The notes beneath the pieces are model-generated. The model ran no database searches. It saw nothing but the letters and a program-made list of their open reading frames with translations, and was not told where the DNA came from. Position numbers and translations under genes: made by a program. Shown here piece after piece: positions 1 through 64,000 of a DNA stretch of 64,000 nt. Where the stretch lies: assembly GCA_963847445.1 (NCBI GenBank), contig CAWJZV010000042.1:32001-96000 (forward strand), given 5' to 3'. Origin of the DNA: an uncultured delta proteobacterium. GTDB taxonomy: Bacteria > Desulfobacterota > Binatia > UBA9968. Within the stretch, counting starts at the first letter, position 1. Each line of letters begins with the position of its first letter.

Positions 1-189
1 ACGTTGCTTTTCACCAGCAGCTTCACGGTGGCGGAACTAGCGGACACGTTAGTGCAGCATCAACTTAAGAAAATGAACTCCGGTGATATGGAGCAGATTT
101 TTCAGAAACTGTCGGAACTCACCGATGAGCAGGCCGAGAACCTCACTCTCAGCGGCTTATCTGAGACCCTCCCATCGGCGCGCAAGTAG
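1..189 (+). CDS. 3' end of a carrier-protein-containing gene (NRPS/PKS PCP/ACP C-terminus), truncated by window edge
   Basis: Open frame from base 1; 'LF...FTVAELADTL' resembles the last helix of a PP-binding domain, followed by an acidic tail 'QKLSELTDEQAE' typical of NRPS C-termini; followed by a GT1 gene. Confidence 0.55.
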   Translation, partial: TLLFTSSFTVAELADTLVQHQLKKMNSGDMEQIFQKLSELTDEQAENLTLSGLSETLPSARK

Positions 190-209
190 GGACGCGCGGC
201 AGAACTTAC

Positions 210-1397
210 GTGATCCTCCCGTTAAATGTGGTTCTTTTTTCTGTTGGATCGAGGGGTGATGTCTCGCCGTTCATTGAGATTGGACGCCGGCTCAAAGCGC
301 GAGGTCATGAGGTCAATCTCATAACTCATTTTGGTTACGAAGAAATAGCCAAACGAGCCTCTTTAGAGTTCATCCCCGTCGACACTCCTGAAGAGTACCG
401 GGAATTCATCGCCGATCAGCATCTCTTGAATCATCCGCGTGGAGTATCAGAATTCATTCGAAGACATTCGTTAGCTAAGATTGTCAAACATTACGAGTTG
501 ATCGCACAGGCGTGCCAATCACGCAACACCGTTCTCGTAACCCGCGATCTTTTCGACACCGCGATGCGCGTGGCTGCCGAAAAGAGCCACTTGCCGCTGC
601 GCTGGGTTTTCGGATTTCCAAGTCAAGCTGCGACCTGGAAGCTCCGACAACAATTGTTCACCGATCTGTTACGATCTGACATCGATCGAGCTCGGGCAGC
701 GCTGGGCCTGGAAAAAGTCGTGCAAGGAGATGCCCGGCTTGAGTATCCATCGGGCGCAATCGGGTTGTGGCCCGAATGGTTTGCCAAGGTTGAATTTGAC
801 TTGCCGTTCACCGTGACCCCGGTGGGTTTTTTTCGCGATGACGACGGCAATGAGGGCGAGATTCCAGAGATGATCCAAAACGCCGTGAATAAATCTGCCA
901 CGCCGATTCTGATCACGGCGGGCACGGGCATGTATTTAGATGGGGAATTTTATGCCGCCAGCGCTGCAGCCTGCCGATCGTTAAATGTTCTAGGGATTCT
1001 AATGGCACAGCACAAGGAGCAGCTACCGGGTGATTATCCTGGTTGTGTTAGTTGGCTCGGCTATGTTCCATTCGGGAAGCTGATGCCCCAAGTAAAACTG
1101 GTGATTCACCATGGGGGTATGGGAACCCTGGGATGCGCAATGGCTGCCGGAGTTCCACAGCTTGTTCTGCCCAAAGGGGCGGATCGTCCGGACAACGCGT
1201 CCCATTTGAAGAAGCTGCGGATCGCGGAGTTCTTACCCCCGCCAAAATGGCAGCCGGCAATTATAGCGGATGCCATGCTTCGATTGCTGCGCTCGCCAGA
1301 GATTGGCGAGAACTGCCGGACGCTCGCCGGCCGATTGAAAAACACCGACGGCGCCGCCACGGCCTGTGAGCTGATCGAGCGACATGTACAGGCGTGA
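210..1397 (+). CDS. GT-B fold family 1 glycosyltransferase (RhlB/GtfA-like)
   Basis: N-terminal GSRGDVSPF...LKARGHEV and C-terminal IHHGGMGT...AGVPQLVLP...DRPDNA motifs. Confidence 0.9.
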   Translation: MILPLNVVLFSVGSRGDVSPFIEIGRRLKARGHEVNLITHFGYEEIAKRASLEFIPVDTPEEYREFIADQHLLNHPRGVSEFIRRHSLAKIVKHYELIAQACQSRNTVLVTRDLFDTAMRVAAEKSHLPLRWVFGFPSQAATWKLRQQLFTDLLRSDIDRARAALGLEKVVQGDARLEYPSGAIGLWPEWFAKVEFDLPFTVTPVGFFRDDDGNEGEIPEMIQNAVNKSATPILITAGTGMYLDGEFYAASAAACRSLNVLGILMAQHKEQLPGDYPGCVSWLGYVPFGKLMPQVKLVIHHGGMGTLGCAMAAGVPQLVLPKGADRPDNASHLKKLRIAEFLPPPKWQPAIIADAMLRLLRSPEIGENCRTLAGRLKNTDGAATACELIERHVQA

Positions 1398-1608
1398 TTG
1401 GTGTGTCGCTCTATCTTTGGCGAACTCCATGTGATCTATCATTGACCGGACTAGAGTATACTCGCTTTCGCGTTGCACTGGTTTCGTATAATACCTCACA
1501 TGTAAATCTCGGCTGGTAAATTAGCGAAGTGACCGTTGAAGAATTGTACGATTAATGAAGTATGTACCGCCAGCAGTCAAAGCGAACATTTCCCTGAAAG
1601 GACAGCAA

Positions 1609-2586
1609 ATGAAGCGAATTATGTTTGCAATTGTCGTCGCCACGATGTGCCTCAGCGGGGTCCATGCGGCCGACCGCATTCGCATCGGCTACAGCTCGAT
1701 CAGCGGCGCCTACACGCCGATCTGGGTCGCCCATGATGCCGGCTTCTTTGCCAAGGAAGGACTGCAAGACGACATCATCCTGATCCCCAGCGGCACGCAG
1801 CTGGCGCAAGTGACGGTGGCGGGTGAAATCGACATCGGCTCGCTTAACGGCAGCTCGGCGATCGCCGCGGCGTTTTCCGGCGCCGATCTGAAAATCATCG
1901 GCAACTCCGGCAACAAGATGGTTTTTTCACTTTACGTCCGGCCGGAGATCAAAAACGTCGACGGCATGCGCGGTAAAAAGATCGGCATCACCCGCTTCGG
2001 CTCGGCGCCGGATATTTCGGTGCGCTACGCGCTGCGTAAACACAATATCAACCCCGACAAAGACCTGACGTTGATCCAGCTCGGCTTCATGGCGACGGTG
2101 GCCGCTGGACTACAAGGCGGCTCCATCGAGGGCGGCGTGGTGTCGCCGCCGACGCAATTCGCCATCGACAAGGCCGGCTTCAAGGAATTAATCAGCATCA
2201 CCGACATGGATTACGCTTTCCCCAATCCGGCGCTGGTGGCGGTGGGCTCGATCATTCGCAGCAAGCCCGACGTGATCAACCGTTTCATGCGCGCCTACAC
2301 GCGCGGCGTGCATAAGGCGCGCACCGACCGAGAGTTCACCTATAAATCGCTGGCCAAGTACACCAAGATCAACGATCAAGTGGTGCTGCAGAAGGCCTAC
2401 GATTTCTACATGACCAAAGTTTTGGAGAAGACGCCGGCGGTGAATATGGCCGGTGTCGTCAACGTGCTCGACGACCTGGCCAAGACCGTGCCCGCCGCCA
2501 AGACCGCCAAGCCGGAGCAGTTCGTCGACATGCGCTTTCTCGATACGCTGGAGAAGAGCGGCTTGTTGAAAGAGCTTTATCCGTAG
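1609..2586 (+). CDS. ABC transporter substrate-binding protein, NMT1/SsuA/THI5-like
   Basis: Signal peptide MKRIMFAIVVATMCLSGVHA; IWVAHDAGFFAKEGL and GKKIGITRFGS motifs; start set at ATG 1609 after AAAGGA. Confidence 0.88.
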   Translation: MKRIMFAIVVATMCLSGVHAADRIRIGYSSISGAYTPIWVAHDAGFFAKEGLQDDIILIPSGTQLAQVTVAGEIDIGSLNGSSAIAAAFSGADLKIIGNSGNKMVFSLYVRPEIKNVDGMRGKKIGITRFGSAPDISVRYALRKHNINPDKDLTLIQLGFMATVAAGLQGGSIEGGVVSPPTQFAIDKAGFKELISITDMDYAFPNPALVAVGSIIRSKPDVINRFMRAYTRGVHKARTDREFTYKSLAKYTKINDQVVLQKAYDFYMTKVLEKTPAVNMAGVVNVLDDLAKTVPAAKTAKPEQFVDMRFLDTLEKSGLLKELYP

Positions 2587-2598
2587 ATCGCAGAAGAC

Positions 2599-2680
2599 GT
2601 GAGGGGTGAAGGGTGAAGGGGTAAGGCGTAAACCGGATTTCATTCCGAATCGCCTCACGCCTCACCCTTTACCCCTTACC
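2599..2680. repeat. Intergenic hairpin element with 7-mer tandem arms (GTGAAGG-type / CCTTAC-type)
   Basis: gtgaggggtgaagggtgaaggggtaaggcgtaa followed by complementary cgcctcacgcctcacccttt-accccttac; related copies near 14152, 18970 and 29951. Confidence 0.75.
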
Positions 2681-2688
2681 TTCTCAAC

Positions 2689-3735
2689 ATGGCGGATTCC
2701 TCACGCATCGACGCAAGCCCCGCCGCGCAAGCTGAATCGCCACCCGCCAGTTGGTTTCAGCGTCACAAGGACAAGCTCTGGTGGCTGCATAGCGCTTACG
2801 CATTGCTCTTGGGCGTCGGCATCATGTGGCTCGGGGCGCGTAACTACAATTTTTTGCGCGTGACGGTTTTTCACGTCGGTTTTATCTGGCTATCCAGTCT
2901 CTATTTGCCACGGCTGCTCAATCAACCTCGGCTCTCCGCGCGATGGGCCGAGCGGCTGCGCCTGCTGGTCAACTTTTTCAACAAGAATCTTTATCAGCAG
3001 GTGCTGTTCTTCATCTTGCCGATCTACTTCGGCAGCGCGACCCTGTCGTCGGGAAATGTTCTTTTCGTCGTGCTTCTGGCGATTTCGGCAGTGCTGTCGA
3101 CGCTCGACGTCGTCTATGACCGCCATCTGTCGGTGCGGCGCGGCCTGACGGCGCTATTTTTCGCGTTCAATTTATTTGCCCTGATCAATGTCATGCTGCC
3201 GGTGTTGTGGAGTATCGGTAACAACTGGGCGACCCGTGTCAGCGCGCTGCTGGCGGCGCTCGGGTTTGCGACGATTCTCAGACCGTTCGCTCAGGTGCAG
3301 CGCTGGCAGAGAGCCGTCGCCGGCAGCTCGGCGCTCTTGCTGGTGGTGCTGGTCGAGTTCGCACGGCCATTTATTCCGCCGGCGCCGTTGCGTCTGGTCG
3401 CCGCGCAGTTCGGCAGCGATTATCAAGCCGAGTCGAAGTCTGTCGAGCCGGAGCTGACAGAAGCGGAGGCCGGCCAGGGACGCCGGTTGCATGTCATCAC
3501 GCCGATCAAGGCGCCGCTGGGACTGAAAGAAGCCGTGCAGCACCGCTGGTACAAAAACGGCAAGTTGGTTTGGGCGTCGCCGTTCATTCAAGTGACCGGC
3601 GGCCGTGAACAAGGATTCCGGCTGTGGACGAACTATCTGTTCGACGTGGTCGAGCCCGGTGCGGTGGTGCGCGTCGATGCCGTAACCGAAGGCGGTCAAT
3701 TGATCGGCCGTGCCAGGTTAAATGCCGCGCGCTAA
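2689..3735 (+). CDS. Membrane protein, DUF5924/DUF2914-like
   Basis: About 7 hydrophobic segments, then a C-terminal domain with APLGL..VQHRWYKNG..VTGGREQGFRLWT typical of DUF2914. Confidence 0.75.
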   Translation: MADSSRIDASPAAQAESPPASWFQRHKDKLWWLHSAYALLLGVGIMWLGARNYNFLRVTVFHVGFIWLSSLYLPRLLNQPRLSARWAERLRLLVNFFNKNLYQQVLFFILPIYFGSATLSSGNVLFVVLLAISAVLSTLDVVYDRHLSVRRGLTALFFAFNLFALINVMLPVLWSIGNNWATRVSALLAALGFATILRPFAQVQRWQRAVAGSSALLLVVLVEFARPFIPPAPLRLVAAQFGSDYQAESKSVEPELTEAEAGQGRRLHVITPIKAPLGLKEAVQHRWYKNGKLVWASPFIQVTGGREQGFRLWTNYLFDVVEPGAVVRVDAVTEGGQLIGRARLNAAR

Positions 3736-3982
3736 GCGCAGGCCGTGCTTGTCCTGCTTCCTCCGGCCGGGAAAATTTGACTTATATCCATCCCTGTGAA
3801 TAAGTTGAGCGCTCAAGTAGGTACCCACTCATGATGCAATCGTTACTTGCTTTTCTTTGTCATTACCCTGCGGTGCTCGGGATGACAATGAGGGATTTCG
3901 CAGTGCGACACAGTCCGTCGAGGGCGAAAACAAAGAACGTCAACAACGCGAATCGTTCGGTTTAGAATCATGGAGAACTAGA

Positions 3983-4768
3983 ATGTCGAACACCAACGAA
4001 ACCTATGACATGTTGCTCAGGCTGGTGAAGACGCGGCATAGCGTGCGCAAGTTCAAGGCCGATCCGATTCCGGAAGACACCATCGAAAAGATTCTCGAAG
4101 TGGCGCGCTGGGCGATGTCGGGCGCGAACTCGCAGCCTTGGGAGTTTATCGTCGTCACCGATCCGAAGACCAAGAAAGAGTTGCGCGACGCTTACTCGGA
4201 GTACAACACGGATCTGATTTTCTGGATGGAGCAGCAGCGCGAGTACAATCTGCGCCATCCGTCCTATCAAGTGAAAAACGATCCGCACGAGTCGCTGCGC
4301 TTCAACAAAGCCAAGGCCAACTGGCACCAGGCGCCGGCGGTGATCGTTGTCTTGGGCGACGGACGGCGCCAGTGGGGCACGGTGATGGGCGCGCATACCT
4401 TCGGCCGCGATCAGTCGCACTTGACCGACGGCCTGGCCAACGCCAGCTTCCTGCTCCATCTCGCCATCGCTTCGCTCGGTCTCACTTCGGAGTGGGTGTC
4501 GATCCATATCGAAGAGCCGCACAAGCGGATTCTCAATGTGCCCGATCTGTTGAAGCTTTATCTGATCATCCCCATCGGTTATCCCGATGTCTCCACCCGC
4601 GGCGAAGGCGTGCGCCGGCCGCTGCAAGACATGGTGCACCGCGAGCGCTACGACATGAGCAAGTACATGTCCAATGAAGATGTCATCAAGTATCTCTACT
4701 CGCTGCGCGAGGCGACGGTGCCGGTGCATTCCGCGTCGCGCGCGGTGGTGGCGGACGAGAAGAAATAA
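3983..4768 (+). CDS. Nitroreductase family protein (paralog 1)
   Basis: RHSVRKFKADPIP...ILEVARWAMSGANSQPWEFIVV; IPIGYP; GGAG RBS before ATG 3983. Confidence 0.9.
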   Translation: MSNTNETYDMLLRLVKTRHSVRKFKADPIPEDTIEKILEVARWAMSGANSQPWEFIVVTDPKTKKELRDAYSEYNTDLIFWMEQQREYNLRHPSYQVKNDPHESLRFNKAKANWHQAPAVIVVLGDGRRQWGTVMGAHTFGRDQSHLTDGLANASFLLHLAIASLGLTSEWVSIHIEEPHKRILNVPDLLKLYLIIPIGYPDVSTRGEGVRRPLQDMVHRERYDMSKYMSNEDVIKYLYSLREATVPVHSASRAVVADEKK

Positions 4769-4780
4769 TCGGATGAAGAA

Positions 4781-4922
4781 TGTCTCCCGCAAAGGCGCAA
4801 AGACGCCAAGTTCGAGACTGTTGTCATTTCGACCGAAGGGAGAGATCTCGGTAGATCCCTCGCATTCGCTCGGGATGACGGGCAACGGCCGTCACTTTGC
4901 GCCTTAGCGTCTTTGCGAGACA
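4781..4922. repeat. Composite palindromic intergenic element (CGCAAAG arms enclosing a GTCATTTCGACCGAAGGGAGA...GATGAC REP-like core)
   Basis: Terminal inverted arms tgtctcccgcaaaggcgc / gcgtctttgcgagaca; core recurs near 18733, 26795 and 63965. Confidence 0.75.
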
Positions 4923-4964
4923 AATGAATCTTGCAGCGTTTCATCGGGTAGATTGAAGACAAAG

Positions 4965-6638
4965 ATGACCCAGTGCAGTCCCCGATCAATCCCGATCACC
5001 GTCGAGGTCGTGCGCAACGCCTCGTCGCCTATGCCGACGAGATGGCGACGGTGCTGTCGCAAGACCGCCTACAACATGATGATCTACGAGGTGCGCGACT
5101 ACTGCTGCGGGCTCGATCGATCACGCAGACGGCGCATGATCTCGCAGAACCGCGGCGGGCTGCCGATCTTCCTCGCCGACCTCGGCGTCGCGGTCGTCGA
5201 CGGCATGCGCATGCTATGGGCTGCGACGGCTTCGCGCCCGGCGACGTGATGATCATGAATCAGGCCGACGTCTGCGGCCAGCATCTCAACAACGTCGTGG
5301 TCTACACGCCGTGCTTCCACGACGGCGAGCTGGTGGCGTTTCGTCGCCAACCGCGCGCACTGGGTCGATATCGGCGGCGTGCGCATGGGCTTCGGCTCCT
5401 ACGGCACGAGCGAAGTCTACGCCGAAGGCCTGCAGATGCGCTCGCTGAAGATCTACGAGGCGGGCAAGCGCAACGAGACGCTGTGGCAGATCATCCGCGA
5501 CAACATGCGCTATCCCCGAATCGGCGCTCGGCGACCTGCGCGCGCAGATCGCCTCCTGCCAGCTCGGCGACCGCGGCGCTACGGCGAGCTGATCGCGCGC
5601 TACGGGCTGGCAGACGGTCGAGGCGCTGCATCGCACGATCTGGGACCAGGCCGAGGCTAGGCGCGCGCGCGGTGGTCGCGAAATTCGCCGGGCACTACAC
5701 GGCCGAGAGCTTCTTCGACAACGACGGCGCACGCTCGACAAGCCGGTGCGCGTCAAGGTCAAGGTGGAAGTCGCCGGCCGCGACATGACCATCGACTTCA
5801 CCGAGATGAACCCGCAGGTGCCGGGCCCGCTCAACTCCGGCGAGTCCGGCGGCATCGCCGGCGGCGCGCGTCGCGTTCAAGGCGCTGACCTCGCCCGATC
5901 TCGACGTCGACGAAGGCTGCTTTCGCCCGCTCGAAGGTGGTTATGCCCGAAGGCACGATGCTCAACGCCAAGCCGCCGTCGGCGGTGGGCTGTGGAGCAT
6001 CGCGCTGCCGACGGTGATCGACACGATCCTGAAGGCGCTCGCGCCCGCGCTGCCCGATCTCGTTCCCGCCGCGCACAAGGGCGACATGGGCGGCTGCTCG
6101 TTCTTCGGCTATCCGCGCCGACGGCTCGCGCTTCCTGCTGATGAACATCTTCGGCGGCGGCTGGGGCGGCCGGCCGGACGAGGACGGCGAGGACGCCACG
6201 GTGTCGGTGTGCCAGGGCGACGTGCGCAACACGCCGGTCGAGCTGCAGGAGATCCACTATCCGGTGCTCATCGAGCGCCAGCAGCTGCGCGAGGGCAGCG
6301 GCGGCGCGGGCAAGTTTCGCGGCGGCCTCGGCGTCGAAGTCACGGTGCGCGTGCTGTGCGATGCGTCCACCAATATCAACGTCGAGCGCCAGCGCACCGC
6401 GCCGTGGGGATTGTTCGACGGCGAATGCGGCGCGAAGGCCCAGGCGCTGGTCAAACAATCGCCCGACGATCCCGGCGTCTGGCTGACCAAGAAGCCTAAC
6501 TATCCACTTAAAGCCGGCGGCAGTGTGACTTTCTTTACCGCAGGCGGCGGTGGTTATGGCGCCGCCCATGAGCGCGCGTAGGAATTGATGGAGCGGGATG
6601 AGCGAATGGGGTATGTAACAAGCCAGCGCACATACTAA
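4965..6638 (+). pseudogene. Hydantoinase B/oxoprolinase family protein, many frameshifts and an in-frame TAG
   Basis: Fragments in several frames (PITVEVVRNA, KTAYNMMIYEVRDYCC, GQHLNNVVVYTP, AAHKGDMGG, GGGWGGRPDEDGE, TAGGGGYG) collinear with the intact paralog at 15422-17104. Confidence 0.85.
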
Positions 6639-6648
6639 GCTCTCCGAG

Positions 6649-6690
6649 CCCCCTCGCCCATTCCGATGGGAGAGGGCGGGGGTGAGGGCT
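6649..6690. repeat. CCCTCTCCC/GGGAGAGGG-type palindromic intergenic repeat
   Basis: ccccctcgcccattccgatgggagagggcgggggtgaggg; related copies near 6892, 13170-13275 and 35297. Confidence 0.65.
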
Positions 6691-6938
6691 TGATCGAGGG
6701 TAGATTGACCTTCAGCAACATGTCCTGCCGATCCATCGACGTCAAAGACTACCGGCGCTTAGGCTATAGTGACGAATCTGAAGCGGGGTGGAGTGGTTGT
6801 ATGAACCGAGCGCTCGGGCGATTTGTTTGAGCAGCACTGCGTTGGGATATGCGTCGAACAGAATGATCGTTGCGTATGCGCGGCTCGCTGGCCCTCATCC
6901 TAACCTTCTCCCAGAGGGAGAAGGGATAAGCGAGGTAG

Positions 6939-8080
6939 ATGCGATCACAGACAAGTGGCGGAGGTACGTATGGACGAACAAGCAGTATTTCAAATCGCCT
7001 GACACAAGTGCGCCAAGCGATGCGCGAGCAAGGGCTGCAAACTCTGCTCGTGCATGACGCCGGGCGGCATAATTTTTTGCGCATGAACTACGTCGCCTAT
7101 CTCACCGACTTTATCAGCGTCGGTCCGGACACGATGCTGGTGATCCCGCTGGACGATGCGCCGGTGCTTTATCTCGCGCCGGTTTGGGACATCGCGCGCG
7201 CTCAAGAAGAGTCGCAGGTGAAAGATGTGCGGCCATTCAATGAGATTTCCCGACCTTGGCGCAAGTAAGGCCGGCAAGGTTGGGCTCATCGGCCGGGAGG
7301 CGATGCATGTCGGACTGCATGACGAGATCGTCAAGGCGCTGGGTCAAACGCCGGTCAACGCCAAAGACATCATCGAGACCATGGCGCGCTGCAAAGGACC
7401 GTTTGAGCTGGAGCGCATGCGTCGCGCGGCGGCGATCGCCGATGCCGGCGTCAGCGCCTTGCACGAAGACGCCCGGCCCGGCCTGAAAGAATACGAGCTC
7501 GCCGCCATCGTCGAGTATCCGCATGCGTTCGCTCGGCGCCGAGGATAATTTCGGCATGGTGGTCGCCAACCATCACAACCAAGCGCTCCATCCGCCCACC
7601 GATCGCGTGGTCCAGCCGGGGGATATTATCATCGGCGAGATCACGCCGTGCATCGGCGGTCTGTTCGTGCAGATCTGCCGCACCGTCGTGTTGGGCGAGC
7701 CGGCGCCGGTGGTGCGCGAGAAGTACGCGATCCTGCACAAAGCGATGGGCTTGGGCATGGCGGCGGCGCAGACCGGCGCGCCGGCGAGCGAGGTGGCCAA
7801 GGCGATCAACGGGACGTTTATTGAATATGGCTACGAGCAGTACTGCCGGCCGCCGTTCATGCGCGTGCGCGGCCATGGTCTCGGCTGCGGCTCGTCGGCG
7901 CCGGGCAGTTTGGAAGATGACAACAAGACCAAGTTGGAAGAGGGGATGACGTTCATCATTCATCCCAACCAATATGTGCCGGAGACCGGTTATCTTACGC
8001 TCGGCGATACCGTGGTGATGGGAAAGAACCAGGCGGAGTCGTTGATGAAATCTTCGTGGGATCTCTATATTAAAGAGTAA
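6939..8080 (+). CDS. M24/creatinase-fold protein (Xaa-Pro peptidase family), frameshifted at ~7240 and ~7522
   Basis: Creatinase_N-like RLTQVRQAMREQGL..YLTDF; K..FELERMRRAAAIADAG; RGHGLG; EEGMTFIIHP. Confidence 0.82.
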
Positions 8081-8100
8081 CGGACCGATATTTACACGAC

Positions 8101-8185
8101 CTGGAACTATTGGAACTGCTGGAACGGCTTGGAACCTTCTCGTTCAAATCGTTCCAGTCGTTCAAAACGTTCCAAGTCGTTCCAG
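8101..8185. repeat. 9-mer tandem-arm hairpin (TGGAAC.../GTTCCA...)
   Basis: ctggaactattggaactgctggaacggcttggaac then gttcaaatcgttccagtcgttcaaaacgttccaagtcgttccag; related copy at ~21556-21598. Confidence 0.75.
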
Positions 8186-8214
8186 GATGGTTTAAGATCG
8201 ATGTAGGTGACAAT

Positions 8215-9372
8215 ATGATATTCGGCCGACATTCAGTATTGAAACGCGGTTGTTCCACTTGGGATCCGGCGCAGGTGCCGCAGGCGGAGTTTCAGGCGCG
8301 GCTCGATGCCGTGCGCAGGGAGATGGCGCGGCGCGATCTCGACGCTCTGGTGATTTACGGCGATAACTATTCCTTCGCCGATCTTTGCTACCTGACCAAC
8401 TACTTTCCCAAAGTGCGCGGCGGCATCGCGGTGGTGCCGCGCGATGGCGCGATTTCCATGTTGCTCAATATCGGCAGCCGCGATGTGCCGTTCGCCAAGA
8501 CGTTCACTTGGGTCGAAGACGTGCGCGCGTCCAATCAGGTCGGTAGCGATGGCGCCAAGATGATCAAAGAAAAAGGCTTCGAGAAAGCTAAGGTCGGTTT
8601 GGCCGATTCCGGTCATGGATTTCCGCTGCCGCAGTTGGAGGATATGAAAACCGCGCTGCCCAACGTCAGTTGGCAAGATTGCGATGACATCGTCGCGCCG
8701 CTGCGTTTGGCGAAGACGGCGCGCGAGCTCGGCGCCATGTCTGAAGCCGGGCGCCTGCTCAGCGAGGTCTGTGCCGGTGCCGCACGGTTTATTAAGTCTG
8801 GGCGCAAGGAGTATGAAATCGTCGCCGATATCGATCGCTTGGCGCGCGACAAGGGCGCCGAAGATATTCGCATCCTCGCCGGCGAGAATCGGTTCAATCC
8901 GCCGAGCTTCAAACAGGCGGCGAGCATCGGTTCCCATTGGGCGCTTTATCTCGCCGTGCAGCATGAGCGCTACTGGGCCGAGGCGGGGCGGACTTTTATT
9001 CTAACAGCGATGGCAAGATTCAGGCGGCCTATGAGCGAGCGCAAGAAATCGTTGCGGCGATGGCCAAGCAGCTTCGGCCCAATGGCGCCGTTGCTGCCAT
9101 TGACGAAACCGCGCGCAAAGAGCTGGGCGAGTTCTACGCCAAAGCCGCCGTCTATGGTCTCGCCAACGGCATCGGCCTCAATCAATGGGAAGCGCCATTC
9201 TTGAATCAAAGCGATGCCGATGAAGTCGGCGCCGCGACGGTGGGTGCGACGACGTTCAATGAGAATATGACGGTGGCGCTGCGCGTGACCATCGAGTCGT
9301 GACGTAGGCGTGGTGCTTTACGGCGATAGTTTTCAGGTGACGGCGAGCGGGGCGAAGTCGTTGGTGGGTTGA
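8215..9372 (+). CDS. Second M24/creatinase-fold protein, frameshifted at ~9010 and ~9300
   Basis: EFQARLDAVRREMARRDLDALVIYG..YLTNY; LRLAKTAREL; C-terminal parts in other frames ending LYGDSFQVTASGAKSLVG*. Confidence 0.8.
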
Positions 9373-9585
9373 TTCAGCGAATGGAAGGACGAGATCCCTA
9401 CGTTCCTTCCCCCTTATGGGGGAAGCCCAAATCGGGGTGCTCGATGGATTGCTAGTGACAGGACCCCCACTCTGTCCTCGCCCTCAGGAAGGGCAGCATG
9501 GGGGATGCGGCTACGGATTACGAAGTTCGGACGAGGGTGGATAGGGACGACCGGTCGATAGCTCTTCAGAAAATCGAAAGGCTCC

Positions 9586-11622
9586 ATGAGAATCGCAGTT
9601 GATATAGGTGGGACGTTTACCGATTTGGTTGCCGTCGACGACGACGGCCGGGTGTCGCGCAGTAAGGCGCTGACCACGCCGGACGATTTGGCGCGCGGCA
9701 TCGACGATTGTTTGAAAGGCGCCAACGTCGACGTCGCCGGCGCGAACTTTTTTGTCCACGGTTCGACGGTGACCATCAACGCCGTGCTCGAGCGCAAGGG
9801 CGCGCGCACCGGTCTCATCACCACCAAAGGTTTTCGCGACGTTTACGAGATCGGCCGGGGCAACCGGCCGGAAGGTTACAATTTGTTTTTCAAACGGCCG
9901 GTGCCGCTGGTGCCGCGCGACTTGCGCTTGGAAGTCGACGAACGGCTTTATGCCACCGGCGAAGTGCTGACCCCACTCGACGAAACTTCGGCGGCGGCGG
10001 CGATTGACGCGTTAAAAAAAGCCGGCGTCGAAAGCGTCGCGGTGTGTTTGCTCCATTCCTACGCCAATGCGGCTCATGAGCAGCGGCTCGGCGAGCTGTT
10101 GCGCCAACAGTTTCCCGAAGCCTACGTGTCGCTGTCGCACGAGATTCTGCGCGAGTTCCGCGAGTACGAGCGCACTTCGACGACGGCGCTGAATTCCTAC
10201 GTCGGGCCGCTGGTGCGCCGTTATTTGGTCTCGCTGGAAAAAATGCTCGGCGCCGCCGGCTTTCACGGCACCTTTCGCGTCATGCAGTCCAACGGCGGCG
10301 TGATGTCGGCGGAGACGGCGAAGAAAATGCCGGTGACGATGATGGAGTCGGGGCCGGTGGCCGGCGTCATCGCGGCGGCGCGGCTCGGCGAAGCGCTCGG
10401 CTGCCGCCATATCATTTCCTTCGACATGGGCGGCACGACGGCGAAGTCGAGCTTGATCAAAGACTTTCATCCCGAGGTGACCAGCAGCTATTACGTCGGC
10501 GGTTATGTCACCGGCCATCCGATGATGCTGCCGGTGGTCGACATCGTCGAGGTCGGCAACGGCGGCGGCAGCATCGCCTGGATCGATCCCGCCGGCGGTT
10601 TGAAAGTCGGGCCGCAGAGCGCCGGCGCGGCGCCGGGGCCGGCTTGCTACGGCAAAGGCGGCGTCGAACCGACCGTTACCGATGCTAATTTGATCGCGGG
10701 CAGAATAGACCCGGAATATTTTCTCGGCAGCGGCATTCGCTTGCAGCGCGATCAAGCGGCGGCGGCGATCATGGAAAAGGTCGGCAAGCCGCTGGGACTT
10801 TCTTTGGAAGAGGCGGCATTGGGAATTCTCACCATCGCCAATTTCAACATGTCGCTGTCGGTGCGCGCGGTTTCCGTCGAGAAGGGTTACGATCCGCGCG
10901 ATTGCGTGCTGGTGCCGAGCGGCGGCGGCGGCGCGCTGCACGCCATCGCCATTGCGCGGGAGCTGTCGGTGCCGCGGGTGATCATCCCGCCGATGCCGGC
11001 GCATTTCTCCGCTCTCGGCATGCTGATGGCCGATTTGAAGCATGACTACGTGCAGACTTTCGTGCGCGAGTTGGCCGACACCAGCGGCGCACAGATCGCC
11101 GACGCGTTCGCGGTGCTGGAAAAATCCGCCACAGATACGCTGCGCGAAGAGGGTTGCAAGCCGGAGCAGATGGTCTTGCGGCGCTTTCTCGACATGCGCT
11201 ACCGCGGCCAGGAGTACACGTTGCCGGTGCCGGTGACTGAAGATCTGCGCACGCTCACCGACTTCAGCGCGATCCGCGCGCGTTTCGACCAAATGCATCA
11301 AGATCACTATGGCCACTCGGCGCCGAAAGAGCCGGTGATGATGGTCAATCTGCGTCTATCCGCGCTAGGAAAATTCGACAACAAATTGCCCCTGGCGACG
11401 GCGTCCCGCGCCGAAGACCGCGGCGAGCGGGGCCGGCGGCCGGTGATCTTCGACACCGAGCCGGTGGACTGTCCGATTTATTTGCGCAGCGGTTTCAAAG
11501 CCGGCGACCAATTAGCAGGTCCCGCGGTGATCGAAGAGTTGGGCGCGACGATCCTCGTTTATCCCGGCGACACCATGCAGGTGAACGAGCTCGGCCAGCT
11601 GGTGATCGAAGTGGGGAGCTGA
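9586..11622 (+). CDS. Hydantoinase A/oxoprolinase family protein (ATP-dependent lactamase subunit A)
   Basis: IAVDIGGTFTD, HGSTVTINA, FREYERTST, ESGPVAG, FDMGGTT, VGPQSAGAAPGPACYG..EPTVTDA. Confidence 0.95.
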   Translation: MRIAVDIGGTFTDLVAVDDDGRVSRSKALTTPDDLARGIDDCLKGANVDVAGANFFVHGSTVTINAVLERKGARTGLITTKGFRDVYEIGRGNRPEGYNLFFKRPVPLVPRDLRLEVDERLYATGEVLTPLDETSAAAAIDALKKAGVESVAVCLLHSYANAAHEQRLGELLRQQFPEAYVSLSHEILREFREYERTSTTALNSYVGPLVRRYLVSLEKMLGAAGFHGTFRVMQSNGGVMSAETAKKMPVTMMESGPVAGVIAAARLGEALGCRHIISFDMGGTTAKSSLIKDFHPEVTSSYYVGGYVTGHPMMLPVVDIVEVGNGGGSIAWIDPAGGLKVGPQSAGAAPGPACYGKGGVEPTVTDANLIAGRIDPEYFLGSGIRLQRDQAAAAIMEKVGKPLGLSLEEAALGILTIANFNMSLSVRAVSVEKGYDPRDCVLVPSGGGGALHAIAIARELSVPRVIIPPMPAHFSALGMLMADLKHDYVQTFVRELADTSGAQIADAFAVLEKSATDTLREEGCKPEQMVLRRFLDMRYRGQEYTLPVPVTEDLRTLTDFSAIRARFDQMHQDHYGHSAPKEPVMMVNLRLSALGKFDNKLPLATASRAEDRGERGRRPVIFDTEPVDCPIYLRSGFKAGDQLAGPAVIEELGATILVYPGDTMQVNELGQLVIEVGS

Positions 11623-11681
11623 GGAGCAAGCGGGGTTGGTAATTTTGGCCTCGATGCTTTTATGCCTTGTTTTGTCTTCCC

Positions 11682-11741
11682 TGTAGGGGCAGGCCCCCGT
11701 GCCTGCCCGGCGGAGGGCAACCACGGGGGGTTGCCCCTACA
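11682..11741. repeat. GTAG-family REP doublet
   Basis: tgtaggggcaggcccccgtgcctgccc...agggcaaccacggggggttgcccctaca: two hairpins with GTAG/CTAC ends. Confidence 0.75.
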
Positions 11742-11775
11742 ATAAATCGAGAACACCGAACGGTTAACTCCGATC

Positions 11776-13152
11776 ATGCTGGAACAAACCCTAAGCGAAC
11801 AGCTTTCACGCGAGATCGCTCAACTCCAATTCGATCGAATTCCCGCCGCACGTCATCGACGCCGCCAAGCTTCACATCCTCGATTCCCTCGGTTGTATTC
11901 TTGCCGGTTCGCGCCTGGAGCCGGGACGGCTGGCGTACAATCTGGCGGTGGAGGCGAGCGTTGGCAATGCCGATTCGACGCTCTTTGGAACGGCTCGACG
12001 CGCCAGCGTATCTCGACGCCGTGCAGGCGATGGCGACTGCGGCGCACTGCGGCGAGCTCGACGACATTCACGGCGGCGCGGCGACTTGCATCGGCGCTAT
12101 GATCGTTCCCGCGCTCCTGGCGCTGGCGGAAAAACATGGCGCCAGCGGCCGGCGCTTTCTCGAAGCGGCGATCGCCGGCTACGAAACTACCGCTCGTATC
12201 GGTTTGAGCATCGATGCGCCGAAGCTCTTCGACCGCGGCTGGTGGCCGAGTACGGTTTGCGGCGCCTTCGGTGTGGCAGCGGCTGGAGCGAAGTTCTTGG
12301 GCTGGCCGGTCGACAAGACGACCAACGCCCTCGGCATCGCTTCTCTCCACACCGGCGGCATGCTCACCGGCGGACAGGAAGGCGCGACGGCGCGTCATCT
12401 CGCATTCGGTTCCGCGGCGCGAAATGGCCTGCTCGCATTGCTCGCCACCGAGCAAGGGCTCACGGGGCCGAAGCGCGCGCTGGAAGATCCGCGCGGCTTT
12501 TGTTTCACGCTTTGTGCCGAACCGAAGTTCGAGTTTCTCCAAGACTTCAAACAGTTTCATTTGCTCGATGTCGCGTTCAAGCCTTACCCCTGCGCGCGCC
12601 AGTTGCATGCCGGGGTTGAAGCGCTGCTGAAACTGATAAGCGAATATTCGATTGGCGCGGAAGCGATTCGCGCGATCGAACTGGCGGTGCCGACGCAAAA
12701 CGCCGGCATGATCGATCGCCCGGCGACGCCGACGCTGCGGGCGGCGACGTTGGGGAGTGGCCAATATGTGATGGCGGTAACGGCGCTCAGAGGAAAAATC
12801 GATTTGGCGTCATTCGAAGACGAGTTTTTACAGAGCGTACCGGTTCGCCAATTAATGACTAAAGTGACTGTCAGCGCGAGCACGGAGCTCGATCGGCATT
12901 TCCCGAAATATTGGGCGGGACGAGTGACGGTGACGCTTGCGGACGGTCAGGTGCATACGCGAAGAGATTATCGCGCCCAAGGGCGAGATCGAGAATCCGC
13001 TGACGCGGCAAGATGTCGAAGCGAAGTTTCTCGGCTTGGCTGGGCCGGTACTGGGCGAGGAGAAAGCGCGGGCGGTGATTGATGAAGTTAGCTTGTTGGA
13101 TACGCGGGATTCGATGGCTCCGCTGCTGGCGGCGCTCAAGTTATCAGAGTAG
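11776..13152 (+). CDS. MmgE/PrpD family protein, frameshifted (~11850, ~11990, ~12960)
   Basis: AAHCGELDDIH, AGYET..RIG, RGWWPS..CGAFG, FKPYPCARQLH, PKGEIENPLT. Confidence 0.88.
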
Positions 13153-13365
13153 CGTTGCGGATCAGGTTCCTTCGCCCTCAGGGAGAAGGCTAGGATGAGG
13201 GCTCCGATGGACGACCGGCTTGGACTGCGCCCTTGAAAGAGCCCTCACCCTTCCCTCTCCCAAAGGGCGAGGGTATAAGATGTCGGCGATTGAAGCCGCT
13301 TGCGGCCATGAGCTATAACTGGCGAGCTTGAATCTAATCGCGCGAAAATTATTGGAGGTTCCGAT

Positions 13366-14148
13366 ATGAGTGCAGATACAACCGCAGGTTACGATCTACT
13401 CTATGACATCATCCGGCGCCGCTCGAGCGTGCGCAAGTTGAAACCCGATCCGATTCCCGACGAATATATCGGCAAGATACTCGAAGCCGGGCGCTGGGCG
13501 ATGTCGGGAGCCAACTCGCAGCCCTGGGAATATATCGTCGTCAAAGATGCCAAAGTGAAAAAAGATCTGTTTCGCTGCTACTCGGAGGACAACACCGACT
13601 TTATTTACTGGATGGAGCAGCAGCGGGTTTTCGAGCTGCGCCATCCGGCCTATCAAATGACCGCCGACGCCGCCGTTGAGCGGCAGCGGCGCGGCGCCGG
13701 TTGGTCGGAAGCGCCGGCGTTGATCGTCGTGGTCGGCGACGGCCGGCGCCAGTGGGGCACGGTGCAAGGGGCGCATACCTTCGGCCGTGATCAATCCCAT
13801 CTCACCGACGGCTTGGCGAATACCTGCACGTTCATGCATCTCGCTGCCGTTTCCCTCGGCCTCGCGACCCAGTGGGTGTCGATTCATCTCCAGGAACCGT
13901 TCAAGAAAGTTCTCGGTGTGCCCGATCTGATGATGCTCTACCTGATCATCCCAATCGGCTACCCTGCGGTGGAGCCGTCCGAAGGCGTGCGCCGGCCGCT
14001 GGACGAGATCGTCCATCACGATCATTACGAGCAGGAAAAGTTCATGAGCAATGAGCGGGTGATTCAGTTTCTCTACGAGCTGCGCGGTAAGACACTGCAA
14101 ACCTATCGGCAGTCGTATGTCGGGAAGGATGAGCCGGAGAAGAAGTGA
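13366..14148 (+). CDS. Nitroreductase family protein (paralog 2)
   Basis: RRSSVRKLKPDPIP..WAMSGANSQPWEYIVV; shares GDGRRQWGTV.GAHTFGRDQSHLTDGLAN with 3983-4768. Confidence 0.9.
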   Translation: MSADTTAGYDLLYDIIRRRSSVRKLKPDPIPDEYIGKILEAGRWAMSGANSQPWEYIVVKDAKVKKDLFRCYSEDNTDFIYWMEQQRVFELRHPAYQMTADAAVERQRRGAGWSEAPALIVVVGDGRRQWGTVQGAHTFGRDQSHLTDGLANTCTFMHLAAVSLGLATQWVSIHLQEPFKKVLGVPDLMMLYLIIPIGYPAVEPSEGVRRPLDEIVHHDHYEQEKFMSNERVIQFLYELRGKTLQTYRQSYVGKDEPEKK

Positions 14149-14181
14149 CGGAAGTAAGGGGTGAAGGGTAAGGGGTTAGGC

Positions 14182-15185
14182 GTGTTCGGAAAATTTATTG
14201 CAACACTGTTTGGGTTATTTATCGCGCTGCACGGAGTTGCCTTTGGGGCGCAAGTGGTAAGATCACGGCGGGCTATGGCGGCGAGTTGGGTTATCAGGCG
14301 CCGATTTGGCTGGCTCATGAACTGAAGTTGTTCGCCAAGCATGGCATGACTTCGGAGCTGGTGCGCATCGCCGGCGGGGCGCGCAGCACGGCGGCGTTGT
14401 TGGCTAACGCGCTGCAAGTGTCGCAGAGCGCCGGCGTGGCGCCGGTGCAGGCGAACTTGGCCGGCGGCGATCTGGTCATCATCGCGACTTCGACCAATCG
14501 GCCGACGGTGAGCATCGTCGGCCAGCCGAAGACGGTAAAGAAACCCCAGGACCTGGTTGGCAAGACCGTCGGCCTCGTCGGCCCGGGCGAAATGAATACC
14601 TTCTTTTTTCTCAACGCGCTGGAACGCTGGGGCATCGATCCGAAGTCGGTCACGGTCCTCGCTATTCCCGGAACCCAGCCGCGGCTCGCCGCCGTGGTCG
14701 CGGGCACCATCGATGCAACGGTGTTGGCGCCGCCGTTCAGCTTCGAAGCGGAAAAGTACAATCTGACGCCGTTGGCGGACTTCGCCACCGGATCGGATCC
14801 GTTTCCCCAATCTGGATTGGTGGTGCGCAAGGAACTGCTGCGCAGCAACCGCGATCTGGTCAAGCGCATGTTGATCGCCTACGTCGAAGCGATCCACGTT
14901 CTCAAGACCGATGTCGAGACCAGCCTGCCGATCATGAAAAAGTATATGCGCATTACCGACGAGGTCATCGCCAAGCGCAGTTACGAATATTACTCCAAGC
15001 TGTTTTCCTTGCCGCCGTTGACCGACGAGAAGGGCATCGGCGTGGTGCTCAAGTTCCTCGCCACCCAGCCGGGCGGGGCCGGCGCGAAGAACGCCAAAGC
15101 GGAAGAGTTTTTCGACAATAGTCTGTTGCAAGAGTTGCGCAAGGAAGGATTCTTCACCCGGCTGCAGGGCGGCAAGGGGCTGTAA
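14182..15185 (+). CDS. ABC substrate-binding protein, NMT1/SsuA-like, probable frameshift near 14260
   Basis: GTG-start signal peptide (VFGKFIATLFGLFIALHGVAFGAQ) in a different frame from the body APIWLAHELKLFAKHG...DLVGKTVG...FFDNSLLQEL. Confidence 0.8.
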
Positions 15186-15204
15186 TTTCAGGGGAACAGG
15201 AAAT

Positions 15205-15405
15205 TTAACCGCAAAGTACGCAAAGAACGCAAAGAAGTCGTAGCGTGCGCTGCACACATGGCATGAGTTTGTCGGGTCGTGGAGCGCACACTACGGGAAT
15301 CTACAAGTCTTAGTCTTATTGTGGTGTGTTGCAAACAAGGGCAACCAGCCCGTCGCCCCATAATTTGGAGATCCTTTTTGCGTACTTTGCGTTCTTTGCG
15401 GTTAA
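15205..15405. repeat. CGCAAAG 9-mer arm element enclosing nested REP-like hairpins
   Basis: ttaaccgcaaagtacgcaaagaacgcaaag ... ttttgcgtactttgcgttctttgcggttaa inverted arms. Confidence 0.8.
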
Positions 15406-15421
15406 TAGATCTGAGGTATTT

Positions 15422-17104
15422 ATGTCTGTCGATCCCATCACTGTAGAAATTATTCGCTGCGCTTTGAAGGCGGCCGCCAACGAGATGTCGGCTGTGCTGA
15501 AGAAGACCGCTTACAACATGATGATCTACGAGGTGCAGGATTACTGCGTCGCGGTGCTCGATCATGAGGGGCGGACGATGTCGCAGAACGAGGGGGCGTT
15601 GCCGATCTTTCTCGCCGACCTGGGCGTGGCGGTGCAGGACGGCATCGAAGTTTACGGCAAGGAGGACATTCATCCCGGCGATGTGTTCCTGGTCAATCAC
15701 CCGGAGATCTGCGGCCAGCATTTGAACAACATGGCGGTGTACACGCCGTTTTTCTGGGAAGGCGAGCTGGTTAGCTTTCTCGCCGTGCGCGCCCATTGGA
15801 TCGATGTCGGCGGCGGCAGCACCGGTTTCGGATCGAGCAATACCCGCGATGTCTACGAGGAGGGGCTGCAAGTACGCTCGGTGAAAATTTACAAGCGAGG
15901 CAAGCCAAATACGGAAGTGCTGCGCTTGATCGAAGATAATATTCGCTTCCCCGAGTCCTCGCTCGGCGACTTGCGGGCGCAGATCGCCTGCTGCCGCACT
16001 GGCGAGGAACGATTGGAACAAATTTGCCGCAAATACGGCGGCGCGCGCTTTCAAGAGGCGGTGCAAGCGATCTGGGCCCAGACCGATAAGCTGGTGCGCG
16101 AGTCGGTGCGGGCGATTCCCGACGGCGTCTACGAAGCGGCGTCGTTTCTCGACGACGACGGCCGGGTGATGAACAAGACGATCCCGCTCAAGATCAAAGT
16201 CGTCGTGCGCGGCGATGAGCTGACCATCGATTATTCTGAAGTCGCCGATCAAGTGCCGGGCTTTATCAATTGCGGCGAATCCGGCGGCATGGCCGCGGCG
16301 CGGGTCGCTTTCAAGGCGCTGACGTCGCCGCAACGTGAAGTGAACGAAGGATCGTTTCTCGCGTTGAAAGTGATCCTGCCGCCGGGAAAATTGCTCAGTG
16401 CGCGCCGGCCGGCGCCCATCGGCGGCTGGAGCCTATCGTTGCCGACGGTGCTCGACACGATCTTTTGCGCTCTGGCGCCGGCGCTGCCGGAACGCGTGCC
16501 GGCGGCGCACAAAGGCGACATGGGCGGCTATGCGATTTTCGGCATGAACTCCAAAACCGGCCGCCGTTACGTCTGCCAGAATATTATCGGCGGCGGTTGG
16601 GGCGGACGGCCCTTCGAAGACGGCGTTTCCTCGGCGGTGTCGATGTGCCAGGGCGATGTCAAAAACACGCCTATCGAATTACAGGAACTTTACTATCCGC
16701 TGCTCTACGAGTGCCACGCCTTTCGCGCCGACAGCGGCGGCGCCGGCAAGTTTCGCGGCGGCAACGGCGTCGAAGTGCGGGTCAAGCCGCTGGAGAATTG
16801 TTTCCTGAGCCGCAACACCGACCGCATCAAGTGCCCGCCATGGGGACTGCTCGGCGGCGCTGCGGCGATGGTCAACGAGACGCGCATCGAGCGCGGCGGC
16901 AAAGACGAACAGTTGCCCGGCAAGTTTAGCCAGATGCAAATTCATCCTGGCGAGACGGTAACCTTTTTCACCGCCGGCGGCGGCGGCTATGGCGCGCCTG
17001 GTGAGCGCCAGGCAGCCGCGGTGGCGCGGGACGTCGAACTCGGTTATTTGTCGCAAGAGAACGCCCGTAAAAATTATCCCCAGGCATATTTGGCTAAGGT
17101 GTAA
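15422..17104 (+). CDS. Hydantoinase B/oxoprolinase family protein (intact)
   Basis: MSVDPITVEIIR, GQHLNN, RAHWIDVGG, EEGLQ, NIRFP, DSGGAGKFRGG, TAGGGGYG. Confidence 0.95.
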   Translation: MSVDPITVEIIRCALKAAANEMSAVLKKTAYNMMIYEVQDYCVAVLDHEGRTMSQNEGALPIFLADLGVAVQDGIEVYGKEDIHPGDVFLVNHPEICGQHLNNMAVYTPFFWEGELVSFLAVRAHWIDVGGGSTGFGSSNTRDVYEEGLQVRSVKIYKRGKPNTEVLRLIEDNIRFPESSLGDLRAQIACCRTGEERLEQICRKYGGARFQEAVQAIWAQTDKLVRESVRAIPDGVYEAASFLDDDGRVMNKTIPLKIKVVVRGDELTIDYSEVADQVPGFINCGESGGMAAARVAFKALTSPQREVNEGSFLALKVILPPGKLLSARRPAPIGGWSLSLPTVLDTIFCALAPALPERVPAAHKGDMGGYAIFGMNSKTGRRYVCQNIIGGGWGGRPFEDGVSSAVSMCQGDVKNTPIELQELYYPLLYECHAFRADSGGAGKFRGGNGVEVRVKPLENCFLSRNTDRIKCPPWGLLGGAAAMVNETRIERGGKDEQLPGKFSQMQIHPGETVTFFTAGGGGYGAPGERQAAAVARDVELGYLSQENARKNYPQAYLAKV

Positions 17105-17139
17105 ACGAAACGATCAATCGTAGGCAGTCGGAGGCAAAG

Positions 17140-17602
17140 ATGAACAAAGTTTTTTGATATTCGATGGCGGCGATTGCGGCTCTGTTATTTTGCGCCGATT
17201 GTTGGGCGCAGGCGAAGAAAACCATGTCTGCTCGCCGGCAGCTAGTACCGATGACCTGCTTGGCCTGCGCCTCGGCCGTGAACTTGGTCATGATATCGGT
17301 ATTGGTGGCGCGGTACGGTTCGATCTTGATGCCGTACTTGGTCTCGAAGCCTTTGGCGAACTCTTTCGGCGTGGTGATTGTCGCTCAGGCGCCCCATTCC
17401 CATGCGGCAGTTTTGCTCACCGACTATCTGCTCGGGCCGGAAGCGGCGAAAATCCTCGGCGACCTGGAATACGGCAGCGTGTTCAAGCCGGTCACATATA
17501 AACTATGGTATCCCGAGGCGGGAATGTCGACGATGCAGTACGACAAGGCCGCCGAGCGTTGGGAGAAATTGCTGCGGGAGACTTGGCAAGAAGCAGTCCT
17601 GA
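17140..17602 (+). pseudogene. Decayed extracellular solute-binding protein (Fe3+/family 1-like) with internal deletion and inverted segment
   Basis: GGAGG-ATG, early TGA, signal peptide (ALLFCADCWAQAKK) and SBP C-terminus (APHSHAAVLLTDYLLGPEA); ~17242-17376 encodes an SBP N-terminal segment on the minus strand. Confidence 0.7.
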
Positions 17603-17618
17603 TAGGTGCCGGATTAAA

Positions 17619-18647
17619 TCAACTTCCTAACAATTTTTTCATGCGTTCGACGATCTCCGGCGGCTGAGAAATAACTTCTTTTGCCAGCGCCGCCATCTCC
17701 TCGCCGCCGATGGCGTCGACGACCCAGCGGCGCTTTTTCAGTTCCTCGAGCAGTCCAGGGTCTTTCAGCGATCGATGATAGGCGTCGCGCAGGATTTTTA
17801 CTCTCGCCGGCGGCACGCCGGGGGCGGCTACCATGGGCCGGCCGAAGACGGCGGGTGCGAGCAGGACCGTGGCGAGACGGCGACCCGCTTCGGAGACTTT
17901 ATATTGATCCATGACTTCGTGAATGGTCTGAACATCGGGAATGCGCCCGTCGCGCTTTTTTGGGGTTTGCATGAGCGGCCGGACAAATCCGTTTTTGTGC
18001 CAGGTGAGATAGGGCTCCCGGGCAAAGTAGGTGCTGATCGTCATGGTACGGCAGTGCAACTCGCCGCGTTCGATGCCGAGGTCCACCTCGTTGCCGCCGG
18101 GATAGCCGGTGACGATGTTAAACTTCGCGCCGATGTTTTCCTCCAAAAACTTGGGGACGTAGTAACTGGTCGTGCTGGTTCCCGGCGCGCCGCACTTGGG
18201 CGGCTCGGCGGCTTTGCGGATAGCTTCGATAGATTTGTATGGACTATCCATTCTCATGACCAGGATCGAGTCGGTTTGTTCCGGCGTGCCGATCCAGGTG
18301 AACTTTGACCAATCGAATTGAACTTCTTTGCGCCCCGCGAGTTGATCGAAATAGATCCACGGACCGAGGGCGCCAAGCGTCAGGCCGTCGGCTTTGGCAA
18401 CGCCATAAACATAGTTGGCGGCGATCAAGCCGCCGCCGCCGGTCATGTTCTGAACGATGAAGCTGGGATTGCCCGGCATGTACTTGCCCATGTATTGCGC
18501 GAAGATTCTCGCCCAAAGATCGTAGGCATCGCCGGCCAGATAGCCGACGATAATGCGCACCGTCTGGCCCTGATAGAATGGCGCTTGGGCGTGAAGATTC
18601 GTATTCGATGAAAGAAGTAACAAAAGCGCAAATGCAGCTCGCTTCAT
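17619..18647 (-). CDS. Tripartite tricarboxylate transporter substrate-binding protein (TctC/Bug)
   Basis: FYQGQTVRIIVGY..YDLWAR..MPGNPSFIVQNMTGGGG..ADGLT; GYPGG; APGVP. Confidence 0.9.
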   Translation of the reverse strand: MKRAAFALLLLLSSNTNLHAQAPFYQGQTVRIIVGYLAGDAYDLWARIFAQYMGKYMPGNPSFIVQNMTGGGGLIAANYVYGVAKADGLTLGALGPWIYFDQLAGRKEVQFDWSKFTWIGTPEQTDSILVMRMDSPYKSIEAIRKAAEPPKCGAPGTSTTSYYVPKFLEENIGAKFNIVTGYPGGNEVDLGIERGELHCRTMTISTYFAREPYLTWHKNGFVRPLMQTPKKRDGRIPDVQTIHEVMDQYKVSEAGRRLATVLLAPAVFGRPMVAAPGVPPARVKILRDAYHRSLKDPGLLEELKKRRWVVDAIGGEEMAALAKEVISQPPEIVERMKKLLGS

Positions 18648-18844
18648 AACATCCTCCGGTTTGGCTAATCGGGACATGATTCGTTTCGGTCGAGAGCCAT
18701 CTCCTCGTTCGTCATGACACTTGCTCTCTACCTGTCATTTCGAGCAGGGCGAGAAATCTTTCTCAATCGCCGCAACCAGGATGAAATTAAATTGAAGCAC
18801 TATCGCAACTCGAATCAGTTTACACTTTGACATGCTCGCTTGTC

Positions 18845-18898
18845 CTAACGATATAGTCCGTCGATGTAGCCGCTGCGGTCTAACTCGGTTTTCAACAT
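18845..18898 (-). pseudogene. 17-codon remnant of an NMT1-type SBP gene (start fused to C-terminus): MLKTELDRSGYIDGLYR
   Basis: AAGGAGG RBS 6 nt upstream of ATG; peptide matches SBP C-termini in this window (LDESGYIDKLF, LESEGFIAKLY). Confidence 0.6.
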
Positions 18899-19189
18899 CG
18901 CTGGCCTCCTTCGATGTGCCGGATCATATTTCCGTGCGTGCGGAGCTGTCAAGGCGGGGTGGTGACTTAAGGATGAAGGCGGAGGGATGAAGGGTGATCT
19001 CACGAAGGGTGTGAAGCATTTCCTCGGAACAGCGCTTTCTACGGCGCCGTCTCTAGATTATTTCGCGGCGCGATGATGAAAAAATTGATGCGATCGATTG
19101 TTTTATACGATGGGAAACTTCAGAGAGATAGTTTTGAGCTCAACGTTTGGCGTCAACCGCGGCCGAGCGCAGCGCAGGTTAGGCAGTCG

Positions 19190-19675
19190 TCAAATATGCT
19201 TCTCCAACACGATTGAGTTTAGTTTTGTGCCTGCGAGATCATCAATTTTGACACGGACCTCGTTAAATCCGAGTTTTCGATAAAAAGCTCTCCCCTTAGG
19301 ATTCTCTTCTTCAACGTCCAGTTGCACTCGCCGTGTCTGAGGGAATGCGCGGAAGCTTTCGTCCATCAGCCTTTCCCCAATACCCTGTCGTTGATACTCG
19401 GGAAGTACATACAATCGACTTATGAGTAACAGCTCGCCCTGTGAATGTGCCGTTATCATGCCGACAATTTCGCTTGAAACGCTTTTGGCTACGCCAGTGA
19501 AGGTTGAAGGCCGGTCGATTTCAGCTGCAAGCACGCTCGGCGAATGCCATTCAGCCGTCACTCTGGCGATGGATGACTCCGAAAGCAATGATGCATAGGT
19601 ATCGGCCCAAGTTGCCGCCAGGACAGCTTTGATTCCCTGGATGTCGTCGATTTGCGCGCGACAAATCGTTATCAC
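19190..19675 (-). CDS. GNAT family N-acetyltransferase
   Basis: LYVLPEYQRQGIG, NPKGRAFYRKLGF; GGAGGG RBS before GTG 19675. Confidence 0.9.
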   Translation of the reverse strand: MITICRAQIDDIQGIKAVLAATWADTYASLLSESSIARVTAEWHSPSVLAAEIDRPSTFTGVAKSVSSEIVGMITAHSQGELLLISRLYVLPEYQRQGIGERLMDESFRAFPQTRRVQLDVEEENPKGRAFYRKLGFNEVRVKIDDLAGTKLNSIVLEKHI

Positions 19676-20154
19676 GATTACCCTCCGGAGGCCGCTAGCG
19701 GTGCATGCTGCCCGATCGGATCTCTGTTTGCCGATACAAATATCTGCAATGGCCGCCCGCAAAAGCGAGAGCGATCCAATTGAGGGGTCACATTAACTAC
19801 GCACCCGAATCGCTTGCCTCGCTTTACCGGTTCGCGCCAGAATAATCTTACCAACGCTCCCTATTGGCTCGTTGCCGTCTTGCTACCCATTCTCACCCGC
19901 TGTCCTACCGCTCGCATGGCTCATTGCTTAGGAATCAGGCCGAGTCTATGGAAGCGCAAAATTTCTGTCAATTGCAATTGTTTTGCGGAACGAAAATTTC
20001 AGTGGTTGTGTTGACAAGTCGGAGGTCAACTCATTAAAGACATGACGTGGGAGCCGAACCGGAACGATGACGTTGTGTTTCTCACCGGCCGGCGTTCGGT
20101 GCAGCGTAGACTGAGTTTCCGGCGCAGCTCAAATATGCCGCGGAGGATTCATCG

Positions 20155-21207
20155 ATGCGGATTAAATTCAGCTATAGGGTGGTTTCATTCCTATGGATTC
20201 TTTTATTTTTTGAGACGAATCTTTTGTCCGCCCAGGAGGGCTATTTCAAGGGCAAGACCATTCGCATCATCGCCGGTTTTCCCGGCGGCGGCGGAGTCGA
20301 TGCCGAGGCGCGCATGATGGCGCGCTTCTTGGGGCGTTATATCCCGGGCCATCCGACGATGCTGGTGCAAAATATGCCGGGGGCGGGAGGAACGGTAGCG
20401 AGCAATTGGTTCGAGCAATTCGCCAAGCCCGACGGCTTGACGCTGCACTACACCAGCACGACGTCAATCAATCAGCAGGCCATGAGCGTGAAAGAGGCCA
20501 AGCATGATCTGACCCGCTGGCCGGCGCTCGGCAGCGTGCGGCGCGGCACATCGGTGGCGCTGATCCGAAAAAAAAGCCTTGAGCGTCTGACCGGCGGCGG
20601 CGAGCCGCTCAAAGTCGGCGTCCGCTCGGGCGACGAAAGTTGGAACGCGATCTTTCTCTGGGGCGCGGAGTTTCTCAAATGGAATGTCCGGTGGGTGCAA
20701 GGTTATCCCGGCGGCGGAGAGATTCAGCTCGCCTTTGAACGCAACGAAACCGATATTTATCCAACCGCGACATTGCCAACGCTGCAGAAGTTTATCGGCC
20801 AGGGTTTCTATCCGTTTGTGCAGCAGGGCATGCTGAACGCCAGCGGCGCCTTTCAAAGGCGCAGTGAGTTTGCCGATGTGCCGGTGTTCGAAGATGTGGC
20901 CAAGGAGCAACGGCCGAGCGGTGTGCCGTGGCAGGCCTATACCATATTTGCCGGCACTGACAGCGTCGGCCGGCCGCTGCATGCGGCGCCAAAGACGCCG
21001 GCGCACTTGTTGCACCAACTGCGCGACGGCTTTGCGCGCATGAAGGATGACGCCGAGTTTAAACCGGAGCTGAGACGGGTGAGCGGCGAAGATGCGCAAA
21101 TGCTATCAGCCGGCGAAACTGAGCAACTGCTGCGCCATCTCCTGGTCGTGTCGCCGTCGATCCAAGGTTACATCAACGGGCTGATGAAAAAATATTTGAA
21201 TCGGTAG
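20155..21207 (+). CDS. TctC/Bug family substrate-binding protein
   Basis: YFKGKTIRIIAGFPGGGGVD..YIPGHP..VQNMPGAGG..KPDGLT. Confidence 0.88.
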   Translation: MRIKFSYRVVSFLWILLFFETNLLSAQEGYFKGKTIRIIAGFPGGGGVDAEARMMARFLGRYIPGHPTMLVQNMPGAGGTVASNWFEQFAKPDGLTLHYTSTTSINQQAMSVKEAKHDLTRWPALGSVRRGTSVALIRKKSLERLTGGGEPLKVGVRSGDESWNAIFLWGAEFLKWNVRWVQGYPGGGEIQLAFERNETDIYPTATLPTLQKFIGQGFYPFVQQGMLNASGAFQRRSEFADVPVFEDVAKEQRPSGVPWQAYTIFAGTDSVGRPLHAAPKTPAHLLHQLRDGFARMKDDAEFKPELRRVSGEDAQMLSAGETEQLLRHLLVVSPSIQGYINGLMKKYLNR

Positions 21208-21254
21208 AATTTCGGATCGGCGGGACGAGCGGAATTGGCCGCAAAGAACCTAGC

Positions 21255-21600
21255 GGCAAGCCGCAACCAAAGAAGAAACCGGGAATTCACGCAGAGGCGG
21301 AGTTCACAGAGTTCGGAATGTATCTTTATCAAGAAATTCTTGACTCTGCGTCTCGGCGTCTCGGCGGTGAGTCTCCCGAAAGTTTGCGCAGACGACGCAA
21401 TTCTCATGGATAGCAGTGCAAAGAATACAAAGTTTCGTCGGGTGCGCTCCGCGCCGGTCAGTCTCGGATTGTTTTCCTCACAATGCAAATTCGCATTTCC
21501 GTTCTTTGCGCCCTCTGCCTCCAGTTTGTCGGTTCCCAATGTTATCCGGCAACGTTTTGAACGGCTGGAACGATTGGAACGACTGGAACGCGTTCCAGTG
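21255..21600. repeat. Composite intergenic repeat (GCCGCAACC end, CACCGCCGAGACGC hairpin, TGGAAC 9-mers)
   Basis: 21285-21371 is approximately the reverse complement of 54118-54206; starts with gccgcaacc like the elements at 53882 and 63899. Confidence 0.7.
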
Positions 21601-21704
21601 CGGCAACCATTATCGACGCCGTTGACAGAAACAAATACTCTCGACTACTGTCCGAAAAGTCACGCATGGGCGCAAGAACTGTCGTAGCGAAAGGAGAGAG
21701 AGCC

Positions 21705-22718
21705 ATGCTTAACTCTCGAGCGGTGTTGCTGATTCTCTTAGCGATTCCGAGCGGCGCAGTGGCGGCCTATGCGGCGGTGGCGCCCAACAAGATGACGATC
21801 GCGTATGCTTCCATCGGGCCGCGCTCGGCGCCGCTCTGGGCCGCCGAGGAGTATGGCATCTTTCGCAAACATGGCATCGAGCCGCAAGTGATCTTCGTGC
21901 GCGGCGCGCCGACGTTGGTGGCCGCCCTGACTTCCGGCGATATGGACATCGGCTACACTGGCGGCACGGCGGTGCTCGGCGCTTCGACGGCGGGCATCGA
22001 TCTAAAAATTCTCGCGGTACTGACCAACCGTGTGACTTACGACTTGGTGGCGCGTCCGGGCATTAAAAGCGCTGAAGATTTGCGCGGCAAACGCTTCGGC
22101 GTGACCAGCATCGGCGGCACGTTGTGGATGGGCGGCGTGCTCGGCTTGGAAAAGTTGGGAATCGACAGCAGCCGCGACGATATCCGCTTTCTCGTTCTCG
22201 GCGACCAGGTGGTCCTCAGTCAAGCGCTGGAAGATAACCGCATCGACGCCACGGTGCTCGATATGGTGTTTAGCAAGCGGCTCGCCCAAAAGGGATTTCC
22301 GATTCTGGCCGAGCTGCACAAGACCAACCTGCCGATCACCAGCACGAGCATCGTCGCGCGCCAGGCTTACATCCAGAAGAATCCCCAGCTCATGGAGAAT
22401 TTTATGAAGGCGGTGATGGAGGGGATCGCCTTCGTGCTTGGCCCGCCAAACAAAGCTGCGACGATCAAGTTGCTGCAGCGGCGTCTGCACGTGAGCGAAC
22501 GGGAGGCGGAAGAGGGCTTCGTCGACATGCTCATCGGCATGGACAAGAAGCCGTTTCCGTCCATGGAAGGCTTGCGCAATATTCAGCGCTTGATGAAACA
22601 GCGCAATCCGAAAATGGCCAACATCAAAGTGGACGACTTAGTCGACGACCAGATCCTGCGCCGCCTCGACGAGAGCGGCTATATCGACAAGTTGTTTGCC
22701 GCGCATGGGGTGAAATAG
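21705..22718 (+). CDS. ABC substrate-binding protein, NMT1/SsuA-like
   Basis: APLWAAEEYGIFRKHG, DLRGKRFGVTSIGG, LDESGYIDKLF; AAGGAG RBS. Confidence 0.9.
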   Translation: MLNSRAVLLILLAIPSGAVAAYAAVAPNKMTIAYASIGPRSAPLWAAEEYGIFRKHGIEPQVIFVRGAPTLVAALTSGDMDIGYTGGTAVLGASTAGIDLKILAVLTNRVTYDLVARPGIKSAEDLRGKRFGVTSIGGTLWMGGVLGLEKLGIDSSRDDIRFLVLGDQVVLSQALEDNRIDATVLDMVFSKRLAQKGFPILAELHKTNLPITSTSIVARQAYIQKNPQLMENFMKAVMEGIAFVLGPPNKAATIKLLQRRLHVSEREAEEGFVDMLIGMDKKPFPSMEGLRNIQRLMKQRNPKMANIKVDDLVDDQILRRLDESGYIDKLFAAHGVK

Positions 22719-22817
22719 CGGTTGCCGCAACCCGTGACATTGACAAGGCAAAAGACGCTATGAAATATTCGGCCGGAACGACAAATGCGCTAGATGGGAG
22801 ACAGGAGGGTATTTAGA

Positions 22818-23426
22818 ATGATCGAATTGAACCCCGAATCGACTGGTTTGGTGATCGTCGACATGCAAGTGGAAGGCTGCGAACGGCATGGCCCCGGGAT
22901 GAAGCCGGTCATCGCCAACATTCGCGCCTTGCTCGACCGCTGCCGCGCCGTCAACGGCAAGATCATTCATGTGCAATCGGTGCGGACCAAGGATCATCCG
23001 GAGTTCACCGTGTTCGGCCGGCCCTATGGTTTGATCTTGGGCAGCCCCGGCGCCGATTTCGTCGAGGAATTAAGACCGCTGCCGGGCGAGACGGTGGTGC
23101 AGAAGACTTCGCACGACTGTTTCTACAAGACGAGCATGGAGACGGTGCTCGACAAGTTCGACCTGCGCTCCTGCCGTGACACGGTGATCGTCACCGGCAT
23201 CGGTTCGAGCAACTGCGTCTATCACGCGGTGATCGGATTTCACATCCGCAATTATTACACGATCGTGCCGGAAGACTGCATCCACGGCGTCGCGGCGCAC
23301 TCGCAGCCTTTCGCGTTGGCGCAGTTCCGTTCCAACGCCTACAACTTCAACGTGACGGTGTCGCGCTCGGATGAGCTGCAGTTCGTCGATGCCAAAGTCA
23401 TGCAGCGAAAGGCTGCCGGCGCTTGA
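22818..23426 (+). CDS. Isochorismatase-like cysteine hydrolase
   Basis: Catalytic triad positions present: IVDMQ (D), VVQKT (K), GIGSSNCV (C). Confidence 0.88.
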   Translation: MIELNPESTGLVIVDMQVEGCERHGPGMKPVIANIRALLDRCRAVNGKIIHVQSVRTKDHPEFTVFGRPYGLILGSPGADFVEELRPLPGETVVQKTSHDCFYKTSMETVLDKFDLRSCRDTVIVTGIGSSNCVYHAVIGFHIRNYYTIVPEDCIHGVAAHSQPFALAQFRSNAYNFNVTVSRSDELQFVDAKVMQRKAAGA

Positions 23427-24439
23427 AAGCTGCATCGATCCAGCGGCGGCGCAGGAAGATCGCTTTCGTCTCCGTTCTCGTCTCGTATCTTTTTATCGCC
23501 GCGCTGCCGTCCGCGTATGCCGAAAGCTTGAAAGTGCCCTACGCGGCGCTGTCGCCGACCTACGCGCCGCTGTGGATCGCCGAGCAGGCTGGCTACTTCA
23601 AAAAATACGGCCTGGATATCCAGCCTGTTTATATCTCCGCGGGGTCGATCATTGTGCCGGCGCTGTTATCAGGGCAAGTGGAGATCGCCAATATGAGTTC
23701 GGCGCCGGCGCTGACTGCCTGGGCGCGCGGCGCCGAGCTGGTGGCGGTGGGTGTGACTTCCAATCGGTTGCTCCATGTCGTCATGAGCCGCGGCGCGATC
23801 AAGAAACCGGAGGATCTGAAAGGCAAACGGGTGGGTAGCGACCGCTATGGATCGCTCTCCGATCTTGTGCTGCGGGATGCGTTGCGACACTTCAACTTAA
23901 CTCCCGACCGCGATGTCGCGATCATGCAGACCGGCGGTCTTCCCGAAAGACTCGGCGCGTTAAAAGCGGGCGCCGTGGACGGCGCGATCCTTACCGGCGA
24001 CACGGCGTTTCACGCAGAAAAATTGGGCTACCATTCGGTGATCGATCTTAGCCAGCTGCCGATTCAATACCCTGGCAGCACCATCGTCGTGAGCAAAGCG
24101 TTGGTTCAGTCGAAGCGCGAAATGCTGAAAAGATTTTTGCGCGGTTGGATCGAAGGCATCAAGACGGCGCGCACCGACAAAGAATTCACCATCAAAGTGC
24201 TGCAAAAATTTCTCAAGACGGCCGACCGCGATATCCTCGACCGCACCTTTGAGGTTTACAAAGACGTGCAGGAAAAGATTCCCGTCCCGGACGCAAAGGT
24301 AATGGCGGTGGCGTTGAAACAACTCGCTGCTACGGTCCCGCAGGCCGGCCAACTGAAGGCGGATGATTTCATCGACCGCAGTCTGATCGGCGAGCTGGAA
24401 AGCGAGGGGTTTATAGCCAAGTTGTACGGCGGAAGATAG
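23423..24439 (+). CDS. ABC substrate-binding protein, NMT1/SsuA-like
   Basis: APLWIAEQAGYFKKYGLD, DLKGKRVG, FIDRSLIGELESEGFI. Confidence 0.9.
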   Translation: MKAASIQRRRRKIAFVSVLVSYLFIAALPSAYAESLKVPYAALSPTYAPLWIAEQAGYFKKYGLDIQPVYISAGSIIVPALLSGQVEIANMSSAPALTAWARGAELVAVGVTSNRLLHVVMSRGAIKKPEDLKGKRVGSDRYGSLSDLVLRDALRHFNLTPDRDVAIMQTGGLPERLGALKAGAVDGAILTGDTAFHAEKLGYHSVIDLSQLPIQYPGSTIVVSKALVQSKREMLKRFLRGWIEGIKTARTDKEFTIKVLQKFLKTADRDILDRTFEVYKDVQEKIPVPDAKVMAVALKQLAATVPQAGQLKADDFIDRSLIGELESEGFIAKLYGGR

Positions 24440-24542
24440 TTGAACCCATCGTATCGATCATTCCACCGGAGCGATTGGCTTTGTCCCGTGCGGCTGGTTG
24501 ACCAGCGATGATTCGGATAATTCTTGAATCCCGGAGGTGCGC

Positions 24543-25604
24543 ATGAGAACGAAAAAAATGTTTCCGACATGCTTTTTCGGCATCTTGTATCTGCTTGCGG
24601 TGGCTCCGCCATCGGTTCATTCCCAGGCGCCATTTTTTCAGGGCAAGACGATCAAGATCATCAATAACGATCCCGGCGGCACCGCAGGGCTGCGGGTCAA
24701 GGTCGTGATGACCTACCTGCGCAAATATATTCCTGGTAATCCAACGTTGCTTATCGAGTTCGTCGAAGGCGGCGGCGGACGTCGGGCCGCCAACCAGGTT
24801 TTTCAGAACGCCAAGCCGGACGGTCTGACCGTCGGCGCGCTCAGCAGCGCGATCATCGGCCTTCAGGTCATGAAAGAGACCGGTGTCATGTATGACATCG
24901 ATAAGTTCATCTATCTCGGCACGCCGGTGAGCGAGAACCACAACGTCATCTACACGCGGCGCGAGTTGGGACTCAATTCCCTGGACAAACTGCGCGCGGC
25001 GAGCGGGCTTCGCCTTGGCGCCCAGGAAGTTGGCGCGGTGGCGTATATCTCGGCGCGGCTGTTCGGGTACTTTCTCGATATTAAGGCGCCGAAGTTCGTC
25101 ACCGGCTACACATCGCTGGAAGCCGACGTGGCGTTGCGCAACGGCGAGATCGATTCGCGCTCGAATAACGTGACTTCGGTTCTGAGCCGCAATCGCGACT
25201 GGATCGACAAGGGCATTATGGATTTTCACGCGATCATCGCCGTGCCGAAAGACGACAAGCCATCGCACCCGCGCCTGGCGCAACTGCCGGAGATCGAGAG
25301 CTTCGCCAAAACCGATAGAGAGCGAAAGCTACTGACCATGTGGCGCAGTTTCCGAACCGCCACTTCGCCGTTCGTGTTGCCGCCGGGGACGCCGAAGGAT
25401 CGCGTGGAGATCCTGCAAGAGGCGATGCGCAAGGTGTTCAATGATCCCGAGTTCCGCGCTGAGTTTAAGAAGCTCGCCAACGACGATGCTTCACCGCTGA
25501 TGGCCGAAGAGCTTGCCAAAGTGATTCAGGAAATGCCTCGCGATCCCGAGGTCGTCGATTTGTTGAAGAAGTTCTCCGGTGTCGAGCCGCTGCCTATGCG
25601 ATAA
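24543..25604 (+). CDS. TctC/Bug family substrate-binding protein
   Basis: FFQGKTIKII..YIPGNP..KPDGLT; LPPGTPKDRVEIL. Confidence 0.88.
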   Translation: MRTKKMFPTCFFGILYLLAVAPPSVHSQAPFFQGKTIKIINNDPGGTAGLRVKVVMTYLRKYIPGNPTLLIEFVEGGGGRRAANQVFQNAKPDGLTVGALSSAIIGLQVMKETGVMYDIDKFIYLGTPVSENHNVIYTRRELGLNSLDKLRAASGLRLGAQEVGAVAYISARLFGYFLDIKAPKFVTGYTSLEADVALRNGEIDSRSNNVTSVLSRNRDWIDKGIMDFHAIIAVPKDDKPSHPRLAQLPEIESFAKTDRERKLLTMWRSFRTATSPFVLPPGTPKDRVEILQEAMRKVFNDPEFRAEFKKLANDDASPLMAEELAKVIQEMPRDPEVVDLLKKFSGVEPLPMR

Positions 25605-25647
25605 ACTGCGAGCTGCGGGGACTGCGACCCGTAAAAAGGAGTAGGGA

Positions 25648-26735
25648 ATGAAGCATCATTCATTACGTCTTGGCTTGTTGCGTTATCGGCGTTTACGTTG
25701 TGTCGGATTGCGCAAAGTTATGCCGCCGAGAAACCGTTCTACGACGGCAAGACGCTCACGGTTTTGATCAATTATGCCGCCGGCGGCCCCACCGATGTCG
25801 AGGGCCGGCTTTTGGCGCGCCATCTGGGCAGGCATGTGGCGGGACAACCGAACGTCATCGTGCAAAATATTTCCGGCGCGGGCGGCATCATCGGCACCAA
25901 CTTCTTGGGACAAGTCGCTAAAGCCGACGGGCTGACCATGGGCTACTTCACCGGCGCGCTGTTTCATCAGCAGGTGCGAAACCCCGCGCTGCGCACCGAT
26001 CTGTCGAAATATGCTTTCATCTCGGGCATCCAGGGCGTCACCGTGTCTTACATTCGCTCGGATGTCGCTCCCGGCATCAAGAAGCCCGGCGATCTGCTAA
26101 AAGCGCAGCGGTTCAAAGCCGGCGGTCTGAGCAACGATAGTTTCAAGGACGTTGCGTTTCGACTGTCGTTCGATCTTCTCGGATTGCAGTACGACTATGT
26201 GACCGGTTACAACTCCAGCGCCGACGCCAGATTGGCGGTGCAGCGCAATGAAGTGCAGTATCATGATGAAACCCTGCCGGCGTACCGATCGCAGGTCGAG
26301 CCCAACATGGTAAAACCCGGCCATGTGACAGCGCTGTACCACGCGGACTTGATCGATGCTGACGGCGGTGTCGCCGATAGTCCGGATGTTCCAGAGCTGT
26401 CGTCGTTCACGAAATTTTACACCCAAGTGTTGGGCAAGCCTCCTTCCGGCATCAAGTACGAAGCTTTGAAAGCAGCCAACATCGCCGGCACCAACATGAC
26501 CCGGGCGATATTACTGCCGCCCGGCGCGCCCAAGGAGGCGGTAGCCGCGCTCAAGCAAGCCGCTGCGTCGCTATCGAAGGACGAAGAATATCTCGCCGAT
26601 GCGGTGAAGGTGATGCGCTTTCGCCCGAGGTTTGAAATGGGCGCGAGCGGCGAACGGCTTTATCAACGAGCCACGGGAATTTCTCCTGACTTAGCCAAAT
26701 TCATCAGGCAATTTATCGAGCAGGAGAGAAAGTAA
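25648..26735 (+). CDS. TctC/Bug family substrate-binding protein, probable frameshift in signal peptide
   Basis: AGGAG-ATG at 25648 is out of frame with the body FYDGKTLTVLINYAAGGPTD..VQNISGAGG..ADGLT. Confidence 0.85.
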
Positions 26736-26976
26736 GCCTGCGTCGATCGGTTTCATGGTTCAGACTGAGTTCCAGCCGATTGCAGACAGTAGGAAAGATT
26801 TCTCGCTCGCTCGAAATGACAGATTGCGAGTTGCCGTCATCCCGAGCGCAGGCCGGAATCCAACTCTAGGAGTCCTGCGACGGCGCTCAGGACGAACGGA
26901 AGGGTTTGATGTCATTGTGGATTTCCGTTCATGCTGAGGCTCGGATGCATTCCAACTTTTTCAGCATCGACTCGGC

Positions 26977-27409
26977 TCATTTCACCGGCTGAAACTTCGG
27001 CAGCGTATAGTCCGGCAGATCCTCGAAGATCACTTCGACGTTCATGCCGATTTTGACTTCTTCCGGCGCGCAGCCGACCACGTTGGTCACCAGCCGTCCG
27101 CCTTCGTCGAGGTCGACCAGCGACACGTTGTAAGGAACTTTGTCCTGGTACGCCGGATGCCAAGCGCGGTGGTAGGCGATATGGGAGTAGATTGTTCCCT
27201 TGCCGCTCAGCTCCACCCACTGAAATTCCTTTGCTAAACAATGCGGACAGTGCGACTGTGGCGGGAAAGCCAAATATTTTCTGGCATGACGAGCAGCGTT
27301 GGGCGGTTAGTTTGTGTTCCCGCAAATTGGCCCAAAACGGTTTGGCGTCAGGCTCTTCGAGATAGGGTTGTCCTCGGCGCGCGGCGCGCCCGCGTTCGTC
27401 TTTGCTCAT
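26977..27409 (-). CDS. Zn-ribbon/OB-fold DUF35 protein, frameshift ~27275
   Basis: PFW..LREHKLTAQRCSSC / FPPQSHCPHC..ELSGKGTIYS..PYNVSLVDLDEG..IGMNV. Confidence 0.88.
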
Positions 27410-28560
27410 AATGCCCCCAATATCATCGTTGCATGCATCGAAAGGCTGCCGCCATGGCCGCTGACGATGCCGACTTTGGCGTTTGGCACCTGCCGTTCCG
27501 GCTCGACTTCGTTGCCGCGCAGTTGTTTGACCGCCTCGGTGATGTGCAGCTGGCCTTCAAGATGGGCTTGCGATAACAAGCCGCCGTGGGTGTTGAGCGG
27601 CAGTTGGCCGCCGAGAGTAATTCGCCCGTCCTTGACGAAGTCCTTGCCTTCGCCTTTTTTACAGAAGCCGTAATCTTCCAGCGTGATCATCGCCGTGATC
27701 GTGAAACAATCGTAGATCTGCGCGAACTGCATATCTTTAGGTTTCATCCCCGCCATGCGGTAGGCCGTCTCGGAAGATTTCTTGCCGCCGAGCGTCGTCA
27801 GCGTCGGCGCATCGAGCAGGCTGAAGTGCGGATGATGCTGCCCCATGCCCAAGATCGCCACCGCTTTCTTGGGGAAATCCCGCGCCCGCTCGGCGCTGGT
27901 CACCAACACGGCGCCGCCGCCATCGGATTCCAGCGAGCAATCGAACAGGCGCAGCGGCGCGACGATCATGCGCGACTGCTGGTGCTCCTCGATGGTCATG
28001 GGTTTGCGCAGCGTGGCGTTCTTATTGAGGCTGGCGTGGTAGCGCGTCGACACGGCGACATGGGCGAGGTCTTCGCTGGTGGTGCCGAACTCATACATGT
28101 GGCGCTGCGCCGCAAAGGCGTGGCCGCCGGCGGCGGCGAAGTGGCCCCAGGGCTCCTCCCAATGCTCGTCGCCGCGCCGGATCGGATGACCGGGCGTCGG
28201 ATCGGCGGTGGAGCGCTTGCGCGCATGGACGCAGACGACGGTGGTTGCCATGCCGGCTTCGATCGCCATCACCGCATGCTGGACCATGGCGATGGGCGTC
28301 GCGCCGCCGAGCGCCAGATCGGTGGCGAACAGCGGATCGATGCCGGCCATATGCGAGAGCTTGGTGGCGTAACTGCGATGCGCGTCGTTGAGCGGTTGGT
28401 TGGTTAATAGGCCGTCGACCTGCGACGCTTTGATGCCAGCGTCGTCGAGGCAGGCCTTGATCGCTTCAAGATGGAGCGAGTTGGTGGTCGCGTCGGGACG
28501 CTTCCCCACCACGGTCTCGCCCATTCCTACGATGGCGCATTTGCCACTGAGGTTCGTCAT
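27406..28560 (-). CDS. Thiolase-like protein (SCP2-thiolase/Ltp2 type)
   Basis: AIVGMGET, PLRLFDCSLESDGG, QIYDCFT, NTHGGLLS..H, EAVKQLRG. Confidence 0.9.
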   Translation of the reverse strand: MTNLSGKCAIVGMGETVVGKRPDATTNSLHLEAIKACLDDAGIKASQVDGLLTNQPLNDAHRSYATKLSHMAGIDPLFATDLALGGATPIAMVQHAVMAIEAGMATTVVCVHARKRSTADPTPGHPIRRGDEHWEEPWGHFAAAGGHAFAAQRHMYEFGTTSEDLAHVAVSTRYHASLNKNATLRKPMTIEEHQQSRMIVAPLRLFDCSLESDGGGAVLVTSAERARDFPKKAVAILGMGQHHPHFSLLDAPTLTTLGGKKSSETAYRMAGMKPKDMQFAQIYDCFTITAMITLEDYGFCKKGEGKDFVKDGRITLGGQLPLNTHGGLLSQAHLEGQLHITEAVKQLRGNEVEPERQVPNAKVGIVSGHGGSLSMHATMILGAL

Positions 28561-28805
28561 GATTTCCCTTTCGTCGACTCTTTAATAGCCATAAATGGCA
28601 ATGCACCGATCAGAGTATTTTCAGTGCGATGCCAATTTTCTTGTTGGCGCGATCTTATACGGGAGGTTTTTCCACTGTCAAGGCGATGCGTGGAATTCAT
28701 TACCAGAGTTGCTCAGTTGCTTCACTGGCCCCGCGCAGATTTAGTTTGCAGTTATGTCAGGCCGTTTGCTAAATGAGTGGAGCCGAGGCGGGCGGATTGC
28801 AGAGT

Positions 28806-28943
28806 CGTCATACCGGTCCTTCGACGTCGCTGAGGATAAACTTTAGCCGGCATCGCGGTGACGGATAGCGTCCGTCATGCCGTTGACGAACGGCATCCAG
28901 GTTTAGGGGATGGGGATGGACCCCGGTCTTCACCGGGGTGACG
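28806..28943. repeat. REP-like GTCAT...GAC palindrome cluster
   Basis: gtcatgccgttgacgaacggcatccagg...atggaccccggtcttcaccggggtgacg; near-identical copy at ~49313-49380. Confidence 0.75.
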
Positions 28944-28997
28944 ATAACGAAGAAGACAGTTTCCTAGTTACTGGAGGTGCCATGCTGTCGTTACTCA

Positions 28998-29963
28998 ATG
29001 AAAACTTTTGTAATCCTTATCTTGTTGCTCGGGCTTTCCCATGACACGCAGGCGCGCGACGCGGTGATCGGCTACTCCGGACGGACCATCGCCGAGATGC
29101 CGTTCGCCTGGGCGAGCCGCAAGGGATTTTTCAAGGAAGCCAACTTGGACGTGAAGATGATTTATATGTCGACCAGCATCGCCGCCAAGGGGTTGATGAG
29201 CGGCGACGTCGATTACTCCGCGGCCATGGGCGGCACGCTGCGCGCCGCCATCGCCGGCGCGCCGCTGATCGGCATTTACTCGATGTTCAAGGCGCAGATG
29301 TATTTAGTCTCTCAGGCCAAGTACAAACAGGTTGCCGATCTCAAGGGCAAGACTGTGGGTATCAGCGTGTTCGGCGGCGCCTACGATCTGGCGGCTCGAT
29401 TGATACTCAAGCACCACGGACTCGATGCCGAAAAGCAGGTGACGCTGCTGCAGATCGGCGATAGCCGGACACTTTATTCCGCGCTCGCCGCCGGCACCAT
29501 CGACAGCGCGATCTTGGGGCCGCCCTACGACATCAAGGCCGAGCTGGAGGGCGCCAACCGCCTGTTCGATTCGTCGGAGATTTTCGACATGCCGTTCTCC
29601 GGCCTGGCGACGAGCAAGAAAAAATTGTCGCAGGACCGCGCCGAGGTGAAAGCGATCGTGCGCGGCCTGGAACGCATCCGCCGCTACATCGCTGCCAACC
29701 GCGGCGAGGCCGAGGCGTTTGCCAAGCAGTTTCTCAATTTAACTGACAAGGAAGCGCGCCTTTCGATCACGCAGATGGTGAAATCCTTCCGCGACACCGG
29801 CAGAACCACCGACGAAGCGGTGGTGGATTTCATCGAGACCACGTTGCGCAGCACGAAACAAAAGGCCGGGACTATCAAGCCCAGCGATATCGTCGACTGG
29901 AGCGTGACGACGGAAGTGGTGCGGGAACTGGATCAATTAAGAAGTGAAACGGTAGAGGGGTGA
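28998..29963 (+). CDS. ABC substrate-binding protein, NMT1/SsuA-like
   Basis: Signal peptide; KGFFKEANLDV; DLKGKTVGIS.FG. Confidence 0.88.
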   Translation: MKTFVILILLLGLSHDTQARDAVIGYSGRTIAEMPFAWASRKGFFKEANLDVKMIYMSTSIAAKGLMSGDVDYSAAMGGTLRAAIAGAPLIGIYSMFKAQMYLVSQAKYKQVADLKGKTVGISVFGGAYDLAARLILKHHGLDAEKQVTLLQIGDSRTLYSALAAGTIDSAILGPPYDIKAELEGANRLFDSSEIFDMPFSGLATSKKKLSQDRAEVKAIVRGLERIRRYIAANRGEAEAFAKQFLNLTDKEARLSITQMVKSFRDTGRTTDEAVVDFIETTLRSTKQKAGTIKPSDIVDWSVTTEVVRELDQLRSETVEG

Positions 29964-30054
29964 AGGGTAAGGCGTAAGGCGTTTTCCGAAACTCTTCTCG
30001 CCTCACTCCTTTACGCTTTACCCCTTACGATTTCGCGGCCGAAGGGAGCGAAGA

Positions 30055-31170
30055 ATGATTATCGATGCCGATGGCCATACGCATGTTTCCAATGTCGTGT
30101 TCGACGAATATCTCGATCCGGCGTTTCGCGCCAAGCGGCCGCGTTATGTCGAACTGGACGACGGGCGCGGGGTTTACATCATCGAAGGACGGGTGATCAT
30201 CAAACCGTCGGGCTGGGGACCGGGGACGCCGCTGAGCATCGGCAGCCGCCGGCTCGAGGGTTGCCAGTCCTTCGGCATGGAAAATATCGCCGGGCGCTTG
30301 GCCGATCTCGACAGGGAAGGCATCGACGTTCAGGTGATCTATCCCAACGTCTTGATGTCGATCAATAGTTTCGACGATGCCGCTCTCGCGTCAGCGGTGG
30401 CGCATGCTTACAACCGGTGGATGTCGGACCGCTGCGCCGAGTCGAAAGGCCGGTTGCGCTACGCGGCGGTGGTCGCGCTGCAAGATCCGCTCGCCGCGGC
30501 CGACGAAGTCGCATACGCCGCGACGAAACTAGGCGCCGTCGGCGTCATGGTGCCGGGCACTGTCGGCACCCGCACCCTCGATCATCCCGATCTCTACCCG
30601 TTTTGGGAAAGAGTTGAGAAATGCGACGTCGGCGTCGGTATCCACACGGTCACCGGCATGTATCCGACGGTGGGCGCGGACTTGTTCGATCACTTCTTCG
30701 GCTCCAAGGCCGTCGCCATGCCGCTGACACTGACGGTGGCGTTGGTGTCGCTCATCGCCGGCGGCATCGCCGACTTGTTTCCCAAGTTGCGCTTCGGTTT
30801 GTTGGAAACCGGCTGCGGCTGGCTGCCCTATTGGCTCGAACGGCTCGACGACCTGCACGAACGCGGCGAGCATGAGCCGGCGATTTACGACGGCGTACTG
30901 CGGCGGAAGCCATCGGGAAAGAGAACCAAGCCCAGCGATCTTTTCACCTCCGGCCGGATGATCGTCTCCTGCGAGCCCGGTGAAAAAACCTTGCCCTACG
31001 TCGTCAGCACCGTCGGCGACCAATGCATCATGTACGCCTCCGACTACCCCCATCCCGACAGCAAGTGGCCCAACACCGTCGCGCCGATTCAGAAGGCGGA
31101 GATGGCTGCCGTGGCGAAGCAGCGGATACTTGGGGAGAATGCGGCGCGGTTGTATAAGTTGGGGGAGTAA
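30055..31170 (+). CDS. Amidohydrolase family 2 protein
   Basis: IIDADGH, DREGIDVQVIYP, LETGCGWLPYWLERLD, YASDYPHPD, ILGENAARLY. Confidence 0.92.
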   Translation: MIIDADGHTHVSNVVFDEYLDPAFRAKRPRYVELDDGRGVYIIEGRVIIKPSGWGPGTPLSIGSRRLEGCQSFGMENIAGRLADLDREGIDVQVIYPNVLMSINSFDDAALASAVAHAYNRWMSDRCAESKGRLRYAAVVALQDPLAAADEVAYAATKLGAVGVMVPGTVGTRTLDHPDLYPFWERVEKCDVGVGIHTVTGMYPTVGADLFDHFFGSKAVAMPLTLTVALVSLIAGGIADLFPKLRFGLLETGCGWLPYWLERLDDLHERGEHEPAIYDGVLRRKPSGKRTKPSDLFTSGRMIVSCEPGEKTLPYVVSTVGDQCIMYASDYPHPDSKWPNTVAPIQKAEMAAVAKQRILGENAARLYKLGE

Positions 31171-31355
31171 GGGAGAAAAGATACGCTGCCGACCATGGAT
31201 GAGTTGGCGAAAGACGAGAGCAAATAGCCAACGCCTGACATGGCGTACCTGCTAAAAATGGCAAAGGCCGCTTACGAGGGTCCTCCGTCCCGTTGCTCCA
31301 TGGGTATCGGATCAGGGAGATTTTTCTTTAGCGATGGAGTGGTATAATTTCGTCT

Positions 31356-32430
31356 GTGCTTGCGCCGAATAAACTCTTGCCTGTCAGTGTCCTCGTCGTT
31401 CTGAGTCTTTCTCTTTCGGCTTTGCTTTCCGCCTGTTCGCCCGTCTACGTTCTACGCGCCGCCTATGAGGAGGGAAAAATTCTCTGGCGGCGCCAACCGA
31501 TCGCCGAGTATCTCCAGAAGCCCGATGTCACGGCCGAGACCCAGGAGAAGCTGAGAACCGTTCTAGCGGCGCGCGACTATGCGCGCGATGTCCTCAAGCT
31601 CAACGTCGGCGGCAGTTATTCCAGTTACTCCTACGTCGACCGTCCCGATCTGACTTATATCGTCGTTGCCGCGCATAAGACCGAGCTGCGGCCTTACACT
31701 TGGTGGTTTCTGATCGTCGGCAGCGTGCCGTACAAAGGTTACTTCTCGAAAGCCGACGCAGAAGCAGAAATCGAACACTTAAAAGCCGACGGCTACGACA
31801 CCAACCTGCGCACCTCGGCGGCGTTCAGCACCTTGGGCTGGTTCGACGATCCGCTGCTATCGCATCTGCTCAAGTACGATAAAGTCGGTCTCACCGAGAT
31901 TGTTTTTCACGAGCTATTTCACAACACGCTTTACGTCGGCGGGGCAGAGCGCTTTCAACGAAAGCGTTGCCAACTTCATCGGCCATCGCGCCGCGGTGGA
32001 TTTTTTTCGCGCCAAGTACGGCGCCGACAGTGTTGAACATAAGCGCGCGCTGCAATGGTGGAGCGAAGAACGCGAGTTCGGCGCCTTTGTCGCCGAAGTC
32101 GTGCGCGATTTGACCCAGCTGTACAAGAGCGACATACCGCGCGACGCCAAACTGCGCCTGCGCGAAGAGGTTTTTAGCCGCAGCAAGGCCGAATGGGCGC
32201 GCCGTATCGCCGACCGGCCGGCGCACCGCTTCCGCGGTTTCAGCCAGCAAGTCCTGAATAATGCTGTGCTATTGCACTATGTCATTTATTTGAAAGATTT
32301 CGACTTGTTCGAGTCGCTGTACGAATTGTCTGGAAAAGAGCTGCCGAAAACCATCGAGCTGTTGCAGCAAGCCGCGGCAAAAGGCGGCGATCCCTTCGAA
32401 GCGGTGCGCCAGTTAGTGAAGAAGGGTTAG
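31356..32430 (+). CDS. Putative zinc aminopeptidase lipoprotein (DUF2265-like), frameshift ~31945
   Basis: Lipobox LSAC; VPYKGYF, AAFSTLGWFDDPL, FHELFH, FNESVANF. Confidence 0.85.
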
Positions 32431-32597
32431 CCGCAAAGCGACGCAAGAAAGCGATTAAATCAAGATATTCTCGCAGCGCGCGGGCACAAAATTGCGAAGG
32501 TTTCCAAGGAGGATTGAAATCTCCGGCGAACTTCATACCTCTATCGCGAAATCCTTTGATTTGTAGAGGCGGCTATTAACCTCGCGCTCTCGGTCTA

Positions 32598-33469
32598 CTA
32601 AGTCGCGGCAATAGCATTGGCAAATCGCCGCAGCGCTTCGATATGCGCTGACGGCGATTGCAGTCCCGCTTTCATGGTGTTGAAGCTCACATGCGTGGCG
32701 CCAAGAGTGTTCCATGCTTGCTAGATCTGTGCGCCAAGCATCCGGTGCACCTTGGCCGTAGGATATGCGGCCTTCGATGCCGATTGCTTGCGGGTCGCGC
32801 CCTGCTTCCTTCGCGTAATCACGAATCTTTTCGATCATCGCCCGGCATTTTTCATCGGGTCCGACGAGCGGAAACCAGCCGTCACCGAGTCGTCGCGAGC
32901 CGGCGTAACGCGCGCTCGTCGCTACCGCCGAACCAGATCGGGATCGGCTGCTGCACGGGCAGCGGGTTAATGCCGGCGTCGGTGATCTTATGCCAGCGGC
33001 CTGCGAACGTCACAGCCGGATTTGTCCAGAGCTGGCGCATGACTTCGATTTGCTCTTCGCAGCGGCGGCCGCGATCTTTGAAATCTTCGCCGAGGGCTTC
33101 GTATTCCACCGGGTTCCAGCCGATGCCGATGCCGAAGCGCAGACGGCCGCCGCTCAAGACATCCAGCGCCGCGGCTTGTTTGGCGACCAAGACGGTTTGG
33201 CGCTGCGGCAGGATGACGATACCGGTGCAAAATTCGATTTGCCTGGTCACCCCGGCGAGGTAGCCGAAAAGAACCAACGGCTCGTGGAACATGTCTAAGT
33301 GACTGTAGGGCGCTTTCCAGTTGGGCCGGCTCGCCGGGTTGGCGCCGACCACATGGTCGTAGGCTAGGATATGGGCAAAGCCCAGCTCTTCGGCGGCCTG
33401 GGCGTAGTCCTTGACATAGTATGGATCAGCGCCGATTTCGGTTTGCGGAAACACTACTCCGACTCGCAT
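32598..33469 (-). CDS. LLM class F420-dependent oxidoreductase, frameshifted in 3' half
   Basis: MRVGVVFPQTEIGADP..AEELGF..YDHVVG..HEPLVLFGYL..PQRQTVLVAKQAA.LDVLSGGR..GIGWNPVEY. Confidence 0.88.
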
Positions 33470-33586
33470 GGCATACCCCTCCAATTGGCAACTATTCGAT
33501 ATTAGGTCAATTCATAGCAATTTTGAAACAGAGGGCTTGAAATAACCCCTGGCCATGCGCACATTCTCTGTGTGCCAAATTGTACC

Positions 33587-33614
33587 TTGACTTAACCTAG
33601 CCATTCCGTAGGAT
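33587..33614 (+). promoter_or_regulatory. Putative sigma70-type promoter of htpX
   Basis: TTGACT-N16-TAGGAT upstream of a GGGAGG RBS. Confidence 0.35.
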
Positions 33615-33639
33615 ACCTCGCAGAAAGGGAGGAAATGAT

Positions 33640-34527
33640 ATGAACGGTTTTCGAACCACAATTCTCCTAGCGGTATTGACAGCGCTAGTGGTGTGGATCG
33701 GCCAAATGGTCGGTGGACCCAACGGCGCGGTGATCGCGTTGATTTTCGCCGGCGCCATGAACTTTTTCAGCTATTGGTTCAGCGATAAGATCGTCCTCAA
33801 GATGTACGGCGGGCAGCAGATCACCGCCAACGACGATCCCGAACTGTATAGCTTGGTGCAGGAGCTGGCGGCCAAGGGCGGATTGCCGATGCCGAAAGTC
33901 TACGTGATTCCCGAAGATGCCCCTAACGCTTTTGCCACCGGGCGCAATCCAGAGCATGCCGCGGTGGCGGTGACCCAAGGGATTCGCCGAATTCTCAACA
34001 AGCGCGAGCTCGCCGGCGTGCTCGGCCACGAACTCGCCCATGTGAAAAATCGCGATATCTTGATCAGCAGCATCGCCGCGACCCTCGCGGGCGCGATCAG
34101 TTATATGGCGCAGATGGCGCAGTTCGCCGCGATCTTCGGCGGCGGACGGAGCCGTGACGACGGCGAAGGTAACGGTGGCGGCGGCATTTTTGGCCTGCTG
34201 TTCATGATGATCGTCGCGCCGATAGCGGCGATGTTGATTCAGATGGCGGTGTCGCGTTCGCGCGAGTATATGGCGGATGCCGGTGGCGCGAAGATTTCCG
34301 GCGACCCCTTGGCCTTGGCCGGCGCACTGCGTAAGTTGCATATGGGCGCGCAGAATATTCCGTTGGAGGTGAGCCCGGCGACGCAGAATGCTACGGCGCA
34401 TATGTTTATCGTCAGCCCGCTCAGCGGCGGCAGCTTCGCGTCGTTGTTCAGCACCCATCCGGCGATGGAAGAGCGTGTCGCCCGTCTCGAAGCGATGGCG
34501 AAAGATATGAGTTACCTGCGCGCATAA
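33640..34527 (+). CDS. htpX: Zinc metalloprotease HtpX (M48)
   Basis: [41 protein letters not shown]...RVARL. Confidence 0.95.
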
Positions 34528-34546
34528 GGCAGGTTGTGCATTGCGA

Positions 34547-35222
34547 TTATGCTTGTAGGGGCGACCGGCCGGTCGCCCCTACGTTTTCTTCCAACCAGAC
34601 CGAGAGATCGTAAAGTCCCTTCGGCCTGATCTCGTGGCCCATCTCGTATTCCTTAAAAGTCAGCGGCACTTTTAGATCGCGTAACCGCGCCACCGAGTCG
34701 CGGGCGCGGTCGACTTCGATCTGCGGATCCTGGGTGCCATGTTGAATTAACGTCGGCAGCGATTGCACGGCGTCGCTGATATGTCAACCGCGGCACCAGT
34801 TCTCTCGGCAGCCAGGTGCTGAGCGCGGCGAGACCGGCGAAACGCTCAGGATTTGTCAGTGCCAGGCTGTAAGCCATCACGCCGCCTTGGCTGAAGCCGA
34901 GCACGGCGAGTCGCTTGGCGTCGATGGGATACTGTTTGAGGCAGTCGTCGAGAAAAAGTTGCAAGGCTTTCTGGGATTCCAACATGCCGTCGGTGTCAGG
35001 CAGCGCCGCCCTTGCTGGCGCTGTACCAGGCGTAACCGACCTGGTCGGGTCCGATGGGTGTTTCCGACGGCGCCTGCGGACAGATGATTAGAAATTGCCG
35101 CCGCAAAGATAGGGTGCCAGGCCGAGAAGATCGAAGGCGTTGGCGCCGCGGCCATGCAGGGTGAGAATGGTTGGATGGGGGCCCGCGCCGGGCGGTCGGT
35201 AGATGGTGTGGATGAGATTCAC
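34547..35222 (-). CDS. Phospholipase/carboxylesterase (alpha/beta hydrolase), frameshifted
   Basis: LHGRGANAFD, GFSQGG, HGTQD, MGHEI; AAAGGAG RBS before GTG 35222. Confidence 0.85.
34555..34582. repeat. Perfect 28-bp GTAG REP palindrome between convergent genes
   Basis: gtaggggcgaccggccggtcgcccctac, overlapping the esterase 3' end. Confidence 0.8.
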
Positions 35223-35371
35223 GGAATGCTCCTTTGAATGATTTTATCGCTCACTGACGGCAATGGCGACCTGCCGGTTGCCGCGCTACGAGATGCCCTC
35301 ACTCTCAGCCCTCTCCCGCAAGGGGAGAGGGGATCCGAAGGCTAAATACTGCCAGAGCGTTCGCCGCCAGT

Positions 35372-37066
35372 TTATTCCCTCAGCTGTTCCAAGTGTTTTA
35401 TGCCGATGCGTAACGCGATGACTACCGTCACGATGGTGAGTGCTAACACGATCAAGAGTGACGGCGCAATCACGGAATACTCGGGCAGGAAAATTCGGCC
35501 GCGGTGAAACGCGCGCATGGCCAGAGTGTAAATCGGCCAGGCGACGATCATGACGGCGATGCCGATGAAGCCGATGCTGAAGATCATGCACACGGCGCCG
35601 CCGAAGCTGGTGGGGATCTCGGCGGCGTTTTCATAGTTGAAGTTGGGATAGAGCGCGCCCAAGCCGACGCCGATGGCGGTGATGCCGAAGGTCATGAAGA
35701 AACATCGTGATGAGCGACAGCGCCATCATCCAGGCCGGCACTTTGAGCAGGAGATTACTGCAAAATATCAGCACCTCGCCGAGCAATAACAGCGGTACGA
35801 AGTTCAACCAAAACTTGCTCCACAACAATGCTCGCAACGAGATCGGCGCAGTTTGGAGCAGCCAAAAGGCTTTGCCTTCCAAACTCACCGCGGGAAAGGC
35901 GAAGCGGATGGCGATGGCGCTGAGGACAAATCCGGCGAGGCCCAGATTGGCGAAGGAGACGATGGTGCGGATGGTTCCCGCCGGCATCGGCGAACGGTCG
36001 AGGGGCAGGACTTTGAAGTTGTAGAGATAGACGACGATCAGGGCGGCGAGTAAAAACAGCTGGGACCATTGGGTGGTGTCGCGCAGGAAGGTCTTGATGT
36101 CCTTGAGCATGAATGGCGCGGGTGATGACCGGAAATGGCCGGGTTATCACTTCGAGCAGGCGGTCGAGCCAGGCGAGCTTGCGCCGGCCCTGGCGCGATT
36201 CCTGGGCCTTCGACCAGCCGTCGAGATAGACCGCGCTGGAACACCAGCTGGCCGCCAGCGGCAGAAACATCGCGTAGCTCGCCAGCAGCGCAAAGAAGAA
36301 GCCCTGGTCGGTGTCGCGCTTGAACAAAGTCCCGGCGAGGATTTCCGCCAACCAACTGCTCGGCAAGTAAGACGACGACGGCGTCTCCATGGCGCTTAGG
36401 AATTGCATGAAGTTGCCGAACGACTCCGGCTGCACCAGGCGCTCGGGTTGGGAGAAGCGAAACAGAAAATACATGATCAGAAAGGCGAACAGACCGATGA
36501 AAAAGAGCAGGTCGCGGATGCGCTTGGCCGGCATGGCATAGACCAACAGATGGGTGACCAATGCGCCGATGGCCGCGGGGATGAGCAAAAACAGCGGCAA
36601 AATGATTGCGATCCACAGATAGAGTTCGATGCCGCCGCCGAATACCGAGCCGTAGGCGGCGAAGATCGGCAGCGAAAAGAACAGCACCATCCACGATGAA
36701 TTGATCGTCGTGGCGATCAAGCGGGCGAAGAAAAATCGCGTTGGGTGCCACCGGCGTGGCATGGATCAGGTCGAGATCGCGGGCGAGAAAATAGGTCGAC
36801 AGCGCCGCCACCAGGTTGCTGAACAGCAGCATCGATAGAAAGGTCAGCAAGATTATCAACAGCAATTGATAGGCGAGGGCGGGGCCGAGCTCGTAGACGG
36901 TTTCGAAGTAGCGCAAGACCCGGCGCACCACCAGATAGGTGCCGATCCAGAACAGGCCGGCGAGGAGCGCCAGCGAGAGTCGTCTCGTCCAGGAGTGGGT
37001 GCCGCGGAAAAAACTGTTTTTCCATGACAGCCAAAGCGGCGAGAGCAGCAGGGCGACGGAACTCAT
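35372..37066 (-). CDS. Putative ABC exporter permease, frameshifted
   Basis: Multi-TM; KDIKTFLRDTTQWSQL, FPAVSLEGKAFWLLQTAPI; fragments in several frames. Confidence 0.82.
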
Positions 37067-37067
37067 G

Positions 37068-37829
37068 TCAGAGCGCTTGGGCGGCCGGCACTGCCATGTC
37101 CTGCTCGCGGGTGAGTTCTAAGAAACACGCTTTCGAGATTGCCCTTACCGTCGCCGTCGGTCTGGCGCGTGGATTTCGCTCATGGAGCCGCAGGCGATCA
37201 AACGGCCAGTGCGGATGATGCCGATGCGGTGGCAGATCTCCTCGGCGACGGCGATGCTGTGGGTCGAGAGAAACACCGTCGTGCCGTTCTTGGCCAGAGC
37301 GCAGAACAGATCTTTGAGGGTGCGCGCGCCTTTGGGGTCCATGCCGACCATCGGTTCGTCGACGACCAGGATCTTGGGCTCGTGAATCAACGCGCCGCAT
37401 ACCACCAGACGCTGCTTCATGCCATGGGAGTAGCTTTCGACCAACTCGTCCTGCCACGGTGTCATTTCCAGGCGCTCCAGTAGTTCCGCGATGCGTTTGC
37501 TTAATCGCGCTGAGTCGACCCGGTGGAGCTTGCCGACGAAGTGCAAAAACTCGCGGCCGCTGAGCTTTTCATAGATGAACGGCCGGTCGGGAATGAATCC
37601 GGAGATCGCCTTGGCCTTCTGCGCGTCGGCGACGACGTCGTGGCCGTCGAGCAGCACTTGCCCCGATGTCGATTTGAGGATGCCCATCATGCAGCGGATC
37701 GTCGTGGTCTTGCCGGCGCCGTTGGGGCCGAGAAAGCCGAAGATCTCGCCGGGCGCGACTTCGAGATTTAAGTTATCTACGGCGGCGAGTTTGCCGTAGT
37801 GCTTAGCTCAGATTGATGAGTTGAATCAT
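37068..37829 (-). CDS. ABC transporter ATP-binding protein, frameshifted
   Basis: Walker A GPNGAGKTT, signature YSHGMKQR, Walker B VVDEP, H-loop STH. Confidence 0.9.
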
Positions 37830-37928
37830 TGCGATTTTGGATTTTGGATTGCCGATTTTGGATTGAAGAGCGGATTCCGATTCGTCGAGAATCCAAAAGC
37901 GCGGACTAAATCCAAAATGAGCTCCTAT

Positions 37929-39380
37929 TCATAGGACTTCTATTTTCAGATTGCCGATGAGCTGCAGAATATCGATCTGCCGGTCGATCTCGCCTTCGAG
38001 AAATTTCACATGGGTGACGTCGGCGGGGAATTGATTCAGCACCGAATCGAGTGCGACCCAGCGGCCGAGCCAGACTTCGGACCAGGCGTGATAGTAGAAC
38101 GCGCCGCGCAGATAGACGACGCCGACAACGGTTTTCGCCGGGATGCCGGCGGCGCGGGCTAGCGCGTTGAACAGCACGGTGTGCTCGTTGCAGTCGCCTT
38201 TTTTCGCTTGCAGGACTTCCAGGGCGTTGGGAATGCTCACGGTGGGCTCCTTGGCGAGTTCGCGGTAAACCCAGTCTTTGAGTTTCACCGCCGCTTTCAT
38301 GGCGTTGGTTTCCGCGCCGACGATGCGGGCGGCGAGCGTCTTGATGCTCGGATGATCCGACTGCATGAACGCGGTGGGTTGCAAGAAAGTTTGCAGACGC
38401 GGCTCTTTGACCGGAATCGCCGTGGCGCTGAGCTTGGTAAGATCTTCGCGGGTTATCTGCCAGCGGTCGCCGGTGAGTTTTTGCCGTCCGCCGTCGAGGG
38501 CGAAATTCGCCAGGTTGACGCCGCCGAGTTTCAGTTCGACTGCCGGGAGCGCTTTGGCGTCGGCGATCGGCTTGGTCACCGGGATCGACGCTTGCGCGAT
38601 CATGTCCAATGGCACGGCGCGGGACGGCAGATTTTTCGCTTCCTGCTGGCTCTGCCGGGTCATCGACATGCCCGCCGGCGATTCTTCCTTCAACGTCCGG
38701 CCATGGACGTCGACCCAGGAGAGCACCGAAATGCCGCCGAAGCTTTGGCGCATTTTGATCGCCGGTTCGAGGCGGTTGCCGACGCGGATCTGTTCGCGGC
38801 CTTCGATGACGATGGTGGTCACCTGCTGCGACAGCGTCGACGGGTCGAAGGTCGAGAAATAAAATTTCTTGCCGGTCTCCAATTGCTGGGTGACGACATA
38901 GGGCTTGAGCGAAGCGAGCAGGTAGGGCGCCTGGGTCAAGGTGATCTCGCGGGTCGAGCGGTGGCCAGCAGAATTAATTTCCAGCGCCAGCTTGTTGTCT
39001 TTCACCGCGCCGCGCGCTTTGAAGCCGATCTCTTTGGAAGTGAGCGTGAAATCGAAACGCTCCAGGATCCAATCGTCGTTGGCTTCCATTTCCAAGCGGG
39101 TCTCGGCGGGCTGGACGGTGCCCAACAGATTCAAATTGAGCCGGGAAAAATCGTTGAGCTTATAGCCTTTGGTTTTCGGCACGATCGACTGGGAAGCGTA
39201 GCCGATTTTTTCACCACGGTAAAAAATGCCCCACCACTCTTCGCTGCTTTCGGTGATCTTCTCCGTGCCGCGCAGCGTCAGCAGCGGCGGCGGAGCGGCG
39301 ATCTGGCGTTTGATGAGGAGAAAATTCATCACAGCCCAGAAAAGTACGATGCCAATCCAGATCGATCGCTTAACAATCAT
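37929..39380 (-). CDS. Transglutaminase-like domain protein (membrane-anchored)
   Basis: GDCNEH..ARAAGIPA, YHAWSEVW, WVALD catalytic triad; N-terminal TM segment. Confidence 0.9.
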   Translation of the reverse strand: MIVKRSIWIGIVLFWAVMNFLLIKRQIAAPPPLLTLRGTEKITESSEEWWGIFYRGEKIGYASQSIVPKTKGYKLNDFSRLNLNLLGTVQPAETRLEMEANDDWILERFDFTLTSKEIGFKARGAVKDNKLALEINSAGHRSTREITLTQAPYLLASLKPYVVTQQLETGKKFYFSTFDPSTLSQQVTTIVIEGREQIRVGNRLEPAIKMRQSFGGISVLSWVDVHGRTLKEESPAGMSMTRQSQQEAKNLPSRAVPLDMIAQASIPVTKPIADAKALPAVELKLGGVNLANFALDGGRQKLTGDRWQITREDLTKLSATAIPVKEPRLQTFLQPTAFMQSDHPSIKTLAARIVGAETNAMKAAVKLKDWVYRELAKEPTVSIPNALEVLQAKKGDCNEHTVLFNALARAAGIPAKTVVGVVYLRGAFYYHAWSEVWLGRWVALDSVLNQFPADVTHVKFLEGEIDRQIDILQLIGNLKIEVL

Positions 39381-39446
39381 AGAGTAGAGCGTATATGGTA
39401 AGGCCCCAGCGCTCGTGAATCAACGTGAATCGAGAAATCCCGCAAT

Positions 39447-39914
39447 ATGAGTAATCAACCGATCGTCTTCGCCGCCGACCGGATGTTGGGCCGCCTCGCC
39501 AAGTGGCTGCGCATCCTCGGCTACGATGTCATCTATGGCCGCCATCTCTCCGGCCATGGCCTGATTCGCGCGGCGCGCGCCGATGGCCGGTTGATTCTGA
39601 CGCGGGATCGCAGCCTGGCGCGCAAACAACCGCCGCCGTTTCTGTTCATCGACAGCAACGACTATGTCGAACAGTTGCGCCAGGTCATGGGCGCCTGCAA
39701 TTTGAACCCTGGCGCGGGCCTTTTTAGCCGTTGTTTGGTGTGCAACTCCGAGCTGCAGCCGCGAACCAAGGAATCGGTGGAAAAACTGGTGCCGCCCTAC
39801 GTCTTCGCCACCCAGGAGCGCTTCTCTTGGTGCGGCCGCTGCCAGCGGCTGTACTGGCCGGCGACACACCAGCAGAAAATGCTCGATGCGCTGGGGAAAA
39901 TTGCTATCCAATGA
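39447..39914 (+). CDS. Mut7-C RNase domain protein
   Basis: ADRMLGRLAKWLRILGYD, LTRD, RCLVCN, CGRCQRLYWPATH. Confidence 0.92.
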   Translation: MSNQPIVFAADRMLGRLAKWLRILGYDVIYGRHLSGHGLIRAARADGRLILTRDRSLARKQPPPFLFIDSNDYVEQLRQVMGACNLNPGAGLFSRCLVCNSELQPRTKESVEKLVPPYVFATQERFSWCGRCQRLYWPATHQQKMLDALGKIAIQ

Positions 39915-39964
39915 ACTAGAATTCCTGAAGATCGTATGCTAAAAAATGTCCCTGTTCTTTTGCT

Positions 39965-40040
39965 TCCCCGGTAGCTCAGTTGGTAGAGCAGGTGACTGTT
40001 AATCACCGGGTCGGGGGTTCGAGTCCCTCCCGGGGAGCCA
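39965..40040 (+). tRNA. tRNA-Asn (GTT)
   Basis: 76-nt cloverleaf TCCCCGG...GGTGACTGTTAATCACC...GGTTCGAGTCC...CCGGGGAGCCA with encoded CCA. Confidence 0.97.
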
Positions 40041-40150
40041 GATTTCATGCTCCGCTTCGAGCGCTCCATGCGACATGGCCGGCCGAAGCGGAGTCCGCCT
40101 GTTCATAGATAGTGAAGATTACCAGATTCACCGCACCAGGAGGTCCATCC

Positions 40151-42376
40151 ATGGCATCAACGAAACAAGTCGTCGGCAATCCAACCCCAAGAATCGAAGG
40201 CGAGCTCAAGGTCAGCGGTCAGGCCAAGTATGCGGTGGACGTGACTTTGCCCGGCATGCTCTGGGGCAAGTTGCTGCGCAGCCCGATCGCTTCGGGAAAA
40301 ATCAAACGCATCGATACCAGCAAGGCGGAGAAGCTCAAAGGCGTGCGCGCGATTATCACCGGGGCGGACTGCTCGGGGCTGAAAATCGGCCGCCGACTCT
40401 ACGACATGCCGATCCTCGCCGACGGCGAAGTGCGCTTCATCGGTGAAAAAGTCGCGGCGGTGGCGGCGGACAGCGAAGAGATCGCCGAAGAGGCGGTGAA
40501 TCTGATCGAAGTCGAGTATGAAGAGACCGAGCCGCTGCTCGATCCCGTGGAGGCGCTCAAGCCGGGCGCGAAACTCCTTCATCCCGACGTCATGAACTAC
40601 AAAGGGTTGCCCAATCCGCTCAAGGAGCCGACCAACGATTTTGTTTACGTCACCTGGGGCAAGGGCGATCCTGAGGCCGGCTTTCGCCAGGCGGACGTGA
40701 TCGTCGAAAATACATTTACCACGCCGGTGGTGCATCAGAGTTATATCGAGCCCCATTCCTGCGTCGTCAGCGCGGCGGCCGACGGCTCGGCGGAGTTCTG
40801 GTCGTGCAGCAAGGTGCCCTACGGCGTGCGCGAACAAGTCGCCAACGCGCTCAAGCTGCCGCAAGAAAAACTCAACTTTAATCCCGTTTACATCGGCGGC
40901 GACTTCGGCGGCAAGGGCGATTTCATGGATCTTGCCGTGGTTTATCTCTTGTCTAAGAAAGCCGGACGGCCGGTGAAGCTGGTGATGGACTACGAAGAGG
41001 AATTCACCGCGGGCAATCCGCGCCACGCGTCGATCATCCATGTCAAAACCGGCGTAAAAAAAGACGGTACCCTGGTCGCACACCGCATGAGCTTTACCTT
41101 CGACAGCGGCGCCTACGGCGCATTCAAACCCAACGCCTTCCTCAACGGCCCGCACCTGTCTGCCGGGCCGTACAAGATTCCTCACGTATTTATCGAGGAA
41201 CATATGGTCTACACCAACAAGATTCCCTGCGGCCATATGCGCTCGCCTGGCGACCCCCAGGGATTCTTCGCCAATGAGAGCCAGTTGGACATGATCGCCA
41301 AAAAGCTGGGAATGGACCCGATCAAGTTGCGCCAGAAAAACTTAATGCACGACGGCGATATCGATCCGACCGGCGAGGAGTATAGCTACATAAAGACCGA
41401 CGAGACGCTCAAGAAAGCGCTGGACGATTCGGGCTATCAAAAACCCAAGGCGAAAAACGTTGGGCGCGGCATCGCGCTGGTGCAGTGGACGCCCGCCGGC
41501 GGTATCGGCACGGTTGCGATCTCGCTGGATGCAAAAGGCGTGGCGACGATTTCCTCCGCCATGGCCGATCAAGGCGCGGGCACGTACACGGTGTTGAGTG
41601 AAATCATCGCCGAGGAACTCAAGATTCCATTGAGCCAGGTCAAGGTGCAACAGTTGGACACGCAGCAAGGAACTAAGGATACCGGCGTCGGTGGCAGCCG
41701 GGCGACGCGGGTCTACGGCAACGCCGGCTACGAGGCGGCGCTGAAGGCCGTTGCTGCGATCAAACAGGCGGCGGCCGAGCAGATGGGCACTTCACCGGAT
41801 CAGGTCGTCTTGGCAAAAGGCGCGGCTTTGCATCCGCGTATGGAACGACGACTCACCTACGGTGAAATCGTCAAGGCCAAAGGAGCGCCGATCGCAGTCG
41901 AGGCGACGTTTAACGATAATGCCAAGATCCACGCGGCATCCATGTGTGTGCAAGTGGCGGAAGTCGAGGTCGACCCCGATACCGGACGGGTGGAGCTCAA
42001 GAAATTCACATCGACGCATAACACCGGCACTGTGCTCAATCCGCTGATGCACCAGGGACAGATCGAGGGCGCAAGCATGACCGGCATCGGCTACACGCTG
42101 ATGGAAGAAGTGATCATCAACGACGGTAAAGTCGCGACGACCCACTTCGGCGAGTACAAGATCCCGACCATCAAGGATGTTCCGGCATTCAAAGGGTCGG
42201 TTTCGGAAGCGCCGCATGGAGCGGGACCTTATGACAGCATGCCGATCGGCGAGACCGGCAATATTCCCACTGCGGCTGCCATCGCCAATGCGGTAGCAGA
42301 CGCTTGCGGTGTGCGTATCACCAGCTTGCCGATCACGGCGGAGAAGGTTTACCAAGCGCTGCACGGCGCGAAGTGA
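40151..42376 (+). CDS. Xanthine dehydrogenase family molybdopterin-binding subunit (CoxL/XdhA-like)
   Basis: KVSGQAKYAVD..LRSPIASG, IGGDFGGKG, DQGAG, GGSRAT, GQIEG, IGE, LPITAEKV. Confidence 0.93.
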   Translation: MASTKQVVGNPTPRIEGELKVSGQAKYAVDVTLPGMLWGKLLRSPIASGKIKRIDTSKAEKLKGVRAIITGADCSGLKIGRRLYDMPILADGEVRFIGEKVAAVAADSEEIAEEAVNLIEVEYEETEPLLDPVEALKPGAKLLHPDVMNYKGLPNPLKEPTNDFVYVTWGKGDPEAGFRQADVIVENTFTTPVVHQSYIEPHSCVVSAAADGSAEFWSCSKVPYGVREQVANALKLPQEKLNFNPVYIGGDFGGKGDFMDLAVVYLLSKKAGRPVKLVMDYEEEFTAGNPRHASIIHVKTGVKKDGTLVAHRMSFTFDSGAYGAFKPNAFLNGPHLSAGPYKIPHVFIEEHMVYTNKIPCGHMRSPGDPQGFFANESQLDMIAKKLGMDPIKLRQKNLMHDGDIDPTGEEYSYIKTDETLKKALDDSGYQKPKAKNVGRGIALVQWTPAGGIGTVAISLDAKGVATISSAMADQGAGTYTVLSEIIAEELKIPLSQVKVQQLDTQQGTKDTGVGGSRATRVYGNAGYEAALKAVAAIKQAAAEQMGTSPDQVVLAKGAALHPRMERRLTYGEIVKAKGAPIAVEATFNDNAKIHAASMCVQVAEVEVDPDTGRVELKKFTSTHNTGTVLNPLMHQGQIEGASMTGIGYTLMEEVIINDGKVATTHFGEYKIPTIKDVPAFKGSVSEAPHGAGPYDSMPIGETGNIPTAAAIANAVADACGVRITSLPITAEKVYQALHGAK

Positions 42377-42491
42377 TGCACGATGCCGTTTCCGGGAACC
42401 ATCGATCTCGGAAAGTTTCGGGTCGTTGAGGAAGAGGAGCGGCAGCGGCCGGCGCCGATTCGGCTGGAGTAAAGAGCGTGAGCTAATTGAG

Positions 42492-42953
42492 CTAGCCGCC
42501 AACGAACTTGCGGCGTAGCCGGGCTTTGCTAAGCAGCCAATGGGCGCGCAGGCTGCGCCTCCACTGGCTCAACGCCTCGAGATTGAGGGCCGAAGGCAAA
42601 AGTTGGCGCGGCATTACCTGGTAGACGATCGGGTCGGTGATGCTGCGGCGCGAGCGCTGCAGGAGGAAAAAGTAGCGCTCGTTGGCAACAAAAACGTAGC
42701 TCTCGGCCATCGGATCGATGGCGCTTTGCGGCTTCAACCAATCTTCATCCACGCTCGCTAGCTCTTCGATGGCATGACCCGCGTGCCGTTCCATGAATTG
42801 GCGCCGGTCATCCGTCGGGATCTCGCGCACGTTTGAGCCTTGCAGTTCGTAGATCGGCGCTTGATCGAAGGGCGTGACCTTGTGCACTTCGTTGCACCCG
42901 CGGCAGTATAGGAAGCGCTCGTTACCTATCATAATTTGGTAACCTACACTCAT
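42492..42953 (-). CDS. Hypothetical protein with CxxC..H putative Zn motif
   Basis: FLYCRGCNEVH..FMERHAGH; co-oriented downstream of the decaheme gene. Confidence 0.6.
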   Translation of the reverse strand: MSVGYQIMIGNERFLYCRGCNEVHKVTPFDQAPIYELQGSNVREIPTDDRRQFMERHAGHAIEELASVDEDWLKPQSAIDPMAESYVFVANERYFFLLQRSRRSITDPIVYQVMPRQLLPSALNLEALSQWRRSLRAHWLLSKARLRRKFVGG

Positions 42954-43065
42954 CGGTTTAAAGATTTAGCCGCGCGAATTTCAGTAAAGCTACTCCCCTC
43001 GCAATCGAACTGGCATCGTTTTCTCGTCGAGTCGCTAGCGCACGCCGTGCCTGTCCGTAACGCGG

Positions 43066-45096
43066 CTATCTCCGATGTACTTTCTCAACAGCAAAGGCGC
43101 GGCCGACGCCGTGGCAGGTGACGCAGGCTTCTTGGCCGTTTATGTTGGTCATCGTGTCCATGTGAATTTTCGCCGGCTCCTTGGTGTGACAAGCGATGCA
43201 GGCGCTGGTGATGGGCTGGATCGCCTTCACGCTGCCATCCTTTTGCGGGATCAGTGTCGGCAAAAGTCCCGCCGGCAATGGCGGCTCGTTCGCTCCGGGC
43301 ACATGGCACTTCACGCAGTTGCGCCGGTCGCCGGGAAAACGCACGTCGCCCATTTCGATGGGGCCCGGCTTCACCGGCGGACCGCCGTAGATGATTAGGG
43401 ACTCGGCCGCAGCCGCACCGGTATGAATCCGATGAATCAGCCGCTTGTAGTGAATGTTTTCCGGTGGCAGCGGTCCCTTAGCCGCTTTGCGTTTGTCCTC
43501 GTCGGTATTGGATGGGTTGTGGCACATGACGCAGAATTCGGCGTTGCGCCGTGCTTCGCCATGAGTCGCCAACGTCAAATGGCAGACGTTGCAGTTTTCA
43601 ATTATCACCGCCTGGCGCCGTGGCACTGCCTCGCTGTCGGTGATGGAGAAATACTTGACGATGTTGAAGCCCACATCGCGTTGGCCTTTGATGACCTCGC
43701 CATTTGGCTTCTTGAGATCGCGCAGCCGAAATCCCTGAATGCCGATGGCGCCTGACCCCAATGCATCGGCTGGAATCGCATAACGGAATTTGTAAATGTA
43801 AACGCCGCCGCCGGCAGGCTGTGCTTTGCGGACATCTTCCTCGACTGCGACTTTGTAGTCCGACGTGGGCCAAGCGACCACCAATCTCAAGTTGTCCATC
43901 CTGGCGGCGTCGAGGGGCTCGCCCTGCTTAGTTTTTACGCTGAAGGTGACTGTAGGTCTTTCCCCGGGTTTACCATCGTCGATTTTTTGAATCTCGAAAA
44001 CCACGCCGGGTAGCTGGGCGGAAAAACCGGGAAAGGTGTGGGCACCGGCGATGGACGGACCGAACTCCGGACCATTGGGCTGGTGGCAACCGACGCATGT
44101 CCCTTCGGCCAAGGGGCCAAGTTTGTGATTTCTACCAGTCGCGAGATCGACATTGTTGTGACAGGACGTACATGCGGCGATACTCGGAAACCTCTTCCAC
44201 TGATCTTTTTTCGGATCGGCGTGGCAGGCCTGGCAGTTGCGCAGTTCCTTGTAGCTGCCGTCGGACAGCATCGCCTGCGGATAGCGAATGTTGGAAAAGT
44301 CTCTGACCCGCTGATTGAGTGCGACGGTGAAGAAGGACTTGCCTTCTATGACGCTGGGCAAGAGTTTGCCGCGGTGAATCTTGTGCACGAAAACTTTGAA
44401 GTCGAGGCTCTCGCCGCTCTCCGGATCGGTTAACTGTTCGGTGTGGCAGAGCGCGCAGCCGGCGACCTCGCGCCGCGTGCCGCCATGGGCTTTGAGTGGA
44501 TCGTGACAATTGTTGCACGAAGCGGTTTCGACGACTGAACGTTGCACTTTGACGTTCGCGCCGGATGGGATGAATTCGAAAACTGGATTAGCGACCTGCT
44601 TGCCGTTTTCGCGGGTGAATTCGCCACCGACAACATGAGTTGCGTTGCGATCGTAATTGGCCGGTAAAGCCGTCTTGAAAGTGTAGGTGAATACACCGGA
44701 GCGAATCTGTTTGAACGAACCGCCTTGGTCGAAGTCGGGCTGGAGCGTTTCGGCGAGCGCCGGTTTCTTGGTTTCGCCTTTGAAGACAAATTCTTTGCCG
44801 CTGACTTTGGTGAGAATGTAGTTGTGGTAGCTGGTTGCGCCGGTGTTGTCAGCTTTGATCGCGGCGATGGTGAACTTGATGCTATTCGCATCAAGGTCGA
44901 TTAGAGCAAAGGGTTTCCCTTGACCATCGGTGTTGGTGAACATCACCTCGGCACGGCCATCGGCGCCAATCTTCACGCCCTTGATCTCCGCTTTAAACCC
45001 GGTGTTGCTCTGCGCAAGAAGCGGCGTAGACCACAACAGGACAATTATGGCCAAGGTTATTCTTAGTTGTGTCGTCAACTTATATGATTGCAACAT
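43066..45096 (-). CDS. OmcA/MtrC family decaheme c-type cytochrome
   Basis: Ten CxxCH motifs in two groups of five separated by beta-rich domains; HKIHRG and HRIHTG distal-His motifs; N-terminal signal peptide. Confidence 0.92.
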   Translation of the reverse strand: MLQSYKLTTQLRITLAIIVLLWSTPLLAQSNTGFKAEIKGVKIGADGRAEVMFTNTDGQGKPFALIDLDANSIKFTIAAIKADNTGATSYHNYILTKVSGKEFVFKGETKKPALAETLQPDFDQGGSFKQIRSGVFTYTFKTALPANYDRNATHVVGGEFTRENGKQVANPVFEFIPSGANVKVQRSVVETASCNNCHDPLKAHGGTRREVAGCALCHTEQLTDPESGESLDFKVFVHKIHRGKLLPSVIEGKSFFTVALNQRVRDFSNIRYPQAMLSDGSYKELRNCQACHADPKKDQWKRFPSIAACTSCHNNVDLATGRNHKLGPLAEGTCVGCHQPNGPEFGPSIAGAHTFPGFSAQLPGVVFEIQKIDDGKPGERPTVTFSVKTKQGEPLDAARMDNLRLVVAWPTSDYKVAVEEDVRKAQPAGGGVYIYKFRYAIPADALGSGAIGIQGFRLRDLKKPNGEVIKGQRDVGFNIVKYFSITDSEAVPRRQAVIIENCNVCHLTLATHGEARRNAEFCVMCHNPSNTDEDKRKAAKGPLPPENIHYKRLIHRIHTGAAAAESLIIYGGPPVKPGPIEMGDVRFPGDRRNCVKCHVPGANEPPLPAGLLPTLIPQKDGSVKAIQPITSACIACHTKEPAKIHMDTMTNINGQEACVTCHGVGRAFAVEKVHRR

Positions 45097-45139
45097 TCTT
45101 TTGCCCACAGGGAAGGCCAAACCAATGTTTAATTACGAG

Positions 45140-45861
45140 CTATGGGATATCGCTGCTATCCTCATCAAAAGAAATATCAAACGTTACCGCCTTGGCGTTG
45201 GCGGAAAAAACAATTTCACCGAGCCGGTGGGCGAGAAAATACACTGTGCCCACGTTCTCATAATGTTCCAGTAGGGCATGTGCCATGCCATCGGCCGGCG
45301 ATGGCAGAATTTTTACCGCACTGCCGTCAAAGAACCCCAGCACATTGCGCTTCGCGCGCCATTTTGCCGTCGCGTCGCTCGCCGCAACGTTTGTCGGATC
45401 GGCGATCTTCAGGTGCTCCGCGGTATGGTAGAGCGCGATAAGTTTAGGTTCCCGCAATAATGCCGGCAGGACTTCGCCGATCGATAGCTTGCTATACGTT
45501 TCGGCCCACAGCTCTGTAGGGACGGCCAGATGAGCGTGGTCGGCGTCCAAGGGAAACAAATAGCGCGCCGCGCCGTTCTCCAACATCTGTTTTAGATGGC
45601 GGGTGGTTTCGGTGATGAATCGGCAGGGTGCGTGAAACTGTTTTCCCTGAAAGGATGCGACGAATTCACTGTTGCCGTAGTAGCAGCCGTGCGGTTTTAG
45701 GGCGTGGCGCAGCCGGCTGCCGAACTGTTCTTGATAACGATAGGCGTTTTCGATTTCTACCGGGGTAAAATACCAGCCGTTATCGATGCCGAGCGCCGGT
45801 CCGGCGCTATTTAGGAACAGACACGATCACAAGTATTCTAAACGCCAGTCTTATGCTTCAT
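45140..45861 (-). CDS. Secreted hypothetical protein, probable frameshift in signal peptide
   Basis: Frame stays open ~80 codons upstream of the annotated ATG 45586 (CLFLNSAGPALGIDNGWYFTP...); GGAG-ATG at 45861. Confidence 0.6.
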
Positions 45862-45887
45862 GTCGGCTCCTTTCGATCGCAGCCCTG

Positions 45888-47357
45888 TCAGCGGATGAAT
45901 CCGAAAAATCTCCAGTAGGGGACACTCACGGCGAGTGCCAGCAACGTGGCCAAATACTTGGCGGCCAGAATCTTACGCGCTTGGCTATGCGAGAATGCTG
46001 AGCCTCCGCCCCCGGAATAGGCGATCTGATACGGGCCGTCTTGATAGCCGAGCAGGAAACACTCGCCAATCATGATCGATGCCACAACCAAGATGCCGGG
46101 ATGAATGCCAACGCTCTCGCTCAGTGGAAGAATGGTGACGGTAAATAATGCCGCGGTAGGAGTCTTGCGGAGAAAAAAGCGCACGGTTGAAACGAGCAAG
46201 AACAGGACGAGGAGCAAGCCCAACGGTTGGCCGGCGAATCCGCCGAGCAGATGGCCGCTAAGCGTCATGAAAAAAGCATCCACTTTGAGGGTTGAGGCCA
46301 CCACCGCCAGACTGTTCAGGACGCCGAAAAACAGGATAAGTCCCCAGTCGAGATCGTTGCGAAATCCTTTTTCATCGAGCACGCCGGTCAACAAAAAGAT
46401 CAGGAGCGCGGCGAGCGCTACCCAGGCCTCATTGACGCCGTGGAAAGAAGTCGTAAGCCAACCGACAACGGTCAGTATCAAAGTCGTCAAGGTGATCCAC
46501 TCCTTACGGGTGAACGAGCCTGGCATCATGACCTCGGCCCTGACAGCGGTGGCCGCAAGACTTGCCTTGTCTTGGGGCGACATCGGGAGCAGAAGCTGGA
46601 CTGCGAAAAACATGAATAGGGAAATCGTTAGCACCGCCGGTAACGTGGCGACGAACCAAGACAGCCAGCCAAACTCCGCTTTGGCCGACGGCGGGAGAAA
46701 ATTCCAGCCGATCAGACAATGTTCGCCCGCGGTCAGGAACATAAATGACATTTGGCTGAAACCAATAAACGCCGAAAGCGAGATCGCGGCGGAGCCGTTA
46801 GAGCGTGGCGCAAAACCGGCGGCTTGGATTATTGCTTGACTCACCGGCACAGCGACCGCAGCTCTAGCTTTGCCGGTCGGTAAAAGCGGTCCTGAAAGCA
46901 CCCCGGCACCGAGCAGGAACAAGGTATAAGTTTTCTGGCAATGGATCGGTATCCAGCGCAGAAGTTTGAGCGCAAGCCTTTCCAGCAGTGAAGTCTTGCC
47001 GATGGCGGCGGCGATACCCAGCGCGCCAACGGTGAAAAACCAGGAGTTCTCGGAAAAGCCGGCAAGAGCCACCTTCGCCGGGACGATGCCGAAGACCACC
47101 CAGCTGAGGAGCAACATTAAGCCGACGATAAATTCATCCAAAACCTCAAGCACCCAGAGCGTTACCGCGACGATCATAGTGGCGAGGAAATGCATTCCCT
47201 TGGCGCCGAGAGGGGTAAACGGCGGCATTGTCCAAACTGCACAACCTACCGCAAGGGCCAGCAGAACGATCAACGTGTCTTTGCTAGGAAGAAGTAGCGA
47301 TTGTGGCTTTGCAATCGACTGCACATTTACTGGCAACACTTCAGTTTCCGCTTCCAT
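45888..47357 (-). CDS. SLC13/DASS family anion transporter
   Basis: Multi-TM; ALAGFS..SWF, PTGKAR, MFLTA, W.TTSFHG, DWGLILFFG, SVPYWRFFG. Confidence 0.9.
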   Translation of the reverse strand: MEAETEVLPVNVQSIAKPQSLLLPSKDTLIVLLALAVGCAVWTMPPFTPLGAKGMHFLATMIVAVTLWVLEVLDEFIVGLMLLLSWVVFGIVPAKVALAGFSENSWFFTVGALGIAAAIGKTSLLERLALKLLRWIPIHCQKTYTLFLLGAGVLSGPLLPTGKARAAVAVPVSQAIIQAAGFAPRSNGSAAISLSAFIGFSQMSFMFLTAGEHCLIGWNFLPPSAKAEFGWLSWFVATLPAVLTISLFMFFAVQLLLPMSPQDKASLAATAVRAEVMMPGSFTRKEWITLTTLILTVVGWLTTSFHGVNEAWVALAALLIFLLTGVLDEKGFRNDLDWGLILFFGVLNSLAVVASTLKVDAFFMTLSGHLLGGFAGQPLGLLLVLFLLVSTVRFFLRKTPTAALFTVTILPLSESVGIHPGILVVASIMIGECFLLGYQDGPYQIAYSGGGGSAFSHSQARKILAAKYLATLLALAVSVPYWRFFGFIR

Positions 47358-47473
47358 TGTACTTCCCCCTCGCAGGCCGTTCGAGACACACAAACACCCT
47401 TCGCGATCGTCAAATCCACAGGCGCGATCGCCTTGAATCTCTCGCCGCGGTGTGATTTTCCCCCGGGAAATCA

Positions 47474-48541
47474 CTACTTGCCGACCGAGACTTGCGCGTA
47501 ACCCGCCCGCAGTTCACTGACCGCCGGGTGATTGGGTCCCAAGCTTTTTTCCACAATGATGACAGCCCGTTGATACAATTGTGCCGCTTCATCGTTACGA
47601 CCAACTTCGCGGTAAAGCTCGGCGAGGTTCTTTAGTGTCGTGCCGACATCGGGATGTTCTTTCCCAAGAAACTTTTCACGGATCGTCAGGGACTTCAGAA
47701 AGAGTGTCTGCGCGTCGGTGTGGTTGCCGAGTGCGCGCTCGAGATTGCCAAGGTTATTCATGCCGAGGGCAACATCGGGATGGTCGATGCCGTGTTCGGC
47801 GCTCCAGATTTGAATCACCCGGAGGTAAAGCGCTTTGGCCGGTTTGAACTTTCTCTGCTTGTGATAAACCCAGGCGAGATTGTGGACGGCGGTGGCGAGT
47901 TGGGGATTGTCAATTCCCAGCGATTGCTCCTGGATCCGTAGCGTTCGTTGAAACAAGTCTTCCGCTTGATCGAAGCGGCCTTGGAGCGCGTGCAAGCCGC
48001 CGAGATTGTTCAACACGACGGCCAAGTCCGATTGGTCTGGGCCTGAATAGTTTTCCCATATTTTAATTGCGCGCTGGTACAACGATTCCGCTTCGGCAAA
48101 GCGCGCCTGCGAGCGATAGACGCCGGCCAGGTTATTTAGCTGATCGGCGAGATCGGGATGATTCGCCCCCCACGTCGTCTCCGTGATCGCGCCCGCGCGC
48201 AGATAGTGTTGTTCCGCTTCGGTGTATTTGCCTTGCTCGGCTTTTAGCCAGCCAAGATTATTGTGGTAGTAGGCCATCTCGGGATCGTCGGCGCCTTTTT
48301 TCTTCTGGCGGATTTCGAATACTTCTTGGATGATGGTTTCGGCGTGGGAGTAGAGGCCTCGTCGCTTATAGCCATCAGCGGTGCTTTCCATGCGGCTGAG
48401 CGACTCGGTGTCAATGCCGAGAGCCGCCTCTTCCCGGGCGCTCAATTGTTCGGCCGGTGCGAAGTCAGCGAACGAGTGTCGAGCAAACAAAAACGAAGTT
48501 AGAATCACCGCCGCGCCGGCAAATCGTTTGAGGTGTTTCAT
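47474..48541 (-). CDS. Secreted tetratricopeptide repeat protein (42-aa TPR_10/12 type)
   Basis: Signal peptide; about seven repeats of HPD.A..LNNLA..Y..QG.Y.EAE.LYQRA. Confidence 0.9.
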   Translation of the reverse strand: MKHLKRFAGAAVILTSFLFARHSFADFAPAEQLSAREEAALGIDTESLSRMESTADGYKRRGLYSHAETIIQEVFEIRQKKKGADDPEMAYYHNNLGWLKAEQGKYTEAEQHYLRAGAITETTWGANHPDLADQLNNLAGVYRSQARFAEAESLYQRAIKIWENYSGPDQSDLAVVLNNLGGLHALQGRFDQAEDLFQRTLRIQEQSLGIDNPQLATAVHNLAWVYHKQRKFKPAKALYLRVIQIWSAEHGIDHPDVALGMNNLGNLERALGNHTDAQTLFLKSLTIREKFLGKEHPDVGTTLKNLAELYREVGRNDEAAQLYQRAVIIVEKSLGPNHPAVSELRAGYAQVSVGK

Positions 48542-49035
48542 AAGTCCCTACTGGTGAAGTCGGCCGGGTGACATAAGCGGACCGGCATGGCCGATGGCGG
48601 TCTGGCAATTCCTAAAGCTGCAATCAGACTGCGGAGCCAGCGCCTTGCCCGGTTTATCGCCGGGCGCATGATCACCAGGCTTTTTGCTTCAACCTCATTG
48701 TACTGGCGCAGGACCGGCCGTAACCGCCCGCTGTAAAACTTGACTTCGATCTGCACCCCGTGATCGCGTAGCTCTCGGCCGGCGTGCTCCAATCGTTGCG
48801 TCAGGTTCGATTGCGGCTCGTCGCGATCATGCGGTGCCGCGAAGGGGCTGGCAAAATCGCCCCGCTTAGCGCTTTGGATCGTCAGAAGTTGACCGGTAAG
48901 CTCGCTGAAGCGGTCAACGTCCAAGTGGACCAAGAAGACGATCTTGGTGTCGGGTCGAGCCATATCTTCGAGATAGGGAAGAAACTCTTCGATGTGATCG
49001 CGGCCCTTGATCGGCACGAGAATTTGGCAGCGCAT
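48538..49035 (-). CDS. Universal stress protein-like protein
   Basis: QILVPIKG..KIVFLVH..GVQIEVKFYSG..LVIM; GAGG RBS. Confidence 0.65.
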   Translation of the reverse strand: MRCQILVPIKGRDHIEEFLPYLEDMARPDTKIVFLVHLDVDRFSELTGQLLTIQSAKRGDFASPFAAPHDRDEPQSNLTQRLEHAGRELRDHGVQIEVKFYSGRLRPVLRQYNEVEAKSLVIMRPAINRARRWLRSLIAALGIARPPSAMPVRLCHPADFTSRDL

Positions 49036-49064
49036 CGATTTTTCCTCAGGATGAGGATCTCTAC

Positions 49065-49081
49065 AGCATGGGTCGTGCCAA
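49065..49081 (-). promoter_or_regulatory. Sigma54 -24/-12 promoter of the USP-TPR-DASS-cytochrome operon
   Basis: TTGGCACGACCCATGCT (GG-N10-GC) ~30 nt upstream of the USP start. Confidence 0.75.
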
Positions 49082-49176
49082 GCAGAAGTTTTCTTTCCAG
49101 GCCAGCTCAACGCCAGTGAAATATAAGAACAATCTAATCGCGGCATGATTGCGATTGGATTAAATCGCGGTGGCGA

Positions 49177-49216
49177 AGTGTCTAAAAGAAAACAGGCCAG
49201 TGTGGGAAACCACTCA
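49177..49216. promoter_or_regulatory. Putative tandem enhancer-binding-protein site (UAS)
   Basis: Two 18-bp imperfect palindromes AGTGTCTAAAAGAAAACA and AGTGTGGGAAACCACTCA, 4-bp spacer; same architecture as 56731-56770. Confidence 0.6.
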
Positions 49217-49271
49217 GGTTAATCGAGTGGGCTAGTAGAAACTAGCTGAGCGGTGATATTGATTTCCCGTC

Positions 49272-49380
49272 GGTCATGCCGACCGTAGGCCGGTATCCAG
49301 GTGGCGGACCGCGTCCGTCATACCGTTGAAGAACGGTATCCAGGTTGAGGGGATGGACCCCGGTTTTTACGGGGACGACG
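49272..49380. repeat. REP-like GTCAT palindrome cluster
   Basis: gtcatgccgaccgtaggccggtatccagg, gtcataccgttgaagaacggtatccagg, atggaccccggtttttacggggacgacg; homologous to 28806-28943. Confidence 0.75.
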
Positions 49381-49439
49381 GGATTGGCTTCGCTCGAAGG
49401 TGATGGGAATCACCATCGTCGAGTGAAATAAGAGAAATA

Positions 49440-50795
49440 TCAGTTGATACCGAAGGACTTAAGCAGCTTTTGAAAATAAGCGCGGTCCAGACCGAGAAGC
49501 TTTGCCGCGGCGGTGCGGTTGCCGTTGGATTGCTGAAGGGTTTTGACAATCACTTCGCGGCGGTATTCGTCGACGGTCTCTTGATAATTGAGGTGCGCGT
49601 TTGCCGTAATGGGCCGGGATACAGCTAAGATTTCCACCGGTAGGTCGTTGGCCTGGATCGCCGGCGGTTCGCCGAGGACCACCGCGCGCTCGATGACGTT
49701 GGCGAGTTCTCGAACGTTGCCGGGCCAGTCATGGGCCATCAGCTTGGCCTGGGCGTCGTCGGCGATCCGCAGGAAATCTTTTTTCGACTCCAGGGAAAAG
49801 CGCCGGAGAAAAAACTCGGCCAACTCTGGGATATCTTCCTTGCGCTCGCGGAGCGGCGGCAAGGTGATCGGCACGACGTTGATCCGGTAAAATAGATCCT
49901 CGCGAAATCTACCGTTCTTGACCGCGGCCTGCAGGTTGCGATTGGTCGCGGCGATGATGCGCACGTCGACGCTGATCAGCTCGGTGCCGCCGACCCGCTC
50001 GAACTCCCGCTCTTGCAAGAAGCGCAGCAGCTTGGTCTGAATCTCCTTAGTGATGTCGCCGATCTCGTCGAGAAATACCGTGCCGCCATGGGCCAGCTCG
50101 ATCTTTCCCTTCTTTCTTTGCTGGGCGCCGGTGAAGGCGCCGCGCTCGTAACCGAACAATTCGCTTTCCAACAAGTCTTTCGACAGGCCGACGCAGTTGA
50201 TCGCGACGAACGGCAGGTCGTGGCGCTCGCTCCAGTTATGCACGGCGCGGGCGAACAGCTCCTTGCCGACGCCGCTTTCGCCGAGCAGCAGGACTGTGCT
50301 GCGGGTCGCCGCGGCTTTTTTAGCGGCGTTGATCACTTGATTGATCTTCTCGCTTTTGCCGAAAACCATTTGGTACCGTTTGTCGACCTCTTGGGTCAGC
50401 ACTTCAATGCCGCGGCGCAAGCGCTGTTGCTCCATGGTGCGTTGCACCACCATCGCGATATGGCTGCCTTTAAACGGTTTGGCGACAAAATCCGCGGCGC
50501 CTTCTTTCATCGCCTCGACGGCGATGTCGATGGTGCCGTAGGCGGTGATCATGACCACCGGAAAATCTTTCTCCTGGCGGCGCAGCTCTTTGAGAACTTC
50601 CATGCCCTTCATTCCCGGCATCTCGATGTCGAGGAAAGCCATCTGCGGCGTTTGTTGGCCGATCCTCTCTAAAGCCTGGTTGCCATCGGTGGCTTGCATG
50701 ACCCGATAGCCGAGGGATTCCAGCCGGTCTTTGAGCGCTTCCTGGATGTAGGGATCGTCGTCGACGACTAGAATGGTTTCTTGCGGTTCAGTCAT
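49440..50795 (-). CDS. Sigma54-dependent response regulator (NtrC family: REC-AAA+-HTH)
   Basis: [59 protein letters not shown]. Confidence 0.96.
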
Positions 50796-50806
50796 AGGGA
50801 CAGACC

Positions 50807-53804
50807 TCAATTCAGCGCAGCTTGTAGTGACGACTGTTCGACATGCGCAGGAACGGTGAAATAAAACGTGCTGCCGGCGCCGGTGGTGCTCTCCACGCGG
50901 ATCTGGCCGCCATGCATGTCGATCAATTTTTTACATATGGCCAAACCGAGGCCAACCCCTATGGCCTTTTCCCGCCCGGGATGGCTGATTTGGTAGAACT
51001 CGTCGAAGATTCTGCCCGCTTCTTCGGGCGGAATGCCCGGACCGTTATCGCTTACGCCGACCTGGAGCCAATAACCGCTCTCGACGGATTCGAGAAAAAT
51101 GCTGACTTTGCCGCCATTGGGCGTGAATTTGACGGCGTTGGTCACTAAATTGGTGAGCACCTGAGTGACCTTGTCGCGATCGGCCCAGGCCAGATGATCG
51201 CGGTTAGGCGAACCGCCGTCCAGTTCGATAGCCTTGTCCCGAGCCATCGGCCGAAGATTCTCGACTACCTCGGTTATCAGCGAAGATAATTGAAATGTGC
51301 TGGGTTTGATCTCCATGCGGCCCGATTCGATGACCGAGAGATCGAGCAGGTCGTTGAATCAAGCGGGTTAGCCGCTCGCTGCTCTCTTTGATGCCGGTGA
51401 TGTAACGCGCTTGCTTGGCGCTGAGCGGCCCGGTTAGACCGTCGAGCATATTGTCGACCAAGCTGCCGATGGCGGTGAGCGGGGTTCTGAGCTCGTGGGA
51501 GACATTCGAGACAAAACCGGATTTGAGTTTGTCGAGCTCTTTGAGGCGATCGTTGGCCGACTCCAGCTCCCGCGTGCGCGCCTCAAGTTCCTGAAACAGG
51601 TTGATGTTTTTGATCGCGACCACGGCTTGGTCGGCAAAGGTGGTGACCAGTTCCACTTGCGGCTCGGTGAACGGCTCGACGAAGTGGCGAAAGACCACGA
51701 TGACGCCGATGGAGACGCCCTCTTGGAGCAGTGGCACCGCCAGCACGGTGCGCGTGGCGGTTGATATCGGCCCGCGCAACGGCGGCGGTTGTTCCAAGAC
51801 ATCGTTAATCTGCACCGGGCTCTGTTGGCGATACGCCTGCATCGCCGCGCCGTTCTCGTCGGCCGGTAGCGGCTGCTGCTCGACGTCGCACAGGCGATGC
51901 ACACCATTGCGATAGTGGGCGACATAGCGCAGCGCGCCGGTGTTGTCCGCCAGGCGAATGACACCGCCGGCGGCCCGAGTCAGCCTGACGGTGTCGGCGA
52001 TCATGGTATCGAAAAAACTTTGTAAGTCGCTCAGGGTATGCGCCATGGCGCGCAGCATTTCGGCCACCGCGGTTTGACGCTCCAGGGCATCGACCACTTC
52101 GCGATTGCGCCGTTCGAGCTCTGCGCTTTTGCTTTTTGCTTCTTCAAACAGGTTAACGTTGTCGATGGCCGGGCCGATCTGATCCGCCATGGAAGTGAGC
52201 AGCCGGCGCTCTGGTTCCGTCAATTGGCGCGGCAACCGGCCATTGCAGACAATCGCGCCCAACACCCGTCCCTTCGATTTGATCGGAAAGCTCGCGATGA
52301 AATGTATGCCCAATTCTTTCGCCGCGTGGCTTTGGCTAGCGGCCAGATAGGCTGGATCGCTTTGCGCATCGGCGAACAGCAGCGGTTCCCCGGTTTCGGC
52401 GACTCTACCGACAATTCCTTGGCCGCGCTTGAATAGTCTTTGCGCGAATCCTTGGGGCGCGTAGCCGGTCAGAGCGCGCACCCGCAGATCCGTTTGGTTG
52501 GGTTCATAGAGGTAGATGAGCACCGCATAGAGTTCGAAGATCTCAGAGATTTTCTCCGCCACTTGGCGCAATACCACGTCGATGTCGAAGGACTGAGTCG
52601 CGGTGGCGGCGACATCGAGAAGCGCCGTCAGTTCTTTGGTGCGCTGCTGCACTTTATCTTCAAGTCCTTGATAGGCGTTTTTGATTTCGCCGGCCATCTT
52701 GTTGAATTCATCGGCGAGCACTTCGATCTCATTGCCGGTTGCGATTTCGATACGGTGGTTCAAGTCGCCGGTACCGATTCTTTCGACGCCGCGGCGCAGA
52801 GCTTCCAATGGGCGGACCACGCGCCGGGCGACGAAGACGCTGGCGACCAGGGCCGTGGCCAAACCGATAAGCAAGAGGGTGGAGGTGCGTAGAATCGACC
52901 CATACAAGCTCTTGTGCGCCTCGCTAAGCGGCTGCTCGACGAAGACGGCCCAATCAAGGTTGGGGAGGAAGACAAAGGAGCTCAGCACATCCTGCCCGGC
53001 AAAGTCCTTGGCCATGGTCGTCCTCGGTGTGGGCGCCACCGGGTTGGGTTGAAACGCGGTCCGTACCTGGGTCAAATGCGCCGCGCGTAAGCGCTGTAAA
53101 ACTAAACCGGGATTGGAATGGGCGATCAGATCGCCGGCGCGGTTCACGACGTAGGCGTAACCGGTATCGCTGAACTTGAGATCGCGCACAACTTCCCAGA
53201 TCTGGCGCAAGTCGACTTGAGCTTGCAGTGTGCCGATGACATGGCCGGGAAATTGTTCAATGGGCACCGCGATGGCGATCGATGGCTCAGATTCATCGAC
53301 GAAGTTGACCGGACCAAAAAAAGTGACGCCCTGCTTGGCCTGGAGGAAGCTCGCAGCCTTGGAGAGGTTCTGTTCGTCGGCGTTTGGCTCGACCCTAAAG
53401 CGCGAGACGAAAGCCCGCACCCGGCCGTCGGCGCCAATGGCGAGCAGTTCGCTGATGGCTGGCGCGATCATAAGCAGTTTGGCCAGCTCGAACTGGTACG
53501 CCGGACCGATGCCCTGGCGCGCGACGACGCTGCTTACGGTCGCTGCCTTCATGTGTTCTTCGATGGTGAGAATGAATTGGGCGATGCGCCGCGCCGCGTT
53601 ACTGGCGATCTCGCCTTGCACCACGGCGATCTGTTGGCGGCTTTCGCCATAGCGGAAGTAGAGTTCGAGGGCGCCGCTGACGATCAAGCCGCCGCCGAGC
53701 AGCACGACAAAGACCATAAAATACTGCCGTGCCAGGCGGCCAGAATGATTTTGGATTTTGGTCTGCGGGGCGGCTTGTCGATTTGGGATTGTTTCGGAGG
53801 TCAT
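50807..53804 (-). CDS. Sensor histidine kinase (Cache-HAMP-GAF-GAF-HisKA-HATPase), frameshift ~51360
   Basis: Two TMs flanking a Cache-like domain (YAYVVNRAGDLIAH), HAMP (NEIEVLADEFN.M), two GAF-like domains, SHELRTPL; HATPase (NAVKF, DNGPG, GLGL) in the next frame. Confidence 0.92.
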
Positions 53805-53881
53805 CGCGTTTGGCAGCCAAGTCAATTATTGGGATAACCCAAGTTTTTCTTTTCACCACGAAGCGTCCATGAGCGCGGCGC

Positions 53882-54234
53882 GAGCCGCAACCGAAACTCG
53901 GAATATCTCTCGCAAAGACGCAAAGGCCGCAAAGGTCGGAAAATCACGGTGAATAAATTCTTCAAGATAATTCATCTCTGTCCCTCCGAACTGGGCTGAG
54001 CTTCGCGCCTTTGCGAGTATGACGGAATCCCATGTTCTAGTACTCCCGTTGACCGGAAAATTTGCGCAAGCCGCGTAAATTTCGAGGAGGTACGAAGGAC
54101 ACGAAGGTTTCGGATGGTTCACCGCCGAGACGCGGAGGACGCAGAGTAAAGAGTTTTTTGATTAAAATCTCTCCGAACTCAGCGAACTCAGTGCCTCCGC
54201 GGTGAAAGCTCTTTTCCCCCTTCGGTTGCGGCTC
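53882..54234. mobile_element. MITE-like non-autonomous element with perfect 14-bp terminal inverted repeats
   Basis: gagccgcaaccgaa (53882-53895) and ttcggttgcggctc (54221-54234); homologous pieces at ~21258 and 63899. Confidence 0.6.
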
Positions 54235-54265
54235 CTTCGAGTTTCATTGTCTGTCCAATCCCAAA

Positions 54266-55249
54266 TCACTGAAACACTTTGTCGGCTAAGATTAGCCGCT
54301 CCGGCGGAATTTTTAGACCGACCGCTTTAGCGTTTTTAAGATTGATCACCAGTTCCAGTTGGCGCGGCGCCTCGACCGGAAGTTGATCCGGCTTGGCGCC
54401 TTTGAGTATGCGGTCGATGTACCACGCGCCGCGGTAGCCGATTAAATACATATCGGGCGTGTAGGTCATCAGCGCGCCTTCGTCCGCGACCTGGGCTGCC
54501 GTGCAGCCGAACAGCGGCACGCCCATCTGCGCTGCGGTATCGGCCAGCGGCTTTATCCCTCTGAAAACCGCGGTGCAGATGAGAAACGCTCCGTCGATGG
54601 CGCCTTTGGACATGGGCTGGAGGACTTTCACTGCGTCTGCGCTGGAAGTGACGGGATGTTCGCTCAGTTGTATGTTCAGATGTTGGGCGATGCGCCTGAC
54701 CGAGGCGCGAATCGACTCCGGGGTGCCGATGGCCGGCCGCCCGTCGTAGAATAGCGTCACCCGGCGCAGCCCTGGTACGATTTCCTTGAACACCGCCAGC
54801 TGTTTGCCATTGTCCGCCTGGTCGCGGGTGTAGCTCAGTCCGGTGAGATTGGTATCGGGACGAGCGCGCGATTTGACGAACCCCATTCTGACGGGGTCGA
54901 GCGAGGGGGCGAAGACAATCGGGATCTCCTTGGTGACTTGCTGGGCGATGGTGGTTTCGCTGGCGCTCGAAGTGACGATGACGTCGACTTTCCGCCGCAC
55001 CAGTTCCGTCAGACGATCGCGAAGCTCCGCCGCGCTTTCGCTCCGCAGATGGTGAACGGTGAGGTTCTTACCGTCGATGTAGCCCGCCTCCTCCAAGCCG
55101 TCGAACAGGCCCCTTACTTGGGGTAGAACGATGCCGGGCTTACCGATGCCGATCAGCACCATCTGAGGTAACTGGGATCGGGATTGCCCGGCAAACGAGG
55201 CGCCCGTTAGTAAAAAGATAATGACTGGCAGTGCCCAGCAGTCTTTCAT
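54266..55249 (-). CDS. ABC transporter substrate-binding protein (ABC_sub_bind/DUF534 type)
   Basis: GLEEAGYIDGKNL, IPIVF..DPV.MGFV, NLTG, RILKGAKPDQLPVEAP..LELVINLK.AK..G. Confidence 0.92.
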   Translation of the reverse strand: MKDCWALPVIIFLLTGASFAGQSRSQLPQMVLIGIGKPGIVLPQVRGLFDGLEEAGYIDGKNLTVHHLRSESAAELRDRLTELVRRKVDVIVTSSASETTIAQQVTKEIPIVFAPSLDPVRMGFVKSRARPDTNLTGLSYTRDQADNGKQLAVFKEIVPGLRRVTLFYDGRPAIGTPESIRASVRRIAQHLNIQLSEHPVTSSADAVKVLQPMSKGAIDGAFLICTAVFRGIKPLADTAAQMGVPLFGCTAAQVADEGALMTYTPDMYLIGYRGAWYIDRILKGAKPDQLPVEAPRQLELVINLKNAKAVGLKIPPERLILADKVFQ

Positions 55250-55286
55250 CCTAATCCCCTGGTTCAGCGCGCCGGCAGGTCGCGGT

Positions 55287-56536
55287 TTACCGAAGCGATC
55301 CTCCACGCATGACCGTCTGCAAAGTCGCCAGAGTGAAAAGCGTCGGCTGATAACCTTGATTGTAGGACTCTTACGGCATCGACCAGCGTCGATCGGCCAT
55401 TTTGCACGTTGAGTAACGACCGCGGTGCCGAGGGACAGGGTCTCTTGGCCGTCGGCAAGTTTTACCGGTGTTCGCAGTGAGAACTGTTCCTTCCAATAGT
55501 TTCCCTTGCCATCCCAAGTCATTGCCCATAGAACTTCCAAGGGTCAGCGTATCGAAATAGAGTCGCCTTTCGGGGATAACAGTAACCGGAATCCTTGGGC
55601 GAGATCTCAACGCCATAGGCCTCGACGATTTCCCAACCTTCGTTTGACGGCAGATAGTCCCCGCTCTTGCGTTCAAACGGGATGCGTCTCCTGAGACAAG
55701 ATTGCCCAACATTTTAGTCCGGCCAAGAAGTCGGTAATTAAAATCGGCAACCTTTGCATTAAAGTTGTTGATGTCGTCGAAATTAAACTCACTCGGGGCG
55801 ATGGTGGCGCACCGTTGGGTCGGTGGCGCGCGGCGTACGCGGCGAATGCTCGGCACATAGATATAAAGATCGTCTTCTCTGTTGGCATCGCTATAGCGAA
55901 TCTCCAGGGTTGTCGTCCCAGCCGTGTCGCGCGGATATTCGTCGGCGCGCAGCTGCATCCAGTCGATATGTTCGTAGCCTGGGAGCGATGGCTTTGCGTT
56001 CAAGGTGACGCGACCGCGCGTTCTGATCGTGTGATGGAGCACGTCTGCGCGTCTTTCCGAGCCATCTTTTTCGATGGCGTAGCGGATGATCTTGCCTTCC
56101 CCCGTGCCGCCGCCGGTCTTGTAGTCGTCGCCGAGCCAGCGCCAGTAGAAGTTCCAAATAAGTTTCAGCGCGATTTGCGGATCGTTGGGAGCGACTTCAG
56201 GAAACGGCGATCCGGCGACATAGTTCAGCAGCTCGCCGTTCGCGGCTAATTTGACCGAACCGGAATATAGGCTCGTTGCCGCGTCAGATACTCTTTGGGA
56301 TTGCTCACGAACCGGCTTTGCTTGATCTTAAAACTGTAGCCCGACTTAATGCGGTTGAGCAGGTTCTCGCCGACCATGCCTTTGGCGCGCTGCCAATTGT
56401 TGGGGCCGATGGTGTCGCCGGGTTTGAGGTCAGGATCGGCGGCGTGAGTCGTTGCCGGTACGCCGAGCAAGAAAAAAACCAAAATCGCGAACCAGCGCGC
56501 AAGCCAATGAATTTTCTGTTGGGTCGGCATCATCAT
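55287..56536 (-). CDS. DUF1329 family protein, several frameshifts
   Basis: Signal peptide, LKPGDTIGPNNW, NYVAGSPFP..DPQIA.K.IWN, DDLYIYVPSIRRVRR, DD.NNF. Confidence 0.82.
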
Positions 56537-56618
56537 CGAATGACAGCTCCCGCGAATCGGCAGTGAGTGAGAGGATCGTCTCGTCTGAGCAACCCCAGTA
56601 TCGCAAGCGAATTATTAT

Positions 56619-56634
56619 AGCAAGCCACGCGCCA
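56619..56634 (-). promoter_or_regulatory. Sigma54 -24/-12 promoter for DUF1329-SBP(-HK-RR)
   Basis: TGGCGCGTGGCTTGCT (GG-N10-GC with TTGC). Confidence 0.75.
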
Positions 56635-56730
56635 TGGTAGGCTGGCTGCAGCTCTAGCAGCCTCTACTGTCGTAATTTGCTGATTGTCAGCCTCATTGAG
56701 GTTAGTGCGGTTCAATCCAGACGAGGAGAG

Positions 56731-56770
56731 TGAGTATTTTTTTACACATCTCTGTGTAGATTTTGATACA
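56731..56770. promoter_or_regulatory. Putative tandem UAS between divergent sigma54 promoters
   Basis: TGAGTATTTTTTTACACA-TCTC-TGTGTAGATTTTGATACA; two 18-bp units, 4-bp spacer; second unit contains TGT-N10-ACA. Confidence 0.6.
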
Positions 56771-56821
56771 TGCTATTGACGATTATGACGGGTCGCCAAT
56801 GAATTAGCTCGGTAATCACGG

Positions 56822-56836
56822 TGGCATCTGGCTTGC
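56822..56836 (+). promoter_or_regulatory. Sigma54 -24/-12 promoter for the DUF1302 gene
   Basis: TGGCATCTGGCTTGC (GG-N10-GC), ~37 nt upstream of ATG 56874. Confidence 0.75.
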
Positions 56837-56873
56837 CCATGGGGCGAAAGAAACAGGTTCATACGGGAGTGAT

Positions 56874-58529
56874 ATGAATCGGCGGTCGACATGTCATTTA
56901 TGGGTGGGGTTAACTTGGTTGGCGACGATCACGTCCACGGCGCCGCTCCAGGGCAGCGGGTTCGAGCAATTCATTCAAAACAACGTGAGATTCGGCGGTT
57001 TCATCGAAAACGCGACGGGGCTGGCGGTAAGCCATGGCAGCCGTTTCTTCGATACTACGAACCGTTTCGACATGAACCGGCTGACCTTACAGCCGGAACT
57101 CAACGTCAAGTTCAGCGATGACTGGAAGCTCTTCTTGGCGTGGAAGTTTGTCAAGGAGCCGCGCTACGCAATGGAAAGCGCCAGCCGCAAGCAGTCGGTG
57201 CAGCCGAGCGCCGGCGTGGGCGGCCTGTCGAATAAGTATTACGACGAATACAGTCCGGTGCCATGGGAAGCGGTGCTGGATTACAAACCGAGCGACCGGT
57301 TGGCGCTGCGCTGGGGGCGGCAGTTTATTTCCTGGGGCGAGACCGACGGCATTCGGCTGCTCGATATAATCAACCCGCAAGACGGGACGTTCGCCCCGCC
57401 GGCGGCGCCAAATCTTTTCAATCTGGACGAAACCCGAATCCCATCTTGGGGATTGCGCGGGCTTTACACGATTCAACCCGAGTCCAATACGATCCTCGAT
57501 GTTTTTGTCCTGCCTGGGGCGCTGGACCGGGCCAGACAAAGAGTCGATGAAGTGGTCGGCAGCAATGATACCAGTGACCGCACCATCAAATACGGTCGCT
57601 GGTCGAGCCATCCCGAGACGCGCATCGCCTTTGGCCGGCTGTTTGCCAATCCGCTCGGCGCGGCGCCGGTGGTCGTGCCCTTTACCCAGCGCGAGCTGCC
57701 GGAGTCGGCGGATTCGTGGAAACTCGGCGGCCGGCTGACGCATAATTTAGGCAAGCTCAATTTCGCCTTGGGTTATATCTGGGGATACAACCCCCAAGCG
57801 GCCGACATGGTTTTCAAGATGAAGGGTCAGCCGGCGCTGTGTGGGCCGCCGCGCTGCCCGCCCAACGGCACCAGGATCAACTTGGACTTGATCAACGGCC
57901 GCGGCCATAGCGTCGCCGGACAGTTCAACTATCCGATCGGCGATATGATGCAGCTGCCGGTCAACTCGACGCTGCGCGGCGAAGTGGTGCTTCTGCCGCA
58001 TAAGCCCTACAACATCGCGGCTTATCCTGGGCGCAATTGCCAGACCGGCGCCGCCACCGGCCTACGCGCCGGTCCGAGCTGCCGATATCCCGACGGCGTC
58101 GTCGACAAACATACGCTGCGCTACGCCCTCGGTCTCGATCGCACGACGCTCATTCCACTGCTCCACCCAGACGATCCCTGGCGCGCGTTCAATCTGTCAG
58201 TGCAACTTTTTCAGAGCGTTATTTTCAATCACGAGGACGGCATTCGGCCGTTTTCCAGCATGGAGCGGATCAAACGAGTATCGACGACACTGACGTTTCG
58301 CGCCGGCACCGGCTACTTGGGCGACACGCTCCTGCCGGATATCTTTCTCGCCTACGACCCGGCAGGTTACTACGCGGTCAATCCGGCGCTCAGCTACGCC
58401 CCGCCGGGCAACGAAAAACTCCGCTTCACTTTGACGGCAGTGATCTACGGCGGGCGCAATAAGTTCAAGTCCTTCGGTTTTTTCGACGAGAAGGATTCGG
58501 TGTTTCTCAAGATGCGTTATCAGTTTTAG
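56874..58529 (+). CDS. DUF1302-like outer-membrane beta-barrel protein
   Basis: Signal peptide; LRWGRQFISWGETDG..LLDIINPQD, LDETRIP; amphipathic strands; C-terminal MRYQF beta-signal. Confidence 0.8.
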   Translation: MNRRSTCHLWVGLTWLATITSTAPLQGSGFEQFIQNNVRFGGFIENATGLAVSHGSRFFDTTNRFDMNRLTLQPELNVKFSDDWKLFLAWKFVKEPRYAMESASRKQSVQPSAGVGGLSNKYYDEYSPVPWEAVLDYKPSDRLALRWGRQFISWGETDGIRLLDIINPQDGTFAPPAAPNLFNLDETRIPSWGLRGLYTIQPESNTILDVFVLPGALDRARQRVDEVVGSNDTSDRTIKYGRWSSHPETRIAFGRLFANPLGAAPVVVPFTQRELPESADSWKLGGRLTHNLGKLNFALGYIWGYNPQAADMVFKMKGQPALCGPPRCPPNGTRINLDLINGRGHSVAGQFNYPIGDMMQLPVNSTLRGEVVLLPHKPYNIAAYPGRNCQTGAATGLRAGPSCRYPDGVVDKHTLRYALGLDRTTLIPLLHPDDPWRAFNLSVQLFQSVIFNHEDGIRPFSSMERIKRVSTTLTFRAGTGYLGDTLLPDIFLAYDPAGYYAVNPALSYAPPGNEKLRFTLTAVIYGGRNKFKSFGFFDEKDSVFLKMRYQF

Positions 58530-58629
58530 CTCTGCTGTGCGACACCGAGAATTGGTTCACACGCCCTTGTCACTGCTTTCTGAGTCACATAAGATCGCGC
58601 GTGAATTTACTCCAGGAGCAAATAACCAG

Positions 58630-59082
58630 ATGATTCTTGACGGCACCATCGATCTCAATGTCCCAGTCGAAAAGGCTTGGGACTTTCTGATCGATATCAA
58701 TAAATTTTCCACCTGCTTGCCGGGTATCGATTCGGTGACGCAGATCGACGCGACGCGCTTCGACGGCGTGATTTCGGCGACGGTGGGGCCGATCTCGGGA
58801 AAGTTTAATTTTCGTTCGACCATCGTCGAGAGCAGGCCGCCGGAGCAGATGGTGGTGAAAACGGAAGGCACGGACAGCGTGACCAAGAGTACCGTGAATG
58901 CGGATATGACCGTCGATCTGCGGCGGGTTTCGGACTCGACGTCGCAGATGGATTACAAAGCGGACGTGAAAATCAAAGGACGGCTGGGCATCCTGGGCGA
59001 CATGGTGTTGCGCGCGACGGCGACTTTGATTTTGCAGGAATTTACCAAGCGGCTGCATCAGGGGCTTGGCGAGCAGGCGTAA
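58630..59082 (+). CDS. coxG: CoxG / SRPBCC family protein
   Basis: PVEKAWDFLID....CLPG...VGPISGKF...GRLGILG. Confidence 0.8.
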   Translation: MILDGTIDLNVPVEKAWDFLIDINKFSTCLPGIDSVTQIDATRFDGVISATVGPISGKFNFRSTIVESRPPEQMVVKTEGTDSVTKSTVNADMTVDLRRVSDSTSQMDYKADVKIKGRLGILGDMVLRATATLILQEFTKRLHQGLGEQA

Positions 59083-59097
59083 TTTTAGTATGGGGTT

Positions 59098-59227
59098 AGC
59101 AGGCCGTTGAAAAAGGCTCATCGCTTTCGTTGCGCTCGATCACCTCGCTCCAACGTACCGTGACAGTACGTTTTCGCTCTTCGATTTCTCGCGCGCCTCG
59201 CATCTGAACCATTTTGAACAGCCTGCT
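59098..59227. mobile_element. 130-bp MITE-like element with IS-type terminal inverted repeats
   Basis: Left end agcaggccgttgaaaaaggctca vs right end (reverse complement) agcaggctgttcaaaatggttca, 19/23 identical; no transposase. Confidence 0.6.
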
Positions 59228-59282
59228 GCGAGGTTTCACTTAAATCTGCGATAAAATTCTGATTACAGATTAGGAGTTTTTC

Positions 59283-60796
59283 ATGGCGGATAAGTATGAC
59301 GTAATTATTGTCGGCGGCGGGTCGGCGGGGTGCGTGGCGGCGAGCCGTCTTTCGGAGGATTCCGGTCGCAAAGTGTTGCTGCTCGAAGCCGGCCCGGATC
59401 CTTGGCCGCTGCCGGAGCTGGTGGCCAATTCCTCGATGCAGACGCGCTTGCTGTTGGAATCCGACTTCGTGTCTATGTTCGGCACCCAGCGCCATATCGA
59501 CGGCAGCACTTATTATGCGCTCGCCGGCCGCATCATGGGCGGCGGCTCGTCGGTCAACGTCATGTCGGTGCTGCGGCCGCAGCGCTACGATCTTGGATCA
59601 ATGGGTGGCGGCGGGCAATCCCGATTGGACTTACGAGCGCTGCTTGCCGTTCATGAAGAAGATCGAGTCGGACCAGGATTTTCCCGACGACCCGATTCAC
59701 GGCAAGGACGGGCCGCTCTACGTCAAACGCCAGTATACCCTCGACATGCCGATGTCGCCGCCGGCGCGGGCCTTCATCGACGCGGCTTACGCCATGGGCT
59801 TGCCGAAGTGTCCCGATCTCAATGTCCCCGAGCCCTATGGTGTGTGCGCTTCGCCCTACAACATCAAAGATGGCAAACGCCAGTCCACCGTGGTGGCATA
59901 TTTGAATGCCGCGCGCGAGCGCAAGAACCTGACGATCATCGATCAGGCGACCGTGCATACGCTCAAGCTCACCGGCAAGAAATGCGAGGGCGTCAATTAC
60001 GAGCGCGACGGGCAAATGCACAGCGTCCTTGGCGGGCAGATTCTCGTGACCTCAGGCGTTTACGGCTCACCGCAGATTCTCATGCTTACCGGCATCGGCC
60101 AGGCGGAGCAGTTGAAAAAACATAACATCGCACTGGTGCATGAATTGAAGGGCGTCGGCGAAAACTATCAGGATCATCCGGTGGTGTTCATGACCTTCGA
60201 GGGGCCGAAGGAGTCCAAAGAAGATTGGGTTGTGCCGCGCTTCCGCTTGATCATCCGCAAAAACGCCATCAGCGAGGCCGCCAATTTCCACATCAACATG
60301 CGGCCGCCGACGGAAGTGACCGGACTCAAGCGGATGATGCCGATCTCGGCGCATTTGCTCGAGCAGCGCAACCGCGGCAAGGTTTTCCTGCAGAGCAGCC
60401 GATCCGCACGATCAAGTCGGCATCGATTCCTGCATGCTCGAACATCCCGAAGATTTGAAAGCGATGGTCGAGGCGATGCAGTTCATCGATGATCTGGTGC
60501 ACCGGCCAGAGGTGAAGGAGTACTACGGCCCGCTGATTCAGCCCGGACCCGGCGAAGATTGGGGCGCGTTCGCGCGCAAGACTTACGACAGCTATCACCA
60601 TGGCGTCGGCACCTGTAAGATGGGGCCGGCGAGCGATGCCATGGCGGTGGTCGATCAACGACTGCGCGTGCACGGCGTGCAGAATCTCTGGGTCGGCGAC
60701 GCGTCGATCATGCCGGTGGTCAGCCGCGCCAATACGAATTTAACGTCAATCATGATCGGCGAACGGTTGGCGGATTTTGTCCAGGAGGTCGCGTAA
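59283..60796 (+). CDS. GMC family oxidoreductase, frameshifted (~59590, ~60400)
   Basis: IVGGGSAGCVAASRLSE..LLEAG, MGGGSSVN, VGENYQDHP, HHGVGTCKMG, VVD.RLRVHGV..L.V.DASIMP...NTN. Confidence 0.92.
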
Positions 60797-60810
60797 ATAT
60801 TCGGTCAAAA

Positions 60811-60934
60811 GTTCAAGGTTCAAAGGTTCAAGGTTTTCGGATAAGGATCGGAAGATGCCGAAGCTGAAGCTTGTGCCTTGTTCTTTGGTTGTGGCGTGGA
60901 GCGGACTTGAACTTTTGAACCCTTGAACCTTGAA
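60811..60934. repeat. 7/8-mer tandem-arm hairpin (GTTCAAG / CTTGAAC)
   Basis: gttcaaggttcaaaggttcaagg ... ttgaacttttgaacccttgaaccttgaac. Confidence 0.75.
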
Positions 60935-60953
60935 CGAATTCTGGAGGTAACCC

Positions 60954-61463
60954 ATGGCCGACTATCCTTTGACCGCTGCGGCGATCAAGCATGAATTCAA
61001 ACGCGCCGGCATCCATTTTGTCGTGGCCTTGCCGGACCGGGTGACCAGCCACCATTTGTTGAAAGGGTTGCTGGCCGATCCGGACTATAAAGTCGTGCAG
61101 GTCTGCAAAGAGGACGAAGGCGTGTCGATTTGCAGCGGGCTTTACGCCGCCGGCCACAAGTCGGTGTTGATGATGCAGTACACCGGCTTTCTCGATTCGA
61201 TCAATTCGATCCGCGGCATCGCCGTGGAGGGTAAATTCCCCGTGTGCATCGTCGTCGGGCTGCTGGGCAAGGAGCCTGATATCGAGCCAAGCAAGTCGAA
61301 AAAATACGGCGTCAAGATCATCGAACCGATCTGCGATGTCATGGGCATCGAGCACTGTCTGATCGAACGGGACGCCGACACGCCGAAAATCTTTTCGGCC
61401 ATCGAAAAGTCATTCGCCGGCTCGGCGCCGAGCGCGATTCTTATCGGAAGGGAGCCACGCTAA
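60954..61463 (+). CDS. TPP-dependent decarboxylase alpha subunit (sulfopyruvate/phosphonopyruvate decarboxylase-like)
   Basis: VVALPD, CKEDEGVSICSGL..G, MQYTG.L.SIN. Confidence 0.82.
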   Translation: MADYPLTAAAIKHEFKRAGIHFVVALPDRVTSHHLLKGLLADPDYKVVQVCKEDEGVSICSGLYAAGHKSVLMMQYTGFLDSINSIRGIAVEGKFPVCIVVGLLGKEPDIEPSKSKKYGVKIIEPICDVMGIEHCLIERDADTPKIFSAIEKSFAGSAPSAILIGREPR

Positions 61464-61464
61464 C

Positions 61465-62031
61465 ATGATGAAGCGAGATGAGATGCTCAAGGCCTTTGCG
61501 CGCCAGCGCAAGGATGAAATCGTCGTGGCGGTTTACATGGCGGCGCAGGAGATCACCCATATTTCGCCGAGCGAGCTGAACTACACCTTCATCGGCGCCA
61601 TGGGGCAGGGCTCGTCCCATGCGCTGGGCCTGGCGCTGGGCCGGCCCGATAAGAAAGTCGTCGTGTTCGATGGCGACGGCAGTCTGCTGATGAATCTCGG
61701 CTCGCTGGTGACCATCGGTAATCAAGCGCCGAAGAACTACATTCACTGTCTATGTGAGAACGGCTGCTATGAAACCAACGGCTCGGTGCTGACGCCCAAT
61801 TCCGGCAACATCCGCTTTGCCGAATTCGCCAAGACCGCCGGCTACAAGAAGACCTACGAGATCGCCGATCTCGCCGAATGGGAGCAGAAGCTGCCGGAGA
61901 TTCTCAACCAGGAAGGACCGCTGTTCGTGACACTGAAAGTCGAGCCGGGCGAGGCTTACCCGGAGAACTTCCCGCGGCTCTACAGCATCGAACATCGAGA
62001 AAAGTTTCGCCAGACACTGGCCAAGAGTTAA
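61465..62031 (+). CDS. TPP-dependent decarboxylase beta subunit
   Basis: GAMG..SSHALGLAL, DGDGSLLMNLGSL, ENG.YE TPP-binding motif. Confidence 0.88.
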   Translation: MMKRDEMLKAFARQRKDEIVVAVYMAAQEITHISPSELNYTFIGAMGQGSSHALGLALGRPDKKVVVFDGDGSLLMNLGSLVTIGNQAPKNYIHCLCENGCYETNGSVLTPNSGNIRFAEFAKTAGYKKTYEIADLAEWEQKLPEILNQEGPLFVTLKVEPGEAYPENFPRLYSIEHREKFRQTLAKS

Positions 62032-62128
62032 CGCTGCCTTCCCAGTCTAGCGTTGCGGGTCTTGAGTTGAAATCGAGACGCGCGACGCTGGACTTTTTTC
62101 ATGCCTGCCGCCGCGTGATCCATCAACC

Positions 62129-63004
62129 ATGACCTCGGAAGCGACGGCGCAGATTCTCGCGCTCATCACCTCGGTCTTGTACGCCTCGGCGCTGGTGTCG
62201 GCGCGGGCCGGCATGCGCTATTCGACGCCGACCACGGTGACGCTGGTGTCGATCCTGATGCAGAATGCGCTTCTGTGGGCCGCGGTGTTCGCCACCGGCG
62301 GGGTGCATGCCGTGCCGCTCACCGGGATTGTGCTTTTTACCGTGGTCGGGGTTTTTCAGTTGGGTGTGCGCTTGTTCGCCTACACCGGCGTCGAAAAGAT
62401 CGGCGCTTCGCGCAGCAGCGCGTTGCAGTCGGTCAGCCCGCTCTTTAGCGCGACGATCGCGATCGTGGTTCTCGGGGAGCAAACTTCGGCGCTGATCACT
62501 CTCGGCACCTTCCTCGTGGTCCTGGGCATCGTTCTAGTCTCATGGAAGCCGGAACGACAGCTCTCAAGTTTTCGCCGCTGGCATTTGCTGCTGCCTATCG
62601 GCGCGGCCTTTCTGACCGGCATGAATCATCCGATCCGCCGCTACGTTTTGACCATGGCCAACGAGCCGCTGTTTTTCTCCGCGCTCATGGGGCTGGTGTC
62701 GTTCGGCGCGTTTCTAATCTATCTGGCGGCGTCGCCAAGCTCTCAGCGTCTGGTGTGGCACCGCCAGGCGTTGTGGCCGTTTCTCACCACTGGGCTGTTC
62801 GAAACCTTTTCGATCCTCTGCATCATCACCGCCATCAGTCTCGGGCGGGTGGTTATTATCGCGCCGATCGCCGCCAGCTATCCGGTCTGGTCGCTGATCT
62901 TCGCGGCGCTGTTTCTGCGCGATGTCGAAGCGATCAATTGGAAGGTGATCGCCGGCATCGTCAGCGTAGTGGGGGGCAACTTCGCGATTCATTTGGGGCG
63001 ATAA
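62129..63004 (+). CDS. DMT/EamA family transporter
   Basis: About 10 TM segments in two repeats; IGASRS..PLFS..LGE; PIAASYP..LRD.E. Confidence 0.9.
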   Translation: MTSEATAQILALITSVLYASALVSARAGMRYSTPTTVTLVSILMQNALLWAAVFATGGVHAVPLTGIVLFTVVGVFQLGVRLFAYTGVEKIGASRSSALQSVSPLFSATIAIVVLGEQTSALITLGTFLVVLGIVLVSWKPERQLSSFRRWHLLLPIGAAFLTGMNHPIRRYVLTMANEPLFFSALMGLVSFGAFLIYLAASPSSQRLVWHRQALWPFLTTGLFETFSILCIITAISLGRVVIIAPIAASYPVWSLIFAALFLRDVEAINWKVIAGIVSVVGGNFAIHLGR

Positions 63005-63226
63005 TCGTCCGTGAAGAACAGCCGGAAGAAGGTTCACCGCGAAGCGCACGAGAGACCACAGAGATCGGAATCGGAGTATTACCGCAAAGGGCGCAAAAAT
63101 CGCAGAACCTCGTGAACGGACCTGGGGTGAGCTGGGCAACCATGCCCTGTGGTGAAATGACCCTCGATTCTGCTTGTCAGTCGCACGCGCAGCTTGCATA
63201 AGATCGATCGCCGGAGGTACGCTGCC

Positions 63227-63853
63227 ATGAAACTTTACGATATTTCTTTGACTCTTTCGCCGGAGTCGATTCGTTGGGTGACGGCGCAGCCGTTGGAATT
63301 GATCGGGCGCAAGCGTATGAGCCAGGGCGATACCAACAACTCGTCGTCGATCCACACCAGCGTCCATGCCGGCACCCATGTCGATGCGCCGTTTCATTTT
63401 TTGCCTGACGGCATCACCATCGAAGCGTTGCCGCTGGAGACTTTTATCGGCCCGGCGCGGGTGTGCGCCGCCGAGCCGGGCACGCATATCACGGCCGCGG
63501 ACGTAGCCAAGGCGAATCTCCAGGGCGAGACCCGGGTGCTATTCAAGACGCGTAATTCGCAGTTGCTGAAGAAGGGAGTCTACGACGCCAACTTCGCGCC
63601 GTTCTCCGTCGATGGCGCCAAGGCGTTGGTCGATCTCGGCGTGAAATTGGTTGGCTTGGATTATTTGTCGGCGGCAGGCGCCAGCGAGCAAGTGCCGGTG
63701 CACCGGGCGTTTTTGGATCATGGGGTGATACTGCTCGAAGGCGTCGACTTGTCCGATGTGCCGGCGGGACGCTACGAGCTATTTTGCCCGCCGATAAAAC
63801 TTGCCGGTTCCGACGGCGCGCCGTGCCGGGCGGTGCTGCGGGAGCTCGTGTGA
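63227..63853 (+). CDS. Cyclase family protein (kynurenine formamidase-like)
   Basis: HAGTHVDAPFH, VGLDYLS, VH..L...V..LEG, GSDGAPCRA. Confidence 0.92.
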   Translation: MKLYDISLTLSPESIRWVTAQPLELIGRKRMSQGDTNNSSSIHTSVHAGTHVDAPFHFLPDGITIEALPLETFIGPARVCAAEPGTHITAADVAKANLQGETRVLFKTRNSQLLKKGVYDANFAPFSVDGAKALVDLGVKLVGLDYLSAAGASEQVPVHRAFLDHGVILLEGVDLSDVPAGRYELFCPPIKLAGSDGAPCRAVLRELV

Positions 63854-63898
63854 GTAAGTCGCCGGAGAATAATTCACCACGAAGGACACAGCGAGGCG

Positions 63899-64000
63899 GA
63901 GCCGCAACCGAGACTCGGAACATCTCGCGCAAAGCACGCAAAGGGCGCAAAGGTAAGGGAAGCATGTCATTTCGACCGAAGGGAGAAATCTTTCCGATAT
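63899..64000. repeat. Start of a GAGCCGCAACC-family composite repeat (truncated)
   Basis: gagccgcaaccgagactcggaacatctcgcgcaaagcacgcaaagg is near-identical to 53882-53936; followed by the GTCATTTCGACCGAAGGGAGA core. Confidence 0.75.

Follow-up and report, generated by a model that had tools for sequence, protein, structure and literature searches.

A conserved sensory operon in Binatia and its probable sigma-54 regulon with mosaic cargo

In relatives of the bacterium considered here, orthologues of the DUF1302 outer-membrane barrel are encoded in lnt / DUF1302-DUF1329-BNR-MMPL clusters. Among solved structures, the best relative of the decaheme cytochrome described below is MtrF (3pmq, E 2.5e-25). 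We analysed a window, that is, a whole stretch of 64 kb of DNA, from an uncultured soil bacterium (Binatia) that has genes of both kinds. As a previous sequence-only reading had noticed, the Mtr and BNR/RND partners are missing: no mtrA, mtrB, BNR or RND gene was found in the 64-kb window. We read the locus as probably a Binatia-specific sigma-54 two-component regulon with a mosaic of cargo genes, and not as a single machine. Its features are listed in Table 1.

Table 1. Features of the locus, with positions counted from the first letter of the window
Feature	Position	Strand	Evidence or remark
153-aa cytoplasmic protein, last gene of cargo operon	42492-42953	-	no known family
OmcA/MtrC-family decaheme c-type cytochrome, 676 aa	43066-45096	-	10 CXXCH; TIGR03507; PF22113
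228-aa open frame, secreted protein without known family	45140-45826	-	stop-to-stop frame
DASS / Na-sulfate-symporter-type anion transporter, 490 aa	45888-47360	-	PF00939 109 bits, PF03600 63 bits
Secreted TPR-repeat protein, 355 aa	47474-48541	-	TPR_12 239 bits; signal-like N-terminus
165-aa USP-like protein, first gene of cargo operon	48538-49035	-	weak USP-like fold
-24/-12 element TGGCACGACCCATGC	49066-49080	-	30 nt before ATG at 49035, cargo operon
NtrC-type response regulator	49440-50810	-	PF00158 239.7 bits, PF00072 111.9 bits, PF02954
Sensor histidine kinase	50807-53825	-	TM-dCache_1-HAMP-GAF-GAF-HisKA-HATPase (Pfam)
Multi-copy repeat element, intergenic	53826-54265	.	between kinase and binding-protein genes
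PF04392 (ABC_sub_bind) periplasmic binding protein	54266-55249	-	PF04392 142 bits
DUF1329 (LolA-like), first gene of sensory operon	about 55290-56536	-	PF07044 and PF17131 on fragment; 91 bits
-24/-12 element TGGCGCGTGGCTTGC	56620-56634	-	precedes DUF1329 operon
-24/-12 element TGGCATCTGGCTTGC	56822-56836	+	37 nt before DUF1302 ATG
DUF1302 outer-membrane beta-barrel candidate, 551 aa	56874-58529	+	PF06980 43 bits vs cut-off 23.2

The conserved unit is an operon encoding DUF1329, a PF04392 periplasmic binding protein (SBP), a dCache/HAMP/GAF/GAF histidine kinase (HK) and an NtrC-type activator. This order had been recognised in the sequence-only reading, and the corresponding Pfam domains were found. 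The order DUF1329-SBP-HK is retained in all 12 related loci (12 genomes from at least five genera), each with the PF04392 gene between DUF1329 and the kinase. The ntrC gene follows the kinase in 11 loci; in the twelfth, the contig ends within the kinase gene. The activator combines a receiver, a sigma-54 AAA+ and a Fis-type HTH domain, and the genome has an rpoN gene (212 bits). DUF1329 is a single-copy gene in this genome. The binding protein has a signal-like N-terminus, MKDCWALPVIIFLLTGASFAG, and is likely a co-sensor; no ABC transporter gene adjoins it. The repeat element, with 120 blastn matches in the genome and, in each of the four public runs, a spike in depth and numerous loose ends, is probably not part of the system. 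The DUF1302 protein, ending in ...RYQF, is the sole PF06980 match in the genome, and its gene faces the sensory operon in four of the 12 loci. A paralogous locus on contig C9 has the order SBP-DASS-NtrC-SBP-HK-SBP-RR, and, by their coordinates, DASS and kinase paralogues are no more than about 13 kb apart in at least 11 relatives. Thus this type of kinase and activator recurs with DASS transporters.

Candidate sigma-54 promoters precede the sensory operon, the DUF1302 gene and the cargo operon, at the places suggested earlier. Each has one mismatch to the consensus TGGCAC-N5-TTGC. They are three of just four one-mismatch matches in the window, a number not above chance (5.0 +/- 2.6 in shuffles). 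What is not random is that they stand 30-80 nt ahead of start codons, on the correct strand, and that they are conserved in relatives. In the nearest relative, G003, whose proteins are about 95% identical, all three recur, the equivalent of the cargo promoter being TGGCACGAGCCATGC. In G022 only the DUF1329 promoter recurs; the -12 element of the DUF1302 promoter is TTGT, and the contig stops 3' of ntrC. Elements equivalent to the DUF1329 promoter precede DUF1329 in loci L036 and L034. An element with at most one mismatch, on the same strand and within 1 kb 3' of ntrC, was found in nine of the ten loci with enough downstream DNA, against a background of 0.03 such matches per kb per strand. The UAS-like motif that the promoters had been thought to share was not found by k-mer comparison of the upstream regions or by repeat search, and an 8-mer search in seven orthologous upstream regions did not exceed shuffles.

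The cargo genes, from 49035 down to 42492, follow the order reported earlier; all share one strand, and no gap between neighbours exceeds 113 nt. Terminator-like sites are not enriched (23 found, 20.5 expected), and the genes may be co-transcribed. Of the sampled words, only 6-13% occurred in the RNA runs. The cytochrome gene lies four genes, or about 4 kb, downstream of the cargo promoter, and an internal promoter may stand ahead of it: there is a two-mismatch -24/-12 element at 45276-45290. The cargo following this promoter varies among genomes. The first gene encodes the USP-like protein in the window, G003, G077 and G089; in its place G076 and G074 have a gene for a protein of 120-136 aa, G070 has the cytochrome gene, G069 the 153-aa gene and G072 a TPR gene. 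In G031 the USP-like gene is first after ntrC, and the promoter was not found. In G003 the locus consists of DUF1302 divergent from DUF1329-SBP-HK-NtrC-USP-like-153aa, with no TPR, DASS, 228-aa or cytochrome gene. The decaheme cytochrome is part of the cargo behind the same NtrC in three of ten loci (window, G070, G069). The longest cargo operon, comprising the USP-like, secreted TPR, DASS, secreted 228-aa, MtrC/OmcA-family decaheme and CxxC/HxxH proteins, was seen in the present genome. The full set was seen only here; each of its pieces has a counterpart joined to this sensory core in another genome. The locus is a mosaic rather than the self-contained block described earlier.

Some of the earlier protein labels hold only in part. 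The 165-aa protein, labelled USP, has no Pfam match even at E<=10, and its best Foldseek matches are USPs (Rv1636, E 2.3e-4; MJ0577; TeaD; AF2 pLDDT 61). The listed ORF of 202 aa is too long, since 28 of 34 homologues have 154-165 aa (the others 94-192 aa). The DASS transporter scores 136.9 bits with TIGR00785, below the cut-off of 198.6. Orthologues (51-64%) occur in G072 and G074, the latter also having the TPR-DASS pair; none was found in 60 relatives (best 32%). The 228-aa protein, labelled secreted, has no Pfam match at E<=10. Its orthologues in G009 (81%) and G029 (70%) begin with MKI..(hydrophobic)..PALG|MDGGW, a signal peptide, but in the window assembly frame changes interrupt the 5' end that encodes it (about 45827-45862). 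For the 153-aa protein, labelled a Zn protein, searches of Pfam and NCBIfam and a PDB fold search (E<=0.001; AF2 pLDDT 73.6) gave no match. All its 36 homologues are unnamed or "hypothetical", the one taxon-bearing source name being Candidatus Binatota. Residues C17, C20, H57 and H60, invariant in the homologue alignment (A2), form a possible metal site. The protein is encoded near the same NtrC in G003, G070 and G069.

The assignment of the cytochrome to the iron-respiration-type MtrC/OmcA group is confirmed by its scores (TIGR03507, 413 bits against a cut-off of 209; PF22113, 172 bits) and by its heme-binding motifs. It has a Sec signal peptide, its N-terminus MLQSYKLTTQLRITLAIIVLLWSTPLLAQS contains no Cys, and a lipobox cysteine is absent; it is predicted to be a Sec-exported non-lipoprotein. 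In the cytochrome tree it falls into a clade of six (with L030, L031, L033, L034 and L036; support 0.84), where a sigma-54 activator adjoins the cytochrome gene in all five members with upstream DNA. Clade 1 holds 14 of the tree's 20 full-length Binatia cytochromes; their genes have unrelated housekeeping genes as neighbours, and a -24/-12 element was found at none of them. Therefore, sigma-54 control of Binatia cytochromes is not general.

The sequence-only reading had proposed that DUF1302, DUF1329, the TPR protein, the DASS transporter and the cytochrome belong to one envelope machine, which would act as a non-Mtr porin-cytochrome conduit and link passage through the outer membrane and transport of anions to multiheme redox chemistry. 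Indeed, all parts lie within a single sigma-54-controlled neighbourhood, DUF1302 and DUF1329 are single-copy and without their usual BNR/RND partners, and MtrB, which does not co-vary with the cytochrome, was found in four of the 13 genomes of the family that carry a cytochrome gene and not in the other nine, so the family's cytochromes must often work without MtrB. However, the genes are not conserved together as one unit. At 44 loci of cytochrome homologues in other genomes, DUF1302 and DASS adjoin the cytochrome in none and DUF1329 in two; in the genus (30 genomes and the present one), ten have the cytochrome, 14 a strong DUF1302 match and four both. In G070 the two-component system stands with the cytochrome and DUF1302 is on another contig, in a canonical DUF1302-DUF1329-BNR-MMPL cluster; G003 has DUF1302 and the sensor with no cytochrome. 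The locus has no MtrA-like periplasmic cytochrome for electron transfer through the barrel, and contig C28 of the same genome carries an MtrB/PioB gene (299 bits) and an MtrA-like decaheme gene, which is half of what the sequence-only reading had said would speak against it, a cytochrome paired with an MtrAB encoded elsewhere. We consider the single machine very improbable; nothing shows a new outer-membrane electron channel made of these genes. It is less improbable, but still unlikely, that the TPR-DASS-228aa-cytochrome genes were inserted between the USP-like and 153-aa genes at a rearrangement hotspot and have no functional tie to the sensor or DUF1302. The 153-aa gene directly follows the USP-like gene in G003, the DASS gene has no orthologue among the 60 relatives, and the G019 cytochrome gene is directly divergent from coxG-gmc, which flank DUF1302 in the window. 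Moreover, the molybdo-hydroxylase gene of the window flank adjoins the 228-aa orthologue in G029 and G009 and the TPR-DASS pair in G074. On the other hand, other genera have like cargo joined independently to the same core (the cytochrome in G070 and G069, TPR in G072), the G070 locus (L036/L143) has a one-mismatch promoter element right between its ntrC and cytochrome genes, and the window cytochrome belongs to the activator-linked clade.

The sensory operon itself is broken in this assembly. Compared with G003 and G022, one inserted nucleotide at 51355 divides the kinase gene between two frames, and DUF1329 lies in at least three frames owing to seven insertions (56288, 55696, 55688, 55562, 55546, 55412, 55367). 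In G003 both are intact (kinase frame open over 1005 aa; DUF1329, 413 aa). If the breaks were real, the sensor would be dead in this strain, the locus decaying and the regulon silent or deregulated. Such decay would agree with insertions that are specific to the window assembly (absent in G003, G022 and G017) and clustered, seven within about 1.2 kb of DUF1329 and none in the DUF1302, SBP and ntrC genes. In the public runs, the base at 51355 is missing from contigs of all four; the bases at 55562 and 55688 are missing in X4 and X7, X9 spans 55688 with the change absent, and X1 has no coverage at either position. Two public-run contigs spanning DUF1329 have 8 and 18 gap letters relative to the window. 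But conserved genes are split elsewhere too: on C28 the MtrA-like gene is in two frames, MtrB in two and a cytochrome-b-like gene in three, and the C9 NtrC paralogue, the GMC oxidoreductase of the window and cytochrome genes of the few-contig relatives G019 and G003 are also split. All eight events are insertions, and DUF1329 shows no excess of substitutions: 37 of 1303 letters differ, compared with 14 of 731 and 21 of 558 in adjoining stretches. Assembly error accounts for this pattern better than neutral decay does; decay is quite unlikely, and the breaks, seen in this assembly only, are probably assembly errors.

Under the sigma-54 regulon reading, the kinase dCache domain would detect a periplasmic ligand, helped by the binding protein and perhaps by the LolA-like DUF1329, and phosphorylate NtrC. 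The latter would then activate sigma-54 RNA polymerase at the three promoters, and so its own operon, the divergent DUF1302 gene and the cargo operon starting just 3' of ntrC. This retains from the earlier interpretation the control of all three units, the last ending with the decaheme region, and replaces the integrated DUF1302/cytochrome machine; the module would be ligand-induced, as had been suggested. The decaheme protein is most likely an inducible terminal redox protein, which may either dock on the MtrAB-like porin-cytochrome encoded on C28 or stay in the periplasm. As for the barrel, its setting elsewhere is the canonical DUF1302-DUF1329-BNR-RND cluster; in the window, which has no BNR or RND gene, it stands divergent from the sensory operon, behind a candidate sigma-54 promoter of its own.

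The PF04392 periplasmic binding protein (SBP), the dCache/HAMP/GAF/GAF histidine kinase (HK), the NtrC-type activator and DUF1329 form a sensory core. The analysis covered 90 genomes of one family and 44 cytochrome loci found by pattern. Kinase orthologues were analysed at 12 loci from 12 genomes. The order DUF1329-SBP-HK is present at all 12 loci, and ntrC is the next gene at 11 of them. The genes behind the sigma-54 promoter that follows ntrC (the cargo) are varied. On the best reading, the locus is a sensor operon specific to this lineage, with a slot behind a ready-made promoter where varied envelope genes accumulate.

Genes and -24/-12 elements of the locus and its flanks (window coordinates)
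Feature	Coordinates	Strand	Evidence or position
Molybdo-hydroxylase large subunit (flank)	40112-42376		family scan
153-aa protein, no family	42492-42953	-	ORF listing, family scans
Decaheme cytochrome, ten CXXCH	43066-45096	-	TIGR03507 413.2 bits (cut-off 209.3), residues 45-674; PF22113 172 bits against 30
228-aa open frame, no family	45140-45826	-	ORF listing, family scans
DASS-type transporter	45888-47360	-	PF00939
TPR protein, secreted	47474-48541	-	ORF listing, family scans
165-aa protein	48538-49035	-	ORF listing, family scans
-24/-12 element	49066-49080	-	30 nt upstream of internal ATG 49035 (165-aa gene)
NtrC-type activator	49440-50810	-	PF00158 239.7 bits
Kinase, dCache-HAMP-GAF-GAF-HisKA-HATPase	50807-53825	-	family scans
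PF04392 binding protein	54266-55249	-	family scans
DUF1329	about 55290-56536	-	family scans
-24/-12 element	56620-56634	-	about 80 nt upstream of DUF1329
-24/-12 element	56822-56836	+	37 nt upstream of DUF1302
DUF1302, divergent	56874-58529	+	PF06980
CoxG and GMC oxidoreductase (opposite flank)	58537-60492		family scan

ORF listing and family scans of the window bear out the gene list of the sequence-only reading, which as a whole was largely right. The transporter gene matches PF00939 at 109 bits (cut-off 27); its TIGR00785 score, 136.9 bits, lies under the 198.6 cut-off. The 165-aa protein has no Pfam match at E<=10. Its low-confidence model (pLDDT 61) has a weak USP-like fold, matching USPs at E 2e-4 to 1e-2 and TM 0.33-0.51, with Rv1636 at the top (E 2.3e-4). 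As 28 of its 34 homologues are 154-165 aa long, the short start of this gene is fixed. The 36 members of the 153-aa family are all unnamed or "hypothetical", and the only source name giving a taxon is Candidatus Binatota. Positions C17, C20, H57 and H60 are invariant in this family, and its fold has no PDB match at E<=0.001. Orthologues of the 228-aa protein have signal peptides; the corresponding part is frame-broken in the window. No Rfam family reached the gathering score in the region 40000-60000. The region between the kinase and SBP genes (53826-54265) contains a repeat about 260 nt in length that occurs in many copies, with 120 blastn matches across the contigs of the same genome. In contigs from public sequencing runs of four studies the repeat shows a 10-50-fold depth spike, and loose ends are numerous at 53882-53884 and 53940-54160.

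The whole 64-kb window was searched for TGGCAC-N5-TTGC with at most one mismatch. Four matches were found, against 5.0 +/- 2.6 in shuffled sequences, and thus the number alone carries no meaning. Three of the four are well placed, and they are accompanied by the PF00158 activator and by rpoN (212 bits, contig C9 of the same genome). All three are kept in G003, a relative whose proteins are about 95% identical to those of the window. In another relative, G022, the DUF1329 element is kept, the -12 element of DUF1302 reads TTGT, and the contig stops just past ntrC. Within 1 kb after ntrC, 9 of the 10 loci with enough DNA have a -24/-12 element (one mismatch or none), the background rate being 0.03 matches per kb per strand. 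Comparison between genomes gives good support to the sigma-54 control proposed from the sequence alone.

The fourth match, TGGCGCAGCAGTTGC at 21123-21137 (minus strand), lies 24 nt upstream of a 211-aa minus-strand ORF that overlaps a longer plus-strand ORF. A two-mismatch element, TGGCATGGCACATGC at 45276-45290 (minus strand), is situated inside the 228-aa gene, 180 nt upstream of the cytochrome ATG, and may be either an internal promoter or a chance match. Four candidate RNA runs contain just 6-13% of the sampled words.

The UAS-like motif thought to be shared by the promoters did not hold up: k-mer comparison, repeat finder and 8-mer search yielded nothing beyond chance. The only 10-mer (at most one mismatch) common to the upstream regions is AATC(G/A)CGGTGGC, which overlaps one of the -24 elements. 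The repeat finder detected nothing in common between the promoters. The best 8-mer (one mismatch) occurs in six of seven non-redundant post-ntrC upstream regions, equal to shuffled sequences; loci L088 and L141 were dropped here because they nearly duplicate the window and L140, respectively. The only feature detected is the direct repeat CGGTATCCAGGT, present twice before one promoter, as CGGTATCCAGGTGGCGG (49291-49307) and CGGTATCCAGGTTGAGG (49334-49350), with a spacing of 43 nt. It lies 210-270 nt upstream of the promoter of the USP-like (165-aa) gene and is a candidate activator site. In G003 this repeat is partly deleted, and a 14-nt stretch at 49353 is absent.

Cargo following ntrC in relatives of the window genome
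Genome	Cargo, in order
G003	USP-like gene, 153-aa gene
G077, G089	two USP-like genes
G031	USP-like gene; promoter not found
G070	cytochrome, monoheme cytochrome c, 153-aa gene; then second promoter and USP-like gene
G069	153-aa gene, phosphopantetheinyl-transferase-like gene, cytochrome, cytochrome c
G072	TPR gene
G076, G074	gene of 120-136-aa protein

The fullest cargo set among the genomes examined is that of the window genome, G000. In G072 a DASS fragment (64%) and an orthologue of the 228-aa protein (59%) reside on separate small contigs. The 265-aa gene of G069 (locus L034, 9017-9814), between the 153-aa gene and the cytochrome, is presumably phosphopantetheinyl-transferase-like, given its motif. 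The order in G003 is DUF1302 divergent from DUF1329-SBP-HK-NtrC-USP-like-153aa-molybdo-hydroxylase with nothing intervening, and thus the TPR-DASS-228aa-cytochrome segment is either an insertion in G000 or a deletion in G003. The same neighbours recur in other combinations: G019 has the cytochrome divergent from coxG-gmc, and the molybdo-hydroxylase gene has the 228-aa orthologue beside it in G029 and G009 and TPR-DASS beside it in G074. The region is a rearrangement hotspot. In those parts of the literature on Binatia MtrC and Binatota multiheme proteins that were available, we found no paper on this arrangement.

Two genes of the core have broken frames in the window. A 1-nt insertion at 51355 divides the kinase gene, and seven insertion events break up the DUF1329 gene, with G003, G022 and G017 as the reference; in these three relatives both frames are intact (1005 and 413 aa). 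The DUF1329 (PF07044, LolA-like) score in the window comes from fragments only (56 and 91 bits). The frames were compared with contigs of four public runs, each from a different study; these contigs share about 97% identity with the window. The base at 51355 is absent in all four runs. The bases at 55562 and 55688 are absent in two of them (X4 and X7); a third (X9) spans 55688 without that change, and the coverage of the fourth (X1) excludes both positions. All events are insertions, and the substitution divergence of DUF1329 is not elevated. Other split genes in the same genome are the MtrA-like, MtrB and cytochrome-b-like genes of contig C28, the NtrC paralogue of contig C9, and the GMC oxidoreductase gene of the window. 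We read the kinase and DUF1329 breaks as assembly errors; genuine decay of these genes is improbable. The GMC oxidoreductase gene downstream of CoxG consists of two overlapping frames (59283-60125 and 59308-60492), probably by an indel error, and its orthologue in G019 is likewise split.

The CXXCH motifs of the cytochrome are at residues 202, 222, 296, 317, 342, 510, 530, 602, 641 and 666 of the 684-aa ORF, which contains two PF22113 stretches and resembles MtrF (3pmq) by sequence match over residues 280-674. No cysteine, in a lipobox or otherwise, occurs in its first 200 residues. The signal peptides of Binatia orthologues mostly end in AxA|Q, also without this cysteine; a lipobox-like site was seen among them only at locus L036 (ILGC-like), and the betaproteobacterial L073 has VVGC. 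Cytochrome neighbourhoods were counted at the 44 loci from other genomes. Binatia orthologues (58-63% identical) mostly occur among aldo-keto reductase/DoxX/glyoxalase or ABC/NMT1/FemAB genes. More distant homologues, 32-40% identical, are found in mtrCAB-like loci; the cytochrome is followed by an MtrA-like decaheme and/or a 678-aa protein in 7 of the 44 loci, mostly from Acidobacteriota and in the classic mtrCAB order. A sigma-54 activator is directly upstream of the cytochrome in 9 of the 44 loci, and DUF1329-SBP-HK-NtrC is adjacent to it in two (L034, L036).

A tree of 36 full-length homologues was constructed with mafft and FastTree. ORFs with fewer than ten CXXCH or outside 640-830 aa (L042, L052, L053, both pieces of L068, L070, both copies of L073) and loci without a called cytochrome ORF (L064, L066, L067, L071, L072) were excluded. 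The Binatia cytochromes form two clades. The first (14 sequences, support 0.98) has stand-alone contexts. The second (support 0.84) comprises the window cytochrome and those of L030, L031, L033, L034 and L036, and a sigma-54 activator is located beside the cytochrome in all five members with upstream DNA. Thus sigma-54 control looks like a trait of this clade and not of the family.

The sequence-only reading had proposed one integrated DUF1302/decaheme system, possibly a porin-cytochrome conduit other than Mtr. The block is not conserved as a unit: neither DUF1302 nor DASS is found beside the cytochrome homologue at any of the 44 loci, and G003 lacks the TPR-DASS-228aa-cytochrome segment. Among the 31 genomes of the genus (G000 and 30 others), DUF1302 is strong in 14, of which four carry the cytochrome; genomes flagged as unpublished are counted in these tallies (G005 for the genus, G035 for the family). 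Complex prediction for DUF1302 (residues 25-551) and cytochrome domains I-II (30-356), made with alignments, gave a score of 0.00 against a mark of 0.32, which weighs neither way on binding. An integrated conduit is not supported. No phyletic link of the cytochrome with DUF1302, or with MtrB, was found among the genomes surveyed.

Docking of the decaheme on an Mtr-type porin is one possibility. The locus has no mtrA or mtrB, as the sequence-only reading stated, and only one ORF of its contig (C42) has four or more CXXCH. Elsewhere in the genome, an MtrAB/PioAB-like cluster is present on contig C28 (about 19900-29300, minus strand; locus L001, 21611-26299). Matches to PF11854 in a profile search of all contigs are confined to C28 (MtrB, 299 bits). 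The cluster includes a 470-aa monoheme and a 386-aa 5-heme protein, an MtrA-like decaheme in two frames (4+6 CXXCH), a split MtrB, a 443-aa 9-heme protein and a cytochrome-b-like gene spread over three frames. It is possible that in G000 the decaheme docks on this system. However, with the cytochrome called at E<1e-100, it occurs in 10 genomes of the genus, MtrB in 9, and both in only three (G000, G018, G028); with G034, G070 and G069 added, MtrB was found in 4 of 13 cytochrome-bearing genomes. Those without MtrB include several that are 97-98% complete (G007, G034) and others at 67-92%; many genomes are 60-90% complete, and thus absences are soft. Docking on an MtrAB-like porin cannot be the general mode in this lineage.

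A joint reading would make the Binatia MtrC/OmcA-type decaheme independent of MtrAB and of a lipid anchor, as a redox enzyme that is either soluble in the periplasm or secreted and is induced by the DUF1329/binding-protein/dCache sensor. In G000 its substrate would be a redox-active anion that is imported, e.g. a metal-carboxylate chelate, and it would work on this jointly with TPR-DASS and the DUF1302 barrel: the substrate would enter via the barrel, the decaheme would reduce or oxidise it in the periplasm, and DASS would take up the ligand. DUF1329 paralogues would be ligand-presenting co-sensors, a new role for that family. Taken as a whole, this is a long shot.

DUF1302 matches PF06980 at 43.1 bits against 23.2 over residues 68-551, and the divergent DUF1329 gene is 340 nt away; by Pfam, each is single-copy in G000. 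The lack of BNR and RND partners at the locus was confirmed by family scans: there are none in the window, the top PF14870 match in the genome has 28 bits (contig C27), and MMPL matches are on other contigs. The divergent sensor-linked arrangement was seen in four genomes (G000, G003, G022, G017), none of which has a strong PF14870 match. Loci of G029 (L094, 8394-17488) and G070 (L085, 10319-18350) have lnt divergent from DUF1302-DUF1329-BNR(Ycf48-like)-MMPL, the BNR and MMPL partners scoring 122-128 and 96-97 bits and the DUF1302 orthologues being 59-62% identical to that of the window. Six further relatives have at minimum the tandem DUF1302-DUF1329 pair. The divergent apolipoprotein N-acyltransferase gene (lnt) is kept at three DUF1302-cluster loci, which may hint at a role of the cluster in lipoprotein or lipid trafficking.

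A paralogous module is located on contig C9 (about 73300-86000), with the order SBP-DASS(939-aa frame)-NtrC(59% identical)-SBP-HK(40%)-SBP-response regulator. At least 11 relatives have a DASS and a kinase paralogue no more than about 13 kb apart, judged by coordinates, and thus this type of kinase and activator is habitually coupled to DASS carriers. By analogy, this is reminiscent of DctB/DctD, which control a dicarboxylate carrier.

If the regulon reading holds, it offers a testable handle on the regulation of MtrC-type cytochromes in uncultured soil Binatia, with one defined sensor and three defined promoters. The data suggest that the MtrC-type family can exist outside MtrCAB, without a lipid anchor, in genomes where MtrB is not found. 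The still uncharacterised DUF1329 is seen here in a second role, leading a sensor operon at 12 of 12 loci, which could aid in finding its ligand. The locus opens no new class of electron conduit.

The window decaheme is similar to the Shewanella MtrCAB/OmcA proteins (MtrF 3pmq, OmcA 4lmh, MtrC 4lm8, MtrCAB 6r2q) in family score and in its ten CXXCH. However, the Shewanella MtrC and OmcA are lipoproteins, whereas the window protein has neither the lipobox cysteine nor adjacent mtrA/mtrB, is encoded towards the end of a predicted sigma-54 operon and does not co-vary with MtrB across the family. DctB/DctD are a known case of sigma-54 two-component control of an anion transporter; the window likewise combines a double-PDC (dCache) kinase and an NtrC-type activator with a -24/-12 promoter, and its targets include an anion transporter. 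Unlike that system, it adds the PF04392 binding protein, DUF1329 as the first cistron and two GAF domains in the kinase; the transporter is DASS rather than DctA, and the cargo also includes the decaheme and an outer-membrane barrel.

In Geobacter sulfurreducens, sigma-54 and enhancer-binding proteins take part in regulating respiratory metal reduction (PMC2725144), although the cytochrome family, lineage and regulators differ from those of the window, and the sections of that paper available to us describe no DUF1329/SBP sensor operon. The DUF1302-DUF1329-BNR-RND (COG1033) cluster of Shewanella and Pseudomonas shows four-gene co-fitness, according to the accessible parts of the two reports (Price et al., bioRxiv 10.1101/072470; Thompson et al., bioRxiv 10.1101/2020.07.04.188060). 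DUF1302 adjoins DUF1329 in the window as well, and G029 and G070 have the full canonical cluster. On the other hand, the window, G003, G022 and G017 have the two genes in divergent orientation and lack BNR and MMPL at the locus, while in the window DUF1329 heads a sensor operon and both DUF genes have sigma-54 promoters.
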